A stretch of 64,000 nt of DNA, taken from contig JBAZTA010000004.1 of NCBI GenBank assembly GCA_041662125.1, forward strand, positions 128,343-192,342, written 5' to 3'. This DNA comes from Candidatus Omnitrophota bacterium. GTDB lineage: Bacteria; Omnitrophota; Gorgyraeia; Gygaellales; Profunditerraquicolaceae. The notes under the pieces are model-generated. The model worked only from the letters and a program-made list of their open reading frames with translations. It searched no databases and was not told the DNA's origin. Position numbers and translations under genes: made by a program. Of the stretch, positions 1-64,000 are shown piece by piece (positions within the stretch are counted from its first letter, which is position 1; every line of letters begins with the position of its first letter).

Positions 1-1064
1 TCGATTCGGGCGCAGCGTATGTGGCTTCCTCAGACGATGAACAAGCGCAGAAACTCGTTAATAAAAAACAGGATGCTATTATTTTTAAGGTCACGCCTCA
101 GAAAATAAAGATCAATGACCTGATCAGGGGAGAGATCGAGTTTGACGCTGAAACGATCAAAGACCAGGTTTTGATCAAATCAGACGGCACGCCGACTTAT
201 AATTTCGCCTGTGTGGTTGATGACGCGGAAATGAAAATAACCCATGTCATCAGAGGCGATGACCATATTTCCAATACTCCCAAGCAAATACTGCTTTACC
301 GGGCGCTCGGATTTGCGCTGCCGGAATTCGCGCATCTGCCGTTAATATTATCAAAAGAAGGCGGCAGGCTTTCAAAGCGAAAAGGCGCGACTGCGATCTC
401 GGAATACCATGCAATGGGTTACCTTGCCGCGGCGCTGGATAATTATTTGCTGCTTTTGGGATGGTCTCCGGGAGGAAACCGCGAGATCGTCAGTATGGAT
501 GAAGCGATCAAGCTGTATGATCTAAAGAATATCAATAAAACCGCGGCGGTCCTTGACCTGGATAAGCTTGACTGGATGAATAACCAGTATCTAAAGAATG
601 AGGATCCAGAGAAGCTTACCGATGAAGTTATTCCTTCGTTAGTTGAGAAAAAATATATTGAAAAAGAGAATTTTGATAGAAATTATGTCGTTTCTTTGGT
701 AAAATTGTTTCAAGGCAGGCTTACCACGATCAGCGATTTTGCTGATTGGGCTGATTTCTTCTTTGTTCAAGACTTAGCGATTGACCCGGCGGCGCAGGAG
801 AAATTCTTAGCGAAAGACCTCTCAAAAGAATTCAGCCTTTTTATTAAAAGGCTTGAGAGTTTAGAGGTTTACGATATTGCCAATATTGAAGCCGCTTTCC
901 GCGAGATGGCAAAGGAACTGAATCTCGAAGCAAAAGTTTTGATTCATCCGATTAGAGTTGCCCTTACCGGAAAAACCATTGGCCCGGGCCTTTTTGAAGT
1001 TATCTATTATTTAGGTAAAGAGCGGACAAAAGCGCGGCTTGGTAAATTTATAAAAAAGGAGTAG
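1..1064 (+). CDS. gltX: Glutamyl-tRNA synthetase (GluRS), 5'-truncated by the window edge; C-terminal ~347 aa present
   Basis: The ORF is open to position 1. The translation contains class-I aaRS/GluRS hallmarks (HVIRGDDHISNTPKQILLYRALG, LSKRKGA KMSKS-like motif) and an anticodon-binding C-terminal domain. Confidence 0.93.
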   Translation, partial: DSGAAYVASSDDEQAQKLVNKKQDAIIFKVTPQKIKINDLIRGEIEFDAETIKDQVLIKSDGTPTYNFACVVDDAEMKITHVIRGDDHISNTPKQILLYRALGFALPEFAHLPLILSKEGGRLSKRKGATAISEYHAMGYLAAALDNYLLLLGWSPGGNREIVSMDEAIKLYDLKNINKTAAVLDLDKLDWMNNQYLKNEDPEKLTDEVIPSLVEKKYIEKENFDRNYVVSLVKLFQGRLTTISDFADWADFFFVQDLAIDPAAQEKFLAKDLSKEFSLFIKRLESLEVYDIANIEAAFREMAKELNLEAKVLIHPIRVALTGKTIGPGLFEVIYYLGKERTKARLGKFIKKE

Positions 1065-1066
1065 GG

Positions 1067-1246
1067 ATGAAAAAAAAGGGTATTTGCGTCGTTTTGGGCG
1101 TTTTTTACTGCCTGGTGTTGCTGAGCGGGTGTCATACGGTATGCAAGTCGACTAAGGGCGCGGTTGCAGGCGCGAAAGAAGGCGCAAAAGAAGATTGGAA
1201 AGCCACTCAGGAAGCAGACGTCTGGATGAAAAAGAATTTGTGGTAG
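1067..1246 (+). CDS. Small lipoprotein (59 aa), entericidin-like in size and composition
   Basis: ATG at 1067 overlaps the gltX stop. The N-terminal signal peptide ends in the lipobox LLSGC, followed by a short Gly/Ala/Lys-rich tail. It is below the ORF-track cutoff and was translated by hand. Confidence 0.4.
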   Translation: MKKKGICVVLGVFYCLVLLSGCHTVCKSTKGAVAGAKEGAKEDWKATQEADVWMKKNLW

Positions 1247-1614
1247 GGGTTTGAGATCCTGGAACTGACACGGATTATTCCTGTAAGCTATTATAAATGT
1301 TATACCTATGCAAGTTTTCTTCTGGTTGCATAGATTTCCTCGTATTATATCTACTTATATTAGAGTTTTATTTATTTTCATTATAACTGCACCATTTTTA
1401 GATTATATTCATTTTCACTGTTTCTTTCCTTCGGGCATAAGAATTTTGTTTAAATAATAGATTGGCTTTTTTGTTATGGTAGTTAAATGAGGTGTTCTTA
1501 GGCACTCCCATTTTTTCATTTGCAGATAAACTATCGTTTAATGCCTGAAAGCCTTGTTTTGTTTCCAGATGAGCATATAATATTATATATAATCATCGGT
1601 ATGGACAGAATGTT

Positions 1615-1655
1615 CCTACAAAAGAAGATGAATAAAGCTTTGCGAAACTCTCCAG
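1615..1655 (+). repeat. Partial copy of the island upstream module (AAGAAGATGAATAAAGC..GCGAAACTC) preceding ORF 1687
   Basis: Sequence identity to the 3' part of modules at 5001-5135 and 6131-6257. Confidence 0.6.
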
Positions 1656-1686
1656 AGAGCTGAAATAGTGAAGGAAAGAGTAAATT

Positions 1687-2538
1687 ATGAGATGTCCTTT
1701 AGCAAAGAGATGGATAAAAAGGCTATTTAGAGATATGTGTCGAAGTTTCTGTAAGCAAAATAAAATAGAGCGTGTTTATTGGATTGTTGTTTGTATCGCG
1801 ATAATAATATTTGGAATCAATATGGGGTTATTTTGGTTCTCGTTATTTATTAGTGTAGTGGTTATTTTGGGAGGAGCTCTCGCTACAAAAGATAATAAAA
1901 ATGTGGGTTTAATGGTAGCAACCCTTCTTTTTGCTATAGTGACATTCCAGAAACAAAACCAAAACTTTAGTAAGCAATTAGATATGCAATCACAAGCTCT
2001 AAAGAAGCAAATTGACAACTTTGAGCTGTCGAAGAAGAATAGCGAAATACAATATACTCCTGACCTTAGAGCGCTTGTAGAATGTAAAGAAATATATGCT
2101 GGCACTAGAGAGATTAATAAAGCTGGCAGAATGGATGATTCTATAGTAATACCCATAAAGATTTATAATAGAGCTTATGGATATGCCAAGGATGTTACTT
2201 TGGCTATGTGTTATAATCATGGGGGAGAAGATAAAATTCTTAAGATAGATGTTCCTTTTATGAAGGGTGGAGAAAGTTACCAGGTTAGCTTTGCTCCATC
2301 TGTTGACAACGGATTTCGCGAATTGTTTCTGAATAGCACGAAAACATTTAAAGTAAAAATAATACTAGATTGGAAAGATACGTCTGGCAAAAAATATAGG
2401 TCCGTTGAGAATTTTACTTTAACTCATGAAAAGCAGGGTTTAGACGCTTCAGAAAGCTTTATTTTTAAATCTTTAGGATTTTTTAGCAGTTTAGATAATG
2501 ATATCCAAACGATTAATAAGCAAGGCGATAACAGGTAA
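1687..2538 (+). CDS. Hypothetical membrane-anchored protein (283 aa; two N-terminal TM helices and a soluble C-terminal domain)
   Basis: Long ORF in the AT-rich island with a hydrophobic N-terminus; no recognisable catalytic motif. Confidence 0.5.
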   Translation: MRCPLAKRWIKRLFRDMCRSFCKQNKIERVYWIVVCIAIIIFGINMGLFWFSLFISVVVILGGALATKDNKNVGLMVATLLFAIVTFQKQNQNFSKQLDMQSQALKKQIDNFELSKKNSEIQYTPDLRALVECKEIYAGTREINKAGRMDDSIVIPIKIYNRAYGYAKDVTLAMCYNHGGEDKILKIDVPFMKGGESYQVSFAPSVDNGFRELFLNSTKTFKVKIILDWKDTSGKKYRSVENFTLTHEKQGLDASESFIFKSLGFFSSLDNDIQTINKQGDNR

Positions 2539-2610
2539 CAAGACGTTTTATATAACTATCTTAGGGTTAATGAGTTGCTAAATAAATATTTCGTTAGGGA
2601 GGGAAATTGT

Positions 2611-2665
2611 TTTGTAACTGTAGGATCTATGTGAAGATTAACAAATGGTCTAGAAAACTCTGAAG
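2611..2665 (+). repeat. Partial copy of the island upstream module (GAAATTGTTTTGTAACTGTA...TCTAGAAAACTCTGAAG) preceding ORF 2673
   Basis: Matches the central and 3' part of modules at 4771-4890, 5001-5135 and 6131-6257. Confidence 0.55.
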
Positions 2666-2672
2666 GGAAAAC

Positions 2673-3167
2673 ATGAAGAGAGTTGCCGTTTTATTGATAT
2701 TTATGGTATTAATTAGCGGGTGTGCGACTGGATATCATCAACAAGGTTTTACGGGTGGCTATACAGATATGAAATTGCAAGATGATATCTACAAGGTTGG
2801 ATTTAGAGGTAACGGTTATTGTCGTAGAGAGAGAGCGGATAATCTGGCTTTATTAAGGTGTGCTGAAGTCACTCTTAATAACGGTTATCAGTATTTTATA
2901 ATCATTGATGAAAAATCTTTAACACAGGCTAGTGCTTATACGGCTCCAGTGACAGCAAATACTCATGGAACAGTTAATACATATGGAAATCAAGCCATTT
3001 ATTCGGGCACAACTTTATATTCTGGTGGGCAAACCTATATTTATCATAAACCTTCAACAACAAATACAATAAAATGTTTTAAGGATAAACCAGAAAATAT
3101 TCCTGTTATTGTTTATGATGCAGATCAGATAAGGAACAATATTAAGGCTCAATACCATATAAAATAG
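2673..3167 (+). CDS. Hypothetical lipoprotein (164 aa)
   Basis: Signal peptide with lipobox LISGC; Tyr/Gly/Thr-rich mature part. Confidence 0.55.
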   Translation: MKRVAVLLIFMVLISGCATGYHQQGFTGGYTDMKLQDDIYKVGFRGNGYCRRERADNLALLRCAEVTLNNGYQYFIIIDEKSLTQASAYTAPVTANTHGTVNTYGNQAIYSGTTLYSGGQTYIYHKPSTTNTIKCFKDKPENIPVIVYDADQIRNNIKAQYHIK

Positions 3168-3267
3168 CTTCATCTGTATAAAAAGATAAATAGGGGACGT
3201 TCCCCCAGGGTGCGCCCTGTTGATTGGTAATGTGCTCGTAGGGTATGGGTTATGGTAAGGTTGTAAT

Positions 3268-3320
3268 TTAAAAAGATTGCTTCACCCGCCACTAAAGCGT
3301 TGGCGGGTTCGCAATGACAC
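3268..3320 (+). repeat. REP-like intergenic hairpin element, copy 1 (AAAAGATTGCTTC - CCGCCAC..GTTGGCGG stem-loop - GTTCGCAATGACAC)
   Basis: Inverted repeat CCGCCA/TGGCGG; the same flanking boxes recur at 3855-3934 and 3964-4028. Confidence 0.6.
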
Positions 3321-3470
3321 GTATTCGGTTAACAGTGGGAAACAGGTTAACAAGACGTTTTATCTAACCGTATAATTCACAATAAATTCTGAAACAATTC
3401 TTTTGATTGTTGGGGTTCAGGGGAAACGGTACTTTATTATCGATGCTTTAGGAGATAGGAGATTTTAACT

Positions 3471-3833
3471 ATGAGGAACGTGAAAGGATTTACCATGCTT
3501 CTTGGATGGATCGCTGTTGTATATTTTCCCATAATATGTTTATTAAGTATGGTAGGGGGCGCGGGAGGCACCCCGTTTAATATAATAATTTCTATTATCA
3601 TCCTTGAGTGCTCGGGTATCGGGCTTTTTATAACCGGGATTGGCATCATATTATTAAGAAAGTGGGCCTGGTGGTCTACCATGGTACTTGCTCCAGTATT
3701 TACACTTTCCGCGCTATATAGCTTATATGAGGGCATTGGGCTTGGACAATTTTTATTTTTTTATTCCTTCCCAAGCTTGCTTTTTATCCTTCTTTTATTT
3801 CCCGAAATTGAGGAGCAGTTTGTGAGGGAATAA
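3471..3833 (+). CDS. Small polytopic membrane protein (120 aa, about 4 TM helices)
   Basis: Hydrophobic segments throughout; RBS-like GGAGATAGGAG upstream. Confidence 0.45.
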   Translation: MRNVKGFTMLLGWIAVVYFPIICLLSMVGGAGGTPFNIIISIIILECSGIGLFITGIGIILLRKWAWWSTMVLAPVFTLSALYSLYEGIGLGQFLFFYSFPSLLFILLLFPEIEEQFVRE

Positions 3834-3854
3834 TTCAGGGTATACATCATTTAA

Positions 3855-3934
3855 CTTAAAAAGCAGATTCCCGCATAAACAGTAAGTAAACAAGGCCCGC
3901 CACAAAGCGTTGGCGGGCAAGCGGGAATGACAAC
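3855..3934 (+). repeat. REP-like hairpin element, copy 2 (GCCCGCCACAAAGCGTTGGCGGGC stem-loop + GGGAATGACAAC)
   Basis: Near-identical stem-loop to 3283-3305 with the shared GCGTTGGCGGG core. Confidence 0.6.
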
Positions 3935-3963
3935 TCTCAGGTTTTTGCCTTTTTGCTTTTTAC

Positions 3964-4028
3964 TTTAAAAGATTGCTTCCTGCCTACCGGCAGGCAGGCA
4001 CCCCTGCGGGGTTCGCAATGACACGGGG
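3964..4028 (+). repeat. REP-like hairpin element, copy 3 (TTTAAAAGATTGCTTC - CCTGCCTACCGGCAGGCAGG hairpin - GGTTCGCAATGACACG)
   Basis: Shares both flanking boxes with copy 1 but has a different GC-rich palindromic core. Confidence 0.55.
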
Positions 4029-4107
4029 GGAGGCTCCCGAAAGGCGAAGGGATTTTATAGAAGATGAATAAAACTTAATTAATAATTGCAGAACAAGAGG
4101 AGGCGAT

Positions 4108-4572
4108 ATGGCTAAAATAGCTAAATTAACAGTAATGGTTGCTATGTTTGTTTTGGTTTGTATTTATTGCAGTGTATCCGCCGAAACCATCACGAACGAA
4201 TTGCAGGAAGGTAGATACGTGTTAATTATGATGAACGGAAGAGCGATCGTTAATAATCGTGTCCCGGGAATGATATTAGATAGTTATAAAGGTATTGTTT
4301 GGACTTGTCAGAATCTGCAAGATGGCAAGCCTTTATGGGTTAAAACAGACCTTGGTCAAAACGGCGACAAGCAAATGACAAGAAAAAGATACATTGCCAA
4401 GATGCTTGAATGGCAAGATGCAGACTTAAGGATGCCCGCTGTTGTTTTAGATACCGATGATGGGATGGTTTGGAACTGTCCTAATATAGTTGATGGAAAA
4501 GCAACTTGGATTCAAAAAGACCTAAATGTAAATTTTCAAGAAGAGGTAAAAAAAGATGATAAGAAAAACTGA
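4108..4572 (+). CDS. Secreted hypothetical protein (154 aa) with an internal tandem duplication
   Basis: N-terminal signal peptide. Two homologous ~45-aa halves (IVWTCQNLQDGKPLWVKTDLGQNG and MVWNCPNIVDGKATWIQKDLNVNF), each with a conserved Cys. RBS AGGAGG. Confidence 0.5.
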   Translation: MAKIAKLTVMVAMFVLVCIYCSVSAETITNELQEGRYVLIMMNGRAIVNNRVPGMILDSYKGIVWTCQNLQDGKPLWVKTDLGQNGDKQMTRKRYIAKMLEWQDADLRMPAVVLDTDDGMVWNCPNIVDGKATWIQKDLNVNFQEEVKKDDKKN

Positions 4573-4770
4573 TTTGTTTTATTTAATAATGCTATTCTCA
4601 ATATCTATTCTGAACATGAGTTGCGCTTCATCTAATAAAAACTTTAGAGATGCTCCAGGTGTTTTAAAAACAGATACTCGTTCTACTTCTGGAGTTAATA
4701 AGTAAATAGCCTAATTAAATTAGGTGACAGCCACTTTGGGGACAGGCATTTGAGTGGGTTTTGTATCCTA

Positions 4771-4890
4771 GACGCTGTATGTAATTATCAGGGGTTGTTC
4801 GGGTTAAAAGCAATTAATTTGCTGAAGTAAGAAATAATTGTTTTGTAAGTCCAAGAACTATAGGGAGATGGATATAGCGTCTAGAAACTA
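4771..4890 (+). repeat. Island upstream module, copy E1 (~120 nt: ACGCTGTATGTAATTA...GAAATAATTGTTTTGTAA...)
   Basis: About 75-80% identical to 5001-5135 and 6131-6257; sits in tandem with E2 in the 600-nt spacer before ORF 5180. Confidence 0.65.
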
Positions 4891-5000
4891 CTTTGATGAA
4901 GCTAGTAAAATTACTGAAATCTTTGGTATATACTTAGAACATATATCTGGAAAACTCGCTTTCGTGTTTGGTGTACATATCCCGAAAGAAACTTTAGGAA

Positions 5001-5135
5001 TATCGTAAACGCTGTATGTAATTAATAGCGATTATTCGATTTATAAAACAATTACTTTGTTATAATAAAACTAAGAGTTTTGTAACTGTAATATCTATAA
5101 GAAGATGAATAAAGCGACTGCGAAATCTCAGAATT
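5001..5135 (+). repeat. Island upstream module, copy E2 (~135 nt), ending ~45 nt before the start of ORF 5180
   Basis: Collinear with copy F (6131-6257). Contains the mini-ORF ATGAATAAAGCGACTGCGAAATCTCAGAATTTTTAG, which is also present in copy A. Confidence 0.7.
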
Positions 5136-5179
5136 TTTAGAAAATAATAAATAGGCGTGGTTCCTGGTCTATAATTACT

Positions 5180-6112
5180 TTGAGTGGAGGGTCGATGAGC
5201 AAGGGAAAATGGGGGGAAAGTTTCTTAAAATCAGGTTTGCCGCTGGAGTATTTGACACTAATGACTTTTAGATCGCTTGGCTGGCATTGTGATACACATA
5301 TCGAATATGAAAGAAAAAATCGAGAGGGTAATAGTTCTTGGTTTGAGTTGGATTTGATGGCTTCTTATCACAAGAGAAATCAAGATACCGAATTGGCTTT
5401 CTTAGTTGAATGCAAATATCACGATTTAAGTAGGTTTTGGTTTTTTTTACCACATATAAAGTCAAGTTGGCATTTTGATGATAGAGTTCTTAACGTCGGC
5501 CCGTTACAAACATTAGCTAAGCCAAGAAACTCAACTTTTTTAGAGTTTGCTCCAACATCAAGTGGGGGTATAGTTGTGGCAGAAAATGGTTCAAAGCAAG
5601 ATAATGCAGTGTGTACGGCAATTCAGCAGCTTACAAATAGTTTCGTTCCAATCTGTATGTCCACGATGTTTAATTATAATATAGATTTTTACAATGTTAG
5701 AGAGGGGCACGACTTTCAGATATATTCTACGGCACTCATTCCCATGGTTGTTACAAATGCCAAAATTTACAGATTAAAATCCACAGTTACAGATATTGAT
5801 ATAATACGGAAAGCAGCGTCACCAAAAGAAATAGCTGATGAAATCCCGTGGACCTGGTGCTATTTTGATCTACCGATGTCTCAGCTTAACAGCAATTATG
5901 TTTCAATTAATGAGCATGAGAAAAAGGAGAAAGAGTTAATTTGTAGGTATGCTCAGATTAAAAATAGCTTATCAAGGTTTGAGAATCGTCCTAATTGGGT
6001 GCTAATTACAAGCATAATAAATTTACAAAATGTCATTGAGACTATTTCAAACAATTTTATGAAGTTGCCCACAATTGCAATTAATAGTGTTCTTAGAAAT
6101 CATAGACGTTGA
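5180..6112 (+). CDS. Hypothetical protein (310 aa) with an N-terminal PD-(D/E)xK (restriction-endonuclease-like) fold signature
   Basis: The motif ...SWFELDLMASY...(20 aa)...LAFLVECKYHD gives a D ... E-x-K arrangement with spacing typical of PD-(D/E)xK nucleases. The C-terminal ~200 aa are unassigned. Start could alternatively be the ATG at 5195, which has an RBS GGAGGG. Confidence 0.5.
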   Translation: MSGGSMSKGKWGESFLKSGLPLEYLTLMTFRSLGWHCDTHIEYERKNREGNSSWFELDLMASYHKRNQDTELAFLVECKYHDLSRFWFFLPHIKSSWHFDDRVLNVGPLQTLAKPRNSTFLEFAPTSSGGIVVAENGSKQDNAVCTAIQQLTNSFVPICMSTMFNYNIDFYNVREGHDFQIYSTALIPMVVTNAKIYRLKSTVTDIDIIRKAASPKEIADEIPWTWCYFDLPMSQLNSNYVSINEHEKKEKELICRYAQIKNSLSRFENRPNWVLITSIINLQNVIETISNNFMKLPTIAINSVLRNHRR

Positions 6113-6130
6113 AAACCCGGACGTTGAGGA

Positions 6131-6257
6131 TATCGTAGACGTTGCACGTAATTAACAGTGACTATTTGATTTATGAAACAATTACTTTGGTACGGTCAGA
6201 AATAATTGTTTTGTAACTGTATGAATTTTAGGAGATAAATAAAGCGTTTAGGAAACT
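6131..6257 (+). repeat. Island upstream module, copy F (~127 nt), immediately preceding ORF 6258
   Basis: Collinear with E2; the conserved AATAAAGCG...GAAACT box lies just before the ATG. Confidence 0.7.
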
Positions 6258-7661
6258 ATGAAAGCATCTGATTTAAAAGATTGGATAGAAATAATACAAA
6301 GAATAAAAAAGATATGGTCAAGTCCTGCAGGGCTGTTATTGTTGAATATCGTTATTTTATCTGCTTATTATGGCCCCCTAAAATGTTTAATCGGTGATTT
6401 TACTGACTTAATCATCCCAAAATACTCATTGCTCTTTATAAAGACTGCTCCTTTTGTTATTGTTATTTTATTGATAATTACATGGTTGTTAAATAGACGA
6501 TTGCCAAAATTTTCTAATAAAGAACTTGGAATTCTATTCTGTCCATTACTTGAAGAGAAAACAAGCGATGTTGTTGATAGATTAAAAAGAAGTTTACATA
6601 GGGAAATTAAGGAATTTGGTTTAGGCTTAAAGTTAAAAACTTTACCAGCTAATTATGAAATTAATGATACTCCTCGTTCATATCAGATAAGAGAAAAAAC
6701 TAATGCGTATCTTGTAATTTGGGGTAATTTTTGTAAGGGAAACATTAACGAACATAAATCAATAGGGTTTCCTAGGTTATCGTTTACTTTCAAGCAGCCA
6801 CCCATTTTAGTAAATTTAGTGCCACATTTTGGGGTAGATATTGGTCTTGGTATGTTTGGGAAGCATTGGTTTGTTCAGGAGAACAACGATTTTTGGGATA
6901 TTGAAAGTCTATCTAATAATATCACAGAAGCTTCCTTAAATATTCTAGGTAAAATACTTTTACTGGCCGAAGATTTTGATAGGGCAATTGTTATTCTTAC
7001 TCATCTTCTAAATAGCTACTTACTGCCCAAAATAGATTCTAATAAGCCTTTTTTGAAAGAATTTATATTTTCAGTTAAGAGAGCCTTGGGGTATTCTTAT
7101 CGTGGAAAGTCATTAAAAATTTATAGAGAAAACATATTCAATAAAATCGGAGATAAAGAACTGCCTTCTGAAGCAATTAAAAAATGCATGGCTTTAATAA
7201 AATCAGCGATAACGTTAGACTCTAAGAATGCTGACCATTATTTAAGCTCTGGTATCTTAAACTTTCTGTTAGGGAATATGAAAGATGCTATTGATGATAT
7301 AGCTAAAGCGAGAACGTATAATTTTAGAGAGGATGGTGTGTCGCATTTGTCTGGTGGTTTTCTTTATTTTTTCAATGGTAATATGAAAAAAGGCTTAGAA
7401 CAATATCGCCGAGCGTTTAAAAAGGAAATTCCCCCTGTTTCGCTAGTTGAGGTCCTTGTATTCATAAATAAGATTCTTGATAAGTATCCTGAAAAAATAC
7501 AATTGCATTTGGCCCTAGGTATAATTAATAAAGAAAGATATGACCAAAAAATTGCTAAACAGGAACTGAGGTTGTTTATAGAGAAGGCAAAGGCAGCTAA
7601 TGTTTTTAATGAATATATTCCAATTGTAGAAGTGATGCTTCGAGAGCTATCCCCTAATTAA
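6258..7661 (+). CDS. Hypothetical 2-TM membrane protein with a cytoplasmic TPR-like C-terminal region (467 aa)
   Basis: Two hydrophobic helices in the first 80 aa; helical-repeat-like sequence in the C-terminal half; no catalytic motif recognised. Confidence 0.5.
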   Translation: MKASDLKDWIEIIQRIKKIWSSPAGLLLLNIVILSAYYGPLKCLIGDFTDLIIPKYSLLFIKTAPFVIVILLIITWLLNRRLPKFSNKELGILFCPLLEEKTSDVVDRLKRSLHREIKEFGLGLKLKTLPANYEINDTPRSYQIREKTNAYLVIWGNFCKGNINEHKSIGFPRLSFTFKQPPILVNLVPHFGVDIGLGMFGKHWFVQENNDFWDIESLSNNITEASLNILGKILLLAEDFDRAIVILTHLLNSYLLPKIDSNKPFLKEFIFSVKRALGYSYRGKSLKIYRENIFNKIGDKELPSEAIKKCMALIKSAITLDSKNADHYLSSGILNFLLGNMKDAIDDIAKARTYNFREDGVSHLSGGFLYFFNGNMKKGLEQYRRAFKKEIPPVSLVEVLVFINKILDKYPEKIQLHLALGIINKERYDQKIAKQELRLFIEKAKAANVFNEYIPIVEVMLRELSPN

Positions 7662-7688
7662 AAGCTCTGATTCTTTAAGGGTAAAGTT

Positions 7689-7830
7689 TTAGAATTTTAA
7701 TAACTCGATAGGTTTAACTTTTAGAGCTTTGGCAAGTCTTTCAATAGTATTAATTTCTGAAGCGGGAAGAGTTTTTTCCCAGACTTTCTTAATAATACCC
7801 TGCAACCCCGGGGGTAAGTTACAATAGAAG
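7689..7830 (-). pseudogene. Truncated XRE-family HTH remnant (C-terminal helix region only)
   Basis: The minus-strand translation ...GLQGIIKKVWEKTLPASEINTIERLAKALKVKPIELLKF* resembles the C-terminal half of Cro/CI-type HTH_3 domains (L.KLAKAL.V..DELL). No intact N-terminal helix-turn-helix or start codon is present. Confidence 0.3.
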
Positions 7831-7990
7831 TAGATTGATATGTTTTTAGGGGATTGCTTTCAAATCTACCGTCTTCTAAAGTAAATTAGAGGTGGTTCTA
7901 AGAGCTACCTATCCGAATTTAAGAGCTATTAATTTCGCTCTATACCTTAGTAATCCCGGGGACACATCACTTAATTGTCACTGTTTTGGT

Positions 7991-8043
7991 TTAAGACCCG
8001 GTCTTGGCTGGTATTAAAAACTGCTTGTTAAGACCGGGTCTTA
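7991..8043. repeat. Two copies of a 13-15-bp perfect palindrome, TTAAGACCCGGTCTT and TTAAGACCGGGTCTTA
   Basis: The self-complementary GC-rich motif AAGACCSGGTCTT occurs twice within 40 nt; the same motif recurs at 52671-52710. Confidence 0.6.
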
Positions 8044-8148
8044 TTGCTTAGGAAATCATGCTTTACAGCACCCAGTAAATCAGGTATAATTAATTTTCGA
8101 TCCCACTATCACCGCTGCTTATTTACGTCTCAAAGTGTCATAGATTAT

Positions 8149-8220
8149 TGCCCTGTCGTCTAATTGGTAGGACTTCAGATTCTGGATCTGACTATCATGG
8201 TTCGATTCCATGCGGGGCAG
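8149..8220 (+). tRNA. tRNA-Gln (anticodon CUG)
   Basis: Hand-folded cloverleaf: acceptor TGCCCTG/CGGGGCA (U1-A72 as in bacterial tRNA-Gln), D-stem GTCT/GGAC, anticodon stem TCAGA/TCTGA with loop TTCTGGA, T-arm CATGG-TTCGATT-CCATG. Confidence 0.8.
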
Positions 8221-8242
8221 TTCTGCTTCGCCCATCAATAAG

Positions 8243-8340
8243 CAAAGCTGCGGTGGGGCTTCGCAGGAACAAGTTCTGTTCGTCGTTCAACATACAAAGC
8301 TGCGGTGGGGCTTCGCAGGAAGTGGGGGCTTCGCTTGGAA
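8243..8340 (+). repeat. tRNA-linked repeat: two direct copies of CAAAGCTGCGGTGGGGCTTCGCAGGAA plus a degenerate third
   Basis: Copies at 8243-8269 and 8295-8321. Each can form a CTGCG...CGCAG stem around the GTGGGGCTT core and is homologous to the elements after tRNA-Glu and at 43866. Confidence 0.6.
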
Positions 8341-8367
8341 GCGTTTTCTTGTTACCCTGTTTTACTA

Positions 8368-8396
8368 TTGACACCAGGCAAATAAAAAGTTATGCT
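8368..8396 (+). promoter_or_regulatory. Consensus-like sigma70 promoter for the S8 protease gene (TTGACA - 17 nt - TATGCT)
   Basis: -35 TTGACA at 8368-8373, a 17-nt spacer and -10 TATGCT at 8391-8396, about 105 nt upstream of the ATG at 8504. Confidence 0.5.
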
Positions 8397-8503
8397 TTGA
8401 TAGCACAATCCAGTCAATTGTGCGGCGTTTTAAGTTTAGTTAAAATTGGAGGTATGCGAGAAGTGTGTGCATACCTTTTTTTATTTTAAGGAGGATACAA
8501 ATT

Positions 8504-11500
8504 ATGGAGAATATAAAGAAGGCGGTATTATTAGCCGGTATTACGGCTGCGTGTTTTTTGTGTGCCCCCGCATTCGCTTTAGTTGACAATAGCCAAGCGA
8601 TAATCGAGCAGCAAACTGTTTCATCACAAGACATACAGCAACCATCCCAGCCCCAACAGCCTCAAGCCCCTGCGTTCGTCCCGGGCGAGCTTATCGTAAA
8701 GATCAAAGACGGCAAAACCATGGATGAACTCAGTGAGCTAAACACTAAATATGATGTTACTTCCACAGAAGGGATTTTCCAAAGCCCGGGTAGTCCCGAG
8801 GAAATGCTTAAGAGCCTTCAACAGAAATTAGCCGATCTTGGTTCTCAACACGACAGCTGGTATTGGCAGATGGATAAAGATTCTAAAGAATATAAGGACT
8901 ATGTCGCTAAGATAGAAGCGCAAAAAGAAACACTAAAAAGCCAAATCAGCGCCGAACAGGCACTTGTCGATCATTTAAACCAGAGACAATCCAGGGCTGA
9001 TAATACAGTAACTACTCCCAACTTAACAAACACCTATGTTTTTAAAACCAATAGCTCAATCAATATTGTCGCAATAGCAGAAGATTACTCTTCGCATCCC
9101 GCGGTAGAATACGCTGAGCCGAATTATGTGTGTAAAGTAGAGCAATCTGCTCCTATTCTTGGGCCTCCTCCTATTCCTGGCTGGCCATATGTCCTGCCTA
9201 ATGATTCGTATGTAGACCCTAACCATACTAATACCTGGACTAAAGGCGCCTGGGGACAGGCCTACGAAGACATGTGGGGCCTCAAGAAGATCCAGGCAGA
9301 TAAAGCTTGGCGATTATCGTTAGGTGAAGGGGTAATTGTGGCTGTAATTGATACCGGCGTTGACTATACCCATGAAGATATATCTGCTAATATCTGGATA
9401 AACACAAGAGAAATACCCGGCAATGGCATAGATGACGAAGGTAACGGTTATATGGATGATATAAGGGGCTGGGATTTTGTTAATGATAGTAACGACCCTA
9501 AGGATGGTTATGGCCATGGCACTCACTGCGCAGGTACTATAGCTGCCATAGGCAATAATAAAATTGGTATTATCGGGGTATCTCCCAAAGCAAAAATTAT
9601 GCCGGTAAAAGGGTTGGATGATTTTGGGTTCGGCAGTGACGCTGCATTAGCCAAAGGTATTTATTATGCCGCCAATAACGGCGCGGATATTCTAAGCAAC
9701 TCCTGGGGTGGGTCGGGAAGCAGCCAGTTAATAACAGATGCTGTTAATTATGCTTATGCTCAAGGATGCGCCGTGGTAGCATCGGCGGGTAATTCAAGCG
9801 CCGATGTTAAATATTTCTCCCCGGCTAATATTGATAAGGTTATAGCAGTCGCAGCTACCGGCCAAAATGATAAATTATGCGTTTTTTCTAACTTCGGTAA
9901 TAAAATTGATGTGACTGCGCCTGGAGGCGATGATATTCCGACGTATATTTACTCCAATTTCAATAATGTCCTTTCATTATTAGCCCCTAATTCATATCTG
10001 GCAAAAAATTATTCCGCGGATATCGTCGGGTATAAATACCTGAAATTAGCCGGCACATCCATGGCCTGCCCGCATGTTTCGGGCTTGGCGGCCCTGCTTA
10101 TAGCCAAATACCCCGCGGATACAAATAAACAGATCAGGGGCAGGATCATGGAGACCGCTGATGTATTGTCCCAGGAGCCTTTGTATTCACAGGGGCTCTT
10201 GGGGTCGGGAAGGATCAATTCTTATCGCGCCTTAAGCGAACCGTTTAAACCATACTTTAAATTTAAGGAACTGTTTCTTAAAGAGCTCACCGGAGACGGC
10301 GACCAGATACCGGAATCCAGGGAAAGAATAAAGCTCGTCATTAAACTGGAATCTATAGGCAAGGATACAAGTTCGGCGAAGTGCTCGATAAGTACAGACA
10401 GCCAGTATATTTCCTGCATAAACATTCCGGTTTCCTCGTTCTATAGGTCTCAAGACGGCACAATGGATAATTCAAACAGCCCATTTGTATTTACGATCGG
10501 CAAAGTAGAATACCAATCGCCGGTGAATATCAAGCTGACAATTAATGCCGGCGGATGTGTCCAGATGTTGAATCTAAAGATAAATTTGGGCATCAGGCAA
10601 CTGCCTATTGATTACAATACCTATAAGATTGGACGGTATTCCTTGTATAAGGATAAAATAACCTGGGATCGTACTACTGTGGATAGTCATGCCGGTTATG
10701 TGTATAGCGGAGAAATCTATCTGTATGACCTGAAGAGTAACCAGGTTAAACAAATATCCGAGAATGACGGCCGCATAAAAGCTTGGCCGGCAATGTATGA
10801 AAACAAAATCGTCTGTATGGACAAGAGCTCGCCCTATTCGAATTGGAACGTCTTCCTGTATGACCTTACCGCAAAAACAGCTACGTTCATAACCCAGGAT
10901 TCATTTAATCACCGGGATCCTTATATTTACAAAAATAAGATCGTATGGTCTGATGACCGTAACGGCAATAATGATATTTACCTGTATGATATCGATAAAA
11001 AGCAGGAGAGAAGGATCACAACGAATCCCGCCGGCCAGATCACTCCGAAAATTTACGGAAATAAGATCGCCTGGATAGATTTTCGCAATGGCCCGTATGA
11101 CTGGTATCGGTATGATATTTGTGTCTATGATTTGGATAAGAACGAAGAGAAGATGATCCCCAGGGGAGGGAGCAATGTCCTTTGGCCGATAGATATTTTC
11201 GGTAATAAGGTCGTATGGGCGGATGATAATAATATTTATCTTTACGACTTAGATAAGAATGAACAGAAACTTATCAGCTCCCGTAACTATCAGTATTATA
11301 TTACTTCTTTGCGGATCTACGGCAATAAAATAATCTGGGATGACAGCGTTTCCGGGAGTTCGCCCCAAGTATACCTTTATGATCTAAATACCAACCAAAA
11401 AAAGATGGTTACTAAAGATCAGTATGTGTTTTCACCGGTTGTTTATGCCAGGAATATTACCTGGCTTAACTGGAGCGATGATGTTTATAAGCCGCATATG

Positions 11501-11809
11501 TATATTACCGAAATTCCCGATATCACGCCTCCCATCGGCTCAATAAGAATAAATAACGGCGCTCTTTACACAAGGTCTCCCGTCGTCATGCTTAATTTAT
11601 ATGCCCAAGATGATGAAAGCGGCATGGGAAATGGCGCGCAGATGCAACTTTCTAATAACGGAACTCAATGGTCAGCTCCTGAACCATACATAGCAAGCAA
11701 ATTGTGGTGTTTGACGCCGGGGACCGGGCTAAAGATCGTATACGTTCGATTTAAAGATGTGGCGGGGAATTGGTCATGTTCCTATTTGGCATATATAAAG
11801 GTATATTAG
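8504..11809 (+). CDS. Secreted multidomain subtilisin-like serine protease (S8 family) with C-terminal beta-propeller repeats and an Ig-like domain (1101 aa)
   Basis: Signal peptide. Catalytic triad motifs VAVIDTGVD (Asp), GHGTHCAGTIAA (His) and GTSMACPHVSG (Ser). At least six repeats of type IYLYDLxxxxxxxIT/KIVWxD (PD40/TolB-like propeller blades). Terminal domain with INNGALYTRSPVVMLNL...NGTQWS (bacterial Ig-like/SbsA-like). RBS AAGGAGG before the ATG at 8504; the ORF-track start at 8465 is likely too early. Confidence 0.9.
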   Translation: MENIKKAVLLAGITAACFLCAPAFALVDNSQAIIEQQTVSSQDIQQPSQPQQPQAPAFVPGELIVKIKDGKTMDELSELNTKYDVTSTEGIFQSPGSPEEMLKSLQQKLADLGSQHDSWYWQMDKDSKEYKDYVAKIEAQKETLKSQISAEQALVDHLNQRQSRADNTVTTPNLTNTYVFKTNSSINIVAIAEDYSSHPAVEYAEPNYVCKVEQSAPILGPPPIPGWPYVLPNDSYVDPNHTNTWTKGAWGQAYEDMWGLKKIQADKAWRLSLGEGVIVAVIDTGVDYTHEDISANIWINTREIPGNGIDDEGNGYMDDIRGWDFVNDSNDPKDGYGHGTHCAGTIAAIGNNKIGIIGVSPKAKIMPVKGLDDFGFGSDAALAKGIYYAANNGADILSNSWGGSGSSQLITDAVNYAYAQGCAVVASAGNSSADVKYFSPANIDKVIAVAATGQNDKLCVFSNFGNKIDVTAPGGDDIPTYIYSNFNNVLSLLAPNSYLAKNYSADIVGYKYLKLAGTSMACPHVSGLAALLIAKYPADTNKQIRGRIMETADVLSQEPLYSQGLLGSGRINSYRALSEPFKPYFKFKELFLKELTGDGDQIPESRERIKLVIKLESIGKDTSSAKCSISTDSQYISCINIPVSSFYRSQDGTMDNSNSPFVFTIGKVEYQSPVNIKLTINAGGCVQMLNLKINLGIRQLPIDYNTYKIGRYSLYKDKITWDRTTVDSHAGYVYSGEIYLYDLKSNQVKQISENDGRIKAWPAMYENKIVCMDKSSPYSNWNVFLYDLTAKTATFITQDSFNHRDPYIYKNKIVWSDDRNGNNDIYLYDIDKKQERRITTNPAGQITPKIYGNKIAWIDFRNGPYDWYRYDICVYDLDKNEEKMIPRGGSNVLWPIDIFGNKVVWADDNNIYLYDLDKNEQKLISSRNYQYYITSLRIYGNKIIWDDSVSGSSPQVYLYDLNTNQKKMVTKDQYVFSPVVYARNITWLNWSDDVYKPHMYITEIPDITPPIGSIRINNGALYTRSPVVMLNLYAQDDESGMGNGAQMQLSNNGTQWSAPEPYIASKLWCLTPGTGLKIVYVRFKDVAGNWSCSYLAYIKVY

Positions 11810-11927
11810 TTATCGCCACTTAAATCTCTTCCTACCAATATTATAGAGATATATAGCTTTTCAAAGCCTAATTTCTTGATATTTGCTTAATTTCCTATAT
11901 AATGAGCTTGCTAGTCAAGGAGAAATT

Positions 11928-12437
11928 ATGCGTAAAATCATTTTAATGATTCTTTTCTTGTCTTTTTCATCGGCTTGTTTTGCCCAGCCTCAAGAACCTG
12001 CTTCCTTAACCAAAGGCAACGCTATTATTATGCGTATTTATGAAGAGATTCAAAAACTCAAAGGCAGCTATCACAAATTAGTTTCTTTCGAGCAGAATGC
12101 TGTCAAAGAGGGAGATTATGAAAGCAGCGTTCGACTTGTTTCAAGCAGGTCTGTCCAGGATAAGAAAACTTTAGCCATTAAATATGGGGAGCCGTGGAAA
12201 AAAGATCCTTACGCAAGAAATGATGGTGCTGTTTATGTTGAGGTTTATTTTACTTCAAACCCTTTTACTAAAGAATCAGCGTTGGTGCAGCAAACCAAGG
12301 ATTTCCAGCCAAAAGAAATATATGTGAGTGGCTCAGGTGTTTATTTGGAGTATTATATTGTTACTGATGAAGAACTGGGCGCTGTCTTGGAGGGTATTAT
12401 CAGGGGCGCGGTGGGAAAAATCGCAGATTTTAAATAA
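11928..12437 (+). CDS. Secreted hypothetical protein (169 aa)
   Basis: ATG at 11928 with RBS AAGGAGAAATT; signal peptide MRKIILMILFLSFSSACFA. Confidence 0.55.
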   Translation: MRKIILMILFLSFSSACFAQPQEPASLTKGNAIIMRIYEEIQKLKGSYHKLVSFEQNAVKEGDYESSVRLVSSRSVQDKKTLAIKYGEPWKKDPYARNDGAVYVEVYFTSNPFTKESALVQQTKDFQPKEIYVSGSGVYLEYYIVTDEELGAVLEGIIRGAVGKIADFK

Positions 12438-12479
12438 TCATGGCATACTTAAATATTCAATGAAATAAGAAAGGTTTTT

Positions 12480-12806
12480 ATGGTAAAAAAGAATTGTTGG
12501 GAAGTTAAAAAATGCGGAAGAGAGCCCGGTGGTGCCAAAGTGAAAGAATTGGGTGTCTGTCCTGCGGCGATTGAAGGCAGCGTCAACGGCGTTAATTGCG
12601 GCAAAAATGCCGGCAGGTGCTGTTGGGCAGTGGCGGGGACTTTTTGTGACGATAAAGTTTCTGGTTCTTTTGCTTCCAAAATAACATCGTGTGTTAATTG
12701 CGATTTCTTTAAAACGGTTGTTTTAGAAGAAGGGCAAGACTTAAAAACGACAAAGGATATTTTAGAAAAATTGTATAGCCAAAAGAAGAGTAACAAAAAA
12801 GATTGA
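12480..12806 (+). CDS. Small cysteine-rich protein with two CW motifs (two-CW-like domain), 108 aa
   Basis: Motifs NCWEVKKCG and RCCWAVAGTFC plus additional CxxC (CVNC). No signal peptide. Likely metal- or redox-binding. Confidence 0.5.
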   Translation: MVKKNCWEVKKCGREPGGAKVKELGVCPAAIEGSVNGVNCGKNAGRCCWAVAGTFCDDKVSGSFASKITSCVNCDFFKTVVLEEGQDLKTTKDILEKLYSQKKSNKKD

Positions 12807-12841
12807 TTCTTGATTTCTAAAAGGATATAATAACAACACTT

Positions 12842-12922
12842 GCGCGGGTGGTGGAATGGCAGACACGCAAGCATGAGGGGCTTGTGCCGAAAGGTATGGG
12901 GGTTCAACTCCCCCCCTGCGCA
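12842..12922 (+). tRNA. tRNA-Leu (anticodon GAG), type II with long variable arm
   Basis: Collinear with E. coli tRNA-Leu: acceptor GCGCGGG/CCTGCGC, anticodon stem CAAGC/GCTTG with loop ATGAGGG, variable arm CCGAAAGG, T-arm GGGGG-TTCAACT-CCCCC. Confidence 0.85.
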
Positions 12923-12934
12923 TAAAATATTCAG

Positions 12935-12980
12935 AAGGCTTACCAAGTCTTGTTTTAAGGCGGGGTAAGCCTTTTTTCTT
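12935..12980 (+). terminator. Rho-independent terminator after tRNA-Leu
   Basis: Stem AAGGCTTACC / GGTAAGCCTT followed by TTTTTTCTT. Confidence 0.7.
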
Positions 12981-12990
12981 CCTTTACTTT

Positions 12991-13217
12991 TAGCACCGTC
13001 TGCTCAGCTCATCTTGTACCGTCTGCAAACCTAATCTTGCACCTGTACCTGCACCTAGAGCACCTTGCCAGTAGTATCTTTAAATCTACCTTAAAGATCC
13101 CGTTTTCAAACGATTGTTGTATCAGAGGAATGGATAAGTATATCTCTTTGATACTTAGGGGACAGGTGCAATCTTGGAAAAAGGGCAGGTGCCCGATTAA
13201 CTTTGCACCTGGTGCTA
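12991..13217 (+). mobile_element. Non-autonomous miniature derivative (MITE-like, ~227 bp) of the IS200/IS605-like element at 17997-18665; lacks the transposase
   Basis: Left end TAGCACCGTCTGC...CTTGCACCTGT and right end CTTAGGGGACAGGTGCAATCTTGGAAAAAGGGCAGGTGCCCGATTAACTTTGCACCTGGTGCTA are about 90% identical to the ends of the full element. It has the same terminal inverted repeat TAGCACCG/CGGTGCTA. The internal segment corresponds to the tnpA 5'UTR. Confidence 0.7.
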
Positions 13218-13467
13218 TTGGTTATAGCTTTCTATTAGAAAACGCTTTCAAAATCCCGCAATATAGCATTGAAAAAAGCAATTTCTTAAGGCATAATTAT
13301 CATACTATATAATTAGTTTGCACAGTCCGGGTCAAGTTGTGCAAACGTCTCTAAAATTATACGATGGAGGTACTGGAGCGATCATTTCGTTCTTAGGTGC
13401 CTCTTTTTTGGTTTATGGGACATACGTAATGCAGATAAAATACAATTTCAATAAAAAGGAGAGATAC

Positions 13468-16400
13468 ATGTTTAGGAGAACAATTTCAATTTTTCTTGTT
13501 GCTTGTTTTTTATTCCAGCAGGTTGGTTTTGCGCAGGTGGCCTCCGAAATAAATATTGCCGGTTATTTAAGCCAGATCCGCACGAGTATCGCGCCGGACA
13601 AGTTTCGCCCTATGCACTTGCGGTATTTTTCCTATGACAACCAGAATAATAATTTTAAGCTTCTTGTTGATCGAGGCGACGCGAAAGATCTCAAAGGAGA
13701 TCAGCTGGAAACATCGAGCCGCCAGCTTTTAAGTTATTTTTTGGTGGGAGTAACCCTTCCGAATGAAAATTTTTGGGTAAACTTAAGGCCTGACAGGGAA
13801 GATCAGATCATTGATGACGCATTGGGCACAACCGATGTGGGAAAGATCATGCTGGAGGCAGACCTTCAGCTTAAAAAAGACACTGCGAAATTTACTTCAC
13901 CGGAAACCGCGGAAGGAAAAGAATATTGGGATAAGTTGTATCAGAAAGCTGGAGAGCTTTTTGGCGCGGATAATGTTACGATACCGACTCTCACTCGTCC
14001 CTGGATAGTCCCCAGCGAAGTCATTATACGGGAAGGTTCAGGAAGCGCATATGTTTATAAAGCTACGCTGAAAGTTATGTTGGAACAGGACCATATAAAA
14101 AACTCGGAGATGTATAATTTTAGCGATGAAAAAGCAAAGGCGTTAAATGAGTATTCTTCTGAGTTGATCCGCCAAATCATTATTCCTAAACTTACAAAAG
14201 AGGTCAATATTTCAAAACGTTACGCATCTCTGCGCCAGGTGTTTTATTCTTTAGTATTATCTCGGTGGTTTAAAGAACGCTTTAGCGGCCAATCCGGTCT
14301 TTATGCGTCTTTGATCGATCAAAAAAATCTCGCGGGATTGACTTCTCAGGAAAACTGGTCAAAATCCGTATACTTTCAGGCATATAAAAAGTCGTTTCAA
14401 GATGGTGAATATAATATTGCGAAGCAGGTGCATACTCCTACCGGGCAGGTCATAAGGACTTATTTTAGCGGAGGTATCGCATTGCAAGAGTCATTGCCCA
14501 ATGTTCAGACGGCAGGAAGTCCGATAGGGACATTTTCTTCTCCCAACGCAGAGCTGCCGAAATTATTGATAAACAGAGGCCAAATTGTGATCAGTGGTCA
14601 TGAAGGCCAGGGGAATGATCCGTTAGGCGGCGCTTATGCTGTTAATGATAATTCTGCTGGTTCTCCTGTGCGGATAGATGATCAAGAGAAAAAAGATATT
14701 CCTTCCGCTTCGCCGATTGACGCGCAGGTATCTACCGATAAGCTTACCTGGAAAGAGGCATTTAATATCGCGGGGTTCTACCGTCCTTTGACTGCCTGGA
14801 GACTGATGAAATTCGACAATCAAAGCGATGCGTTTTTAAATGATGATTTATTGTTTCAGGTCGCATACTTTTTAATGCCTAGGATAAATAAACCGGAAGC
14901 AGCCGCAGTATTGAAAAGATGGATTGAAAGAGGCGAGAGTATAAAATCATTGTTGGTGATACATAGGATTTCCGATTCCGAACAAATTGCCTATGAGCAA
15001 ATTGGAGCCGAGCCGTATCAGCGGATGCTTGTTGAAGCTGTGGAAAGCGGAAATGAAGTATTACAACGCAAAGCAGCTATAGATGTGTATCTTCCCGATG
15101 AGCTGAAACGGGCGCTGTTTGAAAAAGGGAAAGAATACCTTATTGGTAATAAATCCGGCCTGCCGATTGATCTCCAAGAAAAAATAGCCTTATCAGATAA
15201 TGCGAGCCTTAAGCAGCAGTTGGCTTATCAAGAATATACCCATCCCGATGTTTTAAGTTTGTTGGCAAAAGATGAAGATGAGGAAGTCTTACGGGCAGTG
15301 GCATTTCATGAAAAAACAAAGCCGGCAGATTTACAATCATTGGTGGGCAAGCACAGCAACAGGATCGCATCAGCGCTTATACATAATAAAGCGGTGGGGT
15401 ACTCGCTTTTTCAAGAGTGGCTTAAAGAGGAACAAGAAATCAGGCGTCAAAAAACTCTGGAAGAACGAGCAAAAATGCTTACCGCATACGAGGCAAAGAT
15501 AAAGGAACGCGGAGAGCCGTCTAGAGCAGAAATTACAGTGTATGCGGAAGGTGATTGGAGCGAATATAAGCAATTTGTGTTGCCGCTTGCCCCGTTGCAT
15601 AACATTGCGGGCATCGCAGGGTTGATACCGCATAAAAAAGCGGTAAAATTCGTGATAGAAGGAGCAAAGCCGGATATCGAAAACTTTGTAGAAGCGCTTA
15701 GAAAATGGGCAGTGATACAAGATATCGAAGTTAAATGGGGGGAGTATAAAAAAGAATTCTTTGTATTTGGCATCGTAGAAAAAAGCAGAAGGCAATATTA
15801 CTACAGCGATGAAAGCGGCTCCCGCGTTATCGATGATAGTTGGGGGTTAGGCGATTACGTATTGGCAGGGCTTGTGCTGTATACGTTATTTGGTCAAGAT
15901 AATGAGACAACCACGGAGAGCAATATTTCTCCTGCAGTGGGAGGTTTTGAATTCGATAGCCCTGAGGATAAACCTCAATCATCCGTTCATGAAACAGAAG
16001 AAACAAGCAGTTGGGAAGCTCCTGAGCCAAGCGGAAGTAATGACTCTAGTTCTCCCATTACCGCACATCAAGAAATAGCAAAAAGCCTGGAGCAGACAGG
16101 TATTACGTATAGTTATTTAGAGGGGATCACTCGATTTAAGGGGAGACCTCCTTTTGATCTCGGTAAGCCGATCGACGTAGGGGAAAGGCATTATTGGGTA
16201 AAGCTAAACCGTACGCTGTTGGGTGATTTCAAGATAGTCATTGAAGGGTTTAAAGAAGATTTTTTCAAAAACGGCATGCATCTTGAGAAATATTTGACTA
16301 TTAAAGTGACTGAAGATGGGATAAGCGTTACAGGCAGTCTTCAGCTGTCAATAAAAGAGTTAGACAAATTTGTGGCTGATATTAAGCAGTCGGTTAGCGT

Positions 16401-17925
16401 TATGGATACCCCTGTCGCTTCTACACGAGAATTGGAGGAAAGCCTGACGCAGGCAGGCCTTACTTACGGTTATCTGGATAAAATAAACAAGAATAAAGGA
16501 GCGCTTCCTGAGGGTGAGTACGGGAATGTAAAATTATTCAGCTGGGCCGGATATATTATGCCTTATTTAATAAGAGTAAAGGCTGGCGGCATTCTGAATA
16601 ATAATTTTGTAATTCGGGTTGGCCAAATGACTTCAAGCGCGGGTTGGATTATTGATATGTTTGATTTTGCTGAATGCTTCACGATTACCGTGCATCGAGA
16701 TGGCCGCTTGGTGGTCTCTGGTAATGTTCATCCACCAGATGCAGTTGATTTTGCAGCTGATATGATGAAGGTGTTAAAAGATTTTAATTCTTCCAGTTCG
16801 GCGATTGCAGCGAATCAAAAGTCCGGACAATCGTTCCTCAGTTCTGTAGGGACAAATCTAACGTATTATTGGCTGAGGGTGAAGCTGTTCAGGGAGTATC
16901 AAAGATTCGAAAAAGAGTATGGATTTAATAAGAACCAGTTAGAAACAATATTTACCCGTTTGGCTCAAAAGCCCAATGCAAAGGAAGTGGTTGCCCAACT
17001 TATGAGATTTGCGTATTACGCATCTGTGGCTGGGTTTTTAGATGAGCAGAGAATGTTATATTATACCGCGCTTGATGATTGGGATGCGGATGGTTATGCT
17101 GACGGCCCGCATTACGCTCTGGATAAAAATATTTTACATGCTATCGCCAATGAATTAACAGTAGCGCAAGATCAGGGATCAATAATACAAAGAATGATCG
17201 CTATTGATAATGAAAATAAAGAAGCCAAATTAAATGTTACAGAAAGGCAGAATTTAGTGCTGAATGTTTTGAAGCAACGAGTAACATATGAAGTGATCAA
17301 AGCCCGTCTTGAGAGCGTCCCGAGTAGTGAATTCTTTGCTGAAACTAATAAGCTGCGAGAGGAAGGTGTTTTGCCGAAAGACAGTGATGTAGAGAGTTGG
17401 AACGCGCTCAATGCATTGGCCTATGAAGATCCTACGCTTACCACTGCCATGGGCAGGTTTTTGGATGATAATAGACATAGCGCAGAACAAATAGCAAAAG
17501 AATCAAAAGGCGAAAGCGGTGTTTCTCCGGTCTCCGCTTCTTCTGCGATGAAAGAGGAAACTAAAGATGTTCCGGGAACTCCCGGCGGTATTGATTTCCG
17601 CGTTATGGATATCAAATACCAACCGTTGGGGCTTTTTAAAGGGCTCAATTATACGCTTCCTATATTGAATCAGGCAGAGCTCGATAAGATCAACCTTGAT
17701 GAGGAGATAAAACAGATACAAATAATGGTTGAAAGCGGTATTATTCCTTCTGGGCGGAGAATCAAAGAATTAGTGGCGGCGTCTTCTCAAAAGGGGGAAT
17801 TGAATAAAAGAATGAATGACCTCTTGTTATGCCTGGTAGATATTTGCAGGTTGGAAGAAGAGAATGTTTCTGAAAGCGCCCCTGAATTGAGAGAGGCGCT
17901 GGTTATTCTGGATACTGTTGGATAA
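13468..17925 (+). CDS. Giant secreted protein of unknown function (~1485 aa)
   Basis: Uninterrupted 4.6-kb ORF. The best start is the ATG at 13468 (RBS AAAAAGGAGAG), followed by a signal peptide MFRRTISIFLVACFLFQQVGFAQVA. No known catalytic motif recognised; Asp/Glu-rich internal segments; a terminator follows. Confidence 0.75.
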   Translation: MFRRTISIFLVACFLFQQVGFAQVASEINIAGYLSQIRTSIAPDKFRPMHLRYFSYDNQNNNFKLLVDRGDAKDLKGDQLETSSRQLLSYFLVGVTLPNENFWVNLRPDREDQIIDDALGTTDVGKIMLEADLQLKKDTAKFTSPETAEGKEYWDKLYQKAGELFGADNVTIPTLTRPWIVPSEVIIREGSGSAYVYKATLKVMLEQDHIKNSEMYNFSDEKAKALNEYSSELIRQIIIPKLTKEVNISKRYASLRQVFYSLVLSRWFKERFSGQSGLYASLIDQKNLAGLTSQENWSKSVYFQAYKKSFQDGEYNIAKQVHTPTGQVIRTYFSGGIALQESLPNVQTAGSPIGTFSSPNAELPKLLINRGQIVISGHEGQGNDPLGGAYAVNDNSAGSPVRIDDQEKKDIPSASPIDAQVSTDKLTWKEAFNIAGFYRPLTAWRLMKFDNQSDAFLNDDLLFQVAYFLMPRINKPEAAAVLKRWIERGESIKSLLVIHRISDSEQIAYEQIGAEPYQRMLVEAVESGNEVLQRKAAIDVYLPDELKRALFEKGKEYLIGNKSGLPIDLQEKIALSDNASLKQQLAYQEYTHPDVLSLLAKDEDEEVLRAVAFHEKTKPADLQSLVGKHSNRIASALIHNKAVGYSLFQEWLKEEQEIRRQKTLEERAKMLTAYEAKIKERGEPSRAEITVYAEGDWSEYKQFVLPLAPLHNIAGIAGLIPHKKAVKFVIEGAKPDIENFVEALRKWAVIQDIEVKWGEYKKEFFVFGIVEKSRRQYYYSDESGSRVIDDSWGLGDYVLAGLVLYTLFGQDNETTTESNISPAVGGFEFDSPEDKPQSSVHETEETSSWEAPEPSGSNDSSSPITAHQEIAKSLEQTGITYSYLEGITRFKGRPPFDLGKPIDVGERHYWVKLNRTLLGDFKIVIEGFKEDFFKNGMHLEKYLTIKVTEDGISVTGSLQLSIKELDKFVADIKQSVSVMDTPVASTRELEESLTQAGLTYGYLDKINKNKGALPEGEYGNVKLFSWAGYIMPYLIRVKAGGILNNNFVIRVGQMTSSAGWIIDMFDFAECFTITVHRDGRLVVSGNVHPPDAVDFAADMMKVLKDFNSSSSAIAANQKSGQSFLSSVGTNLTYYWLRVKLFREYQRFEKEYGFNKNQLETIFTRLAQKPNAKEVVAQLMRFAYYASVAGFLDEQRMLYYTALDDWDADGYADGPHYALDKNILHAIANELTVAQDQGSIIQRMIAIDNENKEAKLNVTERQNLVLNVLKQRVTYEVIKARLESVPSSEFFAETNKLREEGVLPKDSDVESWNALNALAYEDPTLTTAMGRFLDDNRHSAEQIAKESKGESGVSPVSASSAMKEETKDVPGTPGGIDFRVMDIKYQPLGLFKGLNYTLPILNQAELDKINLDEEIKQIQIMVESGIIPSGRRIKELVAASSQKGELNKRMNDLLLCLVDICRLEEENVSESAPELREALVILDTVG

Positions 17926-17952
17926 AAAAGTGCAGGATCTTGTTTAAAAAGG

Positions 17953-17990
17953 AAATCCCCGGTTCATAATACGAGCCGGGGATTTTTTTA
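17953..17990 (+). terminator. Rho-independent terminator after the giant gene
   Basis: AAATCCCCGGTTCATAATACGAGCCGGGGATTTTTTTATTT. Confidence 0.7.
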
Positions 17991-17996
17991 TTTCGT

Positions 17997-18665
17997 TAGC
18001 ACCGTCTGCAAACCTAATCTCGCACCTGTCCTCTACATAAGCTTTCTGTTATTTTAAAAAAATCTTGTTAGAAAATCGGTTTTCAATCGTCTATTGTATT
18101 AGGAGGTGATATTTATGGTTAATGTCAAAAGATTGCTATTAGATGGCTGCTGTTACCATATAATAACCAGGGGAAACCAAAAGCAAAAGGTTTTCAGATG
18201 TGATGAGGATAATTTGGAATATTTAAAGCTCTTAAAACGCTTTAAGCGAAAATACAAATTCCATTTATATGCGTATTGCCTTATGCCAAATCATGTTCAC
18301 CTGGTCGGAGAAATAAACGACACTCCTTTGATATCCAACTTCATGCATGATTTAAGCAGGACCTATACACTCTATTTTAACAGTAAATACGAACTAGTTG
18401 GCCATCTCTGGCAAGGCAGATTCAAAAGTAAGATCATTTGTAAAGATAGATATTTATTTGATTGTCTTAGATATATTGAATACAATCCTGTGAGAGCAAA
18501 CTTGGCACAGAACGTCTCAGAATACAAGTGGAGTAGTTATCAAGGAAGGGTATTAGACGAACAAAATGGGATAATTGATGAAATGCCACCTTTCTAAAAC
18601 TCTTAGGGGACAGGTGTAATCTTAGAAAAAGGGCAGGTGCCCGATTAGCTTTGCACCCGGTGCTA
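17997..18665 (+). mobile_element. IS200/IS605-family (RAYT-like) insertion element, ~670 bp, with 8-bp terminal inverted repeats TAGCACCG/CGGTGCTA
   Basis: Contains tnpA (18115-18597) and subterminal complementary boxes GCACCTGTCC / GGACAGGTG. The right end abuts the stop codon of the REC-GGDEF gene. Confidence 0.75.
18115..18597 (+). CDS. tnpA: IS200/IS605-family Y1 (HUH) transposase TnpA / REP-associated tyrosine transposase-like
   Basis: HUH motif PNHVHLV, conserved YxxxW/Q region (GHLWQGRF) and typical ~160-aa length. RBS AGGAGG 8 nt before the ATG at 18115. Confidence 0.85.
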   Translation: MVNVKRLLLDGCCYHIITRGNQKQKVFRCDEDNLEYLKLLKRFKRKYKFHLYAYCLMPNHVHLVGEINDTPLISNFMHDLSRTYTLYFNSKYELVGHLWQGRFKSKIICKDRYLFDCLRYIEYNPVRANLAQNVSEYKWSSYQGRVLDEQNGIIDEMPPF

Positions 18666-19595
18666 TTAAGAGACGCGTTTGTCTTTTACGTAGTTACTGC
18701 GTTCTAAATTCTTGGCGTAGGATTTGAGTTCCGCGCCGATCTCGCCTATTTGCGCGACGTGTTCTATGACGCGGAATTCGTTAGTTACTACCCCGATAGA
18801 GATTGATAAGAGTGATATGTTTTGTACCTTACCTTGGCGGTCTTTAGCGACAATAAATCCGCGGTTACGGTCGCTCTCGTTATAAAAAGAAGGGACCGTT
18901 TTATCGAAATCATCAATGATCTTTTTACAAATAGCGTCAGAAGTAGGTATTGAGGTAACGACAATATAATCGTCTCCTCCAATATGGCCGATAAAATCAT
19001 CGGGATTTCCCACGGTTTGGACTGCCCGGATCAGGATGCGGGCAGTTTCTCTGATCACTTCATCTCCGTGCTCAAATCCATAAATATCGTTATATGCCTT
19101 GAATTTATTCAGATCAATATAACAAACCGCAAATTGTGCTTTGTTTGCCAGCTTGAGAGAAAACTCGTTTAAAATGGAAACATTGCCCGGCAGGCGGGTG
19201 AGGGGATTGGCTTCTAAGTCGATGGAGGTGCGCCGTAAGATCATACGGATGTGCGCGAGCAATTCTTTTGGTTCGAAAGGTTTAACGATATAATCATCGG
19301 CACCCGCGTCTATGCCGTCTAATTTATCGGTAATGTCTCCTCTGCCCGTTACCATGATGATAGGCAGATGCCGCAGGAGCAGGTCTTTTTTGATCAGGCG
19401 GCAGACTTCCCTGCCGTCAAGGATAGGCATCTGGTAATCCAGTAAAACCAGGTCTGGGGATTTTGTGTGGATAGCTTTAAGGGCTTCTTCTCCATTTGCG
19501 GCTTCACTGACATCGTAATTTTCCTCTGAAAGCGTAAGTTTCAGCACATCCCGGATATCTGGGTCATCATCAACAATAAGGATTTTTATCGGCAT
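18666..19595 (-). CDS. Response regulator with REC and GGDEF-type domains (non-canonical GGDDY signature, no RxxD I-site)
   Basis: REC: ILIVDDDPDIRDVLK...LLDYQMPILDG...K. GGDEF fold: DPLTRLPGN, YIDLNKFKAYNDIYGFEHGDEVI, HIGGDDYIVV, SISIGVV. Confidence 0.85.
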   Translation of the reverse strand: MPIKILIVDDDPDIRDVLKLTLSEENYDVSEAANGEEALKAIHTKSPDLVLLDYQMPILDGREVCRLIKKDLLLRHLPIIMVTGRGDITDKLDGIDAGADDYIVKPFEPKELLAHIRMILRRTSIDLEANPLTRLPGNVSILNEFSLKLANKAQFAVCYIDLNKFKAYNDIYGFEHGDEVIRETARILIRAVQTVGNPDDFIGHIGGDDYIVVTSIPTSDAICKKIIDDFDKTVPSFYNESDRNRGFIVAKDRQGKVQNISLLSISIGVVTNEFRVIEHVAQIGEIGAELKSYAKNLERSNYVKDKRVS

Positions 19596-19623
19596 AATAT
19601 AAATATATCTTGTGGTTGAGTTG

Positions 19624-21123
19624 TTATGCTGGCTGCGGCAACGTAAAAGAAAAAGTCGATCCTGCTCCCAGCTTGCTGTTGACCCAAATCTTTCCTTTAT
19701 GCGCTTCGATAATATGTTTTACCAGGGCAAGGCCTAATCCGGTGCCTTTGACCTGTTGGTTGATCAAATTGTCGACGCGGTAAAATTCTTCGAATATCGC
19801 TTTTTGCGCTTCCAGGGGGATCCCGGAGCCGGTATCGGTAATGTCGACTTGAATATAGTTGTTTTCTATTTTATTGCAGGTAACGGTAATAGAGCCCTGT
19901 TGAGGGGTGAATTTGATGGCGTTGTTGATAATATTGATGAATACCCTTTGTAATTGGTTGCGGTCCGCTAAAACCGTGATGGTATCATCGGGTATTTTGT
20001 TAGAAAGGTCTATCTGTTTTTCTTTTGCCTGGACCCCGAGAAGATCAATGACTTCATCAGCAGTTTTCTTTAAAGTCTGTTCTACGAGCTTCATGGTGAC
20101 TTTTCCAGACTCGATTCGTGATATATCCAGAAGGTCATTAACGAGTTGCACTAATTCATCGCTGTGCCGGTTTATTTTTTCAAGGCGCAGGTGGACTTCT
20201 TGCGGCAGAGCCCCCAGTTTCCCCGCGAGTAAAATTGAGGCATATCCTTTGATCGAGGTTAACGGAGTCCTGAGTTCATGTGAAACGCTGGAAACAAAAT
20301 CGGTTTTTCTCTGGCTGATATTTTTTACTTCTTCTAAGACGCGGGATAATTCCCGTGTCCTTTCTTCTACCCGTTTTTCCAGTTCCTGATGGGCATGCCA
20401 GGTTTTCTCGAAGAGGCGCGCGTTTTCCAGCGATTGCCCGATTTGATTGGCTAATATCGAGATAGATTCTTGGTCCCCTTCGGTGATAAGGGTATTTTTA
20501 TTGTTAATTCCGACAAAAAGGAATCCTTGGCTTCCGTCTTTTGGCAAGAGAGGGGCAATGACAAATAGGTTTGCCTTGAAAGCAAGGTTGATTTGTTCTT
20601 TAAAAGCATTTGTTTCTGATGAAGAGAGGGAAGAGAGGATCCTTTCTTTTTTAATGAGTTCCGTAAATTCTCCTGTATGCGATGCCACCAAAGAACAAAC
20701 TGCTTGTGTTTCGGCTTCCTGGTATCCGAGGTTTAATTGTATCTCAAACCCTTTTTTTTCTTCATCCCAGAGGAATGCCAGCGCTTTTTCAAAACCGAGG
20801 TCCTCCAGGTAGGAGGAATCAATCCTTTGAAAAATCTGGCTTTCTTCCAGGGTAGTGCTTATTTCCCGTGAGAGCTGCTGCAGGGCATATAACCCGGTTA
20901 TTTTCTTGTCAAGCTCTTCCTGCGTCCTGTTTAATTCCAAGTCCGTGCGTACAACGAGCTTGGACTGTTCGTCCATTTCTTCCAATGATTTATTTAATTT
21001 TTCTACTTCTACCTGTAATTGTCCGGCCTTGTCGATTTTTAAAACCAGCATGATGCTGATCGTGACAATGACCAGGATGCTGATAAATCCACCGACATTC
21101 AACACTATTTCTGGGTTATACAT
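19624..21123 (-). CDS. Sensor histidine kinase (TM + coiled-coil + GAF-like + HisKA + HATPase_c)
   Basis: H-box VSHELRTPLTSIKGY; N, G1 and G2 boxes (NLINNAIKFT, DTGSGIP, GTGLGLALVK). Confidence 0.9.
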   Translation of the reverse strand: MYNPEIVLNVGGFISILVIVTISIMLVLKIDKAGQLQVEVEKLNKSLEEMDEQSKLVVRTDLELNRTQEELDKKITGLYALQQLSREISTTLEESQIFQRIDSSYLEDLGFEKALAFLWDEEKKGFEIQLNLGYQEAETQAVCSLVASHTGEFTELIKKERILSSLSSSETNAFKEQINLAFKANLFVIAPLLPKDGSQGFLFVGINNKNTLITEGDQESISILANQIGQSLENARLFEKTWHAHQELEKRVEERTRELSRVLEEVKNISQRKTDFVSSVSHELRTPLTSIKGYASILLAGKLGALPQEVHLRLEKINRHSDELVQLVNDLLDISRIESGKVTMKLVEQTLKKTADEVIDLLGVQAKEKQIDLSNKIPDDTITVLADRNQLQRVFINIINNAIKFTPQQGSITVTCNKIENNYIQVDITDTGSGIPLEAQKAIFEEFYRVDNLINQQVKGTGLGLALVKHIIEAHKGKIWVNSKLGAGSTFSFTLPQPA

Positions 21124-21124
21124 A

Positions 21125-22381
21125 TTAACCGCCGATATTTAAGATGGTAATGCTTTGATTGTGCAAATATACTTTTCCTAAATAATTTTCCGCTGTCAAT
21201 GGCGCAACTTCTCCGTGGGTGTAAAGGCCTAAAATAGGCGTGTTTTGCCCAAAGCCCTTTTTTATGATTTCCAACTCTTTTTCTGCCCCCCGCCTCAGCA
21301 GTAAATACCGCGACAATGAACTAAACGCAATAATAAAATTGTTTGCGTTTTTCTTATGGTGTTCTGTCATAGGATTATAGATGCTTTTTTTGGAATCGTC
21401 AATGGCCTGCTGGGTAGCCGCCAGGCAGGTCTCTTTGGTGCTGATCATGATGCGTACCATGCTTCCTTGAGGCACATCTCCCTGGAAACGTAAAGAGCCG
21501 TCGTTGTCTACTGAGAGTACGTTACGTAACAGGTATTCTTTTTCTCCGGGCAGGTAGATACCGATCGGATAAAAAATAGAAATGTGTTTTAATTCACGCT
21601 TTAATTTTAATAAATTATACCCCAGGTATGATTCGTAGAACTGCGCCGCCGGCCTATCGTCAATGGTGACGACAATATTGCCTTGCGAGAGGGTAACGGT
21701 ATGCGGTTTTCCTAACGGTTTCCAGCCATGTTTTATGCCCAACCCGAAATTCAATTTCCCTCCCCAGAGCATTCCGATGCAACCGTCGGAAAATGTTTCC
21801 TGGTTATAATAGAGGTTTGTTTTTATTTGGGTTAAATTATCTGCAGCCGAACCGCCGATAAAGGGGAAGCTTTTTCCCAGTTTTTCCTGAAGCCCTGAAA
21901 TAAGGTTTGCGCTTTCTTCAATGAGGGCGTCTGAAAGGATGATGCTGAAGGCTCGGCGCATATTCCCGAATCCCGCGAGTAATTGTTCTCCTAATTCCTG
22001 TCCCGCGGAAAACCCGGATTTGTTTTTTATGTTTTTGACGGCGGAAGTATAAAAATGCACCCCTTCGGGGAAGCTGATCAGCATAATTGCCAGCCCATGC
22101 TTTAAAATGCCCTGGTTTGTCATGATTGCTTCGCCGCTTGAGCCGATGAGGGTCACTCCCGGCAAGTGGTTGGAAATAGTTTTTAAAAGCGTGAAACAGG
22201 AAAGGTCTATTGAACTAAAGCAAATCGCTAAATCGATCTTATTTTTGTTTAAATGTAATGCCGCTTGCATGGTTGCTTCTTTTGCGGCATTCGCGGGATT
22301 TTTATCCAGACTTACGCCTAAGCCTATATTCATATATGTTCGTATCGTTGGTGTCGTTACTATCCTGCCTTTGTCAACCAA
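21125..22381 (-). CDS. Putative FIST-like sensory protein, first gene of the sensor-HK-RR operon (418 aa)
   Basis: Size and two-lobed composition are consistent with FIST_N/FIST_C sensors; the gene is translationally coupled to the downstream HK. No motif-level proof. Confidence 0.4.
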   Translation of the reverse strand: MVDKGRIVTTPTIRTYMNIGLGVSLDKNPANAAKEATMQAALHLNKNKIDLAICFSSIDLSCFTLLKTISNHLPGVTLIGSSGEAIMTNQGILKHGLAIMLISFPEGVHFYTSAVKNIKNKSGFSAGQELGEQLLAGFGNMRRAFSIILSDALIEESANLISGLQEKLGKSFPFIGGSAADNLTQIKTNLYYNQETFSDGCIGMLWGGKLNFGLGIKHGWKPLGKPHTVTLSQGNIVVTIDDRPAAQFYESYLGYNLLKLKRELKHISIFYPIGIYLPGEKEYLLRNVLSVDNDGSLRFQGDVPQGSMVRIMISTKETCLAATQQAIDDSKKSIYNPMTEHHKKNANNFIIAFSSLSRYLLLRRGAEKELEIIKKGFGQNTPILGLYTHGEVAPLTAENYLGKVYLHNQSITILNIGG

Positions 22382-22496
22382 GGAGGGTGAAGGCAGGTAA
22401 GGTGAATAATTATAAAACAGTATATACTACCATAACTTGAGGGTCAATAAATTTATTGACCGAATGAGATGTTTGTATTAAAATTATCACCATTGC

Positions 22497-22571
22497 GGCC
22501 CCATCGTCTAGCCTGGCCTAGGACGAATGGTTCTCAGCCATTAAACACCGGTTCAAATCCGGTTGGGGCTA
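22497..22571 (+). tRNA. tRNA-Glu (anticodon CUC)
   Basis: Collinear with E. coli tRNA-Glu (UCGUCUAG...AGGAC D-arm): acceptor GGCCCCA/TGGGGCT (G1-U72 wobble), anticodon stem AATGG/CCATT with loop TTCTCAG, T-arm ACCGG-TTCAAAT-CCGGT. Confidence 0.7.
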
Positions 22572-22798
22572 TTCTTCTTCGTTCTCTTACAAGTAAAATT
22601 CCGGTGGAACTTCGAAGGAATGGATTAGGTTCTGCGAAGCCGCACCGGAGTTTTCTGTGCTCAACGGCGTAGCAGGCCGGTTGGGGCTATTCTTCTTCGC
22701 CCTCTTGCAAGTAAAGTTGTGGTAGGGCTTCGAAGGAATGTTAATGGGTCCTGCGAAGCCGCAGAGGAGTATTTCTTCTTGGATTCGTGGCGATTGAT
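22572..22798 (+). repeat. Tandem duplication (2 x ~115 nt) of a tRNA-linked element; the second unit begins with a re-duplicated tRNA-Glu 3' end (GGCCGGTTGGGGCTATTCTTCTTCG)
   Basis: Unit 1 is 22561-22686 (starts inside the tRNA) and unit 2 is 22676-22798. Core GGCTATTCTTCTTCGCCCTCTTGCAAGTAAAGTTGTGGTAGGGCTTCGAAGGAATG...CTGCGAAGCCGCA, with nested palindromes. Confidence 0.7.
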
Positions 22799-24226
22799 TT
22801 AAGAATTGGTGTCTTGTCTTCCAGTTGCCTGCTTGATACGTTCGGCGGGCAAAAACGGTTTATCTTGATTTGGCAGCACCTGGTTCAGAATAACATTCGC
22901 TATGTTTTCCGCCATTAGTATATTCCCTCTTGCTGTGCAATGTCCGAATTCTCCACCGAAATTATCGATAAAATAGGCTTCATAAGAAGCGTTGGCGACG
23001 GCATTCTTGAAGACTTCCTCGTTATCAATAAAATAAACGTTCTTTTGCGATTGCATCATTTTTTTAAGAGGCTCAATGCTTTTCATGGGATAATTCATAC
23101 ATATCAGTTTTACGCCTTTCGCTGCGGTTAGTTGAGCAATGCTTCGATAGTTGTTAAACAAGGATATTTTATAATAATTATCGCTTAGCCTCTCGGCCCG
23201 ACAATGATACCATTGCGCCATTTTAGGCTCACCCTGTTGTTGATAGCAGGCAACTAACTTAGTATACAATCTATCATTCAAGGGGTCACGTGAAATTCCT
23301 TCCTTTAAGATTGCCTCTGCCTGCGCAAACTTGCCCTGCTTCATATACATCGACCCTAGGCGAAAATATGGTCCAGCGGTCCAAACTGTCTTTCCCCTTA
23401 TTTGTATCGCCTTTTTAAACATCTTCTCAGCCATAGCAAAATCTTGCTGGGAATCTAAATAAAACTGTCCCAATCTTGAATAAGTTATATTCCCTAATAT
23501 GCCATCCACGCCAATGTCCCCGGCTTTCTTAAACATTTCTGTCGCCAAAGGAAATTTGTTCTCGGGGTACATCCTCAAATAAAGCAACCCTAACATCGCA
23601 AGCGACTTACTGTCCCCCGGGTTCTTTTCTATTGCCTCCTTGAATATTTTTTCTTGTTTCTTGAATTGCTCAGGATTTAAAAATGTATTTGTTCTCTCTA
23701 TGGATTTCTTTATCGCTGTTTCTCTGCCATCGCTGTCTGAATAGAGTCGCCTCTGGGTTGTCAATAGGCCCCAAAGTATCTTTACCAATTTGTATGTTTT
23801 TAGCGCAGTCGTTTCCTCCAGGGGGATATTGCCATAAGGGGCAAATTCACTTATATCGTTTATTCCCGTCATAACAATTACCATATCGGGTTTGTATCTA
23901 TCCAGGCATGCACGTAAAGCCGAAGCTATATACGTTGACGATGACAATACCTTCCCCTTGTCTATTACTTCAAATATTTCCCCTGCAGCTTTCTCATTTA
24001 ATATGTTTTGGAGTACTTTTGGGTATTGATTTGCAGTCATGGATTCTCCGAAACATAGAATTCTATGCGTTTTATTCTGGTTCAGAGATATTTTATTGTT
24101 TGTTTCCTGTATCAATGAAAATGTTAAGACGCTTATCCGTAGCGCCAGCTCAAGGATAGCTATGCTCAATAGTATGCCAAAAATAGTAAAAAGGAGTTTT
24201 GATGGTAAGGTTTTTGCTTTCTTCAT
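22799..24226 (-). CDS. Membrane-anchored SGNH/GDSL-like hydrolase family protein with TPR repeats (475 aa)
   Basis: N-terminal TM; block I ILCFGESMT (GDS-like), block III MVIVMTGINDI (GxND); central TPR-like helical repeats. Confidence 0.6.
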   Translation of the reverse strand: MKKAKTLPSKLLFTIFGILLSIAILELALRISVLTFSLIQETNNKISLNQNKTHRILCFGESMTANQYPKVLQNILNEKAAGEIFEVIDKGKVLSSSTYIASALRACLDRYKPDMVIVMTGINDISEFAPYGNIPLEETTALKTYKLVKILWGLLTTQRRLYSDSDGRETAIKKSIERTNTFLNPEQFKKQEKIFKEAIEKNPGDSKSLAMLGLLYLRMYPENKFPLATEMFKKAGDIGVDGILGNITYSRLGQFYLDSQQDFAMAEKMFKKAIQIRGKTVWTAGPYFRLGSMYMKQGKFAQAEAILKEGISRDPLNDRLYTKLVACYQQQGEPKMAQWYHCRAERLSDNYYKISLFNNYRSIAQLTAAKGVKLICMNYPMKSIEPLKKMMQSQKNVYFIDNEEVFKNAVANASYEAYFIDNFGGEFGHCTARGNILMAENIANVILNQVLPNQDKPFLPAERIKQATGRQDTNS

Positions 24227-24273
24227 TAAATATTCATGGCTTATTGTTGTTTATCAAAAAATATGCCTTAACG

Positions 24274-24504
24274 TTAAATTCCGGCGTAGATAAATGAAAG
24301 TATGACAGTAGGGCCTGCATAATAAGCCAGGAGCGCCAAAATCACTATCATGATGAGCAGGGGCGCGATAAAATAAAATCTATGCTCCTTGATTAAATAT
24401 GCGGCCTCCTTAAATAAATACACTATTTTTTTCATACGTCTTACTATATTTAGGATTCCTTTGATCTCGCATTGATATCGGGCCTGTGTTCCGGCAACAC
24501 GCAT
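24274..24504 (-). CDS. Small membrane protein (54-76 aa) downstream of hemL
   Basis: Single TM helix (FIAPLLIMIVILALLAYYAG). The start is ambiguous between 24504 and 24435 (MKKIVYLF...). Confidence 0.4.
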   Translation of the reverse strand: MRVAGTQARYQCEIKGILNIVRRMKKIVYLFKEAAYLIKEHRFYFIAPLLIMIVILALLAYYAGPTVILSFIYAGI

Positions 24505-24507
24505 TTC

Positions 24508-25806
24508 TTACAAAGTTCCATCATTCTCCTTAAAAACAGCTTTTTTATGTGCCGCCAGAGTTTTTTTGACATCATTATCCTGATGCGCAAAAGATACGAA
24601 ATTAGCTTCAAATTGCGAAGGAGCAAGATTAATTCCCTCTTTTAGCATATTCCAGAAATAACGTGCATATTTCTTGGTATCGGATGATTGAGCAGAGCTG
24701 AAATTATCCACCTTGTGTTTGGTGAAAAAGAGAGTAAACATTGATCCAGCGCGATTAAGTTTAAAATCCACTTTCTTTACCAGTAAAATATCTTCTAAGC
24801 CCCGGCATAGTTTTTCAGCGTTGCGGTTAAGCATAGTATAATCTAAACCGGAAAGCAGCTCAAGGGTTTCTAGTCCTGCGCTCACTGCTATGGGATTTCC
24901 AGATAGAGTGCCTGCCTGATATACGCGGCCCAAAGGTGAAACGCATTCCATAATTTCTCTTCTGCCTCCGTAAGCTCCGATAGGAAGGCCTCCGCCTATG
25001 ATTTTGCCCAAACAGGTCAAATCCGGCTCTATTCCGTAGAGTTTCTGAGCGCCGCCAAAAGTAAGGCGAAAACCGCTTACCACCTCATCAAAGATAAGAA
25101 TGATTTTATGTCTAGCAGTGAGTTCTCTCAGGTCTGATAAGAAATTGTTCTTAGGCAACACTATCCCCATATTCGCACAAACCGGTTCAACAATCACACA
25201 GGCTATTTCTTTGTGTTTGCGCTTAATTAACTCTCCAATGCCGTCGATATTATTAAAAGGCACAACTATCGTATCTTTACTGAGGCTACGCGTTACTCCT
25301 AAGCTGTCTGGAATGCCGAAAGTAGCGCAGCCAGAGCCGCTTTTTACTAAAAGGCTGTCAACGTGGCCGTGATAAGAACCCTCGAATTTGATAATCTTAT
25401 TTTTTCCGGTAAAACCTCGGGCCAGACGTATCGCGCTCATTGTTGCCTCTGTTCCCGAGTTTACGAGCCTCAACATTTCTATGGACGGTATTGTATTACA
25501 GATAACTCTGGCAAGCTTTGTTTCATTTTCTGTAGGTGCCCCGAAACCGGTTCCTGATCCCAAAGCCGCCCTTGCCGCGCTTATAACTTTGGGATGAAGG
25601 TGGCCTAAAATCAACGCCCCCCAACTCATAACATAATCGATGTAAGAGTTGCTATCTTCATCATAGACCCGGCAGCCCTGAGCTCTTTTTATGAAAAGAG
25701 GTGTTCCTCCTACTGCCATAAATGAACGCACGGGACTATTTACTCCGCCGACTAAATACTTTGACGCTTGCTTAAACAATACCGAAGACCTCGTAGTTTT
25801 CTTCAT
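24508..25806 (-). CDS. hemL: Glutamate-1-semialdehyde 2,1-aminomutase
   Basis: Class-III aminotransferase/GSA-AT sequence throughout (NSPVRSFMAVGGTPLFI, PLP-lysine region DEVVSGFRL...). Confidence 0.95.
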   Translation of the reverse strand: MKKTTRSSVLFKQASKYLVGGVNSPVRSFMAVGGTPLFIKRAQGCRVYDEDSNSYIDYVMSWGALILGHLHPKVISAARAALGSGTGFGAPTENETKLARVICNTIPSIEMLRLVNSGTEATMSAIRLARGFTGKNKIIKFEGSYHGHVDSLLVKSGSGCATFGIPDSLGVTRSLSKDTIVVPFNNIDGIGELIKRKHKEIACVIVEPVCANMGIVLPKNNFLSDLRELTARHKIILIFDEVVSGFRLTFGGAQKLYGIEPDLTCLGKIIGGGLPIGAYGGRREIMECVSPLGRVYQAGTLSGNPIAVSAGLETLELLSGLDYTMLNRNAEKLCRGLEDILLVKKVDFKLNRAGSMFTLFFTKHKVDNFSSAQSSDTKKYARYFWNMLKEGINLAPSQFEANFVSFAHQDNDVKKTLAAHKKAVFKENDGTL

Positions 25807-25807
25807 T

Positions 25808-26839
25808 TTACCTTCTTTTTAACGATACGGCAGCGACGCGCTGCATATACTGGTCGATCATCTGTTCGGCCTTTTTTGTTTCCTTCAGCCTTTTTTTCAT
25901 ATGCTCATCGCGCACTTTTGCCAGATCATCGATATTGTAAAGCCGCACATTCTTAATTTTGCCTGTATCAGGTTCGACATTACGCGGAACTCCCAAATCA
26001 ATAATACACAAGGGCCGGCCATGTTTTCTATCCATTATTCTTTTTATTTGTCTTTTCTTTAAGATGAAGCCTGATAAGCTAAGGCAGCTTATAATAATAT
26101 CCGCATCGATTACACTCTCAAGAAAATCTTCAAACTTGACCGCTTTGCCTTTGAGCAGGCAGGCTAACTCTCGGGCTTTCTGAAAGTCGCGGTTTGTTAC
26201 TGCAATGGATTGTATCCCTTGCGCATACAGGATCCTCGCCGTTAGTTCTCCAATTTTTCCCGCTCCCATTATTAGTACTCTTTTACCTTGCATGCTTCCT
26301 AGGGAATTTTTTATCAATTCCACTGTTACTGAACTTATAGAAACAGCGCCCCTGCCTATTTGAGTGCGACGGCGTATTATCCCGCCTGTTTTTATTGCTT
26401 CCGTAAAAATGTTTGACAGTTCTTTTCCCGCTGCCCCGTATTCATTGGCCTTAAGATACGCTTGCTTTACCTGTCCCAGGATTTGAGGTTCGCCTATAAT
26501 CATGGAATCTAAAGAAGCTGCTACCCGGAATAAGTGCCTGATTGCTTTTATGCCATTGAATTGATACGCATAGCGGATAAACTCATTTTGCTTGACTCCG
26601 TGAAAATCGCGGATAAACTTCTTTATTGAAGAGAAACCGGAAACGGTATCGCTTGCCACCGTATAAATCTCCACTCGGTTACAGGTAGATAAAATAAGGC
26701 TTTCCTTGATGGAATCATATTCCTTAAGCGACGATAGGGCTTCACGAATCCTTTCCGGGGAGAAACAAAGCCTTTCTCTTGTTCGTAAAGAAGCAGTCCT
26801 ATGATTTAACCCTACAATTTGCATGTTCATGTAATTCAC
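25808..26839 (-). CDS. hemA: Glutamyl-tRNA reductase
   Basis: Conserved active-site region LILSTCNRVEIY, an NAD(P)-binding GAGKIGE and a dimerisation C-terminus. Confidence 0.95.
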   Translation of the reverse strand: MNYMNMQIVGLNHRTASLRTRERLCFSPERIREALSSLKEYDSIKESLILSTCNRVEIYTVASDTVSGFSSIKKFIRDFHGVKQNEFIRYAYQFNGIKAIRHLFRVAASLDSMIIGEPQILGQVKQAYLKANEYGAAGKELSNIFTEAIKTGGIIRRRTQIGRGAVSISSVTVELIKNSLGSMQGKRVLIMGAGKIGELTARILYAQGIQSIAVTNRDFQKARELACLLKGKAVKFEDFLESVIDADIIISCLSLSGFILKKRQIKRIMDRKHGRPLCIIDLGVPRNVEPDTGKIKNVRLYNIDDLAKVRDEHMKKRLKETKKAEQMIDQYMQRVAAVSLKRR

Positions 26840-28150
26840 CTAATAATCCCATTCTCTGTATTTTTTCCTTAGTTGATAGCAAAAGGAAAACCAGTAAGTT
26901 AGGCTCACCAGCGTGTCTTTGAAGAAGAATTTAAAATAATTATCGCATTCTATTTTCTTTCTCCCGGAGAAATATACTGCGTAATAGTGTTTAAGCATTT
27001 CAGAAATGCCCGGCAACCGTCTAGTTTTTCTGGAACGTAACGCCCATCGTTTAAACGCCGCTTTCGGCAGAGAAAACAAATATAAAATAAATACAAAAAT
27101 GTCCTGCATAGGATAAACGAAGATAACATTCGTCTCGTCTACGGCTTCCGGCACTTCCACCGCGGTATTACGGAAAAGAGACAGCGATATCAACGGCCTG
27201 TTAACGCCCATTCTCATTTCTGTCCAGGTACCCCTGCCGATACGCACGTTTATTTCCATCAATTTGTGTGCGCCGCAGCGCGAGTCAATTTTGAACTGGG
27301 CATGAGCATACCCAAAGTAATTCTTATCTCGCAGAAGCGAAACAACTTTTTCATAACAGGGGGGGAACCCTGCCTTGGTATGCACTATCCCGCAGCTCTG
27401 ATGAATAATCAGTTGCGGCCTTCGGCATCCGGAACAGGAAGCAAATAATACGGTGCCGTCCCGTTTCATATAGACACGCAAGTTCACGATTGTATCCCCG
27501 GGGATGTATTCCTGCACCACGAACTTATGTAAATTACTCCTGTTGGCCTCCAGCCATCTTTTCCATCCGCTTTCCTCGTTAACGAAGAAAACGCCCCGGG
27601 AAGCGTTTCCGAACCGCGGTTTAATTATGGCGACAGGCTCAGTGCTGTTTTCTTCTCGCAAGGGCAGTTCTTTTATTTCGGATGCAAGGAAAGTCTTAGG
27701 ATGCGGGATACCTTTTGACTCTGCCAACCGTATTACCTCGAACTTATCCGCAACAGTTTTCAATATTTCGAATTCATTGATAGGAATAAAAACGCCTTTT
27801 TCGGCGAATGCCTTCTTGTGTTTAGATAGAAGGAAGACCTGGTCGTCATCAGTGGGGTAAATCAGATCTATACGCTCGCGCTCGCAGATGTCCATAATTT
27901 CATCTATATATTCTTTCTCCGGGCCAGCCTGGTAACTTTTGCCCAGGATCATTTCCAGGGCTCCGGAAGGCCTGGCGGATTTCAATTGGTAGGTTTTCGT
28001 AACCAACCTTGAATGCGCGGCAGGCGAAAAAAGCGAAGGCAACCTTCCCATCCGCGGGACAGTAATAATAATTTTTCCACAGAGATCATGCAGGGCTCGT
28101 ATAATGTCGTAGGACTGCGGAGTGTAAGGGTCGGTTATTAACAGTCTCAT
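26840..28150 (-). CDS. ATP-grasp domain protein (carboxylate-amine ligase-like)
   Basis: Pre-ATP-grasp plus ATP-grasp layout (VAIIKPRFGNASRGVFFV, QEYIPGD). Translationally coupled to the flippase (upstream) and hemA (downstream). Confidence 0.7.
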   Translation of the reverse strand: MRLLITDPYTPQSYDIIRALHDLCGKIIITVPRMGRLPSLFSPAAHSRLVTKTYQLKSARPSGALEMILGKSYQAGPEKEYIDEIMDICERERIDLIYPTDDDQVFLLSKHKKAFAEKGVFIPINEFEILKTVADKFEVIRLAESKGIPHPKTFLASEIKELPLREENSTEPVAIIKPRFGNASRGVFFVNEESGWKRWLEANRSNLHKFVVQEYIPGDTIVNLRVYMKRDGTVLFASCSGCRRPQLIIHQSCGIVHTKAGFPPCYEKVVSLLRDKNYFGYAHAQFKIDSRCGAHKLMEINVRIGRGTWTEMRMGVNRPLISLSLFRNTAVEVPEAVDETNVIFVYPMQDIFVFILYLFSLPKAAFKRWALRSRKTRRLPGISEMLKHYYAVYFSGRKKIECDNYFKFFFKDTLVSLTYWFSFCYQLRKKYREWDY

Positions 28151-29586
28151 GTATTCTGCGCGAGTTTATAGAAAACTTTCGCTTTCTCCCACATATTTAT
28201 ACCCATTATTTTTAACCCCAAGATATATATTACAGTTACGCTTACCATCTTTAATACTAAATATTCCATTTTCTCCGGAAATAACGTATTCAAGGATACA
28301 AGCAGTAATACCATTATTGTTGTGGCGGCAACAATTGGCATAATATTCTTAAGGTAAGTTTTTGGGGCAATTCCAATCAGCCCGCCGGTTTTCAATATTA
28401 TAATTGGGGAGCAAATGATTTCGCTGATAGTAACCGCTGCCGCAACTCCGACGATACCGTAACGCAACCCTAACAATATAAAGATACAATTCACGATACA
28501 ATAAGAAACCGCCCACTGAAAAGATATATCGGGCCTGCCTTTAGCATATACCACCGCCTTAGTTACGCCACGATAAAGAGACTTCAACAGCCCTCGTATA
28601 CAGAGTATTTGCAATAGCAATACGGTAGTAAGCCATTTTTCACCAAAAATAAGGTAAACAAACTCTTTAGCGTTAATACAGATCACAAGATATAACGGGA
28701 AACTCAACAAGGCCGCACTCTGCACAGTTTTTAAATAAATTTCTTTTAATAAATTATCTTCATTATGGATGCGGCTTAAAAAAGGGAAAAGTACTTTAAA
28801 AAATATCGGAGCAATATAATCGTTAAAATAATGGGTTATGGAAAAAGCAAGGAAGTAATATCCTAGGGAAAGGGCCCCCAAAAATTTGCCGATAACCAGA
28901 TAATCCAGGTTTTCATTGATATAATAAAATAGTCCGGTGCCAAAAGTATTTTTCCCGAACGAAACCATTTTTTTTAGTTCGTCGATTTTAAAAGAGAAAA
29001 ACGGCTTCCAATGGCAAAGACGCAAGCCCGCGAAACATCTTATCAGGCTCTTAAATAATAGTGCCCAAACCAGGCTCCAAACTCCGCAATTAAGAAATGC
29101 TAGTATTACGCCAACCAAGCCATATGCGATAATGCCTCCTAATTGCGGAATTGCCGCCCGTTTATATTCTAATTTTTTATTAATAAGTGCTTCAAAAATG
29201 TAGCTCAGCGAATCGATAAGAAAGATGGGAGAAAGAACTCGCAGGATAAGAGACAGCAAATGATTATGGAAAAAAGCGGCAACGAGCGGGGCAAGGATAA
29301 TGGTAATAACGCTGAGCAGTAGTCCCGCGGCAGCATATGTCAAAAAAGCGGTAGAGATGTCGTCTTCCCCTGTATCTAGCTGTACTATTGCCTCCGACAA
29401 TCCGAGGCTTTGATGAATGGTCTGCATGAGTTTTATATAGATATATGCTGTGGCGATAGTTCCAAAATTTTCCGGCAGCAATATTCTTGCCAGAATAATT
29501 GTAGATAATAACTGCAATGCGTGAGAAAATAATTCTCCCAATGTTATCCAGGTAAATCCTTGAACGATTTTCTGCCGTAATTTCAT
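28147..29586 (-). CDS. Polysaccharide/oligosaccharide flippase (Wzx-like, MOP superfamily)
   Basis: Twelve to fourteen predicted TM helices; ATGA overlap with the downstream gene. Confidence 0.8.
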   Translation of the reverse strand: MKLRQKIVQGFTWITLGELFSHALQLLSTIILARILLPENFGTIATAYIYIKLMQTIHQSLGLSEAIVQLDTGEDDISTAFLTYAAAGLLLSVITIILAPLVAAFFHNHLLSLILRVLSPIFLIDSLSYIFEALINKKLEYKRAAIPQLGGIIAYGLVGVILAFLNCGVWSLVWALLFKSLIRCFAGLRLCHWKPFFSFKIDELKKMVSFGKNTFGTGLFYYINENLDYLVIGKFLGALSLGYYFLAFSITHYFNDYIAPIFFKVLFPFLSRIHNEDNLLKEIYLKTVQSAALLSFPLYLVICINAKEFVYLIFGEKWLTTVLLLQILCIRGLLKSLYRGVTKAVVYAKGRPDISFQWAVSYCIVNCIFILLGLRYGIVGVAAAVTISEIICSPIIILKTGGLIGIAPKTYLKNIMPIVAATTIMVLLLVSLNTLFPEKMEYLVLKMVSVTVIYILGLKIMGINMWEKAKVFYKLAQNT

Positions 29587-29607
29587 AGGAATAGAGTAAT
29601 TATAGAT

Positions 29608-30576
29608 TTAACGTTTAAAAATGGCTGCAAGTATTCTTCCCGACACTCTTTCTCTTGTTCGAAGGTGGATGTCTAAAATGTTTTTTAAACCGAACCAAAA
29701 TAAACCAGCTATTATCCCGAGCCAGTAAAAAAAAGCTATTGAGGTTAGAAACACTAAAGCAACAATGCGTAGAGATATTCCAACATCTAACTGTCTTATG
29801 ATTTGTAACCCCCAAGTTTTTTCTTGGCCCGTGGAATTCTTGACAATGCTGTTTTTAATTAATGAATAGGCTTGTCCAGCACCCTGAAGAAATGACCCTT
29901 GCAGGTAAGATAAGGCTGTTTTGTCCTGGGGCATATGCGATACCGAAAGTTCAGAAATAAAATAAAGTTTCCCTCCATGCTTTATTATCCGGTCGTTTAA
30001 TTCTGTCTCGGAACTTCCATAAGAAAGCCGGTCATCGAAATAGCCATACTTCAGGAATACTTCTTTTCGATAACCGCTTGCTCCTCCCACAAGGGCAGCC
30101 GTTCGATTATCGCCGATCATATTCTGTCTAAGGTAAAAATTATCCAGCTCATTGCGACAGATAACAAAAATATTGTATTTTTTGGTCAAGATGTATCCTC
30201 CACCTAAAGCCATCGCTTCGATATGCAATTGAAAGGCCTTATAAGCTCTCATTAACCAATACTTGTCAGGCAATGCGCAGTCATCATCAAGAAAAAATAG
30301 TATTTCTCCCTTTGCAATCTTTATCCCGGCATTCCTTGTGGCGTTCGCTCCCGGAGAACCGTCCCGGGCAGAAATTACCCGGACCCTTTCTGAATACGTT
30401 TTCTGCCTGAGCCATTTCTCTGTGCGTGCGTCGCATTTATCCACGCTGACTATAATTTCGAACCCCCGTTGCTGTAACTCAATCTCTTGATTTAGGATTG
30501 AATCAAGACAGCATTTAAGCATCGCCGGCCTGTTGCAGGTAGGGATAATAATGGATATATATGGTTGACTGTTCAT
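29608..30576 (-). CDS. Glycosyltransferase family 2
   Basis: ISIIIPTCNRPAMLKCCLDSILNQ ... FFLDDDC (DxD); C-terminal TM. Confidence 0.85.
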   Translation of the reverse strand: MNSQPYISIIIPTCNRPAMLKCCLDSILNQEIELQQRGFEIIVSVDKCDARTEKWLRQKTYSERVRVISARDGSPGANATRNAGIKIAKGEILFFLDDDCALPDKYWLMRAYKAFQLHIEAMALGGGYILTKKYNIFVICRNELDNFYLRQNMIGDNRTAALVGGASGYRKEVFLKYGYFDDRLSYGSSETELNDRIIKHGGKLYFISELSVSHMPQDKTALSYLQGSFLQGAGQAYSLIKNSIVKNSTGQEKTWGLQIIRQLDVGISLRIVALVFLTSIAFFYWLGIIAGLFWFGLKNILDIHLRTRERVSGRILAAIFKR

Positions 30577-30582
30577 TCTACG

Positions 30583-31515
30583 CTACACAAAAATATCTGG
30601 CTTCATGCGTTTATTCGCTGCCAGGTATATTGTTTTATTCCTTAGCCATTCTCCTCTGATAATTAATGTGACATTTAAAATAAACTGTCGGGTATACTCC
30701 CATGATTGTAAACATCTAAAAAAGACCAATATGATCCGGGGAGAGAACAGGTTTAATATGGGCCGCTTAATAAGCAAAGTTCCCCAATTACCAAATACCC
30801 TGTGGCCGCCCTTGAGAAATCCCAATGCATAACGTTTTTGGCAGAAGTAAAAGTTTTCTCTGCGGAAATAATCTTTACCCCGATAATGCGTGATTCTTAT
30901 TTTGGGATTAAAAATAATAGTTTTTCCTGCTCTGATAATAGTATAATTAAATAGGCTGTCTTCAAACCCGATTTCTTTATAGTCTTCCGGGAATAAGTAA
31001 TTTACAACCTCGCATTTTTTATAAGCAATATTACAGGCGGGAATATTATTTACCCGTCGCGCCTTTCCCGCCGGGAACCACGAGGAAAATTCCAAGATAT
31101 ATGATGCCCAGGCAAGGCCCGAATCTGTTCCGTTAATAATGCTTCCGCCTACGGCAGTGGCGTCCGGATATCGTTTGAACGTCCGCGCTATTTCCTTTAG
31201 CCAGTTGTTGTCGGGGCAGCAATCGTCGTCTATAAATGCCAGATATTCTCCATTTGCCGACTGAATACCGGTATTTCTTGCCGCCGCTTGTCCAAGATTT
31301 ACACGCTGTCTTATATAATGCACTCGCGGACTAGAAGAACGCAGGTAACCTTCGCAAACGTATTCCGCGCCGTCCGTAGAGCAATCGTCAATAATAATAA
31401 TTTCGTAAATATTTTTCGGGTAATCCAAGCGTATAAGCGCGTCAAGACACCTGCTTAACAGCTCCTTGCGGTTAAAGGTGGGAATTACAATGCTTATCGT
31501 CGGCCAGTTTAACAT
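30583..31515 (-). CDS. Glycosyltransferase family 2
   Basis: ISIVIPTFNRKELLSRCLDAL ... AFIDDDC. Confidence 0.85.
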   Translation of the reverse strand: MLNWPTISIVIPTFNRKELLSRCLDALIRLDYPKNIYEIIIIDDCSTDGAEYVCEGYLRSSSPRVHYIRQRVNLGQAAARNTGIQSANGEYLAFIDDDCCPDNNWLKEIARTFKRYPDATAVGGSIINGTDSGLAWASYILEFSSWFPAGKARRVNNIPACNIAYKKCEVVNYLFPEDYKEIGFEDSLFNYTIIRAGKTIIFNPKIRITHYRGKDYFRRENFYFCQKRYALGFLKGGHRVFGNWGTLLIKRPILNLFSPRIILVFFRCLQSWEYTRQFILNVTLIIRGEWLRNKTIYLAANKRMKPDIFV

Positions 31516-31516
31516 A

Positions 31517-32929
31517 TTACATCATCTTTCTGATTTCTTTCTGTATCAGATGTTGCCTTAAGGAAGAAAGGACTGTCTGAATATGCATAATAAGAATACT
31601 TTTTAAAACCGATATAATGTCAGAAATGGATGAGGTTCTTAAACAGAAATTAAGCGTTAAGCGTATGAGCCTGCGCTGTACACGAAGCAGCCCTTTTCTT
31701 CCCTCCTTGCGATAAATATATTTCGGGGCAGGCCAAGGCGTAAGCCAGAAACCGTCATTAATAATCCCTTCCGCTTTGGCTTGTTCATAAATGTTTGTTC
31801 CTGGAAAAATAACTAATGTATATATTCTGATTTGATTGGGCCGCATATCATGAATTATCCCCATTGTATCATTAATATCATTTTTCGTCTCTTCCGGCCA
31901 ACCGATAATAATATTAATCCTCGTTTTTATCTCCAGTTTCTTTGAATAATTTACCGCCTTTTTTAATATCTCCAGAGACGGATTACGTCCGGCATTTTTC
32001 AGGATATTCAGCGAGCCGGATTCCATGCCGAATGTAATTCCTCTTAAACCGGCCATCTTCAGTTTCTTTAAAATACCGTAATTTACATATTCCGCTCTTG
32101 TTTGGAAAGCAAAACTCATCTTCAAGTCTTCCTTGAGTATCTTTTCACAAAACTCATCTGCCAGGGCAGGATCAGAACCAAAGGCAGCGTCGCTGAAATA
32201 GATGGCCCGGGCATTAAACCTGTATTTTAAATACTTTAATTCTTCAATTATATTATCCACTCTTCGGCTGCGGGTTCGGTACCCATGAAAATTAGCTCCG
32301 CTGCAGTAGGAACATTTAAAAACGCATCCCCGCGAAGCCATTACAGAAAAATAGTTTGCTTTCCTTAGAAGCGTAATCGGGATATCATCATAGCAGGGGA
32401 AAGGGAGCGAATCAAGGTCTTGGATTATTTCTCCCGGAACGCCTTCCAGAACTTTTCCGCGGGAATCCCTGCAAACAAGTCCGGGTATTTTATTTGTTGC
32501 CTCGCCGCACTTTAGTGTTTCAAGAAGTTTCAGCAATGTTAGCTCGCCCTCGCCCCTCACGATATAATCAATAAAGGGGTAATTTTCCATTAACTGCCGG
32601 TACATAAAGGTAGGGTGATATCCGCCCAAGATTACTTTTATCAGGGGATTGTATTGTTTTATTAAGGATGTGATTGCTAAAGCCTGAATCCTGTCCGCAG
32701 TCAGACTGCTGATGCCTACAATGTCTGGCTTTAAGTCGGAGAGGGCCGAAAATACCTCTTTTTTATCAAAAGCTGAAAACCGCCTTAAAAAAGTACGCGG
32801 ATAGCCGTTTTGTTTAAGATATGCCTGCAGATACATTAAACCCAACGGAACAGGGTAACTGCTTTTTCTATACCAAGCATGCTTGCTGAAATCAAAGGGA
32901 TCAACCAGTAAAACTTTTAAATCGCTCAT
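31517..32929 (-). CDS. B12-binding domain radical SAM protein (class B rSAM)
   Basis: N-terminal cobalamin-binding Rossmann region (KVLLVDP..., GGYHPT) and radical-SAM CxxxCxxC (RGCVFKCSYCSG). Start chosen at MSDLKVLLVDP (32929); the ORF-track start at 33013 would overlap the upstream GT2. Confidence 0.85.
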   Translation of the reverse strand: MSDLKVLLVDPFDFSKHAWYRKSSYPVPLGLMYLQAYLKQNGYPRTFLRRFSAFDKKEVFSALSDLKPDIVGISSLTADRIQALAITSLIKQYNPLIKVILGGYHPTFMYRQLMENYPFIDYIVRGEGELTLLKLLETLKCGEATNKIPGLVCRDSRGKVLEGVPGEIIQDLDSLPFPCYDDIPITLLRKANYFSVMASRGCVFKCSYCSGANFHGYRTRSRRVDNIIEELKYLKYRFNARAIYFSDAAFGSDPALADEFCEKILKEDLKMSFAFQTRAEYVNYGILKKLKMAGLRGITFGMESGSLNILKNAGRNPSLEILKKAVNYSKKLEIKTRINIIIGWPEETKNDINDTMGIIHDMRPNQIRIYTLVIFPGTNIYEQAKAEGIINDGFWLTPWPAPKYIYRKEGRKGLLRVQRRLIRLTLNFCLRTSSISDIISVLKSILIMHIQTVLSSLRQHLIQKEIRKMM

Positions 32930-32981
32930 AATAAGCGTTTGCCTATAATTTTGGTTTTCATGTAATTTTCGTTCATCCTGC

Positions 32982-34007
32982 CTAGGCACCTTTTTGCGCA
33001 AGGATAGAAACATTCCTTGTCCAGCCGAACAGCGGTTTGATAAGCTCTATAACGAATCCTGCTCCATACATCAGGTGGATTGTTGGGAATAATATAAGGG
33101 ATATGGGTAATAATCTTATTTTTCTTTCTAACCATGTATATTTTAAAGAATTATATGCGCAAGGCAGCAGATATATGAAAAGAGTGACCTGTAAATATAG
33201 CGGACGGTATAGGAGAAGGGAGAGTAGATAAATAAGGAAAATGGCCGGCATAAAGTAGATAATGCTATAGGCGCCTGGATAATTCCGTATTGTTTGGTAT
33301 CTCCCCGCTCCGTAAGTAAAAATCTGGCGACAAAATTCGATATAACTTTTTCTGCGTTCATGATAGATAATTAAATCCGGAATATACATAGCTCTGTGGC
33401 CTTTAGCCATCAATTTTCTCAGTAGCAGATTCTCTTCACCGGCAATAACCGAACTATCAAATAAATTGTCTCCATGTTTAAAAATGCTTCTACGGAAAAT
33501 AAGGTTGCAAAGAATCAGCGTTCGCTCATCAGCGGATACTGCCTTGGGGAACTTGTAATAACGCCTGCTCATCCATAATGTAGCAAAGAAAGAACCCAAA
33601 ACGTACCCTTGAGCGGTTTTAAACAGATTACTTCCAGGTGGAGTCAGATTTGGGCCGCCTAAGATATCGACCTGAGGATACCTGTCAATGTTTTCCAAGG
33701 CTACGGACAATGTATCTAAGGGTAGTATTATGTCATCATCCAGGAAATAGACGAACTCGGACTGTGACTCTTGCAAGAGGGTATTTCGAGCCTGCCCGCG
33801 CCCAAGCCTTGCCGATTTTATAAAGTTGATATTATTATATTTTGTGTGGTAGAACTCGAGGATCTTTTCAGTACTATGACTGGCGTCATTCGCCAAAATT
33901 AACGCCTGTACGTCTGCAAAATACCTGCAGGAAACCAGGTTTTTTAAATAACTCTCCAGGGTTTCTTCTCTCCCACAGGTTACGGTTAGAATGGTCAGCT
34001 TATTCAT
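32982..34007 (-). CDS. Glycosyltransferase family 2 with C-terminal TM anchor
   Basis: LTILTVTCGREETLESYL ... FLDDDI. ATG at 34007 forms an ATGA overlap with the upstream rSAM stop. Confidence 0.85.
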   Translation of the reverse strand: MNKLTILTVTCGREETLESYLKNLVSCRYFADVQALILANDASHSTEKILEFYHTKYNNINFIKSARLGRGQARNTLLQESQSEFVYFLDDDIILPLDTLSVALENIDRYPQVDILGGPNLTPPGSNLFKTAQGYVLGSFFATLWMSRRYYKFPKAVSADERTLILCNLIFRRSIFKHGDNLFDSSVIAGEENLLLRKLMAKGHRAMYIPDLIIYHERRKSYIEFCRQIFTYGAGRYQTIRNYPGAYSIIYFMPAIFLIYLLSLLLYRPLYLQVTLFIYLLPCAYNSLKYTWLERKIRLLPISLILFPTIHLMYGAGFVIELIKPLFGWTRNVSILAQKGA

Positions 34008-35542
34008 AACGCACAAGAATCCCTATTTTGGGTGAGCAGGCGTTTAGCCGCAACTGAATGTTGCTGGAAAGCGCCATAAAAATACTGGTCTCTTTCAAAA
34101 CGTTCTTTGTGACGGCTAAAGATTCCGATAAATTTAATACCGCACATAAGCAGGACGCATTGGACCAGCCAGGATTTAAAAAAAAGGAAGGAAACATTGT
34201 ATTCATGGTAATTGAGGCCAAAAACTTTCTTTTCCTGCACTTTGGCGGTCCCGTAATATGACTTATAGTCGTGGTTTTCAGTTAGGCGGTCTATTCTTGA
34301 AAGGAGAAAGCGGGCCGCTCCCGCGCTTTTGAAAAGATTCCGATGTTTCGCTATAAAAGACAATAATTTTATTATATCTCTTGGGGTTTCGCCGGGATGG
34401 CCGATCATAAACATTAAATGATTCCATATCCCTGCTTTGTGGGATGCGTGTAAGGCATGTAAAGTTGAATCAAGCTCGACCTGTTTATTCATTTTACGCA
34501 GCCCTGCTTCGCTTAAAGTTTCAATGCCCCAGCGTAATTGGATGCACCCGGCTTCTTTTAGCAGTTGAAAGTAATCTGGGGGAGCGTCTTCCGGTATAAA
34601 ATAAGCGGACCAAAAAATGCCGAGTTTGCGGCGTATGAACTCTTCGCAAAGCTGGATGGAGAATTTTCTGTCAATATTGATTGCGTTATCCACAAATAAG
34701 AAGCAAGAGGTTTTATGTCGTATTTTGAAGCGTTCAATTTCGTCAGCGATAATTTTAGGTTCCTTGAAATATAACGGTTTTCTGCCGGTAATACAGAAAG
34801 AACAGTTGTTCCTGCATCCCTTGCTGGTTTCATACGGTAGTATTATATTGCTTTCCCTGCGGTAAAGATGAAAAGGCAAATCTTTGAAATCAGGCTCCAT
34901 ACTATCCGCATAATGAGTGGCCGGTGGGTTAATATTTATGCAGTCTCCCGTTCTATATAAAAGGTTTTCTATATTTTGCAACGGTTCACCGCCAATAAGC
35001 TTATCCAAGGGTATTTCCCCCTCGCCTGCGATTATGTAATCAATAAAAGGGTAACGCTTTAGAAGTGAATCCATCCGGAGCGTTAAGAAATTACCTCCTA
35101 GGAGGGTGAACAATCCGTATTTTTCTTTAAGGTATTTGGCAAAACAGAGGCTGGTAGCCAGCTGGCTTTCGCTCATTACGGAAAAGCCTACATGCGTAAA
35201 AGTGGAAGGAGGTTCTACTGTTAACTCTTCCCACTCAGAGAGGATTTTCTGCATACGGCTTTTCAGTATATTAGACTCAAGGTAAGCGCTTACGAGTGGA
35301 GTATCGAGAAATATGCTTTTGGGGTTATTGTAGCGTAGGGGCAATCTCTTTACCAACGGCCTTAGAATCGCCATTGCGGGTTTGTTTCTATCCCAGTATT
35401 TTATTTCAATATCATCAATTCGTATTTCCTTGCCCGCGCGCCTTAGATATCCGGCAAGCACCGTGATTCCCAGAGGGGGAAAAGGTAACATCTTCTGATT
35501 AGCGGTAGGAAGGTATAAAACAAGAATGCGGTTAGCTGCCAT
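34004..35542 (-). CDS. B12-binding domain radical SAM protein (class B rSAM), second copy
   Basis: N-terminal B12-binding region (RILVLYLP...) and CxxxCxxC (KGCRNNCSFCITG). Confidence 0.85.
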   Translation of the reverse strand: MAANRILVLYLPTANQKMLPFPPLGITVLAGYLRRAGKEIRIDDIEIKYWDRNKPAMAILRPLVKRLPLRYNNPKSIFLDTPLVSAYLESNILKSRMQKILSEWEELTVEPPSTFTHVGFSVMSESQLATSLCFAKYLKEKYGLFTLLGGNFLTLRMDSLLKRYPFIDYIIAGEGEIPLDKLIGGEPLQNIENLLYRTGDCININPPATHYADSMEPDFKDLPFHLYRRESNIILPYETSKGCRNNCSFCITGRKPLYFKEPKIIADEIERFKIRHKTSCFLFVDNAINIDRKFSIQLCEEFIRRKLGIFWSAYFIPEDAPPDYFQLLKEAGCIQLRWGIETLSEAGLRKMNKQVELDSTLHALHASHKAGIWNHLMFMIGHPGETPRDIIKLLSFIAKHRNLFKSAGAARFLLSRIDRLTENHDYKSYYGTAKVQEKKVFGLNYHEYNVSFLFFKSWLVQCVLLMCGIKFIGIFSRHKERFERDQYFYGAFQQHSVAAKRLLTQNRDSCAL

Positions 35543-36956
35543 TTTGTATCTTTACAAGCCCACAAACGCTGTCGTTTGTCGCATGTACTTTAAAAAACTT
35601 TCTAAAAAAAGCGAGAATATCAATAAGCTCGACGCTTTTTCCGTCCGGGGACGCCAAATAATAGGGTCGATACAACGTATACATATTATCCGAACGCATT
35701 TTATTATCTGTGGTATCGAGAAAACTTATCTTTTTCTTTTGCGATATATCTTTTTGAATTATCCAGGGTTCTCTGTGCTTTTTATATGAGCCTATTGCCC
35801 GGGTAAAAATCCGTCTGGCGCTTTGCCTCGAGAGGTTTTTAAGCCGATAGACTCTTTGGCCCCCCCAATTTACTTGTAGGTCTAGGCCGGCATATTTTAC
35901 GATAAATTCGCGCTGACGGCGCGGCATGTCGATAATATTATCAATGCTATACTGTGCCCCGTCGAATTCATAGGTCGAATTGTCTTCAATAATATATGAT
36001 TCAGGGAATATCGTTCGCTCCTCTTGCGTAAAATATTCTCTATACTGCGCGTGCCAGAGAAGGGCCATTATGACTTTTTGTTCAAAAAAAATATTTGGTG
36101 CAGGTTCTATGTCAACGGTGCCATTTTTATACCTTTGTATGATTTCAAACCAACTGTTGTAGATAATTTTCTGAAGAAAGGGGGTCCACTTAAATGATAT
36201 TTTGCAAGCGCTGCCCCGATGCCAGAACATTCTTCTGGGGGATATAAGCAGCAGGGTAAAGGAGGAAAGGTCCTGGAGATTCTGCGGCTTGCGATTATGT
36301 ATAATTCCCGGGGAAAAGTATCTTCTGATTTTTATTAATGAATTACCAAAAAGTTCTTTCAACAGATAGTCTATTTCAGGCGCGCAAGTGTAGCCTTTCT
36401 CATCAACACATACAGCCGCCGGTTTCGGCAGCATCCTGTTTTTAAAACAAGACAAATGATTATGCAGGTTTTCAAAAGAGAACGTGCTGCAAGGGGGATG
36501 TGTCTTTTCCATTGTTTTCCTGAAGGCCCACAAATACCCTAATCCCCGTAACCCCGCATGGAATTCGCTGAATTGAACTGAGTCCGGGGAATCTCCCCGG
36601 AAGATAATTGGCAAACAGCGTCTTCCGGAGCAAATTAATTCCCGGTGAAAATCGCGGATTTCCGGGATACGTAAAATCCCGGTTTCCAAAAGTTCGGTAA
36701 GCTGGTTACTTCCTTTAGAAACCGCGCGGCTATAGAGCGTATTTACTTTATTGAGTATATTATAAAGCAGAAATCCTGAACGCGTAATTTTATCGACTGT
36801 TTCTTTTTTTAACGGGTGATACCCCGCTAAGAGGTTCATCCCTATGCGCCGCGGGTCCTTATATCCCAGGTTTAATTTATTTAACTCATCCTTTGGTAAT
36901 TTGATGCCAGCTACGTCGGTTTCGCTTACCATCGTTTGTTGTACGCAGTTTTCCAT
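35532..36956 (-). CDS. Hypothetical protein (474 aa) conserved within the glycan cluster; no recognised motif
   Basis: Long ORF translationally coupled to the downstream rSAM gene; Cys-rich central part. Confidence 0.55.
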   Translation of the reverse strand: MENCVQQTMVSETDVAGIKLPKDELNKLNLGYKDPRRIGMNLLAGYHPLKKETVDKITRSGFLLYNILNKVNTLYSRAVSKGSNQLTELLETGILRIPEIRDFHRELICSGRRCLPIIFRGDSPDSVQFSEFHAGLRGLGYLWAFRKTMEKTHPPCSTFSFENLHNHLSCFKNRMLPKPAAVCVDEKGYTCAPEIDYLLKELFGNSLIKIRRYFSPGIIHNRKPQNLQDLSSFTLLLISPRRMFWHRGSACKISFKWTPFLQKIIYNSWFEIIQRYKNGTVDIEPAPNIFFEQKVIMALLWHAQYREYFTQEERTIFPESYIIEDNSTYEFDGAQYSIDNIIDMPRRQREFIVKYAGLDLQVNWGGQRVYRLKNLSRQSARRIFTRAIGSYKKHREPWIIQKDISQKKKISFLDTTDNKMRSDNMYTLYRPYYLASPDGKSVELIDILAFFRKFFKVHATNDSVCGLVKIQNGS

Positions 36957-36990
36957 AATAGAATGTTTATATAAGGCAAGGAGCGTCTTT

Positions 36991-37986
36991 TTATTTTAAT
37001 TCCGAAGCTATTTCTTTTGCATGGTAGGTGATAATAATATCAGCGCCTGCGCGTTTAATAGCGAGCAAAATCTCCCGCACAATCTTTTTCTCATCTATCC
37101 AGCCCAACTTTCCTGCAGCTTTAACCATAGAATATTCTCCGCTCACGTTATAGGCGGCCAAGGGGAATTTAAATTCCTGTTTTATCCTGCTTATTATGTC
37201 TAAGCAGGCAAGCGCCGGTTTAACCATCACGATATCCGCGCCTTCCCGGATATCCAGCGCTACTTCTCTTAACGCCTCGTCAGAGTTTCCGCTGTCCATC
37301 TGATATGAACTTCTGTCGTCAAATTTGGGAGATGATTTTGCCGCCTGGCGGAAGGGAGAGTAGAAAGCGGACGCGTATTTTGCGCTGTAGGCCATAATGG
37401 GTATATTTGTATAATTGGAGCCATCCAGGGCCTTGCGTATTGCGCTTACCTGGCCGTCCATCATTCCGGAAGGAGCAACCATATCGGCTCCTGCTTCTGC
37501 GTGAGAAAGAGAGATCTTCGTCAAAAGGCCCAGGGTTATATCGTTATCAACACTGTGCGAAGGGAAAGCGCTTCTTCCATAATTCTTAACTACTCCGCAG
37601 TGCCCATGGCTCGTATGTTCGCAAAGACAAACATTTGTAATGACCAGTATATCAGAAATCTTTTCTTTCAGGGTAGCTACAGCTCTTTGCATAATCCCTT
37701 CTTTGGCATAAGCTTGGCGCGCCGAGTCATCCTTTTTGGCGGGCACATCAAAAAGCAGAACCGCCGGAATACCTAATTCCTTAGCTTCTTTTACTTCCTT
37801 AACAAGGTTATCTACTGACAACTGTGACTGCCCGGGCATCGAAGGAATGGGGTTTCTTGTATTTTTCCCTTCTGTAACAAAGAAGGGCATGATCAGATTA
37901 TTCACGCTCAAGGTGTTCTCGCGTATCAAGCGCCGAAAATTATTATTCTGTCTTAACCTTCGTGGTCTATAAATAGGGTAATGCAT
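36991..37986 (-). CDS. hemB: Porphobilinogen synthase (delta-aminolevulinic acid dehydratase)
   Basis: HYPIYRPRRLR N-terminus, active-site Lys region IVMVKPA and Cys-rich metal site (CLCEHTSHGHCG). Confidence 0.95.
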   Translation of the reverse strand: MHYPIYRPRRLRQNNNFRRLIRENTLSVNNLIMPFFVTEGKNTRNPIPSMPGQSQLSVDNLVKEVKEAKELGIPAVLLFDVPAKKDDSARQAYAKEGIMQRAVATLKEKISDILVITNVCLCEHTSHGHCGVVKNYGRSAFPSHSVDNDITLGLLTKISLSHAEAGADMVAPSGMMDGQVSAIRKALDGSNYTNIPIMAYSAKYASAFYSPFRQAAKSSPKFDDRSSYQMDSGNSDEALREVALDIREGADIVMVKPALACLDIISRIKQEFKFPLAAYNVSGEYSMVKAAGKLGWIDEKKIVREILLAIKRAGADIIITYHAKEIASELK

Positions 37987-38231
37987 TTTTCACTTTTTTA
38001 TTTTAGGTATTTCGTATTGAAAGATTATTCGTGGCTTAACTGGGGGCTCTTCAACGCCATATAATCAGCCAAAGCGCAAAATACAACCACGTCTTTCCCG
38101 GATAATTTTAGCCAAGATTAATTTAAAGTATATACCAATCACTTTGAGATGGGAAGGGAAATCTTATTGCAAGAAAACCGTATTTGTAATTACCTTGACA
38201 CCGTTGCCGTGCGTAAAGTAAAATATAGTTT

Positions 38232-39884
38232 ATGAGAAGAAAAATCCTGATAAATATAACCTTGGTTTCAGTAATATTGATAACAGCAGCTGTTGTCAGG
38301 TTCGGCGGAATAGATAAATACGACCTATGGTTTGATGAATTAATAACCGACAATTTTTCTTATCAAAATTTAAATAGTATGGCTCGTTGGTCAAAAATGA
38401 CACCTTTAAACTGTTTCTTGGAAGCACTCCAGAATGATAAGCATCCTCCTTTATATTACGGCCTTGTCTATGGCTATAGCGTTTTTGGGGGAAACGGAAA
38501 GTCTTTGAGAGTCTTATCTGCAATATTTAGCTTTTTTTCTTTAGTCATCATTTATTTTTGTGCATGCCTTTTATTTGGCAGAAAAGCCGGCCTTTACGCA
38601 CTAATTATCATGGCTTTAAGCCCATTTCAGATTTGGTATGCTCAAGAAGCGCGCCCCTATGCGTTATCATGCTTCTTTTCTTTACTTTTAATTTTCTTTT
38701 TCTTGAAAGCCTTAAAGACCGGCAAGACAAAATTTTGGTTTTATTTTATACTATCAGCAATTCTTGCAATTTATACAAGCTATTATAATCTTTTTTTAAT
38801 TGTATTCTCCGGACTCAGTTTATTTTTTAAAGTGAATCGGCAACACTTGAAAAGGTGGTTTTTATCAATCACTGCAGTAGGCGTAGCCTTTTTGCCTTTG
38901 CTGCCTCTTTTAAAAATTCAAATGGGATCTCTGGGGGGGAGTTTCTGGCTGCCCCCCTCTGCCGCGCATTCGATGATATTAACTTTTGCTGTTTTTAACC
39001 TTGGATATTCGGCCTCGTTTTTAGAACTAAACGGTGCCCTGAGCTTATCGTGCCTCTTATTTTCTTTAGGAGCATTTGCATATTATCGCTCAAATAAAGA
39101 GGATGCTCTTTTTCTTGTTTCATGGTTTTTGTTGCCGGTTCTGACAATCTATTTAATTTCTCGCGAATTTGTGCCTGTTTTTATCACCAGGCAGCTAATT
39201 ATCTTTACTCCTTTCTGGTATTTATTTATAGCACAGGGAATTGTTTCACTTAAGAATAGAATGTTAAGACAGCTTTCGATTATAGGTATTTGTTTATTAA
39301 TGGTATCTTCACTTGCAGGCTATTATCGCGGCTTTATGTTTATATCTAAATCCAACCTGGAATTCTACGCGGGAGTTCATAAGAAAAAAAATTACAGAAA
39401 TTTATTAGGGAGTGTTTTTAATGCGTATAAGCAAAGAGATGCCATCGTCGTTTCTGACATTCAGTCGCTTGTTCTTACAAGCCCTCTACGCAGGCAGTAT
39501 AAATATTCTATTGATCGGGATTCCTGCGCCTTCATTTTTTATCCGCACGCACTTAGTAACTATGAAAGAAAAATTTTACAAATAGACGGGGTTATCAAGA
39601 ATCTGCCCAAAAAAGAGCAAAAAGATTTATATATTCTTAAACTGCCGAACCGTAGCGCGATACGCCAGATAGACAAGTTTGAAGCTAATAAGGAATATTT
39701 TGACCGGCTATGGCTGATTTCATCGTCGTGGGGAACCGGTTTATCTCTCTCTTGTAATTCTCAGAAGGCGAGAGCATACATGTTGAGAAACTATGAAAAA
39801 ATTGAAGAGTTGCAACATGATGGGATCATCGCGGAACTTTTTAATATTTCAAAAAAGAAGGTTACACAGCCCTGGTCGCATTAA
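38232..39884 (+). CDS. GT-C family glycosyltransferase (ArnT/PMT-like, GT39/GT83-type) with periplasmic C-terminal domain
   Basis: Polytopic membrane protein with a DE motif in the first periplasmic loop (LWFDELITD); about 11 TM helices followed by a soluble C-terminal domain. Confidence 0.7.
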   Translation: MRRKILINITLVSVILITAAVVRFGGIDKYDLWFDELITDNFSYQNLNSMARWSKMTPLNCFLEALQNDKHPPLYYGLVYGYSVFGGNGKSLRVLSAIFSFFSLVIIYFCACLLFGRKAGLYALIIMALSPFQIWYAQEARPYALSCFFSLLLIFFFLKALKTGKTKFWFYFILSAILAIYTSYYNLFLIVFSGLSLFFKVNRQHLKRWFLSITAVGVAFLPLLPLLKIQMGSLGGSFWLPPSAAHSMILTFAVFNLGYSASFLELNGALSLSCLLFSLGAFAYYRSNKEDALFLVSWFLLPVLTIYLISREFVPVFITRQLIIFTPFWYLFIAQGIVSLKNRMLRQLSIIGICLLMVSSLAGYYRGFMFISKSNLEFYAGVHKKKNYRNLLGSVFNAYKQRDAIVVSDIQSLVLTSPLRRQYKYSIDRDSCAFIFYPHALSNYERKILQIDGVIKNLPKKEQKDLYILKLPNRSAIRQIDKFEANKEYFDRLWLISSSWGTGLSLSCNSQKARAYMLRNYEKIEELQHDGIIAELFNISKKKVTQPWSH

Positions 39885-41577
39885 AAACACGGTCTTCGGG
39901 TTGTGGAACAAAATCAGCCAGGGGAACCTCCAGGCTCTCCCTGCACAACCTGCTATCATATTTTCCGCTAACAAAGAGTTCATTAAATAAATATAAATAA
40001 ACCAATTGTAGGATAGGCTCAGAATAAGCTTCGGGTTTTTTACAAATCGTCCGGACATAAGCCTTTCCTACGATTTTCTCAATAAATGTTGTTTGAATGA
40101 TAGCTAATACAGATTTCAAGTCCTCAAACATAAGATATTCTGTATCGGTGCTGCCGCCGTGTTTCCGATGCGCGAAAACACCAGCTACCCTAGGCAAAAC
40201 TAATCGTTCCACAGATTTCTTAAAAAACATTTTCTTTGAATTTAGTTTTCCCAGCTTTTTACTTATCGCTTGCGTAGTTTTATTGATGTAGACATAAAGG
40301 CCCTGCGTACCAAAGCTATTAAGCATAATCCCATTTTTTTTGAGGATAAAGTCGAAATTCGTATCATATGTTGCTTTTACATTCGGTCGTACCCTGGCGA
40401 TTACTTTTCTATGGATCGGTTCATTTTTTTTCTTAATCAAGTAATACACATCGCCAATAATTGATAATTGAACCAGTAGTTTTATTTTCTCTTTAAGCCT
40501 GTCGAATATTGAAATCCGGTTCTGATCCAATATTTGATCAGCGCACTCTCCCAAAAAAACAGCCAGTGCGTTTTTTTCACATAAAACTTTACCCAACGCA
40601 TACTGCAAGAATATGCCCTTTTCAAATACATACCCTTCAAGCCGCCACAAAATATCCGGTAACGCCTGAATAAGCGCGGGGGAGATTATGTGAACTGCGC
40701 TATCAACTGTGCTATAGAACTTAAGAATCTCTTTAACCTGAGGAATCTCATTTTCTTTCTGGCCGCCAATAGTTACGGCGCAAATTTTATCTGCCCCCGA
40801 ATCCTTTAGAGTATGTAAAATAAAATTCGAATCATATCCAGAACTGAGGGCTAAGAAGCGGGTTTTTTGAACCAATGCGCTACACAATATCCTGGCATTA
40901 TCTTGAATTGAGGCTATTAGATTTTCCTTTGCATCAGATAGAGATGGTTGCTCAATTAATGGCTGGCATTTACAAACATTACAAGCGGACCTTTCTACTT
41001 CAAACGAGATGAATGTGTTAGGAACCAACTTTTTTACATGCTTTATGAGGGTTGATTCTCCCGGAACGGTATTTCCGTTAGACAAAAAAGCAAATATAGA
41101 CGTATAATCTAGCTCGCGGATAAATTTTGAGTTATTTAAGAGCAATTTTAAACTCGTGCTAAACGCGAACCCATCCTCGTTATTTAGATAATACAATGGC
41201 AAATTTGACCCGTGGTTATCCTGAAAACACAACCCCTTGCGAAGCTTATTATCAAAAATTATGACCGTGAATATTCCATCTAGCTTGTCAATGAATTTGA
41301 TCCCTTCCAAACGGTATAACTCTTCAACAACAGCCACATCATCACAAAGGTCAATTTTTATCTGTTTCTTAATCTTACTTAAATTCGAAATATAGCCGAT
41401 GAGAGCGCATAGAATATCAGTTTTTTCATTATAAAAAAAAGGATTTTTACCATGCTTAAGCGCAACAATCCGATTGATGTATAAGTCTATCCAGGTGTTT
41501 CTAAAATGATTACATTCCCGTATTTCTTGACCAACATCCGCTTTTGCCCAGTTTACTTTGCCATAAATGTAATTCAT
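39862..41577 (-). CDS. Asparagine synthetase-like PP-loop amidotransferase (AsnB family; N-terminus lacks the canonical Cys2)
   Basis: PP-loop SGGxDS variant (LALSSGYDSNF) in the central synthetase domain. The N-terminus MNYIYGKV has no MCG nucleophile. Confidence 0.65.
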   Translation of the reverse strand: MNYIYGKVNWAKADVGQEIRECNHFRNTWIDLYINRIVALKHGKNPFFYNEKTDILCALIGYISNLSKIKKQIKIDLCDDVAVVEELYRLEGIKFIDKLDGIFTVIIFDNKLRKGLCFQDNHGSNLPLYYLNNEDGFAFSTSLKLLLNNSKFIRELDYTSIFAFLSNGNTVPGESTLIKHVKKLVPNTFISFEVERSACNVCKCQPLIEQPSLSDAKENLIASIQDNARILCSALVQKTRFLALSSGYDSNFILHTLKDSGADKICAVTIGGQKENEIPQVKEILKFYSTVDSAVHIISPALIQALPDILWRLEGYVFEKGIFLQYALGKVLCEKNALAVFLGECADQILDQNRISIFDRLKEKIKLLVQLSIIGDVYYLIKKKNEPIHRKVIARVRPNVKATYDTNFDFILKKNGIMLNSFGTQGLYVYINKTTQAISKKLGKLNSKKMFFKKSVERLVLPRVAGVFAHRKHGGSTDTEYLMFEDLKSVLAIIQTTFIEKIVGKAYVRTICKKPEAYSEPILQLVYLYLFNELFVSGKYDSRLCRESLEVPLADFVPQPEDRVFNATRAV

Positions 41578-41836
41578 AAAACCTCTATGTTTTTTGGCAA
41601 CAACTCTGTCTTAAGCTTTTTCAGATTGGGGTACCGTTAATGCCTTACACCTATCCGTGCTCATAGCGCGAAGAAATAATACTATAAACACATTAACAAT
41701 AAGAATAATGAGTAAACAAATAAAAAATATGCCCATGCCATTTACTTAAATCTAAACAATCTCTTGCTAAAGAATTGCTAGAACCAAAAAATCCGTATGC
41801 ACCCATTACTGCTATAATTATAAATATTCTTTATTA

Positions 41837-42946
41837 TTAATATTTCAGGGTTTTAAAGAATGAATATAATTCTTGCGCAATCCAGCTATGCCCTTCTGGA
41901 CTCAAGTGAAATTCCTCCGGAATAAATATTCTTAATGGATTGTCCTCTTTCTGTAAATTCGAAAACAAATCTAAAAATTTTATATCATATTCAAGCGCAA
42001 TACGTTTTACATAATTTGACGCGTTCCCTGGTTGATACAAATCATTTCTCAATTCATGATTAAATTCCATTTTCGTGGGCATTACAGTTAAAATCAACTT
42101 ACATTTCTTTTGAATACATAAATTGTTTATTTCTAACAAGGTTGCTTTAAACAGGTCGTAGGATTTTTTAACTTCATCAGGAACCTCTTTCAAAAACAAG
42201 GGGGCATCGATTGAGGGTGCTCCAGCTATATGCCAGAAAACGGTAAAATGGGAAAAGATATTATCAAAATTACCAAAGGTTGTTTTTAACATTTCTTTCT
42301 GTAAGAATTGATAAAATGAAGACCGATTAGAAAGAAACCAGCAAAAACGTTCTTTCCAGGACACAGAAGGAAATTTATTACGCTTCAATGAATTGTTCGC
42401 GCCTAAAACAAAAAAACCTTTTACGTATGTCGCCCTAATATCATTGGGTGCTATTATTAAAAATATATAATCCGGCCTATACTTCGTCCCTTCATTCTGC
42501 AAAAATAATAATTCCTGATCAGTAGCCCATGCAGAGCACGAAATATTCATCACGTCATATTCGTTGCGAACATTAATCTTTTGTGCAAAAAGCTTAGTGA
42601 ATATCTCTTCATCCGATACAAAATCTCCCGCAGTATAAGAATCGCCCAAGAACATTATTCTTTTTATAGCTTCGTCTTTTTTAATAGAGTGCTCTTTATC
42701 TCTAAAGCCGATGCTATTAGTAGAAAAACTAATGGTTTTCTTGCGCGCCATTGAATATCGTCTAACACGAAGACCCTTTACAAATCGCCATCCTAAGTTT
42801 TTGTCATACGCTATTCCAGAAGGTTTGTATTGCGAGTTGATCCTGAATAGGACTTCTGCTGCCAGAAGAATTGAGAATATATAAAAGGCAGATACAATGA
42901 GTATAGTGGTAATTTTAAGAATTTTCGATGAATTCATAAAAAACAT
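41837..42946 (-). CDS. Membrane-anchored SGNH/GDSL hydrolase family protein
   Basis: N-terminal TM helix; block I MFLGDSYTAGDF. Confidence 0.7.
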   Translation of the reverse strand: MFFMNSSKILKITTILIVSAFYIFSILLAAEVLFRINSQYKPSGIAYDKNLGWRFVKGLRVRRYSMARKKTISFSTNSIGFRDKEHSIKKDEAIKRIMFLGDSYTAGDFVSDEEIFTKLFAQKINVRNEYDVMNISCSAWATDQELLFLQNEGTKYRPDYIFLIIAPNDIRATYVKGFFVLGANNSLKRNKFPSVSWKERFCWFLSNRSSFYQFLQKEMLKTTFGNFDNIFSHFTVFWHIAGAPSIDAPLFLKEVPDEVKKSYDLFKATLLEINNLCIQKKCKLILTVMPTKMEFNHELRNDLYQPGNASNYVKRIALEYDIKFLDLFSNLQKEDNPLRIFIPEEFHLSPEGHSWIAQELYSFFKTLKY

Positions 42947-43191
42947 CCTTGTGAAAGTAAAACAGCGCAGCGCCTAAGAAGTTTTACCAAAAGAAGCGAT
43001 AAGCAAAAGAGAAGATGCTTCCCGGGATTTTCGCATTATAAAAACAGTTTCAGTATAGCACTAGCCTTGAAAAATGCCAGGGAACTTAGCGGGAGATACT
43101 ATAATAAACTCTAATTGGCTTGACTATCGGGATATGTGCAGTAAAATAAAATTGGTGTTTGGTGTAAAATAAAGCTTAAAAGGAGGGTGCC

Positions 43192-43677
43192 ATGCTGAAA
43201 AATAAATTATTATTAATTTTATTTCCTTGCCTACTTTTAAGTTTATGTTTCAATTCTGTTTTTGCACAGCAAAACAATGATACTCAAGAGATACAAGAGG
43301 TTATTGAAAGATTTCTTATGGCTTTTGCAAATAATGACCTTGAATATCTAATGCAGCAATTTTCGCCAAATTATTTGGGTGAATCTGAAAATAAACCCAT
43401 GGATTTCGAAGGACTTAAATCTTTTTATAAAGATTTAATGGCCAAGTTCTTTGAGAATAATGAAGGTTATACGTATAGTGATGTGAAGATAAGCAATCTT
43501 GACATAAAAGACGATAAAGCGACTCTAGAATTAGAATCTAAACATAAGATATTGATCTTGGGGACCGCAAAAGCAGAAGTTTCTGTAAAACACAGGAAAA
43601 TAAGCCTGGTTAAAGAAAATGGCTCGTGGAAGATTGTAAATATTGTAACTTTAAAAATTTCAACGCCATCGTCTTAA
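43192..43677 (+). CDS. Secreted NTF2-like (SnoaL/DUF4440-like) protein
   Basis: Signal peptide; EVIERFLMAFANNDLEYLMQQFSPNY is typical of NTF2-fold proteins. Confidence 0.5.
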   Translation: MLKNKLLLILFPCLLLSLCFNSVFAQQNNDTQEIQEVIERFLMAFANNDLEYLMQQFSPNYLGESENKPMDFEGLKSFYKDLMAKFFENNEGYTYSDVKISNLDIKDDKATLELESKHKILILGTAKAEVSVKHRKISLVKENGSWKIVNIVTLKISTPSS

Positions 43678-43865
43678 GAAAGGCTTCGATAATTATCTTT
43701 TTAGTTTTTTTGTCCGCCTTGTTTTTCTCCGCTTATTACTCAAAAACGATTGCTTACTATTCCAAAAATCACCGAGGGATTCTATCTCTAATCTAGAAAA
43801 TTTCTTGATATGAGAAGGTATTACGGATATAATACACTTTGTAAATAAGAGATAACTTGCCGTAG

Positions 43866-43930
43866 TGTTACGGGCAAGGGCTATTCTTCTGCGCCCTCCT
43901 GTAAGTAAAGTTGTGGTAGGGCTTCGAAGA
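43866..43930 (+). repeat. Solitary copy of the tRNA-linked element (GGCTATTCTTCTGCGCCCTCCTGTAAGTAAAGTTGTGGTAGGGCTTCGAAGAAATG)
   Basis: About 90% identical to the unit at 22687-22745; preceded by a hairpin CTTGCCG-TAGTGTTA-CGGGCAAG. Confidence 0.65.
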
Positions 43931-43975
43931 AATGGCAGTAGTCTTAATTTGAGAAGGGGGCCTTTTCAATAGGAT

Positions 43976-44371
43976 ATGAAATTCCAGAAAGGGATAATTC
44001 TTTTCGGCATTATTGAAATCTGTATCGGTATGTTCATGTTCTGTGATACTTTTGTATACATGCTTGCCGGCAAACCCGCCAGGCCTCCCGAAGTTGTCAC
44101 GTTCATTTTAACCACTTCTTTAATCTCCGCTGGCCTTGGTGTCGGGATATTACGTTACCATATCCATAGCTACCATCTCCTTTTGTTCTTTTCTTGCGTC
44201 ATCATATTGAGTAAGATCCTTATTTTCGGGCATATTATTAGTTTAAACGACGCGTTAGAAACGCAGTTCCCGTTTACGCCCAGGAATATTGTCTCTATTA
44301 TGTATCATGGGATCCTGATCGCCTATTTTATTCACCCTGTAATTAAAAAACGATTTAAGGAAATAGTATGA
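43976..44371 (+). CDS. Hypothetical polytopic membrane protein (131 aa)
   Basis: Four hydrophobic helices; overlaps the start of the next gene. Confidence 0.45.
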   Translation: MKFQKGIILFGIIEICIGMFMFCDTFVYMLAGKPARPPEVVTFILTTSLISAGLGVGILRYHIHSYHLLLFFSCVIILSKILIFGHIISLNDALETQFPFTPRNIVSIMYHGILIAYFIHPVIKKRFKEIV

Positions 44372-46638
44372 TGCGGTGGCTACCCGGAAAAAATTTTTGG
44401 TTGCGTTTAGATGGCATCCTTGAAAAAGCAGTGATTTTCGGCTTGTTTTGTTTGATCTTTCTTTTAGTCCACAAAGCGGTTTTTGACCTGGATATATGGC
44501 TGCATTTGAAAGCGGGCGAATTGATCGTCCAGCAAGGGAGAGTCCCGCATAGTGATGTTTTTTCATTCCCGCTTAATGGCAAGCCCTGGCTTGACCATGA
44601 GTGGCTTTTCCAGGTCGCAGTATATTTTGTATATACGAAGTGGCAGGCTGATGGGCTGGTCTTAATGCAATCGTGCTTGATCATGCTCTCGTTTTGGGTG
44701 TTATTTTTAATAGGCCGCCGGTCAGCGAAGTCGTATCTGGAGATCGTTTTCTTGATTTTTATGGTAGCGTATGCCTCTTACACGCGCTACAATATCCGGC
44801 CTGATATGATCAGCCTGCTTTTCTTTGTTCTGTTCTATTATGCCCTGATGTTCTACAGAAACAAAAAAACAATTTGGCTGCTTTTGCCTCTGCAGGTTAT
44901 TTGGGTGAATTGCCATGGATATTTTTTCCTGGGACCGCTCCTGATCTTTTTCTTCATTTTTGCCGAATTTGTCCGGCGAAACAGCCCTTGGCTTCCTTTC
45001 CATTGGAAAGAAGAAGGTGCCGTATCCAATAAAACTTATGATCGGTTAAAGAAGTTGTTATGCTTGGCGGTAGTGTTTTGTTTAGTTAACCCCTATGGCG
45101 TACGCGGCGCGTTATACCCGTTTTTTGTGGTTAAAGAGCTTTTGTTGGGCAAGGTGGGAATTTTCTTAAAGCATATTCATGAGCTGTATCCGACATGGAC
45201 AAGGGGTAACGTGTTGGCGAACTTTCTTTACTTTAAGGTTTTAACGGTGTTTTGTGTCGTTACTGTAGCGGCTCATTTTCGGCGGTTAAAAATTATCGAA
45301 GCTATACTTATTGTTTTCTTTTTCCTGTTTGCGCTTTCGATGCGCAATATCCCGTTCTTCGCGGTTATCTGCTATTGTATCATTATTACTTATATCAGCG
45401 GCAGTATGACGTTGGTATTGACTAAACTTCAGAGGCGGTTTCGTTTGAAAAGCAGCGTTTTCGTGATCGCCCGCGTCTTGATTGCCTGCGCATTTATTCT
45501 CTTAGTTTGGCAGCGTATTCAGGGGATCCTTGACCAGAGCTACTATGATTTTGACAGCTATGAGTTTAAGAGTTTTCTTTCAGGGGTCGATACCCGTCAA
45601 TATCCCGAGAAAGCGGTTACATTTGTATTGGAAAATAATTTTCCCGCGCGAATGTTCAATGATTTTAATTCGGGCGCATATTTTATCGGGAAGACGTTCC
45701 CCCGCCGCAAAGTTTTTATTGACGGCCGCACCGAACTTTACGGCCCGGAATTCTTTAAGCAATATGTGAATATGCTTGATAATGAGGGGGCTGCTTTTGA
45801 TACCGCGGAAAAAACATATCGTTTGGAGGCAGCCTTCATAGAAATTTTAGCAGGCAATTTCCCGGCATTGATTAAACGTTTGTATAAAAGCCCGCAATGG
45901 AAATTGGTGTATTTTGATGACCGGGCAGTTGTTTTTCTGAAAGACACATCATCTAACCGCGTGTTGTTGCAGAAGTTTGGCATTGATCTGCGCGGGTATT
46001 CTTTCCCCCAAGCCGATGTGCGTAAGGTAGGCGCAAAACAGTTATATCCTACGGTACAAATGCAGCTGGCAGCATTATTTAACTTCCTTGAAATCGATGA
46101 TTTGGTGGTGGCCGGTGCCCGTGAGGCTTTGCGCATTATGCCTCATTGCGCTGAAGCGTATACCTTGTTAGGTAAAGTCAATATGCGTAAAAAGCAATAC
46201 GCCCAAGCGTATGAAAATTTTCGCATAGCCGCGGTATATTTGCCAAGGGTTCCCGGGATATTAGTTGATTTGGGCGAAAGTTTGTGTGAGTTAGATGATA
46301 CGAAAAGCGCGCTTACTTATTTTGAACGCGCCCTTAAAGGAAACGCCCTGTATGCTCCGGCGTATCATGGTTTGGGTTGTGTGTATTTGAAGCAGGATAA
46401 CGTGGAAAAGGCCTTGAAAGTTTTGCGCCGGGCAGTACAGCTTGAAGCGAAAGAGCCAAAATATTATCTTAAGCTTGGCGAAGCTTTGTTTGAAAAAGCC
46501 CGAAAAACCGGCGGCGCCGCCATTTTCTTGGAAGCTAAAAAGCAGCTTGATAAAGCGTTAGAGCTGTCCGTCGATAAAGAAGAATTAAAAAAAGACATCT
46601 TGGCCGCGCAAGAAAAGGTGAAAGCGGCCGGCTTTTAA
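44368..46638 (+). CDS. Large polytopic membrane protein with C-terminal TPR repeats (756 aa); possible GT-C-type glycosyltransferase or polymerase
   Basis: At least ten TM helices in the N-terminal 400 aa (loop motif LDHEWLF); C-terminal soluble region with at least four TPR repeats. Confidence 0.6.
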   Translation: MMRWLPGKNFWLRLDGILEKAVIFGLFCLIFLLVHKAVFDLDIWLHLKAGELIVQQGRVPHSDVFSFPLNGKPWLDHEWLFQVAVYFVYTKWQADGLVLMQSCLIMLSFWVLFLIGRRSAKSYLEIVFLIFMVAYASYTRYNIRPDMISLLFFVLFYYALMFYRNKKTIWLLLPLQVIWVNCHGYFFLGPLLIFFFIFAEFVRRNSPWLPFHWKEEGAVSNKTYDRLKKLLCLAVVFCLVNPYGVRGALYPFFVVKELLLGKVGIFLKHIHELYPTWTRGNVLANFLYFKVLTVFCVVTVAAHFRRLKIIEAILIVFFFLFALSMRNIPFFAVICYCIIITYISGSMTLVLTKLQRRFRLKSSVFVIARVLIACAFILLVWQRIQGILDQSYYDFDSYEFKSFLSGVDTRQYPEKAVTFVLENNFPARMFNDFNSGAYFIGKTFPRRKVFIDGRTELYGPEFFKQYVNMLDNEGAAFDTAEKTYRLEAAFIEILAGNFPALIKRLYKSPQWKLVYFDDRAVVFLKDTSSNRVLLQKFGIDLRGYSFPQADVRKVGAKQLYPTVQMQLAALFNFLEIDDLVVAGAREALRIMPHCAEAYTLLGKVNMRKKQYAQAYENFRIAAVYLPRVPGILVDLGESLCELDDTKSALTYFERALKGNALYAPAYHGLGCVYLKQDNVEKALKVLRRAVQLEAKEPKYYLKLGEALFEKARKTGGAAIFLEAKKQLDKALELSVDKEELKKDILAAQEKVKAAGF

Positions 46639-46666
46639 AGATTTCTCTTGCCTTTTAAGAAAAAGT

Positions 46667-46945
46667 ATGGTACAAAATGAAAAAATAGAGAGAGGATTCA
46701 TGCGGAAATATATAGGATTTTTTACCATATCCAGCATAGTTATAAAAATACTTGCCTGGATTTTTTTATGCCTTGGTATTTTGGCAGGCGTTGCAGTGTT
46801 CTATCGGCCGGTGCCGGGATATACCTGGATATCAGGGGCATTTGTTTTGGGTATCTACGGTTTTATCGCTTTTTTATTGTATTTGCTGGGGCTTCTCTCA
46901 GGTGTAGCAGCCAAAATTATTGATAAGATCGAAAAAAGTGAATAA
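46667..46945 (+). CDS. Small membrane protein (92 aa)
   Basis: Two TM helices. Confidence 0.4.
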   Translation: MVQNEKIERGFMRKYIGFFTISSIVIKILAWIFLCLGILAGVAVFYRPVPGYTWISGAFVLGIYGFIAFLLYLLGLLSGVAAKIIDKIEKSE

Positions 46946-46961
46946 TCAGAAGGAGGATAGT

Positions 46962-47879
46962 ATGCGATTCTGGAGTGTCGTGTTAGTAGGAGTTGTCTTT
47001 ATGTTCTCAGGGATTATTGGGTGCGATAAAATAAGCGATATGATGAAGCCTAAGAAGAAAGAAGTTGTATCGGCTCTCGTTGTTACCCCGGCAGTAAAGG
47101 GTACGGTCATTGCCAAGGTAAATAATCTGCCGCTTACATTGGAAGAATTGAACCAGGAAGTTGACGCGGAAAATTCCATGGTTAATAAAGACAGGCCTGA
47201 AGATAAGATAACGACGCGTGACCAGAAGATTAAATATTTGAAGGAGCGTTTGATCCGCCGCGTGCTTCTTTTCCAGGAGGCAAAGAACCGGGGGTTAGAG
47301 AGAAAAGAAGAGATCCTTCAGGCGTTGGAGAAAACCAAGCAGGATCTTTTAGTGGTGGAACTGGTGCGCCAGGAAGCAGAGAAGGTTGATGTGGCATCAT
47401 CTGAAATAGAGGAATATTACAATACGTATCAAGCGCAGTTGAAAGATCCTGAAGAAAGGCGTATCCGGGAAATAGGCGTTAGCTCTGAGCAGGAAGCTAA
47501 AGAAGTATTGATCCAGTCATTGCAGGGAACTGATTTTGCCGCAATGGCCCGTGAGAGGTCAAAATTAGCCAGCGCAAAAGACGGCGGCGACCTGGGTTAT
47601 CTTAAACCAAATGTTAAATCTGCCCAATTTAACGCGATGGCGTTCTCAAGTTCGCTTGAAAAAGGACAGACAAGCAATATTTTTAAGAATTCAGACGGGT
47701 ACTATTATATAGTTAAAATAGAAGATATCCGCGGCGGGGCACAGAAGACCTTGACTGAAATGTGGGAGGATATTAAACGGGGGCTAACTTTTTTAAAGCA
47801 GGAGAGAAAGATCGAAGACCTGATCAGTAAGCTTTCCGGCTCCGCAAAAATAGAGATTTACGAAGGGGAAGTTAAATAG
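46962..47879 (+). CDS. Lipoprotein peptidyl-prolyl cis-trans isomerase (parvulin-type, SurA/PrsA-like)
   Basis: RBS AGGAGG; lipobox FSGIIGC; SurA-like helical N-domain; PpiC domain (GGDLGYLKPN..., GYYYIVKIEDIRGG). Confidence 0.75.
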   Translation: MRFWSVVLVGVVFMFSGIIGCDKISDMMKPKKKEVVSALVVTPAVKGTVIAKVNNLPLTLEELNQEVDAENSMVNKDRPEDKITTRDQKIKYLKERLIRRVLLFQEAKNRGLERKEEILQALEKTKQDLLVVELVRQEAEKVDVASSEIEEYYNTYQAQLKDPEERRIREIGVSSEQEAKEVLIQSLQGTDFAAMARERSKLASAKDGGDLGYLKPNVKSAQFNAMAFSSSLEKGQTSNIFKNSDGYYYIVKIEDIRGGAQKTLTEMWEDIKRGLTFLKQERKIEDLISKLSGSAKIEIYEGEVK

Positions 47880-47924
47880 GTCTTTTTATTGAGTGATACG
47901 CGGTTAATCAAAAAGGCTCCTTAG

Positions 47925-48812
47925 ATGCAAAGACAGAAAATCATGCTTATTGCAGGTATCGTGTTATGCGGTTTGACAGCGTTCATGGTCAAGGTATTCA
48001 TTGACCAGCAGAAACAGGAAGTTATTGAAAAAGCCAAAAAGCAATTGCAGGAAATCCAGGCAAATTCTTCTACGGTATTAGTGGCAAGTGTTGATATTCC
48101 CCGGGGATCGCCTATCAACGCGGACTCTCTGGAAACAACTATTATCCCGAATCAATTTATTCAGCCGAATGCGGTGAACGCGTTAAGCAGGATAGAGGGG
48201 ATGATCACTATGGCGCCGATCGCAAGAGGAGAGCAGGTTACCTTAAGTAAGCTTATGCAGTCCCGCCAAGCTGATGGCCTGGCAGACACCACTCCGATAG
48301 GCAAAAGGGCGATTACTATTACCGTGGATAATATTTCTTCTTTAGCGGGCATGCTGAAACCAGGTGATTATGTGGATGTTATTGCCGCTTTAGCCTTGCC
48401 CATGCAGGGCCCTAATGGAACCGTTGCTTCGCAGCCAGCGGTAATTCCTCTTTTCCAAAATATCCAAGTTCTGGCTGTAGGTCAGGAATTAACCTCAAAG
48501 ACCAAAGGGGAATCGCGGTACAAAAAAGAAGAAACTAAAGAAGCATCGCCCTTGATCACGCTTGCGCTTACTCCGCAGGAATCAAATCTTATTGCTTTTG
48601 TGCAGGAACAGGGCAAGATCCGTTTGGTAGTTCGGTCTCCCGCGGATTCTCAGGTACAGCCGTTTCAGCCGGTCGGCTGGGACGCGCTTATGCAATATAT
48701 TATGCCGCAGCTGGGAGAGCCAAAAGTGGAGGAAGTGAAAGTCCCGGATGAGTATGTAGAGATATACCGCGGTTTAAATAAAGAAACAGTAATTTTGCCT
48801 AAAGAAAATTAA
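47925..48812 (+). CDS. cpaB: Flp pilus assembly protein CpaB/RcpC
   Basis: N-terminal TM anchor; SAF-like domain; position at the head of the tad operon. Confidence 0.75.
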   Translation: MQRQKIMLIAGIVLCGLTAFMVKVFIDQQKQEVIEKAKKQLQEIQANSSTVLVASVDIPRGSPINADSLETTIIPNQFIQPNAVNALSRIEGMITMAPIARGEQVTLSKLMQSRQADGLADTTPIGKRAITITVDNISSLAGMLKPGDYVDVIAALALPMQGPNGTVASQPAVIPLFQNIQVLAVGQELTSKTKGESRYKKEETKEASPLITLALTPQESNLIAFVQEQGKIRLVVRSPADSQVQPFQPVGWDALMQYIMPQLGEPKVEEVKVPDEYVEIYRGLNKETVILPKEN

Positions 48813-48817
48813 AACAT

Positions 48818-50458
48818 ATGAAAAAATATCTTGCTGTATTGCTGGTTGCCGGGGGATTTTTGTTATTCGCGCGGGCTCACGCGTTAAGCGCGAGAGACTC
48901 TGAGCTTCGTATGTATGTGGGGGAGGTCCAGATCATTCAGGTTAATAATCCAACCCGTGTTATGATCGGTAATCCGAATGTGATCGATGTCAGCAATGTG
49001 GGCAGAAAAGAAATGACAGTCAGCGCCAAAGCTCCCGGTAAAACAACGCTTGTGTATTGGGATACCCTCGGGGAACAGTCATTGAATATAAAAGTACTCG
49101 CGGAGGATTTAGACGCAATTAAAGCCCGGGTTGATAATTTGATCGCGACACTGGGGTATCAGGAAGTCGTCAGCCAGGCTGAAGAAGAAGAAGGGAAAGT
49201 TTACCTTTTGGGGAGATTAAAAACATCTGCTGAGAGAGAAAGGCTTCTGAGCGGGTTAGGTTCTTTGAAGGATAAGGTCAATGACCTCATTGTTGTCCTG
49301 GAAGAATCTGCGGTCGTTGAGATCGATGTTCAGGTGCTTGAATTGAACAAGGATGCCAGTAAAAGCCTCGGCTTTACCTGGCCGAGCGCCATCAATCTTC
49401 TTGAACAGGGCTCGCCTGGGTTGAACGATAGCGGCACAAAATTCTCGACGCTCTTTAAGGTTTTAAATTTACAGAGAGGTACTGTTGATGGCGCGGACCC
49501 GTTTACTTTTAAATTATCAGCATTAGTTCAGGAAGGAAAAGCCCGTATTCTTTCCCGCCCAAAGCTTTCTTGTCAAAGCGGCAAAGAAGCAGAAATGCTT
49601 GTCGGAGGGGAAAAGCCGGTGTTTAGTAGTTCAGTTGTATCCGGAGGAGGGACCAGCACGAGTGTTTCCTATAAGGAATACGGGATCAGGTTAAACATTA
49701 AACCTACGGTAACAGCAAAAGAGCAGATCAAGGTCGGCCTCAAGGTGGAGGTAAGTGAAGTTGGGACAGCTGAGACGATCGGCGCTGAGAATGCTCCTTC
49801 GGCAAAAGCCTATCCGCTCCTTAAACGCACTGCTTCAACTGAGCTTTTTCTTGATAACGGCCAGACACTTGCTATCGGAGGATTGATCAAGCAAAAGACC
49901 GAAACAGATGTAAGGAAAGTTGCCGGACTTGGGGATATTCCTGTCTTAGGGATGTTTTTCCGTAATAAAAGTTATAAAGAAGGCGGCGGGCAGGGGGAGC
50001 GGGGTGATTCGGAATTATTCATTACTTTAACGCCTACTATTGTTTCCCGGGATATGGGGGTAGCGCCAGTAATTAAGCACGTTGAAGCTCCATCGGCAGG
50101 GAAGGTAATAGATCTTGAAGCAGAAAAGCCTTCTGCTGAAACGCCGGTACGGGTAGAAAAAGCGCCTGACCCGTTAGATCATTACGCTCGTGTTGTTAAA
50201 GAGCGTATTATGAGCAGCCTGACATATCCGGAAGTGGCCAAATCCGCTGGTTTTCAGGGTACGGTAAAATTAAGCCTGAAACTTACTTATACAGGGCAGC
50301 TTTTAGAGGCGGTACTCAAGAAGTCTTCGGGTTATCAGGTCCTTGATGATCATGCTTTATCGGTGGCAAAAACTATCGCGTATTATCCGCCTTTTCCTCC
50401 CTCGATTGGCCTGCAGGAAATTTGGATAGACGTCCCAATCGGCTATCATTTAGAGTAA
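48818..50458 (+). CDS. cpaC: Tad secretin CpaC/RcpA with a C-terminal TonB_C-like domain fusion
   Basis: Signal peptide and secretin domain (...RPKLSCQSGKEAEMLVGGEKPV..., GDIPVLGMFFRN). The C-terminal ~90 aa (YPEVAKSAGFQGTVKLSLKLTYTGQLLEAVLKKSSGYQVLDDHALSVAKTIAYYPPFPP) match the TonB C-terminal domain consensus. Confidence 0.85.
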   Translation: MKKYLAVLLVAGGFLLFARAHALSARDSELRMYVGEVQIIQVNNPTRVMIGNPNVIDVSNVGRKEMTVSAKAPGKTTLVYWDTLGEQSLNIKVLAEDLDAIKARVDNLIATLGYQEVVSQAEEEEGKVYLLGRLKTSAERERLLSGLGSLKDKVNDLIVVLEESAVVEIDVQVLELNKDASKSLGFTWPSAINLLEQGSPGLNDSGTKFSTLFKVLNLQRGTVDGADPFTFKLSALVQEGKARILSRPKLSCQSGKEAEMLVGGEKPVFSSSVVSGGGTSTSVSYKEYGIRLNIKPTVTAKEQIKVGLKVEVSEVGTAETIGAENAPSAKAYPLLKRTASTELFLDNGQTLAIGGLIKQKTETDVRKVAGLGDIPVLGMFFRNKSYKEGGGQGERGDSELFITLTPTIVSRDMGVAPVIKHVEAPSAGKVIDLEAEKPSAETPVRVEKAPDPLDHYARVVKERIMSSLTYPEVAKSAGFQGTVKLSLKLTYTGQLLEAVLKKSSGYQVLDDHALSVAKTIAYYPPFPPSIGLQEIWIDVPIGYHLE

Positions 50459-50472
50459 GATGATACGATATT

Positions 50473-52635
<2,163 letters not shown>

Positions 52636-52670
52636 GTATAATCAATATATAGTAAGATTCAAGAGTAATA

Positions 52671-52710
52671 TTCAAGACCCGGCCTTATCTGTACAAGACC
52701 GGGTCTTGAA
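52671..52710. repeat. 12-bp perfect inverted repeat TTCAAGACCCGG / CCGGGTCTTGAA containing the recurring AAGACCGGGTCTT palindrome
   Basis: Located right after the cpaEF stop; same motif as at 7991-8043; no U-tract follows. Confidence 0.6.
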
Positions 52711-52721
52711 ATATAACATAA

Positions 52722-53090
52722 ATGCTGATAAAGAACGAAACAAAAAATACGGTCTTAGCTGATAAAGCGGTTATAGCTAATACGCTTTTAAAGCGTATGA
52801 AAGGCTTGCTTGGTGAAAAAGAATTAGCAAGAGGGAAAGCGCTTGTTTTAGAGCCCTGTAATGCAATACATTGTTTTTTTATGCGTTTTACCATAGATGT
52901 TTTGTTTCTTGGGAAAGATAATCGTGTGGTAAAGGCCCTTCCTGAAATAAAACCGTTTCAGTTCTCTAAGATTTATTGGGGAGCTGTTAAAGTAATTGAA
53001 TTGCCTGCCAATACAATCAAGTCTACTCAAACTTCCGATGGTGATATTATCACCTTTGTAAATGTCCAATCTGGTTCTACCCCTTTCTAA
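52722..53090 (+). CDS. DUF192 (COG1430) family protein
   Basis: ...KGLLGEKELARGKALVLEPCNAIHCFFMRFTIDVLFLGKDNRVV matches the DUF192 GLM-R...GMLF...FWMKNT..LDIIF pattern. Confidence 0.55.
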   Translation: MLIKNETKNTVLADKAVIANTLLKRMKGLLGEKELARGKALVLEPCNAIHCFFMRFTIDVLFLGKDNRVVKALPEIKPFQFSKIYWGAVKVIELPANTIKSTQTSDGDIITFVNVQSGSTPF

Positions 53091-53186
53091 TCATTAGGAT
53101 TTGACAAATCAAATTCGCTATGGTATATTATTAATGAGCTTAATAATGTCCAATCTGGTTAATCATTAGTATTCTTAGGAGATAAA

Positions 53187-54767
53187 ATGGGAGTAATTTA
53201 TAAATTACATCAGGATGTGACCGATTATATTTTTGTTATTAAGAAAAAAGACCCATTATTGAGTTGTCGCAAGATTTCTGTGATCATTTCTGAGAAATTT
53301 AAAAGTAAGGTTTCAAAATCAAGTATTAATGCGGTGCTCAAACAAGCTCGTTTGAGTATGCCGGTTGGAAGAAGGCGCAAGCAAAAAAGAAACATTTTTG
53401 AGGCTGTTGGCCTTGGGGCATTTTTCCTCAAAGCCGCTGATTGCCTTACCAATGTCAGCGTCGGGTTCAATGAAATAGTGGCTCAAAAATTGGGTGTTTC
53501 GCTGCAAGATATCGCAGGTAAGACCGACTTTTTGCTTTATAAACAGCTTTTTAGCGATCCACAAAGCCGGGAAACCTTGAATCAGGTCTCTGGTTTAAAA
53601 GCCTTTGTTGGCAGTCGAATTGAAGTGAAGGAAATGGATTCTTATCTTGAAGAAATAAAACAGGTTATGACCTTACCTGCTGTTCTTTGCCAATTAATAA
53701 CGAAATCTTTTCAAGAAATCCGTTGTGTTAAGATCAGATTGATAGATGGTACGTACTTTTTGCTTGATGGCAGGTTATCTACTATTTGGCAATCGGCTGA
53801 GAATATACCTTTCGATTTCTCTGTAACATATAATGAGATAAAGAGTTATATAAAAAATATTATTGCAGGAAAACCGGTCGTTCTATTTATGGGCCCTGAA
53901 AAAAAGCAAGCAATGGGAGAGTTTTTCCGGTTTCTTATGAATTTATATTCGCAAGGTAAAAATATCTCGAATTTAGCTCTTTGTAATAATAGCTCTCAGG
54001 AGCTAGAGGTTATTGATTTTGCTGGTTTGCATGATAAAAAAATGCAGGTTATTTTTGGATTATGGCCTTGGCAATACGGGCAATACCGTAAGATCACATA
54101 TCTTGAAAAATTTAAATTTTATCGTTTCGAACAAATTAAGAAAGATTTTTATATTGCGGATGTTAATGTTGAATTTACGCAACCGATTGTAAACAATAGC
54201 CTTATATTAAGAGGTTGCGCTTTGAAAAACAGTTTAAATGAAAAGGTCAGGCTGGTGATCTTAACTAATGCGTCTGTTTCAGAGTTATCTTCCTCTGATC
54301 TTGTGGCTGCTTACTTGGAACGTTGGCCGAATTTAGAAGAAACGTATGAAGATTATAACCGCAAGAATGAGCTCTTTTTTTATACTGATGCGGCAAAATC
54401 CACCTTTTCTTTAGGGCTTTTAAATGTTAATTTAGAGCCTTCCTTGGGGCTGGATATGCTTTTTAGTTACTATTTGCAGGCGCTTGATTTATACGCGAAA
54501 TGGCGTTTTTTCCCGCAGGGATATAGAAAAAAAGATTTCTCGACGATGAATGAACTGTTTTATCAGTTGCCTTGCCAATTGAAAATAACCAAAAATAAGC
54601 TTTTATTAACATTTATTGTGCCTGCCGAGTACCCTTTTTTGAAAGATCTTTCCTATGCTTGCTGCCGCGTCAATGAAAGGGGCATAGTCTTAAAAAACGC
54701 CTACCGGCTTTTTATGGAAGTATTGCCGCGTTTAATTGATAACCCTATCGCCCTAAATAAATTATAA
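53187..54767 (+). CDS. Hypothetical protein (526 aa) embedded in the tad locus
   Basis: Long ORF with no recognised motif and no signal peptide. Confidence 0.5.
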   Translation: MGVIYKLHQDVTDYIFVIKKKDPLLSCRKISVIISEKFKSKVSKSSINAVLKQARLSMPVGRRRKQKRNIFEAVGLGAFFLKAADCLTNVSVGFNEIVAQKLGVSLQDIAGKTDFLLYKQLFSDPQSRETLNQVSGLKAFVGSRIEVKEMDSYLEEIKQVMTLPAVLCQLITKSFQEIRCVKIRLIDGTYFLLDGRLSTIWQSAENIPFDFSVTYNEIKSYIKNIIAGKPVVLFMGPEKKQAMGEFFRFLMNLYSQGKNISNLALCNNSSQELEVIDFAGLHDKKMQVIFGLWPWQYGQYRKITYLEKFKFYRFEQIKKDFYIADVNVEFTQPIVNNSLILRGCALKNSLNEKVRLVILTNASVSELSSSDLVAAYLERWPNLEETYEDYNRKNELFFYTDAAKSTFSLGLLNVNLEPSLGLDMLFSYYLQALDLYAKWRFFPQGYRKKDFSTMNELFYQLPCQLKITKNKLLLTFIVPAEYPFLKDLSYACCRVNERGIVLKNAYRLFMEVLPRLIDNPIALNKL

Positions 54768-54801
54768 ATCGAAAACGCTTGCAAAATTACCGCAAATCCC
54801 C

Positions 54802-54830
54802 TTGACATTGCTATGGGTAAATGCTATATT
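54802..54830 (+). promoter_or_regulatory. Perfect-consensus sigma70 promoter (TTGACA - 17 nt - TATATT) driving the pilin gene array
   Basis: TTGACA at 54802-54807 and TATATT at 54825-54830, followed by a ~200-nt leader before the first pilin ATG at 55037. Confidence 0.55.
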
Positions 54831-55036
54831 TTGAGTGTCACAGCTACGGCAGCGAAAAGGCAATTCTGCTAGGAGGTAGCAGATGCGCAAAGCCACGGGA
54901 CGAAGTAATGCTCGCCGGAAATATGTGTTTTTTTCCTTTGTTTATTGCATCGGGTCACATGCGAGTACGTTAACCGGGTTACCGAAAGCCGTTAGGGATA
55001 TTTGGTAATGCGGTTTTTTTATTTATGGAGTTTATA

Positions 55037-55240
55037 ATGAGTTTTGAAAAGACTTTTAGAAGTAAGAAGGCACAGGCAGTCGTCGAATATATTGTTATAT
55101 TTGTTGTTTTAACGTTCGCGATCCTTTTGGCTTTTGGAGGGCTTAATTTAGGCGACTCCCGCGGTAATAATTCTAAGGTGAATATGAAATCTACATTTGA
55201 CACGGTAGTGGATAATGCCGTGGCGCAAATAAAGGATTAA
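55037..55240 (+). CDS. flp: Flp-family prepilin (class III signal peptide)
   Basis: KKAQAVVEYIVIFVVLTF matches the Flp motif G/A-xxxx-EY followed by a hydrophobic helix. Confidence 0.65.
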   Translation: MSFEKTFRSKKAQAVVEYIVIFVVLTFAILLAFGGLNLGDSRGNNSKVNMKSTFDTVVDNAVAQIKD

Positions 55241-55241
55241 G

Positions 55242-55553
55242 ATGAATAAAAAAGGAGTTATAACGATCGAGTTTTGTATGTTGATTATCCTGTGCGCGGT
55301 ATCAGGCATTTGTATGATGGGGTATTTAAAAGGCGCTATCGCAGGCGGCTGGCATGCCAACGCGGATAGCTTTTCTGATGACCAATATGATGATGCAAGC
55401 AGCACGCTTAATTATACTAAAACTGAAGGGCCGACTGTCACTATTACTGATGTTATGACGGCTAAGACAGCAGGTGGAACTTCTCTCTCTGAAGGCGCGA
55501 ATGATGATGGGATGATTATTTACAGCAATTGGGGGAGCGCAGGTGCTTACTAA
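55242..55553 (+). CDS. TadE-like pseudopilin (103 aa)
   Basis: KKGVITIEFCMLIILCAV TadE-like N-terminal motif. Confidence 0.6.
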   Translation: MNKKGVITIEFCMLIILCAVSGICMMGYLKGAIAGGWHANADSFSDDQYDDASSTLNYTKTEGPTVTITDVMTAKTAGGTSLSEGANDDGMIIYSNWGSAGAY

Positions 55554-55734
55554 AAGAAAAAAAATTATTTTTAACAAAACTTTTTTCCGAGGGCAAAGTG
55601 TGTTAGAATATGCTTTGTTGATCATTACTGTTGCAGCTGTATTTATCGCCATGAACCTGTATATTCGCAGGTCTGTAAATGCCAGGCTGCATAATATGGA
55701 AATTGAGATCAGTCCGCCTATAGCGGTTAATTAA
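55543..55734 (+). CDS. flp: Flp-family prepilin (63 aa)
   Basis: FFRGQSVLEYALLIITVAAVFIA. Confidence 0.7.
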   Translation: MLTKRKKIIFNKTFFRGQSVLEYALLIITVAAVFIAMNLYIRRSVNARLHNMEIEISPPIAVN

Positions 55735-55772
55735 CCGGGGCGGATTTAACAAAAAACGAGGAGGTGAGAAAG

Positions 55773-55958
55773 ATGATGGTGAGCAAGAAAAAAGGTCAGT
55801 CAACCTTGGAGTATGTATTGATTTTAACAGCGGTTATCGCGGGGATAATATTTGCGACTACTCAGTTTATTCAGCCGCGGGTGCAGTCTTCCGTGAACCA
55901 TGTTACGAATCAGATGAACGCTATGGTAAGCAGGATTTCTTTTCCTAATGGGACCTAA
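55773..55958 (+). CDS. flp: Flp-family prepilin (61 aa)
   Basis: RBS GAGGAGGTG; KKKGQSTLEYVLILTAVIAGIIFA. Confidence 0.75.
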   Translation: MMVSKKKGQSTLEYVLILTAVIAGIIFATTQFIQPRVQSSVNHVTNQMNAMVSRISFPNGT

Positions 55959-55997
55959 GATCGACGCAGGTGTATATTTTATAAGGAGGTGGAAGCA

Positions 55998-56333
55998 ATG
56001 ACTCGAAAATGGAGGAAGAGGGCGCAAACAACTGCCGAGTACGCGATATTGATCGCGCTGGTTATCGGCGCAGTGGTTGCGATGCAAATTTATGTAAAAA
56101 GAGGGATACAGGGCCGGATTAAAGAAACGGTGGATTTTGTCGGGACAAACGGTACTGTAGGCAATAGTAATTTTAGTTTTACGACCAATCAGTATGAGCC
56201 TTATTATATTTGTTCGACATCCAATAGTAATCAGAATATGGTTGAGAACCAAAATTATCAAGCAAACGGCAATGTTGCTAGAAATACAACGGCAAATTCT
56301 AGAGTTAATCGTACGCAAACGATGGGATGGTAA
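55998..56333 (+). CDS. flp: Flp-family prepilin with long Asn/Thr/Ser-rich C-terminal tail (111 aa), type A
   Basis: RBS AAGGAGG; KRAQTTAEYAILIALVIGAVVAMQIYVKRG. Paralog of 56742-57080. Confidence 0.75.
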   Translation: MTRKWRKRAQTTAEYAILIALVIGAVVAMQIYVKRGIQGRIKETVDFVGTNGTVGNSNFSFTTNQYEPYYICSTSNSNQNMVENQNYQANGNVARNTTANSRVNRTQTMGW

Positions 56334-56357
56334 TCTGAAAGCGAGGTGAATAAGACA

Positions 56358-56705
56358 ATGTTTATTCGTTTAACGAAACGAGCTCAAAGCACCTTGGAAT
56401 ACGCGGTGATCATCGCGGTTGTGGTAGGGGCGCTCATTGCGATGCAGGTATATGTAAAAAGGGGTTTACAGGGAAGGCTGCGTCAGGCAAGCGATGATAT
56501 CGGCGACCAATTCTCTCCCGGTGTTACAACAACCAGCTATACTACGGTAAGTAATGTCACTACTCGTGAATGGGTTAATAAGGCTATAAGCGGCGCGACT
56601 AACATGACGGGGACAAAAACAGACAGTACTCAGAATCAAAGACGAAACGGTACTGAAAACGTCGCTGCTCAAAATAGTGAATGGTGGTTTACAAACGGTT
56701 CATAA
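56358..56705 (+). CDS. flp: Flp-family prepilin with long C-terminal tail (115 aa), type B
   Basis: TKRAQSTLEYAVIIAVVVGALIAMQVYVKRG. Paralog of 57103-57444 and 57467-57796. Confidence 0.75.
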   Translation: MFIRLTKRAQSTLEYAVIIAVVVGALIAMQVYVKRGLQGRLRQASDDIGDQFSPGVTTTSYTTVSNVTTREWVNKAISGATNMTGTKTDSTQNQRRNGTENVAAQNSEWWFTNGS

Positions 56706-56741
56706 GTGCGTTTTGGCAGAAGACATAAGGAGGTGGAAGCA

Positions 56742-57080
56742 ATGACGCGAAAATGGAAGAAGAAAGCACAAACAACTGCTGAATACGCGGTATTGATCGC
56801 GTTGGTTATCGGAGCAGTGGTTACGATGCAAATTTATGTAAAAAGAGGCATGCAAAACAGGATAAAAAATGTGGTTGACCATACTGGAGCGGGTAGTTTA
56901 CTGGTTGGCAATCGGACTTTTACTCTTTCCGGCAATCAGTATGAGCCTTATTATGCTAATACTCATGCTAATACTCAGCAAAGGTCGGGAGAAGACGCTC
57001 GAATGCAGTATGGAGGCGCTGTTAATAGGATATCGAATTCACAGTCCAACGCAATAAGAAATGGTACGACGGGTTTTTAA
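56742..57080 (+). CDS. flp: Flp-family prepilin, type A paralog (112 aa)
   Basis: The first ~45 codons are near-identical at nucleotide level to 55998-56130; the C-terminal tail diverges. Confidence 0.75.
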   Translation: MTRKWKKKAQTTAEYAVLIALVIGAVVTMQIYVKRGMQNRIKNVVDHTGAGSLLVGNRTFTLSGNQYEPYYANTHANTQQRSGEDARMQYGGAVNRISNSQSNAIRNGTTGF

Positions 57081-57102
57081 TGTAAAGGGGGTGAATAAGA
57101 CC

Positions 57103-57444
57103 ATGTTTATCCGTTTAACGAAACGAGCTCAAAGCACCTTGGAATACGCGGTGATCATCGCGGTTGTGGTAGGGGCGCTCATTGCGATGCAGGTATATGT
57201 AAAAAGGGGTTTACAGGGAAGGCTGCGTCAGGCAACTGATGATGTTGGAGATCAATTTTCTCCGGGTAACACCAATTACCATTATGTAACAAATAGTTAT
57301 GTTGACAGTGATGAAAGATCTGCCGGCGGGAGTTATTTTTCTAATACGATCCCTACAGCAACGACCATAAGCAACCAAAGCCAGAACCGCACGGGCAATG
57401 AAAGAGTTTTGAATCAAACTAATGAACACTGGATAGCGCCTTAA
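57103..57444 (+). CDS. flp: Flp-family prepilin, type B paralog (113 aa)
   Basis: The first ~55 codons are identical to 56358-56520 at nucleotide level; the tail diverges. Confidence 0.75.
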   Translation: MFIRLTKRAQSTLEYAVIIAVVVGALIAMQVYVKRGLQGRLRQATDDVGDQFSPGNTNYHYVTNSYVDSDERSAGGSYFSNTIPTATTISNQSQNRTGNERVLNQTNEHWIAP

Positions 57445-57466
57445 TAATGGCTGACTCGAAGGGAAT

Positions 57467-57796
57467 ATGCTGATACAATTACGCAACACCAGAGGACAGA
57501 GTATAATGGAATATGCGGTCCTTTTAAGCATTGTGGTCGGGGCTTTAGTTGCCATGCAGGTTTACGTTAAGCGCGGCTTGCAGGGAAGAGTCAGGGATTT
57601 AGCTGACCAGATCAGTCCCACGCAGTACGAAGCAGGCCAGACCGAATCACAATATATGACAGTCCAGAGCGGGACCGTTTCGGAAAGTTATAACCAGGGT
57701 ATTTCCCGCCGCTATCAAGACGGAACGAATAATTCGACCGCGGAAACGATGGTGAAAAATGGATCTGAAACAACATATCCAGAAGAAGCGGATTAA
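57467..57796 (+). CDS. flp: Flp-family prepilin, type B-like (109 aa)
   Basis: NTRGQSIMEYAVLLSIVVGALVAMQVYVKRGLQGR. Confidence 0.7.
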   Translation: MLIQLRNTRGQSIMEYAVLLSIVVGALVAMQVYVKRGLQGRVRDLADQISPTQYEAGQTESQYMTVQSGTVSESYNQGISRRYQDGTNNSTAETMVKNGSETTYPEEAD

Positions 57797-58535
57797 AGGG
57801 CAGGCAACAACAGAACTGGCGGTTGCCGGCGTCATCATTATTATGATGCTGGGGTATTTGATGCAGCAGGGGTTTGTGTATAACAGCCGCCAGGCGCTTG
57901 AGATGTATACGTTCCGCCGCGCCCTGCAGTTAACTAAGAGTTCGGAACGGGGAGTAAACCTTACCGTAACCCGCGACCTGATCGTCCCTTCGTTTTTCTC
58001 AAGCATTGGCCGCCAGCGTATTCAAGCCGCCAGTTCCGTGGAAATAAACCCCTGGATCATCTGGATGGCAAAAGAAGATGAGCCGCAGGATATCGGCACC
58101 TACCAGGTCCTTCAACTCGATGAAAAAATGATCAGGGATAACCAGTATGTATTGATCCCTCCTACATTAGCCAAAATCAAACAGGCAGATGACGAAGAAG
58201 ACCCTGAATGGATGTGGGTCCCTTCGCCGGTACGCGAAATTGACCCGCAAACAGCCCTTACCTTACCGGCTAAAACCGCGGCTTATTCTTATACAACAAA
58301 CATTAGTGAAAACAGGACTACTAAAGAGAAAGAAACTACTAAGACATTGACCAGCCAGGATATTATGCAGAGAGGGATAACGTTTCAAACTGCTGCTAAA
58401 ATGAAAGCGGATTATCTCAAAGACCCTGATATTGCTAGCGCGGAGGTGAATGGAGGGAGTATTCCGGACTCTGCGATTATTACGATCGATGAAACAGTGA
58501 CAAAAACAAAGAACGTAAGGACACCGTATGATTAA
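57759..58535 (+). CDS. TadE/TadG-like pseudopilin (258 aa)
   Basis: KRIKGQATTELAVAGVIIIMMLGY N-terminus followed by a large soluble domain. Confidence 0.65.
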   Translation: MDLKQHIQKKRIKGQATTELAVAGVIIIMMLGYLMQQGFVYNSRQALEMYTFRRALQLTKSSERGVNLTVTRDLIVPSFFSSIGRQRIQAASSVEINPWIIWMAKEDEPQDIGTYQVLQLDEKMIRDNQYVLIPPTLAKIKQADDEEDPEWMWVPSPVREIDPQTALTLPAKTAAYSYTTNISENRTTKEKETTKTLTSQDIMQRGITFQTAAKMKADYLKDPDIASAEVNGGSIPDSAIITIDETVTKTKNVRTPYD

Positions 58536-58547
58536 TAAATTAAAGGA

Positions 58548-60077
58548 GTGTCTATGAACCGCAAGAATAAATCACAGGTGATATTAGAATTTGTGCTGGT
58601 GATTGTAACGCTGGCAATTCTTGCGGTTGCCTCAATGCGTCTTTTTTCAAACTTTAATCTTAATATGATTAATCGTATCGATAAATTCAAGGAAAGCCGG
58701 GTTATCGCGGTCAATACCCCCGGCGCAGCCCCTATTTCTCCGGTTGCTTTCCTTGATTACTCTCCGTATAGAGATATTACTGTGCCCGGAGCGGGGACGA
58801 TCCTTCCACCTTTTATCCCGGGAGAATATGATGATGCGCGCTTTGATGAAGCTAACCGTTTGTTTGAAGAGTCAAATGACCTTATACTCGTAACCATCCC
58901 TTATTTTGCAAGCCGGGCGTATGCATCTTTAGGGGGGGCTAATAATTCTGCCGCCTATATTGAGGCTAATATAACTGAAAGCGTTATGCGCTCAGCTTTA
59001 GCCGATTGCCAAGCTATGGAATCACCCCGGCAACAGGCATATGATGACTTCTTTGAAGATATGAGTGGCGTTGACGCTGACCATGATACTTTTGTTGGAG
59101 GGATCGGTTTATTACAGCAGGTTTTGAGCAATCCTAAAATACCCGGTTTATATGACCCGAATCCGGAGAATAATCCGGCGAAATATGGGTATACTGCCGC
59201 AGACACGGCAGCTTTAGCCGCGCTTAAGGCTAAGAATATTGAAAATCGTGAACAACTTCAAGACATCATTACGAGCATTAAAAGTACTAAGTCTGCTATG
59301 GATAATTTATTGGTTACTACAACAAAACCGTATGGCCTTATACGGCCGGAAATAAATCAATCTATATCGCATCTTGATAATGCTACTACTGATGATGCGA
59401 TAGATCAATGGCAGCGTTGGCAATTCGCGATAAATACGGTTCGTCCACAATGTTTTTGTGGACCACCTCCGGGGACAAGTTGTCATGAGTGTTGTGATGG
59501 TGAATATTGTGTCGGTTGTTCGTATGACAATTGCTATCAAGAGTATGATGATCCTGATACCAAGGTTCATGAGGCCGAGATAATTTATGCTTCAGCGGCA
59601 GCGGTTGAAAGTGGGTATTTAGCGTCGTTTGTTGGGCATATTCAAAGAACAAGTAATTACAGCGATATTTGGCTCGATGCGACTTCTGCAAAAAACGCCT
59701 TAAAACGTATTATTGATTATGCCGGGGAAATCAGCGTTGTGCCTGCGGAAATGGAAAATAATTTGCGTAATAAAGTTGATGAATTAGACGGTTTTGTTAC
59801 CAGTGCTCCTTCCAGGAATGATATTATCCGCGCGGTTACTGCTTGCGATGATATGCTTGTTATTATAAAGCAAGTTGAGATAGAAGATGCAAAAATAATA
59901 TATACGCCCCCGGCTAAAGCCCCGGACTATACCTATTTAAAGAACCTTATCACTCAAATTAAAACCGCGCTTTCCAGTGCCCTGATCAATTGGGAAGATG
60001 CTTCATCGCGCGATACGTATATTGCCAGCGCGCGGAAAAAGATAGATCGTTTGGTAGAGATAATAGCATTACGGTAA
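58548..60077 (+). CDS. Large TadE/G-like pseudopilin (509 aa) with Cys-rich motif; candidate tip adhesin
   Basis: Pilin-like N-terminus NKSQVILEFVLVIVTLAILAVA; central FCGPPPGTSCHECCDGEYCVGCSYDNCY (8 Cys in 28 aa). Confidence 0.6.
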   Translation: MSMNRKNKSQVILEFVLVIVTLAILAVASMRLFSNFNLNMINRIDKFKESRVIAVNTPGAAPISPVAFLDYSPYRDITVPGAGTILPPFIPGEYDDARFDEANRLFEESNDLILVTIPYFASRAYASLGGANNSAAYIEANITESVMRSALADCQAMESPRQQAYDDFFEDMSGVDADHDTFVGGIGLLQQVLSNPKIPGLYDPNPENNPAKYGYTAADTAALAALKAKNIENREQLQDIITSIKSTKSAMDNLLVTTTKPYGLIRPEINQSISHLDNATTDDAIDQWQRWQFAINTVRPQCFCGPPPGTSCHECCDGEYCVGCSYDNCYQEYDDPDTKVHEAEIIYASAAAVESGYLASFVGHIQRTSNYSDIWLDATSAKNALKRIIDYAGEISVVPAEMENNLRNKVDELDGFVTSAPSRNDIIRAVTACDDMLVIIKQVEIEDAKIIYTPPAKAPDYTYLKNLITQIKTALSSALINWEDASSRDTYIASARKKIDRLVEIIALR

Positions 60078-60090
60078 AGGGGAAAAAAGT

Positions 60091-61146
60091 ATGATGCGAT
60101 TTTTGAGGAAGGAAAATGGCCAGGTGTTCCCCTTTATGATCATCATCGTGGTTATCATTATACTGGCCATTGTTGCGACCATGCTCCTGGGAGAAGTGGG
60201 GTTTAATCGTATCCGTTTAAGCAATGTTATTGATTCGGCTGTCCTTTCTCCGACATCAGGGTTTTGCCGCTCGCTTAATCAGATAGTCAAGATCAGTTTC
60301 GGCGATGGAGGGTTACTTCAGAAATATATCGCCCTGCAGGTTTTTTTCCTGAAGCCTTTTAAGCCGGCAATTTGCCCTTGCGACGGGATTCCCTATCCGT
60401 TTACCTGGCAGTTCATTTGGAGTCCGTTTATTATGCCTTTTTACATACAAACTTTAATTGAGATCTTTCAGCTTTATGAATCAGCTGAAGATATTGCGGA
60501 AAAAGCCCCTGAAGATCTACGCAAAGGTATTCTTGACCGCGCAATGGGAGGGGCTTTGATCGATGAGGCTAAGCCTTTTAGATCGAGCGAAGTGACCCGT
60601 GATTCTAACGGCAAGATCACTGCTTTAGATTATAATGCGTATTTGGATCGCGATTCTCATTTTGATGAAGTATACCGTACACAGAAATCAAGCCTCTGGT
60701 CGGGGGATCGTGCGACCTATGCCTGGAATAAAAAATACTGGAAGAATAAATCAGCGGGCACATTCTATAAACCCGGGGTTTTAGAGACGAGCTGTGGGTC
60801 GTGCAGCGATAGCGACTACGGCAGTTATTTAGATGTTAATTTCGTTAATGTTCCTCGCAACGTATCAATTAGCGCGCAGTTCATGCCGTTGTTTTATCTT
60901 TGGCAAAAAGTTATCCCCGGATATCCGAAATGTTATTGTATTGTTTTACCCGGGTTTGCTTTTGATCCCTATGCCTGGATCAGTAACATAAATATCGATA
61001 GCAAATCGTATGGCCTTAACGTGCGTAAGAAACTTGATTATCAGGATTTGACTTTTTTTGGCAGGCAGCCGATTATTACCCACAAGAACCAGGTAAGAAT
61101 TCACGGCTCGGTACAAACAGGGTATGATTTTGGATTGGAGAGTTAA
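60091..61146 (+). CDS. TadG-like pilus assembly protein/pseudopilin (351 aa)
   Basis: KENGQVFPFMIIIVVIIILAIVATMLL Tad_N-like N-terminus; Cys pairs in the C-terminal domain. Confidence 0.6.
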   Translation: MMRFLRKENGQVFPFMIIIVVIIILAIVATMLLGEVGFNRIRLSNVIDSAVLSPTSGFCRSLNQIVKISFGDGGLLQKYIALQVFFLKPFKPAICPCDGIPYPFTWQFIWSPFIMPFYIQTLIEIFQLYESAEDIAEKAPEDLRKGILDRAMGGALIDEAKPFRSSEVTRDSNGKITALDYNAYLDRDSHFDEVYRTQKSSLWSGDRATYAWNKKYWKNKSAGTFYKPGVLETSCGSCSDSDYGSYLDVNFVNVPRNVSISAQFMPLFYLWQKVIPGYPKCYCIVLPGFAFDPYAWISNINIDSKSYGLNVRKKLDYQDLTFFGRQPIITHKNQVRIHGSVQTGYDFGLES

Positions 61147-61149
61147 GAT

Positions 61150-61938
61150 ATGGGAAGGTTTTTGGCAGTAACCATAGTAATGTTTTTTTTCTTGGCGCGC
61201 CACGCTTGCGCGGAAAACCGTGAACTGCGTAATATCCCTTTACCGGACAACTCTGAGGTTGTCGCGCTGGATACGCCGTTCCAGCTTAATGACCGTCAGG
61301 GAAATTTGAGCCGGCTGCGTTCATTTAAAAAACCGCAGGAAATCATTGATTTTTATCAGGGCTATTTTGTAAAGAATGGGTGGGAGTTTGTTTCCTATAA
61401 AGAGGAATGGCGGACACTTTTTTTGAAGAAAGGCGATGAGAATTTGTATGTGCAGGTCAATGATCATGGGGATGCGCTGCCTGCGGATGTGTATATCGCG
61501 ATGAGCCGCCAGGACCTGGCGGTTTGCCCGCAGATGAAAGATGTTTATGCGCAGGAACAGATCGCTCCTGATGTCCTGGGGAAAGACTTTCCCGATATCA
61601 TGCGTTATCCCGGAAGCAAGCGCCGAGTCAATATGTTCCCGGATGCCAATAAAGGAATGGTGGTTTATGAGGCGCAGGCTGAGGTTGCCGAGGCAGCCGC
61701 GTTTTTTTATAATACCCTGAAGGCGCAAGGATGGGATGATAATCCGGCGTTTACTAAAGGTTTCCAGAAGCAGAAGAATCCTGATCTCAAAGATACCAAG
61801 ATCATGTTTTTTGAAAAAAATCTGGAAACGGTGATCATTAATATTTATCGCGTCTCTGAATCGAAAGGGAAGGCGCGCGTCTTAATCTCTATTTTAAAGA
61901 ATATGACCGGAGATGTTGCTATGCCGGCAATGCAGTAA
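61150..61938 (+). CDS. Secreted hypothetical protein (262 aa) within the tad locus
   Basis: Signal peptide MGRFLAVTIVMFFFLARHACA. Confidence 0.5.
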   Translation: MGRFLAVTIVMFFFLARHACAENRELRNIPLPDNSEVVALDTPFQLNDRQGNLSRLRSFKKPQEIIDFYQGYFVKNGWEFVSYKEEWRTLFLKKGDENLYVQVNDHGDALPADVYIAMSRQDLAVCPQMKDVYAQEQIAPDVLGKDFPDIMRYPGSKRRVNMFPDANKGMVVYEAQAEVAEAAAFFYNTLKAQGWDDNPAFTKGFQKQKNPDLKDTKIMFFEKNLETVIINIYRVSESKGKARVLISILKNMTGDVAMPAMQ

Positions 61939-61951
61939 GGAGGAGTAGGAA

Positions 61952-62800
61952 ATGTTTTTTCTTATTATTCTTTTAATCATCGCTTCGATCATGCTGATCA
62001 TTTTCGGGACCATGCCGACATTCTTCGATAAGATGAAGATCTGGAGTGAGAACAAAGAAAAGAATATGGAAATAGAAATGGACCGTCTTTTTTATTATGA
62101 TAAGAGCCCTAAACAGATCATGCGCCTTTATTTTATCCTGCCGCCTATTTTAGGGGCAGCGGGTTTTATCTTCACCCAGAATATGATTTTTGCCGGTATA
62201 GGGGTTTTCTTAGGTTTATTGATCCCCAATGTCGTCTTAAAATTCAGGGATTCGCTGCGCCGGATGAAATTCAACAGCCAGATACTTGACTCGATCCTGA
62301 TCCTTTCCTCTTCTTTAAAAGGAGGGTTGTCTCTTTTACAGGCATTTGAAGTTTTAGTGGATGAGATCCCGCCGCCGATGAGCCAGGAGATGGGGCTGGT
62401 CGTGCGCGAGAATAAGATGGGTGTTTCTATGGAAGAGAGCCTGAGGCGTTTAAGTAAACGAATGACGATGGATGAATTGACCCTTGTCGTTAACTCTATC
62501 CTGGTGGCCCGGGAGACCGGCGGTGACTTGACCAAAGTCTTTAGCCGCCTGACGACCACGATACGGGATAACAATAAATTGAAAGATAATGTCAGGACAT
62601 TAACGCTTCAGGGAAGGCTGCAGGGTATTATCATGTCGGTTATCCCTTTTGTGTTTATCTGGTGGGTTATTACCTTTAACCGCGAGCATTTTAATATTAT
62701 GCTTCAGAGCGATACCGGCAGAGGCCTCTTGGTGCTGGCACTTGTTTTGCAGTCCATTGGCATGGTGTTGATAAAAAGATTTAGCAGCGTAAAGATTTAG
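61952..62800 (+). CDS. tadB: Flp pilus assembly inner-membrane platform protein TadB (T2SSF domain)
   Basis: N-terminal TM helix, T2SSF domain (LLQAFEVLVDEIPPP...LTLVVNSILVARETGGDL) and C-terminal TM helices. Confidence 0.85.
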   Translation: MFFLIILLIIASIMLIIFGTMPTFFDKMKIWSENKEKNMEIEMDRLFYYDKSPKQIMRLYFILPPILGAAGFIFTQNMIFAGIGVFLGLLIPNVVLKFRDSLRRMKFNSQILDSILILSSSLKGGLSLLQAFEVLVDEIPPPMSQEMGLVVRENKMGVSMEESLRRLSKRMTMDELTLVVNSILVARETGGDLTKVFSRLTTTIRDNNKLKDNVRTLTLQGRLQGIIMSVIPFVFIWWVITFNREHFNIMLQSDTGRGLLVLALVLQSIGMVLIKRFSSVKI

Positions 62801-62808
62801 GAGCCGCA

Positions 62809-63687
62809 ATGATCGAAATGATCTATATATGTGTTATCGCAGGGATGGGCCTTATATTCTTTGGTATATTCGGGGTGCCCAGTACAACGATCAGAAGGGT
62901 CAGGCTTCCTGAGGCGGCCAATAAGGAAAAATCCATTAGAATGCACTCTTTCCTTTATTATGTTTTTCCTTTTACCAAGAAATTATTAGAGAGGCTCAGG
63001 CTTCAGGAAAAGACCAAGAATAGGGTGGATGCTGCTCACGTCAAGCTTTTAGCGGAAGAATTCTTTAATCTCAAGATCCTTTCGGCGATTTTGTTCGGAT
63101 CATTGAGTTTTTTCTTTACGAATAAATTCGAGCCGGGAATGGTTACAATTTCTGCTGCGATTGGGTTTATCATTCCGGATATATGGCTTAATAAGAAGAT
63201 CCACCAGCGTAAGAATAGTATTGTCCGGCTTTTGCCTGAAACCGTTGACCTGCTGGGCCTCTGCGTTGAGGCAGGCCTTGATTTTGCCACGGCAGTCAAA
63301 TGGATCATTGAGAAAACCGCGATGAACCCGATGGTGGAAGAGTTAGCCTTTGTTTTAGAGGAGATAAAGTGGGGTAAGCCCCGCAGCCAGGCATTAAAAG
63401 ATATGTCTAAACGGCTGAATATTATGGAAGTCAGTTCTTTTGTGCATACGCTGGTGCAGGCTGAGCGTATGGGAACTCCGGTTGCTGAGGCCTTTGCCAT
63501 ACTTTCTGAAGATGTCAGGCTGCAGCGTTTCAGGAGAGGCGAACGTATTGCTTTGCAGGCTCCGATGAAGATACTTATTCCGCTTATTTTTTGTATTCTG
63601 CCGGTTATTGCCATTATTATCGGCGGGCCTATATACTTGCAGTTTATGGATGGCGGATTACTTAACAGTGTAGGGGTAGGCAAATAA
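62809..63687 (+). CDS. tadC: Flp pilus assembly platform protein TadC (T2SSF domain)
   Basis: T2SSF domain (LPETVDLLGLCVEAGLDFATAV...FVHTLVQAERMGTPVAEAF) with flanking TM helices. Confidence 0.85.
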   Translation: MIEMIYICVIAGMGLIFFGIFGVPSTTIRRVRLPEAANKEKSIRMHSFLYYVFPFTKKLLERLRLQEKTKNRVDAAHVKLLAEEFFNLKILSAILFGSLSFFFTNKFEPGMVTISAAIGFIIPDIWLNKKIHQRKNSIVRLLPETVDLLGLCVEAGLDFATAVKWIIEKTAMNPMVEELAFVLEEIKWGKPRSQALKDMSKRLNIMEVSSFVHTLVQAERMGTPVAEAFAILSEDVRLQRFRRGERIALQAPMKILIPLIFCILPVIAIIIGGPIYLQFMDGGLLNSVGVGK

Positions 63688-63688
63688 A

Positions 63689-64000
63689 ATGAAGAAAATC
63701 GTTTATAGGATAATCAGCTTGGTCTTGGTCTTCACGCTTTGTTTCCAGCCATGCGTACAGCTGGACGCGCGCGCGGAAAAGATCGACTTGCGGGAAGAGT
63801 CCAGCGGCAGCGCGTTCGGGTATTGCGCGGCGATCTTGAGCGGTTTATTGGCCAGCATGTCTACCACCAGCAGTTTTAATGTTATCCAACTGTTTGTACG
63901 GTGTTATTTGGTTCCGACGCTGGTTAAGTATATCGTGCAGGCAATCGGGATTAAAGATTCTAAATTAGCGGCGATCGCCTGTGTGTTTATTTCTACGCTG
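63689..64000 (+). CDS. Secreted hypothetical protein, 3'-truncated by the window edge
   Basis: ATG at 63689; signal peptide MKKIVYRIISLVLVFTLCFQPCVQLDA; the ORF is open to the window end. Confidence 0.45.
   Translation, partial: MKKIVYRIISLVLVFTLCFQPCVQLDARAEKIDLREESSGSAFGYCAAILSGLLASMSTTSSFNVIQLFVRCYLVPTLVKYIVQAIGIKDSKLAAIACVFISTL

Follow-up and report, generated by a model that had tools for sequence, protein, structure and literature searches.

Secondary-metabolite clusters are known to contain dedicated genes for 5-aminolevulinate (ALA) synthase (PMC4525017). In the moenomycins, the carboxyl group of galacturonic acid bears a C5N unit or amino acids, which are installed by the AsnB-like enzyme MoeH5 (PMC8778134). 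Cobalamin and haem pathways are both present in Omnitrophota, although they are not universal (PMC10066038). Four loci of other Omnitrophota (L013, L014, L015 and L019) carry hem clusters with the common order sirC, ccsA, hemA, hemC, cobA/hemD, a radical SAM gene, hemB, a rSAM-SPASM gene, ahbA/B and hemL, and none of the four contains glycan genes. The cluster of L014 is complete, and L013 matches in order, with ahbA/B called as a single gene. L015 lacks hemB, ahbA/B and hemL within its 10 kb flank, while L019 preserves a 3.5-kb fragment whose HemA, at 54% identity, is the closest to ours among contigs long enough to show neighbours.

A different arrangement is found in the 64,000-nucleotide stretch of DNA analysed here (the window). 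We estimate a probability of roughly 60% that this locus is a cell-surface glycan region of ~20 kb (about 22.8-42.9 kb) in a divergent Candidatus Omnitrophota MAG, and that its hem genes lie there through a tolerated, lineage-specific rearrangement.

A run of 13 genes containing two hem fragments

Thirteen co-oriented minus-strand genes (22799-37986) of this uncultured Omnitrophota bacterium lead from hemB through eight or nine intervening genes to hemA, hemL, a DUF5989-like membrane gene and an SGNH-TPR gene. Intergenic distances range from -32 to +47 nt, no predicted terminators occur in the gaps, and neither GC nor GC3 differs between the hem genes and the cassette. Such close spacing hints at translational coupling, and the hem fragments are very probably co-transcribed with the glycan genes. 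A promoter-like site is located at 38195-38224, between the coordinates of hemB and those of a PMT_2 gene, and the downstream boundary is marked by a tRNA-Glu(CTC) on the opposite strand (22497..22571, plus; found by ARAGORN and Rfam). An earlier, sequence-only reading had described a near-gapless, operon-like run, and every gene that it named there is present on the minus strand at the coordinates it gave. It also noted gltX at the window start; a partial gene is indeed there (21-1064), but it lies 23 kb from the run on the plus strand, with unrelated genes between.

The first gene of the run, hemB (36991..37986, minus), encodes a porphobilinogen synthase of 331 aa (PF00490 [ALAD], 477.7 bits; NF006762, 487.6 against a cutoff of 297). 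Its product contains the Cys-rich motif CLCEHTSHGHCG, which we take to be the zinc site, and the lysine motifs MVKPA and SAKYAS, which presumably hold the active-site lysines. HemB is 72% identical to that of the glycan locus L016 and 64-67% identical to those of the hem clusters L013 and L014. The glutamyl-tRNA reductase gene hemA (25808..26839, minus; TIGR01035, 357.4 against 209.55, profile positions 3-328 of 416) is of a short form in which the C-terminal dimerisation domain is missing. Nearly all of its 40-odd closest relatives are likewise 335-390 aa long and lack PF00745, and among the minority of close matches bearing a source name the closest are Omnitrophota. The motif STCNR, assumed here to carry the catalytic cysteine, is present. 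Next comes hemL (24508..25806, minus), which encodes a glutamate-1-semialdehyde 2,1-aminomutase of 432 aa (TIGR00713, 608.1 against 527.3) with 65-67% identity to HemL of L013 and L014. Judged by their sequences, the three are best explained as intact C5-pathway genes of the ordinary kind, with Omnitrophota ancestry. Together they cover the steps leading to ALA and porphobilinogen, no more and no less; hemC, cobA/hemD, ahb, sirC and ccsA are absent throughout the window.

The likely start of hemA is the ATG at 26830, preceded by an AGGTGA that overlaps the stop codon of the ATP-grasp gene. A gap of 9 nt thus separates the two genes, and their direct fusion, as formerly described, is an artefact of taking the longest open reading frame.

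Glycan genes between and around the hem genes

The gene directly after hemB (35532..36956, minus) encodes a protein of 474 aa that has no sequence matches in Pfam, NCBIfam or the PDB and that had been listed as an unknown. An AF2 model built from a 62-sequence alignment (pLDDT 90.4) was compared with the PDB by Foldseek, and the top 33 matches are glutathione and homoglutathione synthetases, GSS-like effectors, the Cp1B ligase and 3n6x (E 3e-11, probability 1.0, TM 0.58-0.63). The family has 210 representatives among 1.84e9 proteins, with R120, K294, K354, W398 and Q401 invariant. The model therefore predicts a glutathione-synthetase-like (circularly permuted ATP-grasp) carboxylate-amine ligase, newly recognised as such in a sequence family undescribed so far.

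Both radical SAM enzymes carry a CxxxCxxC motif, as had been reported, whereas a B12-binding domain (PF02310, cutoff 32.1) scores above threshold in only one of them. For rSAM1 (34004..35542, minus; 512 aa; PF04055, 72.1 bits; motif at C243) the N-terminal domain is weakly B12-binding-like at 29.7, all NCBIfam subfamily matches fall far under cutoff, and the best PDB sequence match is AprD4 (E 1.9e-6). The architecture of rSAM2 (31517..33013, minus; 498 aa by longest ORF, 470 aa in the L001 call; motif at C230) is that of a class-B enzyme, with 75.6 bits to PF02310 and 71.8 bits to PF04055; its best NCBIfam matches, all under cutoff, are ApyD, BchE and HpnJ, and its best PDB matches are TokK and OxsB.

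Profile matches agree with the three family-2 glycosyltransferases, the flippase and the ATP-grasp ligase recognised before. The transferases are GT2a (32982..34016; 344 aa by longest ORF, 341 aa in the L001 call; PF00535, 58.5 bits), GT2b (30583..31515; 310 aa; 127.4 bits) and GT2c (29608..30576; 322 aa; 79.7 bits), all on the minus strand. Downstream lie a Wzx/MOP-family flippase (28147..29586, minus; 479 aa; PF13440, 236.4 bits; NF007773, 260.2, just under its cutoff of 273) and a PylC-like ATP-grasp ligase (26840..28150, minus; 436 aa; PF21360, 33.9 bits; PF02655, 25.4 bits), with a 4-nt overlap between its start and the Wzx stop. The intervening genes are thus a glycan-type cassette with radical SAM enzymes of B12-domain architecture, much as first proposed. 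After hemL, the two further genes noticed at that stage are a small membrane gene (24274..24504, minus; called at 76 aa in L001, or 53 aa from an internal ATG at 24435), which is DUF5989-like at a sub-threshold 22.6 bits (PF19451, cutoff 27), and the last gene of the run (22799..24226, minus; 475 aa), whose product matches several TPR families and, weakly at its N terminus, DUF459, Lipase_GDSL and NonGDSL.

Glycan genes are not confined to the interval between the hem genes, as the sequence-only reading had it. Upstream of hemB are a divergently transcribed PMT_2 (GT-C, ArnT/PMT-like) glycosyltransferase gene (38232..39884, plus; PF13231, 49.4 bits), a gene for an AsnB-like amidotransferase of 571 aa (39862..41577, minus; PF13537, 50.7 bits; PF00733, 34.3 bits), which as read begins MNYIYG without an N-terminal Cys nucleophile, and one for a GDSL/SGNH esterase-like protein of 369 aa (41837..42946, minus; PF13472, 45.9 bits).

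We read the locus as a Wzx-dependent glycan cluster. Going by family membership, a lipid-linked oligosaccharide would probably be assembled by the three GT2 transferases and tailored by rSAM2, with its true B12-domain architecture, and by rSAM1, whose version of that architecture is degenerate. Up to three carboxylate-activating enzymes (the PylC-like ATP-grasp, the glutathione-synthetase-like ligase and the AsnB-like protein) could add amide-linked groups, and SGNH proteins could add or remove acyl groups. Wzx would flip the product, and the GT-C enzyme would probably act in transfer or extension outside the membrane.

Related loci and alternative readings

A block of GT2, GT2, Wzx and ATP-grasp genes, with PMT_2 and three to six radical SAM genes, recurs in the Omnitrophota loci L016, L017, L018 and a JGI contig, three of which are devoid of hem genes. 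Homologues of Wzx (51-59% identity; L016, L017, L018) lie in the same cluster upstream of the ATP-grasp gene each time, directly adjoining it in L016 and L018, and Omnitrophota homologues of the PylC-like ATP-grasp (45-60%) lie within glycan clusters. Others are found for GT2a (47%; L016, L018), GT2b (53-54%; L016, L018), GT2c (40-44%; L011, L016, L017), rSAM1 (45-57%; L002, L003/L011, L016) and rSAM2 (38%; L018). PMT_2 genes are present also in L016 and L017, and further B12-domain radical SAM genes in L016 and L018; genes for DegT aminotransferase, GT9, Wzy_C, CapK_C and Alginate_exp are additional members of related loci. The 474-aa ligase and rSAM1 have homologues lying together in other glycan or capsule-type clusters that lack hem genes, and AsnB-like genes accompany the ligase homologues in L002 and the P0004 contig. 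In L017, genes of YcaO, PqqD and ScmC type (the last a radical SAM) sit beside the ATP-grasp gene, and small ORFs with rSAM-SPASM genes are seen in L002 and the P0004 contig.

These neighbourhoods, and the fact that rSAM1 and rSAM2 find their best NCBIfam matches, all sub-threshold, among lipid and RiPP enzymes (a ladderane-lipid radical SAM, ApyD, HpnJ, BchE), would favour a different lipid-linked or peptide-derived product, such as a modified lipid or a glycosylated RiPP, with GT2 and Wzx acting on a non-glycan scaffold. Neither an initiating phosphoglycosyltransferase nor a Wzy polymerase was seen in the window locus, which points the same way. Nevertheless, the combination of three GT2 enzymes with a MOP flippase, a GT-C enzyme and SGNH proteins is a classic signature of lipid-linked glycan assembly, the additional genes of the related loci fit it, and the run shows no obvious precursor-peptide gene, making such a product improbable.

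The fourth block-bearing locus, L016 (GCA_018813905.1), has a hemB homologue inside its glycan cluster, adjoining the rSAM1 homologue; this hemB is frameshifted. The divergence between HemB of the window and HemB of L016 is about that between the L013 and L014 proteins, both from hem-cluster genomes, so the linkage of hemB to glycan genes has persisted while the sequences diverged considerably and gene order was reshuffled locally. A purely neutral juxtaposition would not strongly predict this, and it counts against our preferred reading, as does the limitation of the hem set to precisely the ALA and porphobilinogen steps.

On an alternative reading, a form of the cobalamin coupling proposed in the sequence-only description, the operon would retain its early tetrapyrrole genes as a means of raising precursor flux towards cobalamin whenever the B12-dependent radical SAM enzymes of the glycan pathway are expressed. 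The strong B12 domain of rSAM2, further such radical SAM enzymes in L016 and L018, the recurrence of hemB in L016, the tight spacing and the occurrence of cobalamin and haem pathways in the phylum are in keeping with this idea. However, no cob/cbi, cobA or hemC/hemD genes, B12 transporter or cobalamin riboswitch were found in the 64 kb, three of the four related glycan loci, whose radical SAM enzymes are of B12-domain or other types, have no hem gene, the rSAM1 domain is sub-threshold and the L016 hemB is disrupted. ALA and porphobilinogen also lie about twenty steps before cobalamin, so that co-regulating just the first three steps would be a weak lever. We regard cofactor supply as unlikely, if the most plausible of the alternatives. 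The hem-glycan adjacency is best read as a tolerated lineage-specific rearrangement, amounting at most to co-expression, and is no evidence that tetrapyrrole synthesis and the glycan pathway depend on each other.

Comparison with moenomycin and with intact hem clusters

Moenomycin, with its ALA-derived C5N unit on a uronic acid, offers an analogy in which hemA-hemL, and possibly hemB, would supply ALA or a derivative for one of the two ATP-grasp ligases or the AsnB-like enzyme to amide-link to a carboxylate on one of the glycan sugars. The MoeH5 and dedicated ALA synthase precedents are consistent with this, as are the start of hemA 9 nt after the ATP-grasp gene, the ligase directly after hemB, the three carboxylate-amine-ligase-type enzymes and the restriction of the tetrapyrrole genes to ALA and porphobilinogen synthesis. 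Yet the hem genes resemble ordinary orthologues, passing equivalog cutoffs and having Omnitrophota as closest named relatives; ALA would be consumed by hemB; most homologous ATP-grasp and ligase clusters lack hem genes; and the Shemin-type cyclising ALA synthase, acyl-CoA ligase and amide synthetase of moenomycin have no counterparts in the window locus. We therefore consider this the least probable of the readings.

Intact hem clusters bear more directly on the rearrangement that we favour. The sequence-only reading proposed a haem operon split by insertion, and suggested comparing synteny in relatives. There, relatives of the cassette genes largely occupy hem-free glycan clusters (L002, L003/L011, L017, L018 and the JGI contig), with L016 and its hemB as the exception. 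This is largely the pattern that the sequence-only reading had itself named as speaking against a split operon. Compared with the L014 cluster, hemB in the window lies upstream of hemA, hemA is followed directly by hemL, and the other seven genes are missing. The window is thus not a simple insertion into such a cluster but a reshuffled remnant of one: we infer that the hem/ahb cluster of other Omnitrophota broke up in this lineage, and that two of its fragments now lie within a glycan operon.

An operon-like run of hem and glycan genes

Minus-strand ORFs follow one another unbroken from 37986 to 22799 in the ORF list of the window, forming a run of 13 genes that begins with hemB (36991-37986; NF006762, 487.6 against a cutoff of 297). 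Next come a 474-aa protein without a family match (35532-36956), the radical SAM enzyme rSAM1 (34004-35542), the family-2 glycosyltransferase GT2a (32982-34016), a second radical SAM enzyme, rSAM2 (31517-33013), two further family-2 glycosyltransferases, GT2b (30583-31515) and GT2c (29608-30576), a MOP/Wzx flippase (28147-29586; PF13440, 236 bits) and a PylC-like ATP-grasp protein (26840-28150; PF21360 and PF02655). These are followed by hemA (25808-26839; TIGR01035, 357.4 against 209.55) and hemL (24508-25806; TIGR00713, 608.1 against 527.3). The run closes with a DUF5989-like small membrane ORF (24274-24504), whose 22.6 bits are below the threshold of 27, and an SGNH-TPR protein (22799-24226) with matches to TPR families and a weak match to GDSL. 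At the junctions within the run, neighbouring genes overlap by up to 32 nt or stand up to 47 nt apart, and the same stretch is present, identical, in Logan assembly L001. Together, the profile searches and these junctions bear out the gene inventory and the tight co-oriented run described in the sequence-only reading, including the small membrane gene and the SGNH-TPR gene downstream of hemL. From hemB through the SGNH-TPR gene the arrangement is operon-like, and well above chance.

Our terminator scan found no intergenic terminator in this run. All terminator-like matches on the minus strand lie within genes, and their number (21, versus 18.4 in shuffled sequences) is, like that of the promoter matches, near the shuffle expectation, which leaves the scan uninformative on promoters and terminators.

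The direct in-operon fusion that had been described for the ATP-grasp gene and hemA is an artefact of taking the longest ORF. The homologue alignment begins at residue 4, and a hemA ATG at 26830 has in front of it an AGGTGA motif that overlaps the stop codon of the ATP-grasp gene; the real distance between the two genes is ~9 nt, still a tight junction. Nor are the glycan genes confined to the space between the hem genes. Upstream of hemB lie genes for a PMT_2 GT-C transferase (38232-39884, divergent from hemB), an AsnB-like amidotransferase (39862-41577, minus strand) and a GDSL esterase (41837-42946), and the DUF5989-like and SGNH-TPR genes come after hemL. A better description is of two hem fragments, hemB and hemA-hemL, within a glycan region of ~20 kb. 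The gltX gene (21-1064, plus strand, cut by the window edge), which had been drawn into the account, is irrelevant to the run, because it lies 23 kb away on the opposite strand with unrelated peptidase, signalling and transposase genes between.

The AsnB-like protein, whose N-terminus reads MNYIYG, lacks a Cys at position 2; this may mean an inactive glutaminase domain or a misassigned start codon. GC content is markedly lower at 1000-8000 and 38000-44000 (0.32-0.38, versus about 0.42-0.45 elsewhere), and these segments include the PMT_2, AsnB-like and GDSL genes as well as several ORFs without a family match.

hem genes in the window and in other Omnitrophota

HemA, HemB and HemL each exceed the curated equivalog cutoff of their own family. 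HemA carries STCNR, and HemB carries the Cys-rich CLCEHTSHGHCG motif together with the SAKYAS and MVKPA lysines, all of which we take to be catalytic motifs, here intact. The window HemA is 340-343 aa long and has no C-terminal dimerisation domain. Omnitrophota HemA proteins are uniformly short (~335-390 aa) and devoid of the GlutR dimerisation domain PF00745, as seen in nearly all of the 40-odd closest relatives (P0007-P0046), whose named members are Omnitrophota. More distant homologues from Nitrospirota, Acidobacteriota and others are ~420 aa long with PF00745 present. The short HemA is a trait of the clade and not a truncation. A scan of genome contigs with HemA yielded two real HemA loci, both from Nitrospirota and none from Omnitrophota, with neither hemL nor hemB found within 10 kb of them.

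Four other Omnitrophota loci (L013, L014, L015 and L019) carry a hem/ahb cluster with the order sirC (NAD_binding_7), ccsA-like, hemA, hemC, cobA/hemD, rSAM, hemB, rSAM-SPASM, ahbA/B-like (NirDL), hemL. This cluster is complete in L014 (GCA_043812035.1); L013 has ahbA/B as one gene, L015 has no hemB, ahbA/B or hemL in its 10-kb flank, and L019 is a 3.5-kb fragment. In all four, sirC and ccsA are directly upstream of hemA and hemC is directly downstream; in the window, the ATP-grasp gene precedes hemA, and hemL comes next. We saw no glycan genes near any of the four clusters. HemA proteins encoded on the long contigs (L013, L014 and L015) are 46-53% identical to that of the window, and the L019 protein, at 54% identity, is the closest whose contig is long enough for the gene context to be read.

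The window and the hem/ahb cluster share orthologue-like hemA, hemB and hemL (46-67% identity) and the short HemA without a dimerisation domain. However, seven of the ten cluster genes are missing from the window. When all eleven L014 cluster proteins were searched by tblastn against the 64-kb window, only hemA, hemB and hemL were matched; SirC, CcsA and HemC are absent, and cobA/hemD, ahbA/B and the two rSAM (ahbC/D-like) genes likewise gave no match. Moreover, the order in the window is hemB ... hemA, hemL, whereas that of the cluster is hemA ... hemB ... hemL, and the neighbours are glycan genes in the former but cytochrome-c assembly and ahb genes in the latter. Since only three hem genes are present and their order differs, the window does not hold an intact operon with an insertion. 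By sequence comparison it appears instead to hold a reshuffled remnant with just the three steps to porphobilinogen. The proposal of a haem operon that was split by an insertion and is coupled through cobalamin demand is only partly borne out: its operon-like run holds, and the simple insertion does not.

We favor the explanation, to which we assign a probability of about 0.6, that these are relocated housekeeping hem genes, co-transcribed with the glycan genes by an accident of history. If their adjacency is merely historical, the locus would clearly exemplify how the hem/ahb cluster of Omnitrophota can break up and come to lie inside another operon.

We also considered, and rejected, a horizontally acquired island that split the operon. 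Codon and GC comparisons show no recent-foreign signal in the nine genes that the sequence-only reading had counted between hemB and hemA, and the island is therefore unsupported.

A recurrent glycan locus and a second linked hemB

Omnitrophota homologues of the ATP-grasp protein (45-60% identity) lie in loci that have a block in common. In L016 (GCA_018813905.1) and L018 the block reads GT2a, DegT, GT2b, Wzx, ATP-grasp, with orthology established by tblastn, and in L017 and a JGI contig (3300075153) Wzx and ATP-grasp are two genes apart. PMT_2 genes surround the Wzx/ATP-grasp block in all four loci. Each also has 3-6 radical SAM genes of the SPASM, Fer4_12 and B12-domain types, which is unusually dense for surface-glycan clusters.

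An uncalled hemB homologue is present in the L016 glycan cluster (13178-14165 of JAHJAO010000069.1), between homologues of rSAM1 (57% identity) and GT2c. Its frame of 331 codons is intact save for a single frameshift at the GGGGGAAAA run (G5A4) near position 13308, with no other stop, and may represent a pseudogene or an assembly error. HemB identity is 72% between the window and L016, 71% between L013 and L014, and 64-67% across the two pairs, values compatible with a pair of sister lineages of which one has its hemB in the glycan locus. On this identity pattern, the linkage of hemB to glycan genes predates the divergence of L016 from the window genome and has outlasted local changes in gene order. 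Shared ancestry is the sole explanation that we offer for the linkage in L016, and this linkage is the chief argument against a reading of the arrangement as purely accidental.

The recurrence of hemB in L016 also argues, along with the operon-like spacing and the B12 domain of rSAM2, for a functional link to tetrapyrroles. Co-expression selected to supply cofactor nevertheless seems to us unlikely. Against a link, L017, L018 and the JGI contig, three of the four homologous glycan loci, have no hem genes, and the same is true of all loci with homologues of the 474-aa protein, including the L002 and L003 clusters. In addition, the hemB of L016 carries a frameshift, base composition shows no discontinuity, and the window is without cob/cbi genes, hemC, hemD and a cobalamin riboswitch, Rfam giving just three tRNAs and a c-di-GMP-I riboswitch. 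Pathways for haem and cobalamin are reported in Omnitrophota, but are not universal (PMC10066038).

The glycan genes suggest a pathway in which the three GT2 enzymes would assemble a lipid-linked oligosaccharide and the rSAM enzymes would perform radical tailoring. Amides would be formed by up to three carboxylate-activating enzymes (the PylC-like ATP-grasp protein, the 474-aa glutathione-synthetase-like ligase described below and the AsnB-like protein), and the SGNH proteins would deal with acyl groups. The product would be flipped by Wzx and then transferred or extended outside the membrane by the PMT_2 GT-C enzyme. The flippase occurs with three PF00535 proteins and scores 260.2 with NF007773, just below the cutoff of 273. 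No Pfam family for an initiating phosphoglycosyltransferase or Wzy is found among the ORFs at 18.6-47 kb, and no chain-length regulator was detected in the glycan locus; a Wzy_C gene does occur in the related locus L003. A non-polysaccharide product of the nine genes seems to us quite improbable. With neither an initiating transferase nor Wzy found in the locus, the glycan product may be a short oligosaccharide, not a polymer.

The radical SAM enzymes

Both radical SAM enzymes carry CxxxCxxC (C243 in rSAM1 and C230 in rSAM2) and match PF04055, with 72.1 and 71.8 bits, respectively. Against the Pfam gathering score of 32.1, the B12-binding domain scores 75.6 in rSAM2 and 29.7 in rSAM1. Of the two B12-binding radical SAM enzymes that had been proposed, the shared motif and the domain of rSAM2 therefore hold, but the domain of rSAM1 is sub-threshold.

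In architecture these proteins resemble class-B enzymes such as TokK, OxsB, BchE, HpnJ/HpnR, PhpK and GenK-type C-methyltransferases, in which an N-terminal B12-binding domain is followed by the CxxxCxxC core, and TokK and OxsB are the best PDB sequence matches of rSAM2. However, both lie far under every curated subfamily cutoff: neither reaches any class-B NCBIfam cutoff (BchE, HpnJ, HpnR, PhpK, ApyD, BzaD, KedN5 or TsrM-type), the best scores being 185.5 versus 750 for rSAM2 with ApyD and 108 versus 360 for rSAM1 with TIGR04072. A further difference is that rSAM1, with its sub-threshold B12 domain, has as its best PDB match AprD4, an enzyme that has a B12-like domain yet works without cobalamin. 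The commonest class-B chemistry is C-methylation; since the closest solved relatives include OxsB and AprD4, reactions other than C-methylation are possible.

A predicted ATP-grasp ligase partnered with rSAM1

The 474-aa protein encoded between hemB and rSAM1 is 100% identical to the NCBI entry WDL87_07815, which is labelled hypothetical protein. A word-based search gave five close clusters, and an exhaustive profile search of 1.84 billion proteins recovered 210 representatives (E up to 1e-3); the family is rare, and it is bacterial. Searches of five members, at E up to 10, gave no Pfam family (GS and CP_ATPgrasp included), ten distant members gave nothing but fused domains, and no NCBIfam or PDB sequence matches of the 474-aa protein were found.

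An AlphaFold model built with a 62-sequence alignment has a pLDDT of 90.4 and a pTM of 0.92; a 5-sequence alignment gave a pLDDT of just 54. The top 33 Foldseek matches in the PDB are eukaryotic-type glutathione and homoglutathione synthetases, GSS-like effectors, the Cp1B ligase (9cjn) and 3n6x, a "putative glutathionylspermidine synthase" by its title. Their E-values reach down to 3e-11, with probability 1.0 and TM scores of 0.58-0.63, and the next matches have E >0.1. The predicted fold is that of a glutathione-synthetase-like ATP-grasp ligase. Five residues (R120, K294, K354, W398 and Q401) are invariant across the 62 sequences and four more (D122, E131, G365 and K456) are nearly so, a pattern that fits an active ATP-grasp ligase. 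The conserved Lys, Arg and Glu and the Gly-rich loop presumably resemble the ATP- and substrate-binding positions of glutathione synthetase. Cp1B is part of the E-64 pathway (PMC12568646).

A homologue of rSAM1 (45-50% identical) is adjacent or in the same cluster in every readable context of the 474-aa family, namely the window, L002 and L003. L010 and L012 are L002 seen again, and L011 is L003 seen again; a scan of metagenome contigs with the 474-aa alignment gave three loci, all repeats of known contexts. The L002 and L003 clusters carry Wzx, GT2, Wzy_C, CapK_C, AsnB-like, Alginate_exp and further rSAM genes. In L016, rSAM1 is present without the ligase, and the pairing is not obligatory that way round.

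Distant members of the family also occur as C-terminal fusions, in P0176 (859 aa, radical-SAM-like) and P0241 (812 aa, HMGL-like). We rejected P0176 as a Rosetta stone for the partnership of ligase and rSAM1; since its rSAM part does not resemble rSAM1, it gives soft support at most.

By its predicted structure the 474-aa protein shares a whole-chain fold with the glutathione synthetases of human, yeast and plant, with Cp1B and with 3n6x. It differs from these and from other circularly permuted ATP-grasp ligases in having no detectable sequence similarity to a PDB chain or Pfam family, and the family, unlike eukaryotic-type glutathione synthetases, is bacterial (~210 representative clusters) and lies, wherever the context of its closest homologues is readable, in glycan-type clusters that also contain an rSAM1-type enzyme. 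A formerly unannotated family thereby gains a predicted glutathione-synthetase-like fold and a consistent partner, which together offer a concrete pair for enzymologists.

Other features of the window

Glu-tRNA(Glu) is the substrate of hemA-hemL, and a tRNA-Glu(CTC) gene (22497-22571, plus strand) lies ~2 kb away from them; this closeness is probably a coincidence. Directly downstream of the tRNA, just past the end of the 13-gene run, is a tandem duplication (22559-22622 and 22677-22740) with 118-nt spacing and 86% identity, both copies of which start with the last 13 nt of the tRNA (CCGGTTGGGGCTA). This duplication could be an att-like remnant of integration. An IS200-like Y1 transposase gene (18106-18597, plus strand) lies ~4 kb from the end of the run and adjoins a module of a FIST protein, a histidine kinase and a response regulator with a GGDEF domain.

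The c-di-GMP-I riboswitch (54849-54986; 37.3 bits against a gathering score of 35) directly precedes an array of some ten small ORFs in tandem (55025-57796), whose hydrophobic N-termini (e.g. ...AQTTAEYAILIALVIGAVVAMQIYVKRG), judged by eye, resemble those of Flp/TadE-type pilins. The array lies within a Tad-pilus locus with RcpC at 47925, a secretin at 48818, an ATPase at 50473 and TadB/C-like genes at 61952-63687. The secretin (48818-50458) bears a C-terminal TonB_C domain, and the T2SSE ATPase (50473-52635, 720 aa) has a fused N-terminal ParA/MinD-like (TadZ-like) domain.

Comparison with known systems

Our literature search turned up no published account of the hem/glycan arrangement, and none of glycan clusters with B12-rSAM genes in Omnitrophota. 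Three results are the more durable ones: in this lineage the hem cluster has fragmented, the phylum has a recurrent glycan locus rich in rSAM genes, and a new ligase family partnered with an rSAM1-type enzyme has gained a predicted fold. Radical tailoring of surface glycans is barely explored outside antibiotic pathways, and Omnitrophota appear to have a recurrent, Wzx-dependent locus that is unusually rich in radical SAM genes.

The window locus resembles Wzx-dependent surface glycan clusters (O-antigen, capsule and general glycosylation) in its several GT2 genes, MOP/Wzx, GT-C (PMT_2) and SGNH/GDSL genes, in its amidotransferase and ATP-grasp tailoring genes, and in its single co-directional, tightly spaced operon-like run. 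It differs in that no initiating phosphoglycosyltransferase, Wzy or chain-length regulator is detected in it, in adding a glutathione-synthetase-like ligase and two radical SAM enzymes of B12-domain architecture (the rSAM1 domain being sub-threshold), and in the three tetrapyrrole-precursor genes embedded in it.

The cluster for moenomycin, which also holds the radical SAM methyltransferase MoeK5, offers a comparison for another role of the hem genes. In moenomycin, an ALA-derived C5N unit or amino acids are amide-linked to a uronic acid by the AsnB-like MoeH5 (PMC8778134; PMC4525017). By analogy, ALA or porphobilinogen might be a building block of the glycan, amide-linked to a sugar carboxylate by either ATP-grasp-type ligase, the PylC-like one next to hemA or the glutathione-synthetase-like one next to hemB. 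The surface glycan would then bear an ALA- or pyrrole-derived substituent, and hemB would adjoin the rSAM1 homologue in a second genome for functional and not historical reasons. Yet moenomycin relies on a cyclising Shemin-type ALA synthase, whereas the window has the C5 genes hemA and hemL and, in addition, hemB, and no family for a Shemin-type ALA synthase, an acyl-CoA ligase or an amide synthetase is found among the annotated window ORFs. We regard a building-block role as highly improbable, and the relocation of housekeeping genes as the preferred explanation. Were the hem genes functionally tied to the glycan, as a source of either cofactor or building block, they would connect tetrapyrrole precursors with cell-surface chemistry in a way that is new. 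The resemblance to moenomycin tailoring serves as a lead only, and consists of a glycan-type cluster that combines glycosyltransferases, an AsnB-like amidotransferase and amide-forming ligases with genes that form ALA (PMC8778134, PMC4525017).

Follow-up and report, generated by a model that had tools for sequence, protein, structure and literature searches.

A TonB C-terminal domain tethered to the Tad pilus secretin of Omnitrophota

The window analysed here, a 64-kb stretch of DNA from an Omnitrophota bacterium, contains a Tad/Flp pilus gene cluster, all of whose genes discussed below are on the + strand. The first gene of the cluster (46920..47879) encodes a SurA/PrsA-like PPIase (Pfam Rotamase and SurA_N) that is probably a lipoprotein (lipobox IIGC). 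It is followed by a CpaB/RcpC alignment-complex gene (47925..48812; Pfam RcpC, 86.2 bits, and SAF), which lies directly upstream of the secretin gene (48818..50458). A gene encoding a TadZ/CpaE-like ParA domain fused to a CpaF/TadA ATPase (50473..52635; Pfam AAA_31/ParA at residues 3–235 and T2SSE at residues 367–651) begins 15 bp past the secretin stop codon. The remainder of the cluster (55025..63687), assigned from ORF translations and from Pfam matches to Class_IIIsignal, TadE and Tad (all weak) and to T2SSF (twice), holds about nine Flp-like pilin ORFs, TadE/TadG-like proteins, a secreted 262-aa protein with no assigned identity, and TadB (61952–62800) and TadC (62809–63687). Further products of the conserved cluster are a DUF192 protein and a 526-aa protein with no assigned identity. 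The set of pilin-like genes in the window is unusually large. The gene order lipoprotein PPIase, CpaB, secretin, TadZ::CpaF is near-invariant: among related loci the PPIase gene is upstream in 63 of 66 (with a lipobox-like motif in 56 of 68), cpaB directly precedes the secretin gene in 71 of 72, and TadZ::CpaF occupies the same position in 67 of 68.

The secretin gene starts with ATG and encodes a protein of 546 aa, an identical copy of which (P0001) is present in both NCBI and JGI. Based on the ORF list and on Pfam and NCBIfam matches, the whole gene encodes a Tad secretin of the CpaC/RcpA type followed by a linker and a C-terminal TonB_C domain. A Sec signal peptide, MKKYLAVLLVAGGFLLFARAHA/L, was read from the sequence at residues ~1–25 (48818..48892); it is neither a lipoprotein signal nor a TonB-type membrane anchor, and is poorly conserved (24% mean identity). 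In the AlphaFold2 model residues 2–25 form a helix, after which comes a beta-rich N-domain. This corresponds to T2SS-T3SS_pil_N (PF13629; residues 28–93, 48899..49096; 49.5 bits, pLDDT ~90), a pilus-type domain found in place of the N0/STN domain of the T2SS, T3SS and PilQ secretins. In Pseudomonas aeruginosa RcpA the equivalent pilus-formation N-terminal domain binds a beta-hairpin of RcpC (PMC12307814). The secretin beta-barrel domain (PF00263) spans residues 235–409 (49520..50044) and scores 127.4 bits against a cutoff of 27.5. The best solved matches are 8jvb (E 4.5e-29) and then RcpA (8odn, E 5.8e-25), with the T2SS and PilQ secretin structures being weaker matches than the latter, and the NCBIfam equivalog models for GspD, PilQ and SctC all fall far under their cutoffs on the 546-aa protein. 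Judged from its sequence, the protein is the outer-membrane secretin with which this Omnitrophota bacterium builds an adhesive Tad/Flp (type IVc) pilus machine.

The barrel is joined to the C-terminal domain by a short, flexible linker rich in E, K, A, P and S (residues ~411–451, 50048..50170). It is disordered, with pLDDT values below 50 for residues 413–448 of the AlphaFold model, and poorly conserved, with a mean pairwise identity of 15.9% versus 55–70% for the domains. Linker length across the secretin–TonB_C family ranges from 14 to 355 aa (median 39) and is ~40 aa in the window protein. The linker is followed by a globular domain of the TonB_C fold with an N-terminal helix (residues 452–546, 50171..50455; Pfam core 468–545), in which residues 534–543 form the edge beta-strand. 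The topology is thus tethered: a disordered, variable linker and then a conserved globular TonB_C. The domain lies at the extreme C-terminus of the family members, with a median of 0–1 residue beyond it.

The identity of the C-terminal domain is supported by sequence profiles and by structure. The full protein scores 50.7 bits against Pfam TonB_C (PF03544; curated cutoff 24.6) and 48.5 bits against the NCBIfam model TIGR01352, tonB_Cterm (cutoff 27.1). The AlphaFold2 model of residues 440–546 has a mean pLDDT of 90, with 90–98 in the TonB_C domain, and the top 25 Foldseek matches in the PDB are all C-terminal domains of TonB, HasB, FusB or TolA, the best being that of Helicobacter pylori TonB (6sly; TM 0.72, E 9e-6). 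The motifs YP (470–471) and SSG (503–505) are 86–100% conserved over 156 aligned domains. A chance motif match is excluded by two curated profile libraries and the fold search; a TolA-like identity was also rejected, as the TolA models reach 21.6 bits, under cutoff, and the TonB C-terminal domains (CTDs) are the better structural matches. An earlier note, made from the sequence alone, had called the protein a Tad secretin ending in TonB_C. The first part of this description agrees with both the Pfam domains and the gene neighbours, and the second with Pfam, NCBIfam, AlphaFold2 and Foldseek, the ~137 aa beyond the barrel being linker plus TonB_C. The peptide quoted there, YPEVAKSAGFQG...YYPPFPP, corresponds to residues 470–528 and is followed by 18 more residues, to ...GYHLE. 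The profile search that it proposed as a test of the C-terminal ~100 aa returns TonB_C, at 54.4 bits (E 1.8e-14) for the last 115 aa alone.

The fusion itself is real. An apparent fusion could arise if a frameshift, an overlooked stop codon or chimeric assembly had merged the gene of a secretin with an independent tonB-like gene, but the reading frame is unbroken through the secretin/TonB_C junction, with no stop codon and no homopolymer tract, and the single-ORF fusion recurs in hundreds of independent assemblies from many studies at 30–84% identity, including a single-cell genome (L069). In addition, all 85 TonB_C matches in 1.3 Mb of related loci fall within secretin ORFs. The unbroken frame and the recurrence exclude both a frameshifted separate ORF, the second test proposed in the earlier note, and a chimera, and leave an artefact with a negligible probability.

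The TonB_C-fused form is the standard form of the Tad secretin across the Omnitrophota. The single-ORF architecture is present in all 120 of the best matches clustered at 90% identity and in 145 of 150 representatives of the 50%-identity clusters; Pfam annotation of the 50%-cluster representatives recovers it in 72 of 75. Among the best 80 of 328 species genomes, the secretin ORF extends through the end of TonB_C in 79, the lone exception (L044) being one where the available sequence ends at residue 498. TonB_C is under purifying selection, its identity of 55–57% being on a par with that of the secretin N-domains, and some family members, P0069 among them, carry two tandem copies. Nearly all genomes with the architecture are labelled Omnitrophota, and the TonB_C-bearing matches named to phylum all belong to the Omnitrophota/Omnitrophica. 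Exceptions in title only appear to be the 'uncultured Planctomycetales' (45–84% identity to the window protein), one Margulisiibacteriota (55%) and one Patescibacteria (48%) genome. Most of these oddly titled genomes share the gene order of the Omnitrophota locus and, given this and their identity, the titles are read as catch-all or mislabelled bins rather than as an occurrence outside the phylum, although this is not proven. The C-terminal tails of non-Omnitrophota homologues that lack a Pfam match do not conceal a cryptic TonB_C, since they are low-complexity (Pro/Ala and K/E/A/Q) and do not match the family HMM. The LysM and BON modules of other CpaC homologues, such as the LysM of the Armatimonadetes proteins, are N-terminal or internal, and were rejected as positional analogues.

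A literature search, in which the coverage of subscription journals was thin, found no description of a secretin–TonB_C fusion, which seems to be previously undescribed. That much of the earlier claim of novelty stands; the architecture is, however, the standard form in a whole phylum and is already in the databases under the name 'TonB family protein', which is borne by the window protein and by more than a dozen of the listed homologues. This NCBI name is misleading because the window protein, with the membrane anchor missing, is not a TonB protein. The misannotation, which the present identification corrects, hides many Tad secretins from genome surveys of the Omnitrophota. Members of the phylum are ultra-small and probably predatory or episymbiotic, and the Tad machine is believed to bring them into contact with the host. 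A Tad locus that is reported to be expressed lies at 12382–29832 of CP019384.1, in Velamenicoccus archaeovorus LiM.

A secretin depends on helpers to get to the outer membrane, to assemble there and to remain anchored. Those known, namely pilotins, OmpA-like belts and AMIN or LysM modules, vary by system, and a TonB-fold head in cis would be another solution. No gene for a TadD-type TPR lipoprotein or a CpaD-type OmpA-like protein is present among the scanned ORFs of the window, and no TPR-lipoprotein, OmpA-like, ExbB/D or TolQ/R genes are present in two divergent loci annotated with Pfam. Two TPR-containing proteins of the window were considered as TadD-like pilotins and rejected, both being unlike a TPR lipoprotein of ~250 aa: a 756-aa multi-pass membrane protein with C-terminal TPRs (44368–46638), and a 475-aa protein with an N-terminal transmembrane helix encoded outside the cluster (22799–24226, minus strand). 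The view of the earlier note that no TadD/RcpB-like partner is visible thus holds for the ORFs scanned, but the note overlooked the conserved lipoprotein PPIase (46920–47879), a candidate assembly factor. Elsewhere in the genome there could also be a gene for a pilotin or anchor, because the region examined is 64 kb. The associated proposal, that the extension anchors the channel to the cell wall or to the inner-membrane platform and so replaces a pilotin, is plausible.

The most likely role of TonB_C, put forward tentatively from this analysis, is that of a docking or anchoring module which, acting in cis, would replace the separate accessory proteins of other Tad secretins. The C-terminus of the barrel is extended by the disordered, charged, proline-containing tether of ~40 aa, which ends in the TonB_C-fold domain; if the secretin forms, like RcpA, a 13- or 14-meric outer-membrane channel for the Flp pilus, 13–14 TonB_C heads would be suspended from the barrel on its periplasmic face. 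Judging by all the TonB and TolA C-terminal domains that have been characterised, the heads may capture an exposed beta-strand of a partner near the outer membrane, as these domains bind their protein targets by beta-strand addition (PMC12204202). The shortest linkers, of 14 aa, keep possible targets close to the outer membrane and argue against reach to the inner membrane. Candidate partners are some other part of the Tad machine, a lipoprotein of the outer membrane or an adjacent subunit of the secretin, and the contact would position, stabilise or help to assemble the secretin ring. The equivalent job would be done elsewhere by the TPR pilotin TadD (Pseudomonas) or by the OmpA-like lipoprotein CpaD (Caulobacter), an essential protein that encircles CpaC as a belt (PMC13170226). 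Assembly might also fall to the upstream lipoprotein PPIase, in which case TonB_C would do another job.

The tethered heads could instead attach to peptidoglycan themselves, fastening the secretin to the sacculus, and so be the functional equivalent of the AMIN domains of PilQ (discussed in PMC5285504), the N-terminal LysM of CpaC homologues and the CpaD belt, whose protein is predicted to be OmpA-like (PMC13170226); we consider this unlikely. Secretins have repeatedly gained peptidoglycan-binding modules, as in the Armatimonadetes CpaC with its LysM, and no AMIN, LysM or OmpA-like modules were found at the Omnitrophota locus. The 25-fold spread in linker length is odd if two proteins meet in a fixed geometry and would fit a target that is diffuse, like the cell wall; the tandem TonB_C copies resemble the avidity strategy of cell-wall-binding repeats. 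Varied tethers and tandem domains both suit a diffuse, multivalent ligand. The C-terminus of TonB reportedly binds peptidoglycan (Kaserer et al., in 2008). The peptidoglycan binding documented in PMC11658791 is, however, that of ExbD and not of the TonB CTD, the TonB and TolA CTDs are described as strand-addition binders of proteins (PMC12204202), and no peptidoglycan-binding motif was identified in the window protein. The LysM modules of other secretins are N-terminal, hence they are no positional equivalents of TonB_C.

An 'inverted TonB' would require that the secretin-borne heads are engaged by an inner-membrane motor of the ExbBD, TolQR or PocAB type, directly or via a subunit resembling ExbD. 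Gating of the secretin or placement of the machine would in that case be powered by the proton-motive force, an idea raised before for type IVa pili and PocAB-TonB3. PocAB-TonB3 is needed for the assembly and localisation of P. aeruginosa type IVa pili and a TonB3–PilQ contact has been hypothesised (PMC5285504), the periplasmic domains of ExbD and TonB heterodimerise (PMC9389320, PMC11658791), and the E/K/A/P-rich linker resembles domain II of TonB. Such a motor is nevertheless improbable here: the 64-kb window and the conserved loci yielded no ExbB, ExbD, TolQ or TolR gene and no TonB-dependent transporter, the secretin is without a motor-binding N-terminal transmembrane helix, and linkers of 14–40 aa are too short to meet an inner-membrane complex. 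There is likewise a slim chance that the fusion is a 'Rosetta stone' which identifies TonB-type heads and pilus secretins as direct functional partners, with a proton-driven stator (ExbD/TolR-like) or another force-bearing partner grasping the ring of secretin-tethered TonB_C domains. If true, the energised inner membrane would be linked to the gating or localisation of the secretin or to the force of pilus retraction, in effect an inverted TonB system within a pilus machine, and it would become clear why type IVa pili of P. aeruginosa depend on PocAB-TonB3, a puzzle of long standing. The protein offers a natural fusion for testing the proposed TonB–secretin contacts.

It is very improbable that TonB_C is a receptor for cargo or pilins that seizes a periplasmic substrate, be it a minor pilin or a secreted or giant surface protein, by a strand at its N-terminus and passes it to the channel of what would be partly a secretion system: the support is purely circumstantial, in that giant-protein loci of the Omnitrophota are reported to be flanked by pilus/secretion genes, with 'TonB-domain' genes in 2 of 14 (bioRxiv 10.64898/2026.06.07.730766), and that pilin-like genes are unusually many in the window, while no TonB-box-like motif was identified in any neighbour and no giant ORF lies beside the Tad cluster in the window, a 1535-aa ORF being ~29 kb away.

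The window protein resembles P. aeruginosa RcpA and Caulobacter crescentus CpaC in its signal peptide, pil_N N-domain and Secretin barrel, and in adjoining cpaB/rcpC and cpaF/tadA inside a Flp/Tad cluster with tadB/tadC. The RcpA chain finishes at residue 416 in a short tip, the binding site of the pilotin TadD, whereas the window protein runs on for ~137 aa; the TadD-binding tip of the P. aeruginosa type is absent, and the TonB_C head is fused to the very barrel end at which the Pseudomonas pilotin binds. This tip is not universal among Tad secretins, as Caulobacter uses CpaD (PMC13170226).

With the periplasmic force transducers TonB, HasB, FusB and TolA the protein shares the C-terminal fold and the YP and SSG motifs. 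A disordered, charged, proline-containing stretch precedes the domain here too, but it is short, at about 40 aa, and sits between an outer-membrane barrel and TonB_C, where the proline-rich spacer of TonB spans the periplasm. [quoted passage not shown] Its TonB_C fold is carried by an outer-membrane protein, anchored to the barrel and not to the inner-membrane ExbBD motor, such that the topology is inverted.

TonB_C is the proposed functional equivalent of CpaD and TadD, accessory modules which sit around a Tad secretin or on its C-terminal side and are needed for secretin assembly or anchoring. Those are separate lipoproteins of unrelated folds (OmpA-like in CpaD, TPR in TadD, a pilotin that forms a ring round RcpA), whereas TonB_C is fused in cis and flexibly tethered, not packed on the barrel. 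Cis fusion to a secretin is also seen for envelope-binding modules, namely the AMIN domains of PilQ and, in CpaC homologues from other phyla, N-terminal LysM/BON; AMIN and LysM are recognised peptidoglycan binders. Unlike TonB_C, these modules are N-terminal and have other folds. PocAB-TonB3 of P. aeruginosa ties a TonB-family protein functionally to the secretin or machine of a type IV pilus but, in contrast to the fusion, works in trans: it sits in the inner membrane and has an ExbBD-like motor of its own.

An earlier note had described the open reading frame at 48818..50458 (+ strand) as a Tad secretin ending in a TonB_C domain. The frame, which opens with ATG and encodes 546 residues, is present exactly there, and the description is confirmed by Pfam, NCBIfam, AlphaFold2 and Foldseek. 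Pfam assigns residues 28-93 to T2SS-T3SS_pil_N (49.5 bits), residues 235-409 to the Secretin domain (127.4 bits) and residues 468-545 to TonB_C (PF03544; 50.7 bits against a curated cutoff of 24.6), the last scoring 54.4 bits when the final 115 residues are the sole query. The NCBIfam model tonB_Cterm also matches (48.5 bits; cutoff 27.1), and the equivalog models for GspD, PilQ, MshL and SctC all score far under their cutoffs. The frameshift considered in the note was not found, as the reading frame is unbroken across the secretin/TonB_C junction in the window sequence and the single-ORF form occurs in many independent genomes.

In an AlphaFold2 model based on an alignment of 64 sequences, the N-domains and the barrel are modelled confidently, residues 413-448 are predicted to be disordered (pLDDT < 50) and residues 450-546 form a globule (pLDDT 90-96) of alpha-alpha-beta-beta-alpha-beta topology. 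When a separate model of residues 440-546 (mean pLDDT 90) was compared with the PDB using Foldseek, the top 25 matches were all TonB, HasB, FusB or TolA C-terminal domains, headed by H. pylori TonB (TM 0.72, E 9e-6); the same H. pylori domain was the top match in a sequence-only PDB search.

The fusion is no artefact and is not confined to the window genome. An identical protein (P0001) is already public in NCBI and JGI, and PF13629, PF00263 and PF03544 occur together in 120/120 of the best 90%-identity clusters (50-84% identity). When 1.84 billion 50%-identity representatives were searched exhaustively with HMMER, 300 proteins reached E <= 1e-30. The C-terminal extension recurs in this survey of CpaC homologues, with secretin and TonB_C both found by family HMMs in 145 of the best 150 representatives (30-60% identity) and TonB_C found by Pfam in 72 of 75 sampled. 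Four of the five exceptions among the best 150 are 302-417 aa long, short enough that they could be fragments or tail-less proteins; the fifth (P0259) has 620 aa. With one genome taken per GTDB species, a relative is encoded in 328 genomes. In the best 80 of these the match spans nearly the whole query (45-84% identity) and reaches the TonB_C end in 79, the lone exception (locus L044) stopping at residue 498, six bases before its DNA ends. Nearly all of the 80, one of which is a single-cell genome, are titled Omnitrophota or Omnitrophica. The other titles are 'uncultured Planctomycetales', 'bacterium', one Margulisiibacteriota and one Patescibacteria, which we read as mislabelled bins or catch-all names because most of these genomes share the gene order. 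Among the matches seen, the TonB_C head marks a group in which every member named to phylum level comes from Omnitrophota, and in 1.3 Mb of related loci plus the window the 85 ORFs matching the TonB_C model are all secretin ORFs.

Across the family the TonB_C domain lies at the extreme C-terminus (median 0-1 residue beyond it), joined to the barrel by an E/K/A/P/S-rich linker of 14-355 aa (median 39). Pairwise identities averaged over the 64-sequence alignment reach 55% in pil_N, 58% in the N-domain that follows and 70% in Secretin; with 55-57% in TonB_C and 16% in the linker, the tail is a selected globular domain on a freely evolving tether. The residues retained in 156 aligned TonB_C domains include G493 (100%), D510 and P540 (98% each), P471 (97%), F526 and P527 (91-94%), S503-S504-G505 (87-99%) and Y470 (86%). 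Two tandem TonB_C domains are present in seven members (P0069, P0163, P0169, P0170, P0174, P0247 and P0261); P0247 and P0269 have additional sequence beyond the domain.

The gene sits within a complete Tad/Flp cluster. The first gene (46920-47879, +) encodes a SurA/PrsA-like PPIase, probably a lipoprotein, and CpaB/RcpC (47925-48812, +) is encoded just before the secretin. Right after the secretin is a 720-aa ORF (50473-52635, +) in which a TadZ/CpaE-like ParA/MinD domain (residues 3-235) is fused to a CpaF/TadA ATPase (T2SSE, residues 367-651), these being separate proteins in model Tad systems. Past the ATPase gene lie those for a DUF192 protein (52722-53090, +) and a 526-aa protein without a Pfam family (53187-54767, +; 530-815 aa in relatives), and about nine small Flp-like pilin ORFs in series (55025-57796, +); TadE/TadG-like proteins, TadB and TadC make up the remainder. 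In related species loci cpaB is directly 5' of the secretin gene in 71/72, the PPIase gene is 5' of cpaB in 63/66 and DUF192 is downstream in 57/66; the TadZ::CpaF fusion, of at least 650 aa, follows directly 3' in 67/68 related loci. Divergent members whose contigs were annotated with Pfam keep this order too, except that in one contig CpaB and the secretin have exchanged places.

The DUF192 and 526-aa proteins are conserved after the ATPase gene and neither is a recognised Tad component. The PPIase, whose likely true start is M15, would then carry a lipoprotein signal (…FSGIIGC/DK); a lipobox-like motif is found in 56/68 loci, with 'GCDK' in eight homologues inspected, and the protein may be a foldase or assembly factor dedicated to the secretin or pilins. 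Among the pilin ORFs a two-gene unit is tandemly duplicated (55989-56705 and 56706-57444), the N-terminal halves being near-identical and the C-terminal halves divergent.

Just 5' of the cluster, an ORF (44368-46638, +) encodes a multi-pass membrane protein of 756 aa whose C-terminal part has TPR repeats. It recurs about 4.1-4.5 kb before the secretin gene in about nine related loci and may act as a glycosyltransferase-like enzyme on pilins or the envelope. In the window, ~24 kb with polysaccharide, haem and radical-SAM genes lie between the Tad cluster and the genes for a FIST sensor, a histidine kinase and a REC-GGDEF response regulator (18666-22381, -). Two divergent Omnitrophota loci (L081, 4904-8652; L083, 4065-7673) have the same trio directly 5' of the Tad cluster, suggesting that the Tad machine is controlled by c-di-GMP. 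An IS200-like (Y1_Tnp) transposase gene (18106-18597, +) adjoins the trio and may be tied to a rearrangement that parted it from the cluster. Further 5' are genes for a 1535-aa protein without a significant Pfam family (13318-17925, +) and a 1114-aa subtilase with Peptidase_S8 and a fervidolysin-like prodomain (8465-11809, +), preceded by several ORFs, also without a Pfam family, at 1687-7661.

Secretin assembly in P. aeruginosa requires that the TPR pilotin TadD be bound by RcpA residues 412-416, the last of the chain (PMC10499894), and the RcpC beta-hairpin contacts the RcpA N-domain (PMC12307814). Caulobacter has a different essential partner, the predicted OmpA-like lipoprotein CpaD, which encircles CpaC as a belt; there the TadD orthologue CpaO is dispensable (PMC13170226). 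The accessory at the secretin periphery appears to vary among Tad lineages. Pfam, run on the Tad-cluster ORFs and ~30 other large window ORFs, gave weak matches for two of the ~9 pilin-like ORFs and detected no TadD-type TPR lipoprotein or OmpA-like CpaD, in line with the note's remark that no TadD-type partner is visible in the window; nor did it detect ExbB/ExbD, TolQ/TolR, Pal or a TonB-dependent transporter. Two TPR proteins of the window were rejected as TadD-type pilotins, being membrane proteins of a different kind.

As a tethered domain at the accessory-binding end, in a locus with no accessory, the TonB_C tail would most simply be a cis-acting docking or anchoring module, a function that we infer. 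Linkers of down to 14 aa place its target close to the outer membrane; this target could be a strand from a Tad component or envelope protein, an adjacent subunit or the cell wall. Docking to a protein is tentatively preferred to direct peptidoglycan binding, since it is the only activity established for the TonB_C fold in accessible sources, the C-terminal domains of TonB and TolA binding their targets via beta-strand addition (PMC12204202). Direct binding of peptidoglycan, an activity that has been documented for ExbD of the Ton system (PMC11658791), seems less likely, although the variable tether length and tandem TonB_C copies leave the cell wall a serious contender. Coupling of the heads to a proton-driven stator has a precedent in PocAB-TonB3 of type IVa pili (PMC5285504) but is improbable, given short tethers and a locus with no supporting gene. 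A cargo receptor, for which the support is circumstantial only, is more doubtful still.

No description of the fusion was found in the literature searched, which omitted most subscription journals. RcpA is discussed in the principal paper on Omnitrophota genomics, which does not mention the fusion, and secretins are absent from a 2025 survey of periplasmic force transducers (PMC12204202). A 2026 preprint lists 'TonB-domain' genes, not recognised as secretins, in 2/14 windows flanking Omnitrophota giant-protein loci, most of which also contain pilus or secretion genes (bioRxiv 10.64898/2026.06.07.730766); these genes may encode the protein described here. The combination is certainly listed in domain-architecture databases and, together with the journal limits, this makes the fusion 'undescribed in the literature searched' and not 'unseen'.

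With TonB the protein shares the C-terminal domain, but it lacks both an ExbBD context and the membrane helix at the N-terminus by which force transducers are defined, and it is not a TonB protein. For this reason the NCBI name of P0001, 'MAG: TonB family protein [Candidatus Omnitrophota bacterium]', is misleading (JGI has 'pilus assembly protein CpaC'); the 'TonB family protein' label is also on many homologues and conceals a Tad secretin from surveys that rely on keywords. By its domains, its nearest solved structures (8jvb and RcpA 8odn) and its locus alike, the protein belongs to the Tad secretins, differing from them at the pilotin-binding tip of the C-terminus. Among the CpaC homologues listed outside the TonB_C group (P0298-P0386), some (the named ones from Armatimonadetes) have N-terminal LysM and BON domains, and many non-Omnitrophota CpaC have low-complexity C-terminal tails of ~95-310 aa without a globular head, Pro/Ala-rich and in most then K/E/A/Q-rich, the latter stretch being similar to domain II of TolA/TonB. 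Extended Tad secretins are therefore common.

Follow-up and report, generated by a model that had tools for sequence, protein, structure and literature searches.

The window, a 64-kb stretch of DNA from the MAG of an uncultured Candidatus Omnitrophota bacterium, carries twelve prepilin-like genes in tandem on the forward strand, in a locus that runs in the order PPIase, CpaB, secretin::TonB_C, CpaE::CpaF, pilins, TadB, TadC and giant ORF (Table 1). The number and lengths of these genes, first proposed from the sequence alone, were confirmed by the ORF listing and the accompanying RBSs, among them a strong SD (GAGGAGGTGA) ahead of o4. Pfam searches likewise bore out the secretin-TonB_C and CpaE-CpaF fusions noted in that sequence-only reading. 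The latter weakens the case for a non-canonical system, being common across phyla, with both halves matched in 67 of 80 retrieved loci; full-length relatives of the window ATPase that are 41-43% identical occur in the Bdellovibrionales. The conserved 262-aa protein between the pilin block and tadB has no Pfam match in its window copy and weak PF27226 AF_1845 matches in its orthologues. Within the block, genes are separated by 22-39 nt or overlap, and neither promoters nor terminators nor invertible repeats were seen inside it; this lack of terminators and the spacing are consistent with one operon.

Table 1. Features of the Tad-type locus in the window (L083-L088 are related loci).
Feature	Position	Strand	Remarks
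PPIase	46920-47879	+	Pfam; same order in L083-L088
CpaB/RcpC	47925-48812	+	Pfam; same order in L083-L088
Secretin::TonB_C fusion	48818-50458	+	Pfam; same order in L083-L088
CpaE::CpaF ATPase (ParA-like::T2SSE fusion)	50473-52635	+	Pfam; same order in L083-L088
DUF192	52722-53090	+	Pfam; same order in L083-L088
Sigma-70-like promoter	54802-54830	+	TTGACA-17-TATATT, extended -10 TG; 11/12 consensus match
c-di-GMP-I riboswitch aptamer (RF01051)	54849-54986	+	37.3 bits, gathering 35
Expression platform, terminator hairpin	54972-55020	+	AACCGGGUUACC ... GGUAAUGCGGUU + U7
o1, short Flp-like prepilin	55037-55240	+	67 aa; KKA↓QAVVEY
o2, prepilin-like, candidate small minor pilin	55242-55553	+	103 aa; KKG↓VITIEF
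o3, short Flp-like prepilin	55543-55734	+	63 aa; FRG↓QSVLEY
o4, short Flp-like prepilin	55773-55958	+	61 aa; KKG↓QSTLEY; Class_IIIsignal 19.2 bits
o5, long-tail pilin	55998-56333	+	111 aa; QYEPYY subtype
o6, long-tail pilin	56358-56705	+	115 aa; DQFSPG subtype
o7, long-tail pilin	56742-57080	+	112 aa; o5 paralogue, second copy of duplicated unit
o8, long-tail pilin	57103-57444	+	113 aa; o6 paralogue
o9, long-tail pilin	57467-57796	+	109 aa; third subtype, ISPTQYE
o10, minor-pilin-like	57759-58535	+	258 aa; IKG↓QATTEL
o11, prepilin-like	58548-60077	+	509 aa (507 from ATG at 58554); 10 Cys
o12, TadG-like	60091-61146	+	351 aa; N-terminal TM helix; no Glu5
Signal-peptide protein	61150-61938	+	262 aa; conserved
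tadB platform protein	61952-62800	+	T2SSF E = 4.7e-19
tadC platform protein	62809-63687	+	T2SSF E = 2.7e-16
Giant ORF (start)	63689-64000	+	Signal peptide, then Ala/Gly/Asp-rich low complexity

A scan for [GAS]-x4-E-[YFL..] ahead of a mostly hydrophobic stretch of 16 residues matched 11 of the 12 block genes against two chance matches elsewhere (about 58 kb, both strands). The stricter leader K/R-[GA]-Q-x3-E-[YFL], attributed earlier to all twelve, is exact in nine; o2 (G↓VITIEF), o11 (S↓QVILEF) and o12 (G↓QVFPF) deviate. The check suggested for this assignment, with PF04964, PF07811 and Tad_N, missed the curated thresholds: none of the 12 window proteins reached that of Flp_Fap, Class_IIIsignal, TadE or Tad in Pfam, o2 and o11 had no Pfam match, and NCBIfam gave none for any of the twelve. 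The best sub-threshold scores were 16-20 bits for Class_IIIsignal (threshold 23.7), 13 for Flp_Fap (32.2), 14 for TadE with o10 (22.9) and 19.2 for PF13400 Tad with o12 (22.3), while the o12 counterparts in L086 and L087 have precomputed PF13400 matches. When compared by hhalign with an alignment of bona fide Flp (A6, in which 28 of 30 members match PF04964), alignment A3 gave 95.2% probability (E = 2.9e-8) and the short Flp-like alignment A7 (o3/o4) 96.8%, in both cases over about 45 largely hydrophobic residues. The N-terminal half of the long-tail pilins, with its basic leader, G/A↓Q-x3-E-Y, hydrophobic helix and family signature MQxYVKRGLQGR, is homologous to Flp as judged by sequence comparison. 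Gene context and the hhalign probabilities of 95-97% thus uphold the view of Flp-related prepilin-like genes in a Tad-type locus. That the small ORFs might encode small membrane proteins of some other kind, or be over-called, with no more than a hydrophobic N-terminus in common, is suggested by the sub-threshold HMM scores, the lack of a fold match and the lack of a nearby peptidase. This is very improbable, as 11 of the 12 genes keep a constant spacing between a basic leader and the conserved G/A↓Qxx-x-EY motif, the hhalign link leads to Flp, some relatives are named Flp or class III signal peptide proteins by JGI and NCBI, the orthologues are under purifying selection and have good RBSs, and the genes are placed exactly where Tad loci hold flp and tadE-G.

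The five pilins of 109-115 aa do possess the polar tails ascribed to them, which measure 64-70 aa, consist of 31-44% Asn, Ser and Thr and contain almost no Cys (a single one, in o5). Database searches found more than 5000 relatives of this family (o6 family), and over 100 of them span 92-97% of the long-tail pilin length; the best 120 are all 96-130 aa long, mostly from Omnitrophota, with the tail covered. Tail dN/dS between the window and L085 is 0.11-0.31, similar to that of the secretin (0.14). The coverage and dN/dS show the tails to be real coding sequence, conserved and read in frame, and not out-of-frame artefacts. A tail-only profile run against 1.84 billion representatives matched the same small pilins only. 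The AF2 model of o6 places a helix at residues 12-49 (pLDDT 81-93), followed at 58-101 by a beta-hairpin (pLDDT 59-70), so that the C-terminal half of the long-tail pilins is predicted, with moderate confidence, to form a beta-hairpin of about 45 residues. The o10 model (mean pLDDT 79) combines a helix at 12-62 with a beta domain, and neither model has a significant fold neighbour in the PDB. There are 34 Omnitrophota-type homologues of o10; o11 is fast evolving, with 64% and 41% identity to its orthologues and only 4 homologues found.

A pilin module of 10-12 genes is present in six related loci, with gene-for-gene synteny in L085, L083/L084 and L088 and rearranged versions in L086, L087 and L001. 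The arsenal, which had been called exceptional, is therefore normal in size and conserved in this Omnitrophota clade once repertoires are compared across relatives. L085 contains a 1:1 orthologue of every paralogue, and L083 and L088 contain one of most (o1 is 78% identical to its orthologue in L085 and 49% in L083); for all 12 genes, comparison of the window with L085 gives a dN/dS of 0.10-0.30. The presence of twelve genes in the window genome is attributable to tandem duplication of the two-gene unit o5-o6. Over its first 150 nt or so, o8 is 93-100% identical to o6, the same range holds for the 5' ends of the duplicated pairs within L085, and the dS of the o6/o8 heads is 0.06 versus 0.50-0.63 between orthologues. 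Gene conversion homogenises the 5' ends (leader and helix) of the copies, while their tails have diverged, paralogous tails being 19-38% identical and heads nearly identical. By orthology the module holds about ten kinds of prepilin-like protein: o1, o3 and o4 are short Flp-like proteins, o2 is a small 103-aa protein, o5/o7, o6/o8 and o9 are long-tail pilins, and o10, o11 and o12 are large and minor-pilin-like.

The contrast between heads and tails, together with the gene conversion, could be taken to mean that the block is a stock of alternative major pilins serving variation in antigenicity, adhesion or host range, possibly with glycosylated tails, and the sequence-only reading had leaned this way, citing adjacent glycan clusters. 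Glycosyltransferase genes do lie 9-25 kb upstream, and N-x-S/T sequons are mildly enriched, with 16 observed versus 9.9 expected in the window tails and 2.13 versus 1.39 expected per tail in the 120 relatives (about 1.5-fold). However, 26 of these 120 relatives are sequon-free, and the glycan cluster does not adjoin the Tad locus in L086-L088; in L088 the locus directly adjoins FIST-HK-GGDEF genes and a tRNA. We consider such variation distinctly unlikely because the genes have 1:1 orthologues under purifying selection, with tail dN/dS near that of the secretin, and are tightly spaced in one operon without internal terminators. In addition, conversion homogenises heads and does not shuffle tails, and conserved coding tails with a predicted hairpin argue against antigenic hypervariation.

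The riboswitch at the head of the pilin block is a new element. Both hexamers of the promoter before it are conserved in L085 and L083 (alignment A4), and the aptamer exceeds the Rfam gathering score in five relatives as well as in the window, heading the block at the same position in L085, L083, L086 and L087; in L086 and L087 the o4 counterpart is the first gene after it. In L088 it precedes the giant gene instead. The P2 loop carries an insertion (44-60 nt; about 60 nt in the window), and RNAalifold places 27 pairs, 8 with compensatory changes. The 5' arm of the terminator hairpin, which folds at -21.8 kcal/mol (z = -3.0), is the 3' strand of the aptamer; the hairpin is kept in L085 and L083, where its stem is perfectly paired. 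Since aptamer and terminator compete, high c-di-GMP would permit read-through, making this a predicted ON switch whose polarity is read from competing base-pairing only.

As had been noted earlier, a prepilin peptidase is absent from the window, with no Peptidase_A24 in any ORF of at least 120 aa (Pfam) and no A24 GxGDVKL motif across the 64 kb (regex), and the stretch from cpaB to tadC contains no small TPR lipoprotein of the TadD type. Nor did any relative show a prepilin peptidase within 10 kb of its locus. The suggestion that it might be encoded in the downstream ORF fails, as the signal peptide and low complexity of that ORF mark the start of a very long protein. This giant ORF begins 1 nt past the tadC stop and follows the locus in every relative. 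Minimum lengths of its counterparts are 1772 aa (L085), 641 aa (L083) and 1308 aa (L087); in L088 an ORF of 4303 aa or more stands behind a 1038-aa LysM protein.

The same type of locus has been outlined for Omnitrophota (West-Roberts et al., bioRxiv 10.1101/2023.11.21.568195; PMC10066038, 2023), and the passages searched list, for a locus conserved across Omnitrophota, a Rotamase_2 PPIase, rcpC, gspD/E/F-like genes, numerous small genes with class III signal peptides and, downstream, a giant gene. In those passages there is no account of the pilin repertoire, the long-tail family, duplication and conversion, the missing peptidase or a riboswitch; in the bioRxiv text 'riboswitch' and 'c-di-GMP' have 0 occurrences, and only pilZ and GGDEF are mentioned.

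Conservation in related genomes, the riboswitch and the giant-gene junction indicate that the block is a hallmark of its lineage and no one-off oddity. With a probability of roughly 0.65, we regard it as the part of a Tad-type (type IVc) machine, pilus or pseudopilus, that supplies the filament subunits, the machine being a conserved hallmark of an Omnitrophota clade. Transcription would start at the strong promoter and pass through the riboswitch, high c-di-GMP letting it continue into the pilin genes, tadB and tadC and, probably, the giant gene as well. Leader cleavage would have to fall to an A24 peptidase whose gene lies in another part of the genome; the helices would build the filament core, the hairpins would clothe its surface and the large proteins (o10-o12) could prime or cap it. 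Each conserved paralogue would have a structural role of its own, like the minor pilins of T2SS and T4P, and not be an interchangeable variant.

A secretion device similar to a T2SS, in which a pseudopilin piston exports or surface-anchors the giant protein, is compatible with the pilus reading but unlikely as the main function. West-Roberts et al. read the locus as a T2SS-like system tied to giant proteins, which are reported to have SecA-like domains of their own and many TM segments, a point against such export. The giant ORF's position 1 nt after tadC and behind the locus in every relative, and the riboswitch before the giant gene in L088, would suit this device, as would a set of several conserved, non-redundant pilins, typical of T2SS. 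However, the parts are Tad-type and not Gsp-type (RcpC/CpaB, a T2SS-T3SS_pil_N secretin, a CpaE-like ParA and two TadB/C), and GspC, GspL and GspM are absent.

Taken as a Tad-type filament module, the block may be compared with several known systems. Canonical Tad/Flp (type IVc) loci include flp-1 to tadG of Aggregatibacter and cpa of Caulobacter, and their Pfam families are PF04964, PF07811, PF13400, PF16976, PF00263, PF00437 and PF00482. Like these, the window locus has CpaB/RcpC, a secretin, CpaE/TadZ-like and CpaF/TadA domains, TadB, TadC, pilins with G/A↓xxxxEY, a hydrophobic helix and profile-level homology to Flp, and larger TadE/F/G-like proteins after the pilins. Unlike them, it has 10-12 pilin-like genes instead of about 2-5, lacks TadD, has a secretin fused to TonB_C and scores below threshold with the Pfam models. 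Five of its pilins have about 100 mature residues with a beta-rich tail, versus about 40-50 for Flp in 77 comparison loci, and the window leaders are basic (K/R-K/R-G/A↓Q) where those of the comparison Flp set are acidic (D/E-E-x-G↓); tadV is absent here, whereas an A24 motif gene was seen in 28 of the 77.

The adhesion pilins PilA1-PilA6, reportedly described in Haloferax volcanii by Esquivel et al. in 2013 and 2016, are also paralogues with a near-identical N-terminal hydrophobic domain, divergent C-terminal parts (N-glycosylatable in Haloferax) and a class-III-type basic leader with G/A↓Q, but they are archaeal, PibD-processed and encoded by scattered genes, whereas the window genes form a tandem array whose heads are alike by gene conversion. 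Among predators, the Kil system of Myxococcus is said to have been described by Seef et al. in 2021. For Bdellovibrio, flp genes are credited to Avidan et al. 2017 in PMC10066038. These organisms attack other cells and have a Tad-type machine with several pilins; unlike the window, their loci have 2-4 genes with the pilin motif, whose products are short and of Flp size, as well as A24 motif genes nearby, and have neither a giant gene nor a known riboswitch. In Clostridioides difficile, a c-di-GMP-II riboswitch lies upstream of pilA1. The window resembles this arrangement in having a c-di-GMP aptamer in the 5' leader of a pilin operon, a terminator-type platform and predicted induction at high c-di-GMP, but differs in that its aptamer is of class I (RF01051, c-di-GMP-I/GEMM), carries a P2 insertion and belongs to a Tad-type locus of Omnitrophota.

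The twelve consecutive genes of the pilin block (o1-o12) encode, with starts supported by ribosome-binding sites, products of 67, 103, 63, 61, 111, 115, 112, 113, 109, 258, 509 and 351 aa. Eight of these genes (o1 and o3-o9) are of Flp type, with a basic leader, the motif [G/A]↓Q-x-x-x-E-Y (the arrow marks cleavage) and a hydrophobic helix; the motif varies in the others, with G↓VITIEF in o2, E-L in o10, Ser at -1 with E-F in o11 and no Glu5 in o12. A scan of the window for prepilin motifs returned 11 of the 12 block genes within 6 kb and only two chance matches elsewhere, so the clustering is not random. Neighbouring genes overlap or are separated by 22-39 nt, and no terminator-like sites were seen between them. 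The ORF listing and the motif scan agree with the sequence-only reading of twelve tandem prepilin-like genes of these sizes. The size of small one-helix Flp pilins (mature ~40-60 aa) fits o1, o3 and o4 (46-55 aa), but not the long-tail pilins o5-o9, whose mature forms of 99-106 aa combine the helix with a predicted beta-hairpin. We interpret the block, with a probability of about 0.65, as a conserved Omnitrophota Tad-type filament subunit module of about ten non-redundant subunits, which c-di-GMP would induce and whose transcript would also carry tadBC and probably a giant gene downstream.

Features of the Tad locus and of its surroundings, in window positions
Feature	Position	Strand	Basis
tRNA gene	8149		
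S8 subtilase, 1114 aa	8465-11809		
tRNA gene	12842		
1535-aa protein without Pfam match	13318-17925		
IS200-type Y1 transposase gene	18106-18597		
FIST sensor, histidine kinase, response regulator::GGDEF (three-gene module)	18666-22381	-	
tRNA gene	22497-22571		
PMT_2 (GT-C) glycosyltransferase	38232-39884		
756-aa TPR protein	44368-46638		
PPIase	46920-47879	+	Pfam
RcpC/CpaB	47925-48812	+	Pfam
Secretin, T2SS-T3SS_pil_N + C-terminal TonB_C	48818-50458	+	Pfam
ParA-like::T2SSE (CpaE::CpaF) fusion	50473-52635	+	Pfam
DUF192	52722-53090	+	Pfam
Promoter of the 526-aa protein gene	53101-53129		
526-aa protein	53187-54767		
Sigma-70-like promoter	54802-54830		
c-di-GMP-I aptamer RF01051	54849-54986		
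Pilin block (o1-o12)	55037-61146	+	
o11, 509 aa	58548-60077	+	
262-aa secreted protein	61150-61938	+	
TadB and TadC	61952-63687	+	Pfam
ORF leaving the window	63689-64000		

When the pilin assignments were checked against curated profiles, all Flp_Fap, TadE and Tad scores lay under the gathering thresholds. Flp_Fap PF04964 (gathering 32.2 bits) matched o8 at 13.0 bits (E = 0.09) and none of the other 11 proteins, and Class_IIIsignal PF04021 (23.7 bits) gave 19.2, 20.0, 16.1, 18.3 and 16.0 bits on o4 to o8, respectively. TadE PF07811 (22.9 bits) reached 14.3 bits on o10 and 15.1 on its orthologue in the related Omnitrophota locus L083, Tad PF13400 (22.3 bits) reached 19.2 on o12, and neither profile matched o2 or o11. 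Pfam found nothing above threshold on the orthologues of o2, o10, o11 and o12, and NCBIfam nothing relevant on ten of the twelve block proteins. A precomputed PF04021 match exists for 3 of the 120 best long-tail relatives, with weak matches on relatives in loci L086-L088, and PF13400 is on record for larger counterparts in L087 and, weakly, in L086. Profile-profile comparison was made with an alignment (A6) of 30 short Flp proteins taken from comparison loci of other phyla, 28 of which match PF04964. Over a short hydrophobic region, hhalign related this alignment to the long-tail family (A3; 95.2% probability, E = 2.9e-8, 44 columns) and to the short Omnitrophota pilins (A7; 96.8%, E = 2e-10). 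Because of this similarity, the motif and the place in a Tad locus, we accept the small proteins as divergent prepilins of the Flp superfamily. The same three points render it extremely improbable that the block proteins are not pilins at all, a view that the sub-threshold scores might invite; the proposed Flp identity thus holds by motif, setting and hhalign, but not by curated thresholds.

For the large proteins o10-o12 the label "TadE/G-like" is an analogy of motif, size and position and not demonstrated membership, because the profile scores are sub-threshold; the near-threshold PF13400 match suggests that o12 is TadG-like. Containing 10 Cys, o11 is the fastest evolving protein of the block (64% and 41% identity to its orthologues in L085 and L083), and the four homologues detected by word-based search are too few for a useful model. 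Its Cys-dense stretch (...CFCGPPPGTSCHECCDGEYCVGCSYDNCY...) might form a tip domain stabilised by disulfides or metal. An 800-aa TadG-like protein in locus L001 has a Cys-rich patch resembling that of o11. Neither o11 nor the 262-aa protein nor the ORF after tadC has a Pfam match at E up to 10.

The tails of the five 109-115-aa proteins span 64-70 aa, consist of Asn, Ser and Thr to 31-44%, and are almost free of Cys (one, in o5). The long pilins of the window are identical to NCBI WDL87_07910/15/25, encoded on a 250-kb contig of a Candidatus Omnitrophota MAG, and more than 5000 database proteins matched a profile built from nine long pilins. The top 120 of these are all 96-130 aa long, mostly from Omnitrophota and typically aligned over 92-97% of the query, tail included, with a family signature that extends the helix (MQxYVKRGLQGR ... 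D..G.Q[FY].P). Between the window and L085, dN/dS is 0.11-0.31 for the tails, 0.05-0.13 for the heads (leader plus helix) and 0.14 for the secretin. The tails are therefore real, constrained coding sequence under purifying selection and not hypervariable; these values and the tail-covering relatives dispose of the concern that they could be out-of-frame artefacts. In an AlphaFold2 model of o6 (120 sequences), residues 12-49 are predicted as a helix (pLDDT 81-93) and residues 58-101 as a long beta-hairpin of two strands (pLDDT 59-70). These long-tail pilins, a new Flp subfamily, probably assemble into a fibre clad in beta-hairpins. No PDB structure matched the o6 model in Foldseek at E <= 0.001. 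Beta-hairpin stems of pore-forming toxins ranked highest, but as the tail lacks amphipathic character we take this likeness to be purely geometric. The long-tail family profile gave only a spurious low-complexity match to PDB sequences. A tail-only profile run against 1.84 billion representatives returned nine proteins, essentially the same small pilins, so the tail is family-specific.

Glycosylation of the tails by adjacent glycan clusters, as had been proposed, is possible but unsupported. N-x-S/T sequons are mildly enriched in the window tails (16 observed versus 9.9 expected) and in the best 120 relatives (2.13 per tail versus 1.39), 26 of which carry none, with a semi-conserved site near residue 91-99. 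On the opposite strand, 9-25 kb from the block, are the glycan genes (GT2s, flippase, radical SAM, PMT_2), which do not adjoin the Tad locus in L086-L088. Just upstream of the locus is a 756-aa protein with a long multi-pass membrane N-terminus and C-terminal TPRs, conserved in L083/L084 (759 aa); its membrane part has no Pfam match at E up to 10, and a PDB sequence search recognised only the TPR repeats. Either this protein or the PMT_2 protein could be a protein glycosyltransferase, but nothing ties either to the pilins.

The count of twelve genes reflects a duplication. The pairs o5/o7 and o6/o8 represent a tandemly duplicated two-gene unit, of which L083 and L088 have one copy and the window and L085 two. 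Copies from one genome are 93-100% identical over their 5' ~150 nt (RBS, leader and helix; seen for o6/o8 and for both pairs in L085), and the orthologous regions differ by 10-17% between genomes; head dS is 0.06 for o6/o8 versus 0.50-0.63 between orthologues. The leader co-varies within each genome, reading MFIRLTKRA in both window copies and MFIRSKKRA in both L085 copies. From these three patterns, the heads of the duplicated pilins (window 55998-57444; L085 8849-10345) are subject to gene conversion, that is, concerted evolution. Their tails keep 1:1 orthology. An arsenal of pilins with divergent tails had been put forward as a means of antigenic or adhesive variation; with purifying selection on the tails and this orthology, we regard antigenic variation as very unlikely.

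Neither is the arsenal exceptional to this genome. Among the six related Omnitrophota loci retrieved, L085, L083/L084 and L088 share the gene order and pilin series of the window (L085: 67, 103, 63, 61, 113, 114, 113, 114, 109, 258, 507 and 354 aa; L083: 67, 99, 58, 61, 111, 117, 112, 258, 484 and 357 aa; L088: 55, 102, 58, 61, 116, 105, 107, 259, 476 and 328 aa), and in L086, L087 and L001 the series is rearranged, its gene number being similar. At 77 non-Omnitrophota loci with a related ATPase (L004-L080) the motif count is mostly 0-4, with a maximum of 7; the repertoire is accordingly large for a Tad locus, yet it is the norm of the clade, and the idea of this genome as an exception is corrected. 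The block proteins are 64-88% identical to their orthologues in L085 and 41-69% in L083, comparable to the secretin (84% and 58%) and CpaB (85% and 63%). A further block, with a gene of ~520 aa, occupies positions 6893-12897 of L082 (JBGLNK010000001.1, a 2.3-Mb contig), with coordinates as in L083 and one pilin gene called shorter (83 versus 112 aa). Here unrelated metabolic genes stand in place of the flanking CpaB-secretin-ATPase and TadBC genes, and the arrangement reflects a chimeric assembly or else a relocation of the pilin module.

The core Tad set is present, comprising RcpC/CpaB (1.9e-24), secretin (5.6e-37, with T2SS-T3SS_pil_N), TadZ/CpaE and TadA/CpaF in one 720-aa protein (ParA/AAA_31 plus T2SSE, 1.9e-65), and TadB and TadC (two T2SSF proteins), all by Pfam. 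The secretin-TonB_C and CpaE-CpaF fusions described as non-canonical do exist, but the latter is widespread, since both of its halves are matched in 67 of the 80 loci retrieved across many phyla. Pfam scans bore out that no TadD pilotin is encoded in the 64-kb window; in L001, DUF192 is preceded by a TPR protein of 176 aa whose N-terminus is hydrophobic and which may be TadD-like. The lack of a prepilin peptidase in view was likewise confirmed, with no Peptidase_A24 match on any ORF of at least 120 aa in the window and no hit to a regular expression for the catalytic GxGDVKL motif, which found typical A24 ORFs in 28 of the 77 comparison loci. No A24 gene lies within 10 kb of the locus in the six relatives. 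The pilin leaders would be cleaved by a peptidase encoded elsewhere in the genome, and the clade-wide lack of a locus-encoded A24 could mean that a non-canonical enzyme or a shared PilD performs this step.

It had been suggested that the peptidase might be encoded by the truncated ORF at the end of the window. This ORF starts 1 nt after the tadC stop, and its product opens with a signal peptide before turning into Ala/Gly/Asp-rich low complexity and repeats; its counterparts have at least 641 aa (L083), 1772 aa (L085; 16602-20345) and 1308 aa (L087), and in L088 a 1038-aa LysM protein follows tadC, and then an ORF of at least 4303 aa (noted at 19567-20318). Its composition and the lengths in relatives mark it as the beginning of a giant gene rather than of a peptidase gene. 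A conserved T2SS-like system upstream of giant genes in Omnitrophota has been described by West-Roberts et al. (bioRxiv 10.1101/2023.11.21.568195), and the main rival to our reading is that the block forms a T2SS-like pseudopilus serving the giant protein. The two are not exclusive, and we consider the pseudopilus unlikely.

A strong sigma-70-like promoter upstream of the block is followed by a c-di-GMP-I aptamer (RF01051, model positions 1-87, 37.3 bits versus gathering 35). The aptamer also scores above gathering before the first pilin gene in L085, L083, L086 and L087 (37.1-39.9 bits), stands instead before the giant ORF of at least 4303 aa in L088 (48.7 bits), and is absent upstream of the pilin block in L001, even at E <= 1. 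Five syntenic copies share 27 consensus pairs, 8 of them with compensatory changes. Positions 54972-54983, the 3' strand of the aptamer, have an alternative pairing partner in 55004-55015, which is followed by U7; this pairing would make a terminator hairpin (-21.8 kcal/mol, z = -3.0) that is conserved in L085 and L083. Promoter, aptamer and terminator together span 54802-55020. Since this strand is shared with the terminator, we infer a putative ON switch in which bound c-di-GMP would prevent termination. The block would then be induced by c-di-GMP, with tadBC and probably the giant gene on the same transcript. The FIST-HK-GGDEF module may be the source of the signal, because in L088 (1-3200) it directly adjoins the Tad locus, together with a tRNA. 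About 24 kb of haem and glycan genes separate them in the window, which may be an insertion beside the tRNA. The 526-aa protein between DUF192 and the block has only a weak N-terminal HTH_33 match and an 11/12-consensus promoter of its own; relatives retain it (513-549 aa, 39-69% identity), and in L087 its gene is inverted, beside an IS200-type Y1 transposase gene.

Omnitrophota are abundant, uncultured and ultra-small, and are suspected predators or parasites. The Tad-like locus beside their giant genes is the leading candidate for their contact apparatus, and in its subunit module about ten proteins make up an invariant set that purifying selection maintains. More speculatively, and in our view doubtfully, pilin block, tadBC and giant gene could be one attack organelle under riboswitch control by c-di-GMP, in which a hairpin-sheathed heteropolymeric filament of about ten non-redundant subunits, including the previously unmodelled long-tail Flp subfamily, would present the giant protein or export it onto prey or host. 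The Flp-related pilins of ~100 aa are a large family that escapes all Pfam and NCBIfam models; its metagenomic members number in the thousands. Testable handles from the analysis are an HMM with which to annotate this family, c-di-GMP as a predicted inducer and candidate major subunits.

Loci of this type have been described before; new in detail here are the pilin family, the pattern of gene conversion, the riboswitch and the peptidase missing across the clade. Tad complexes occur across Velamenicoccia (Seymour et al., PMC10066038), and the system of West-Roberts et al. (bioRxiv 10.1101/2023.11.21.568195) comprises rcpC, gspD/E/F, a Rotamase_2 PPIase and "many small genes ... class III signal peptides"; the preprint makes no mention of riboswitches. 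Basic leaders (KKRA↓Q), similar to the class III signal peptides of archaea, are found in the Omnitrophota loci and also in L049 and L050 of the comparison set. Bona fide Flp leaders among L004-L080 are acidic before the cleavage Gly, for example KDEEG↓Q. The pilins of the window differ from the comparison Flp proteins in that their leaders are basic (K/R-K/R-G/A↓Q) and resemble the archaeal class III type, whereas those of the latter are acidic (D/E-E-x-G↓).
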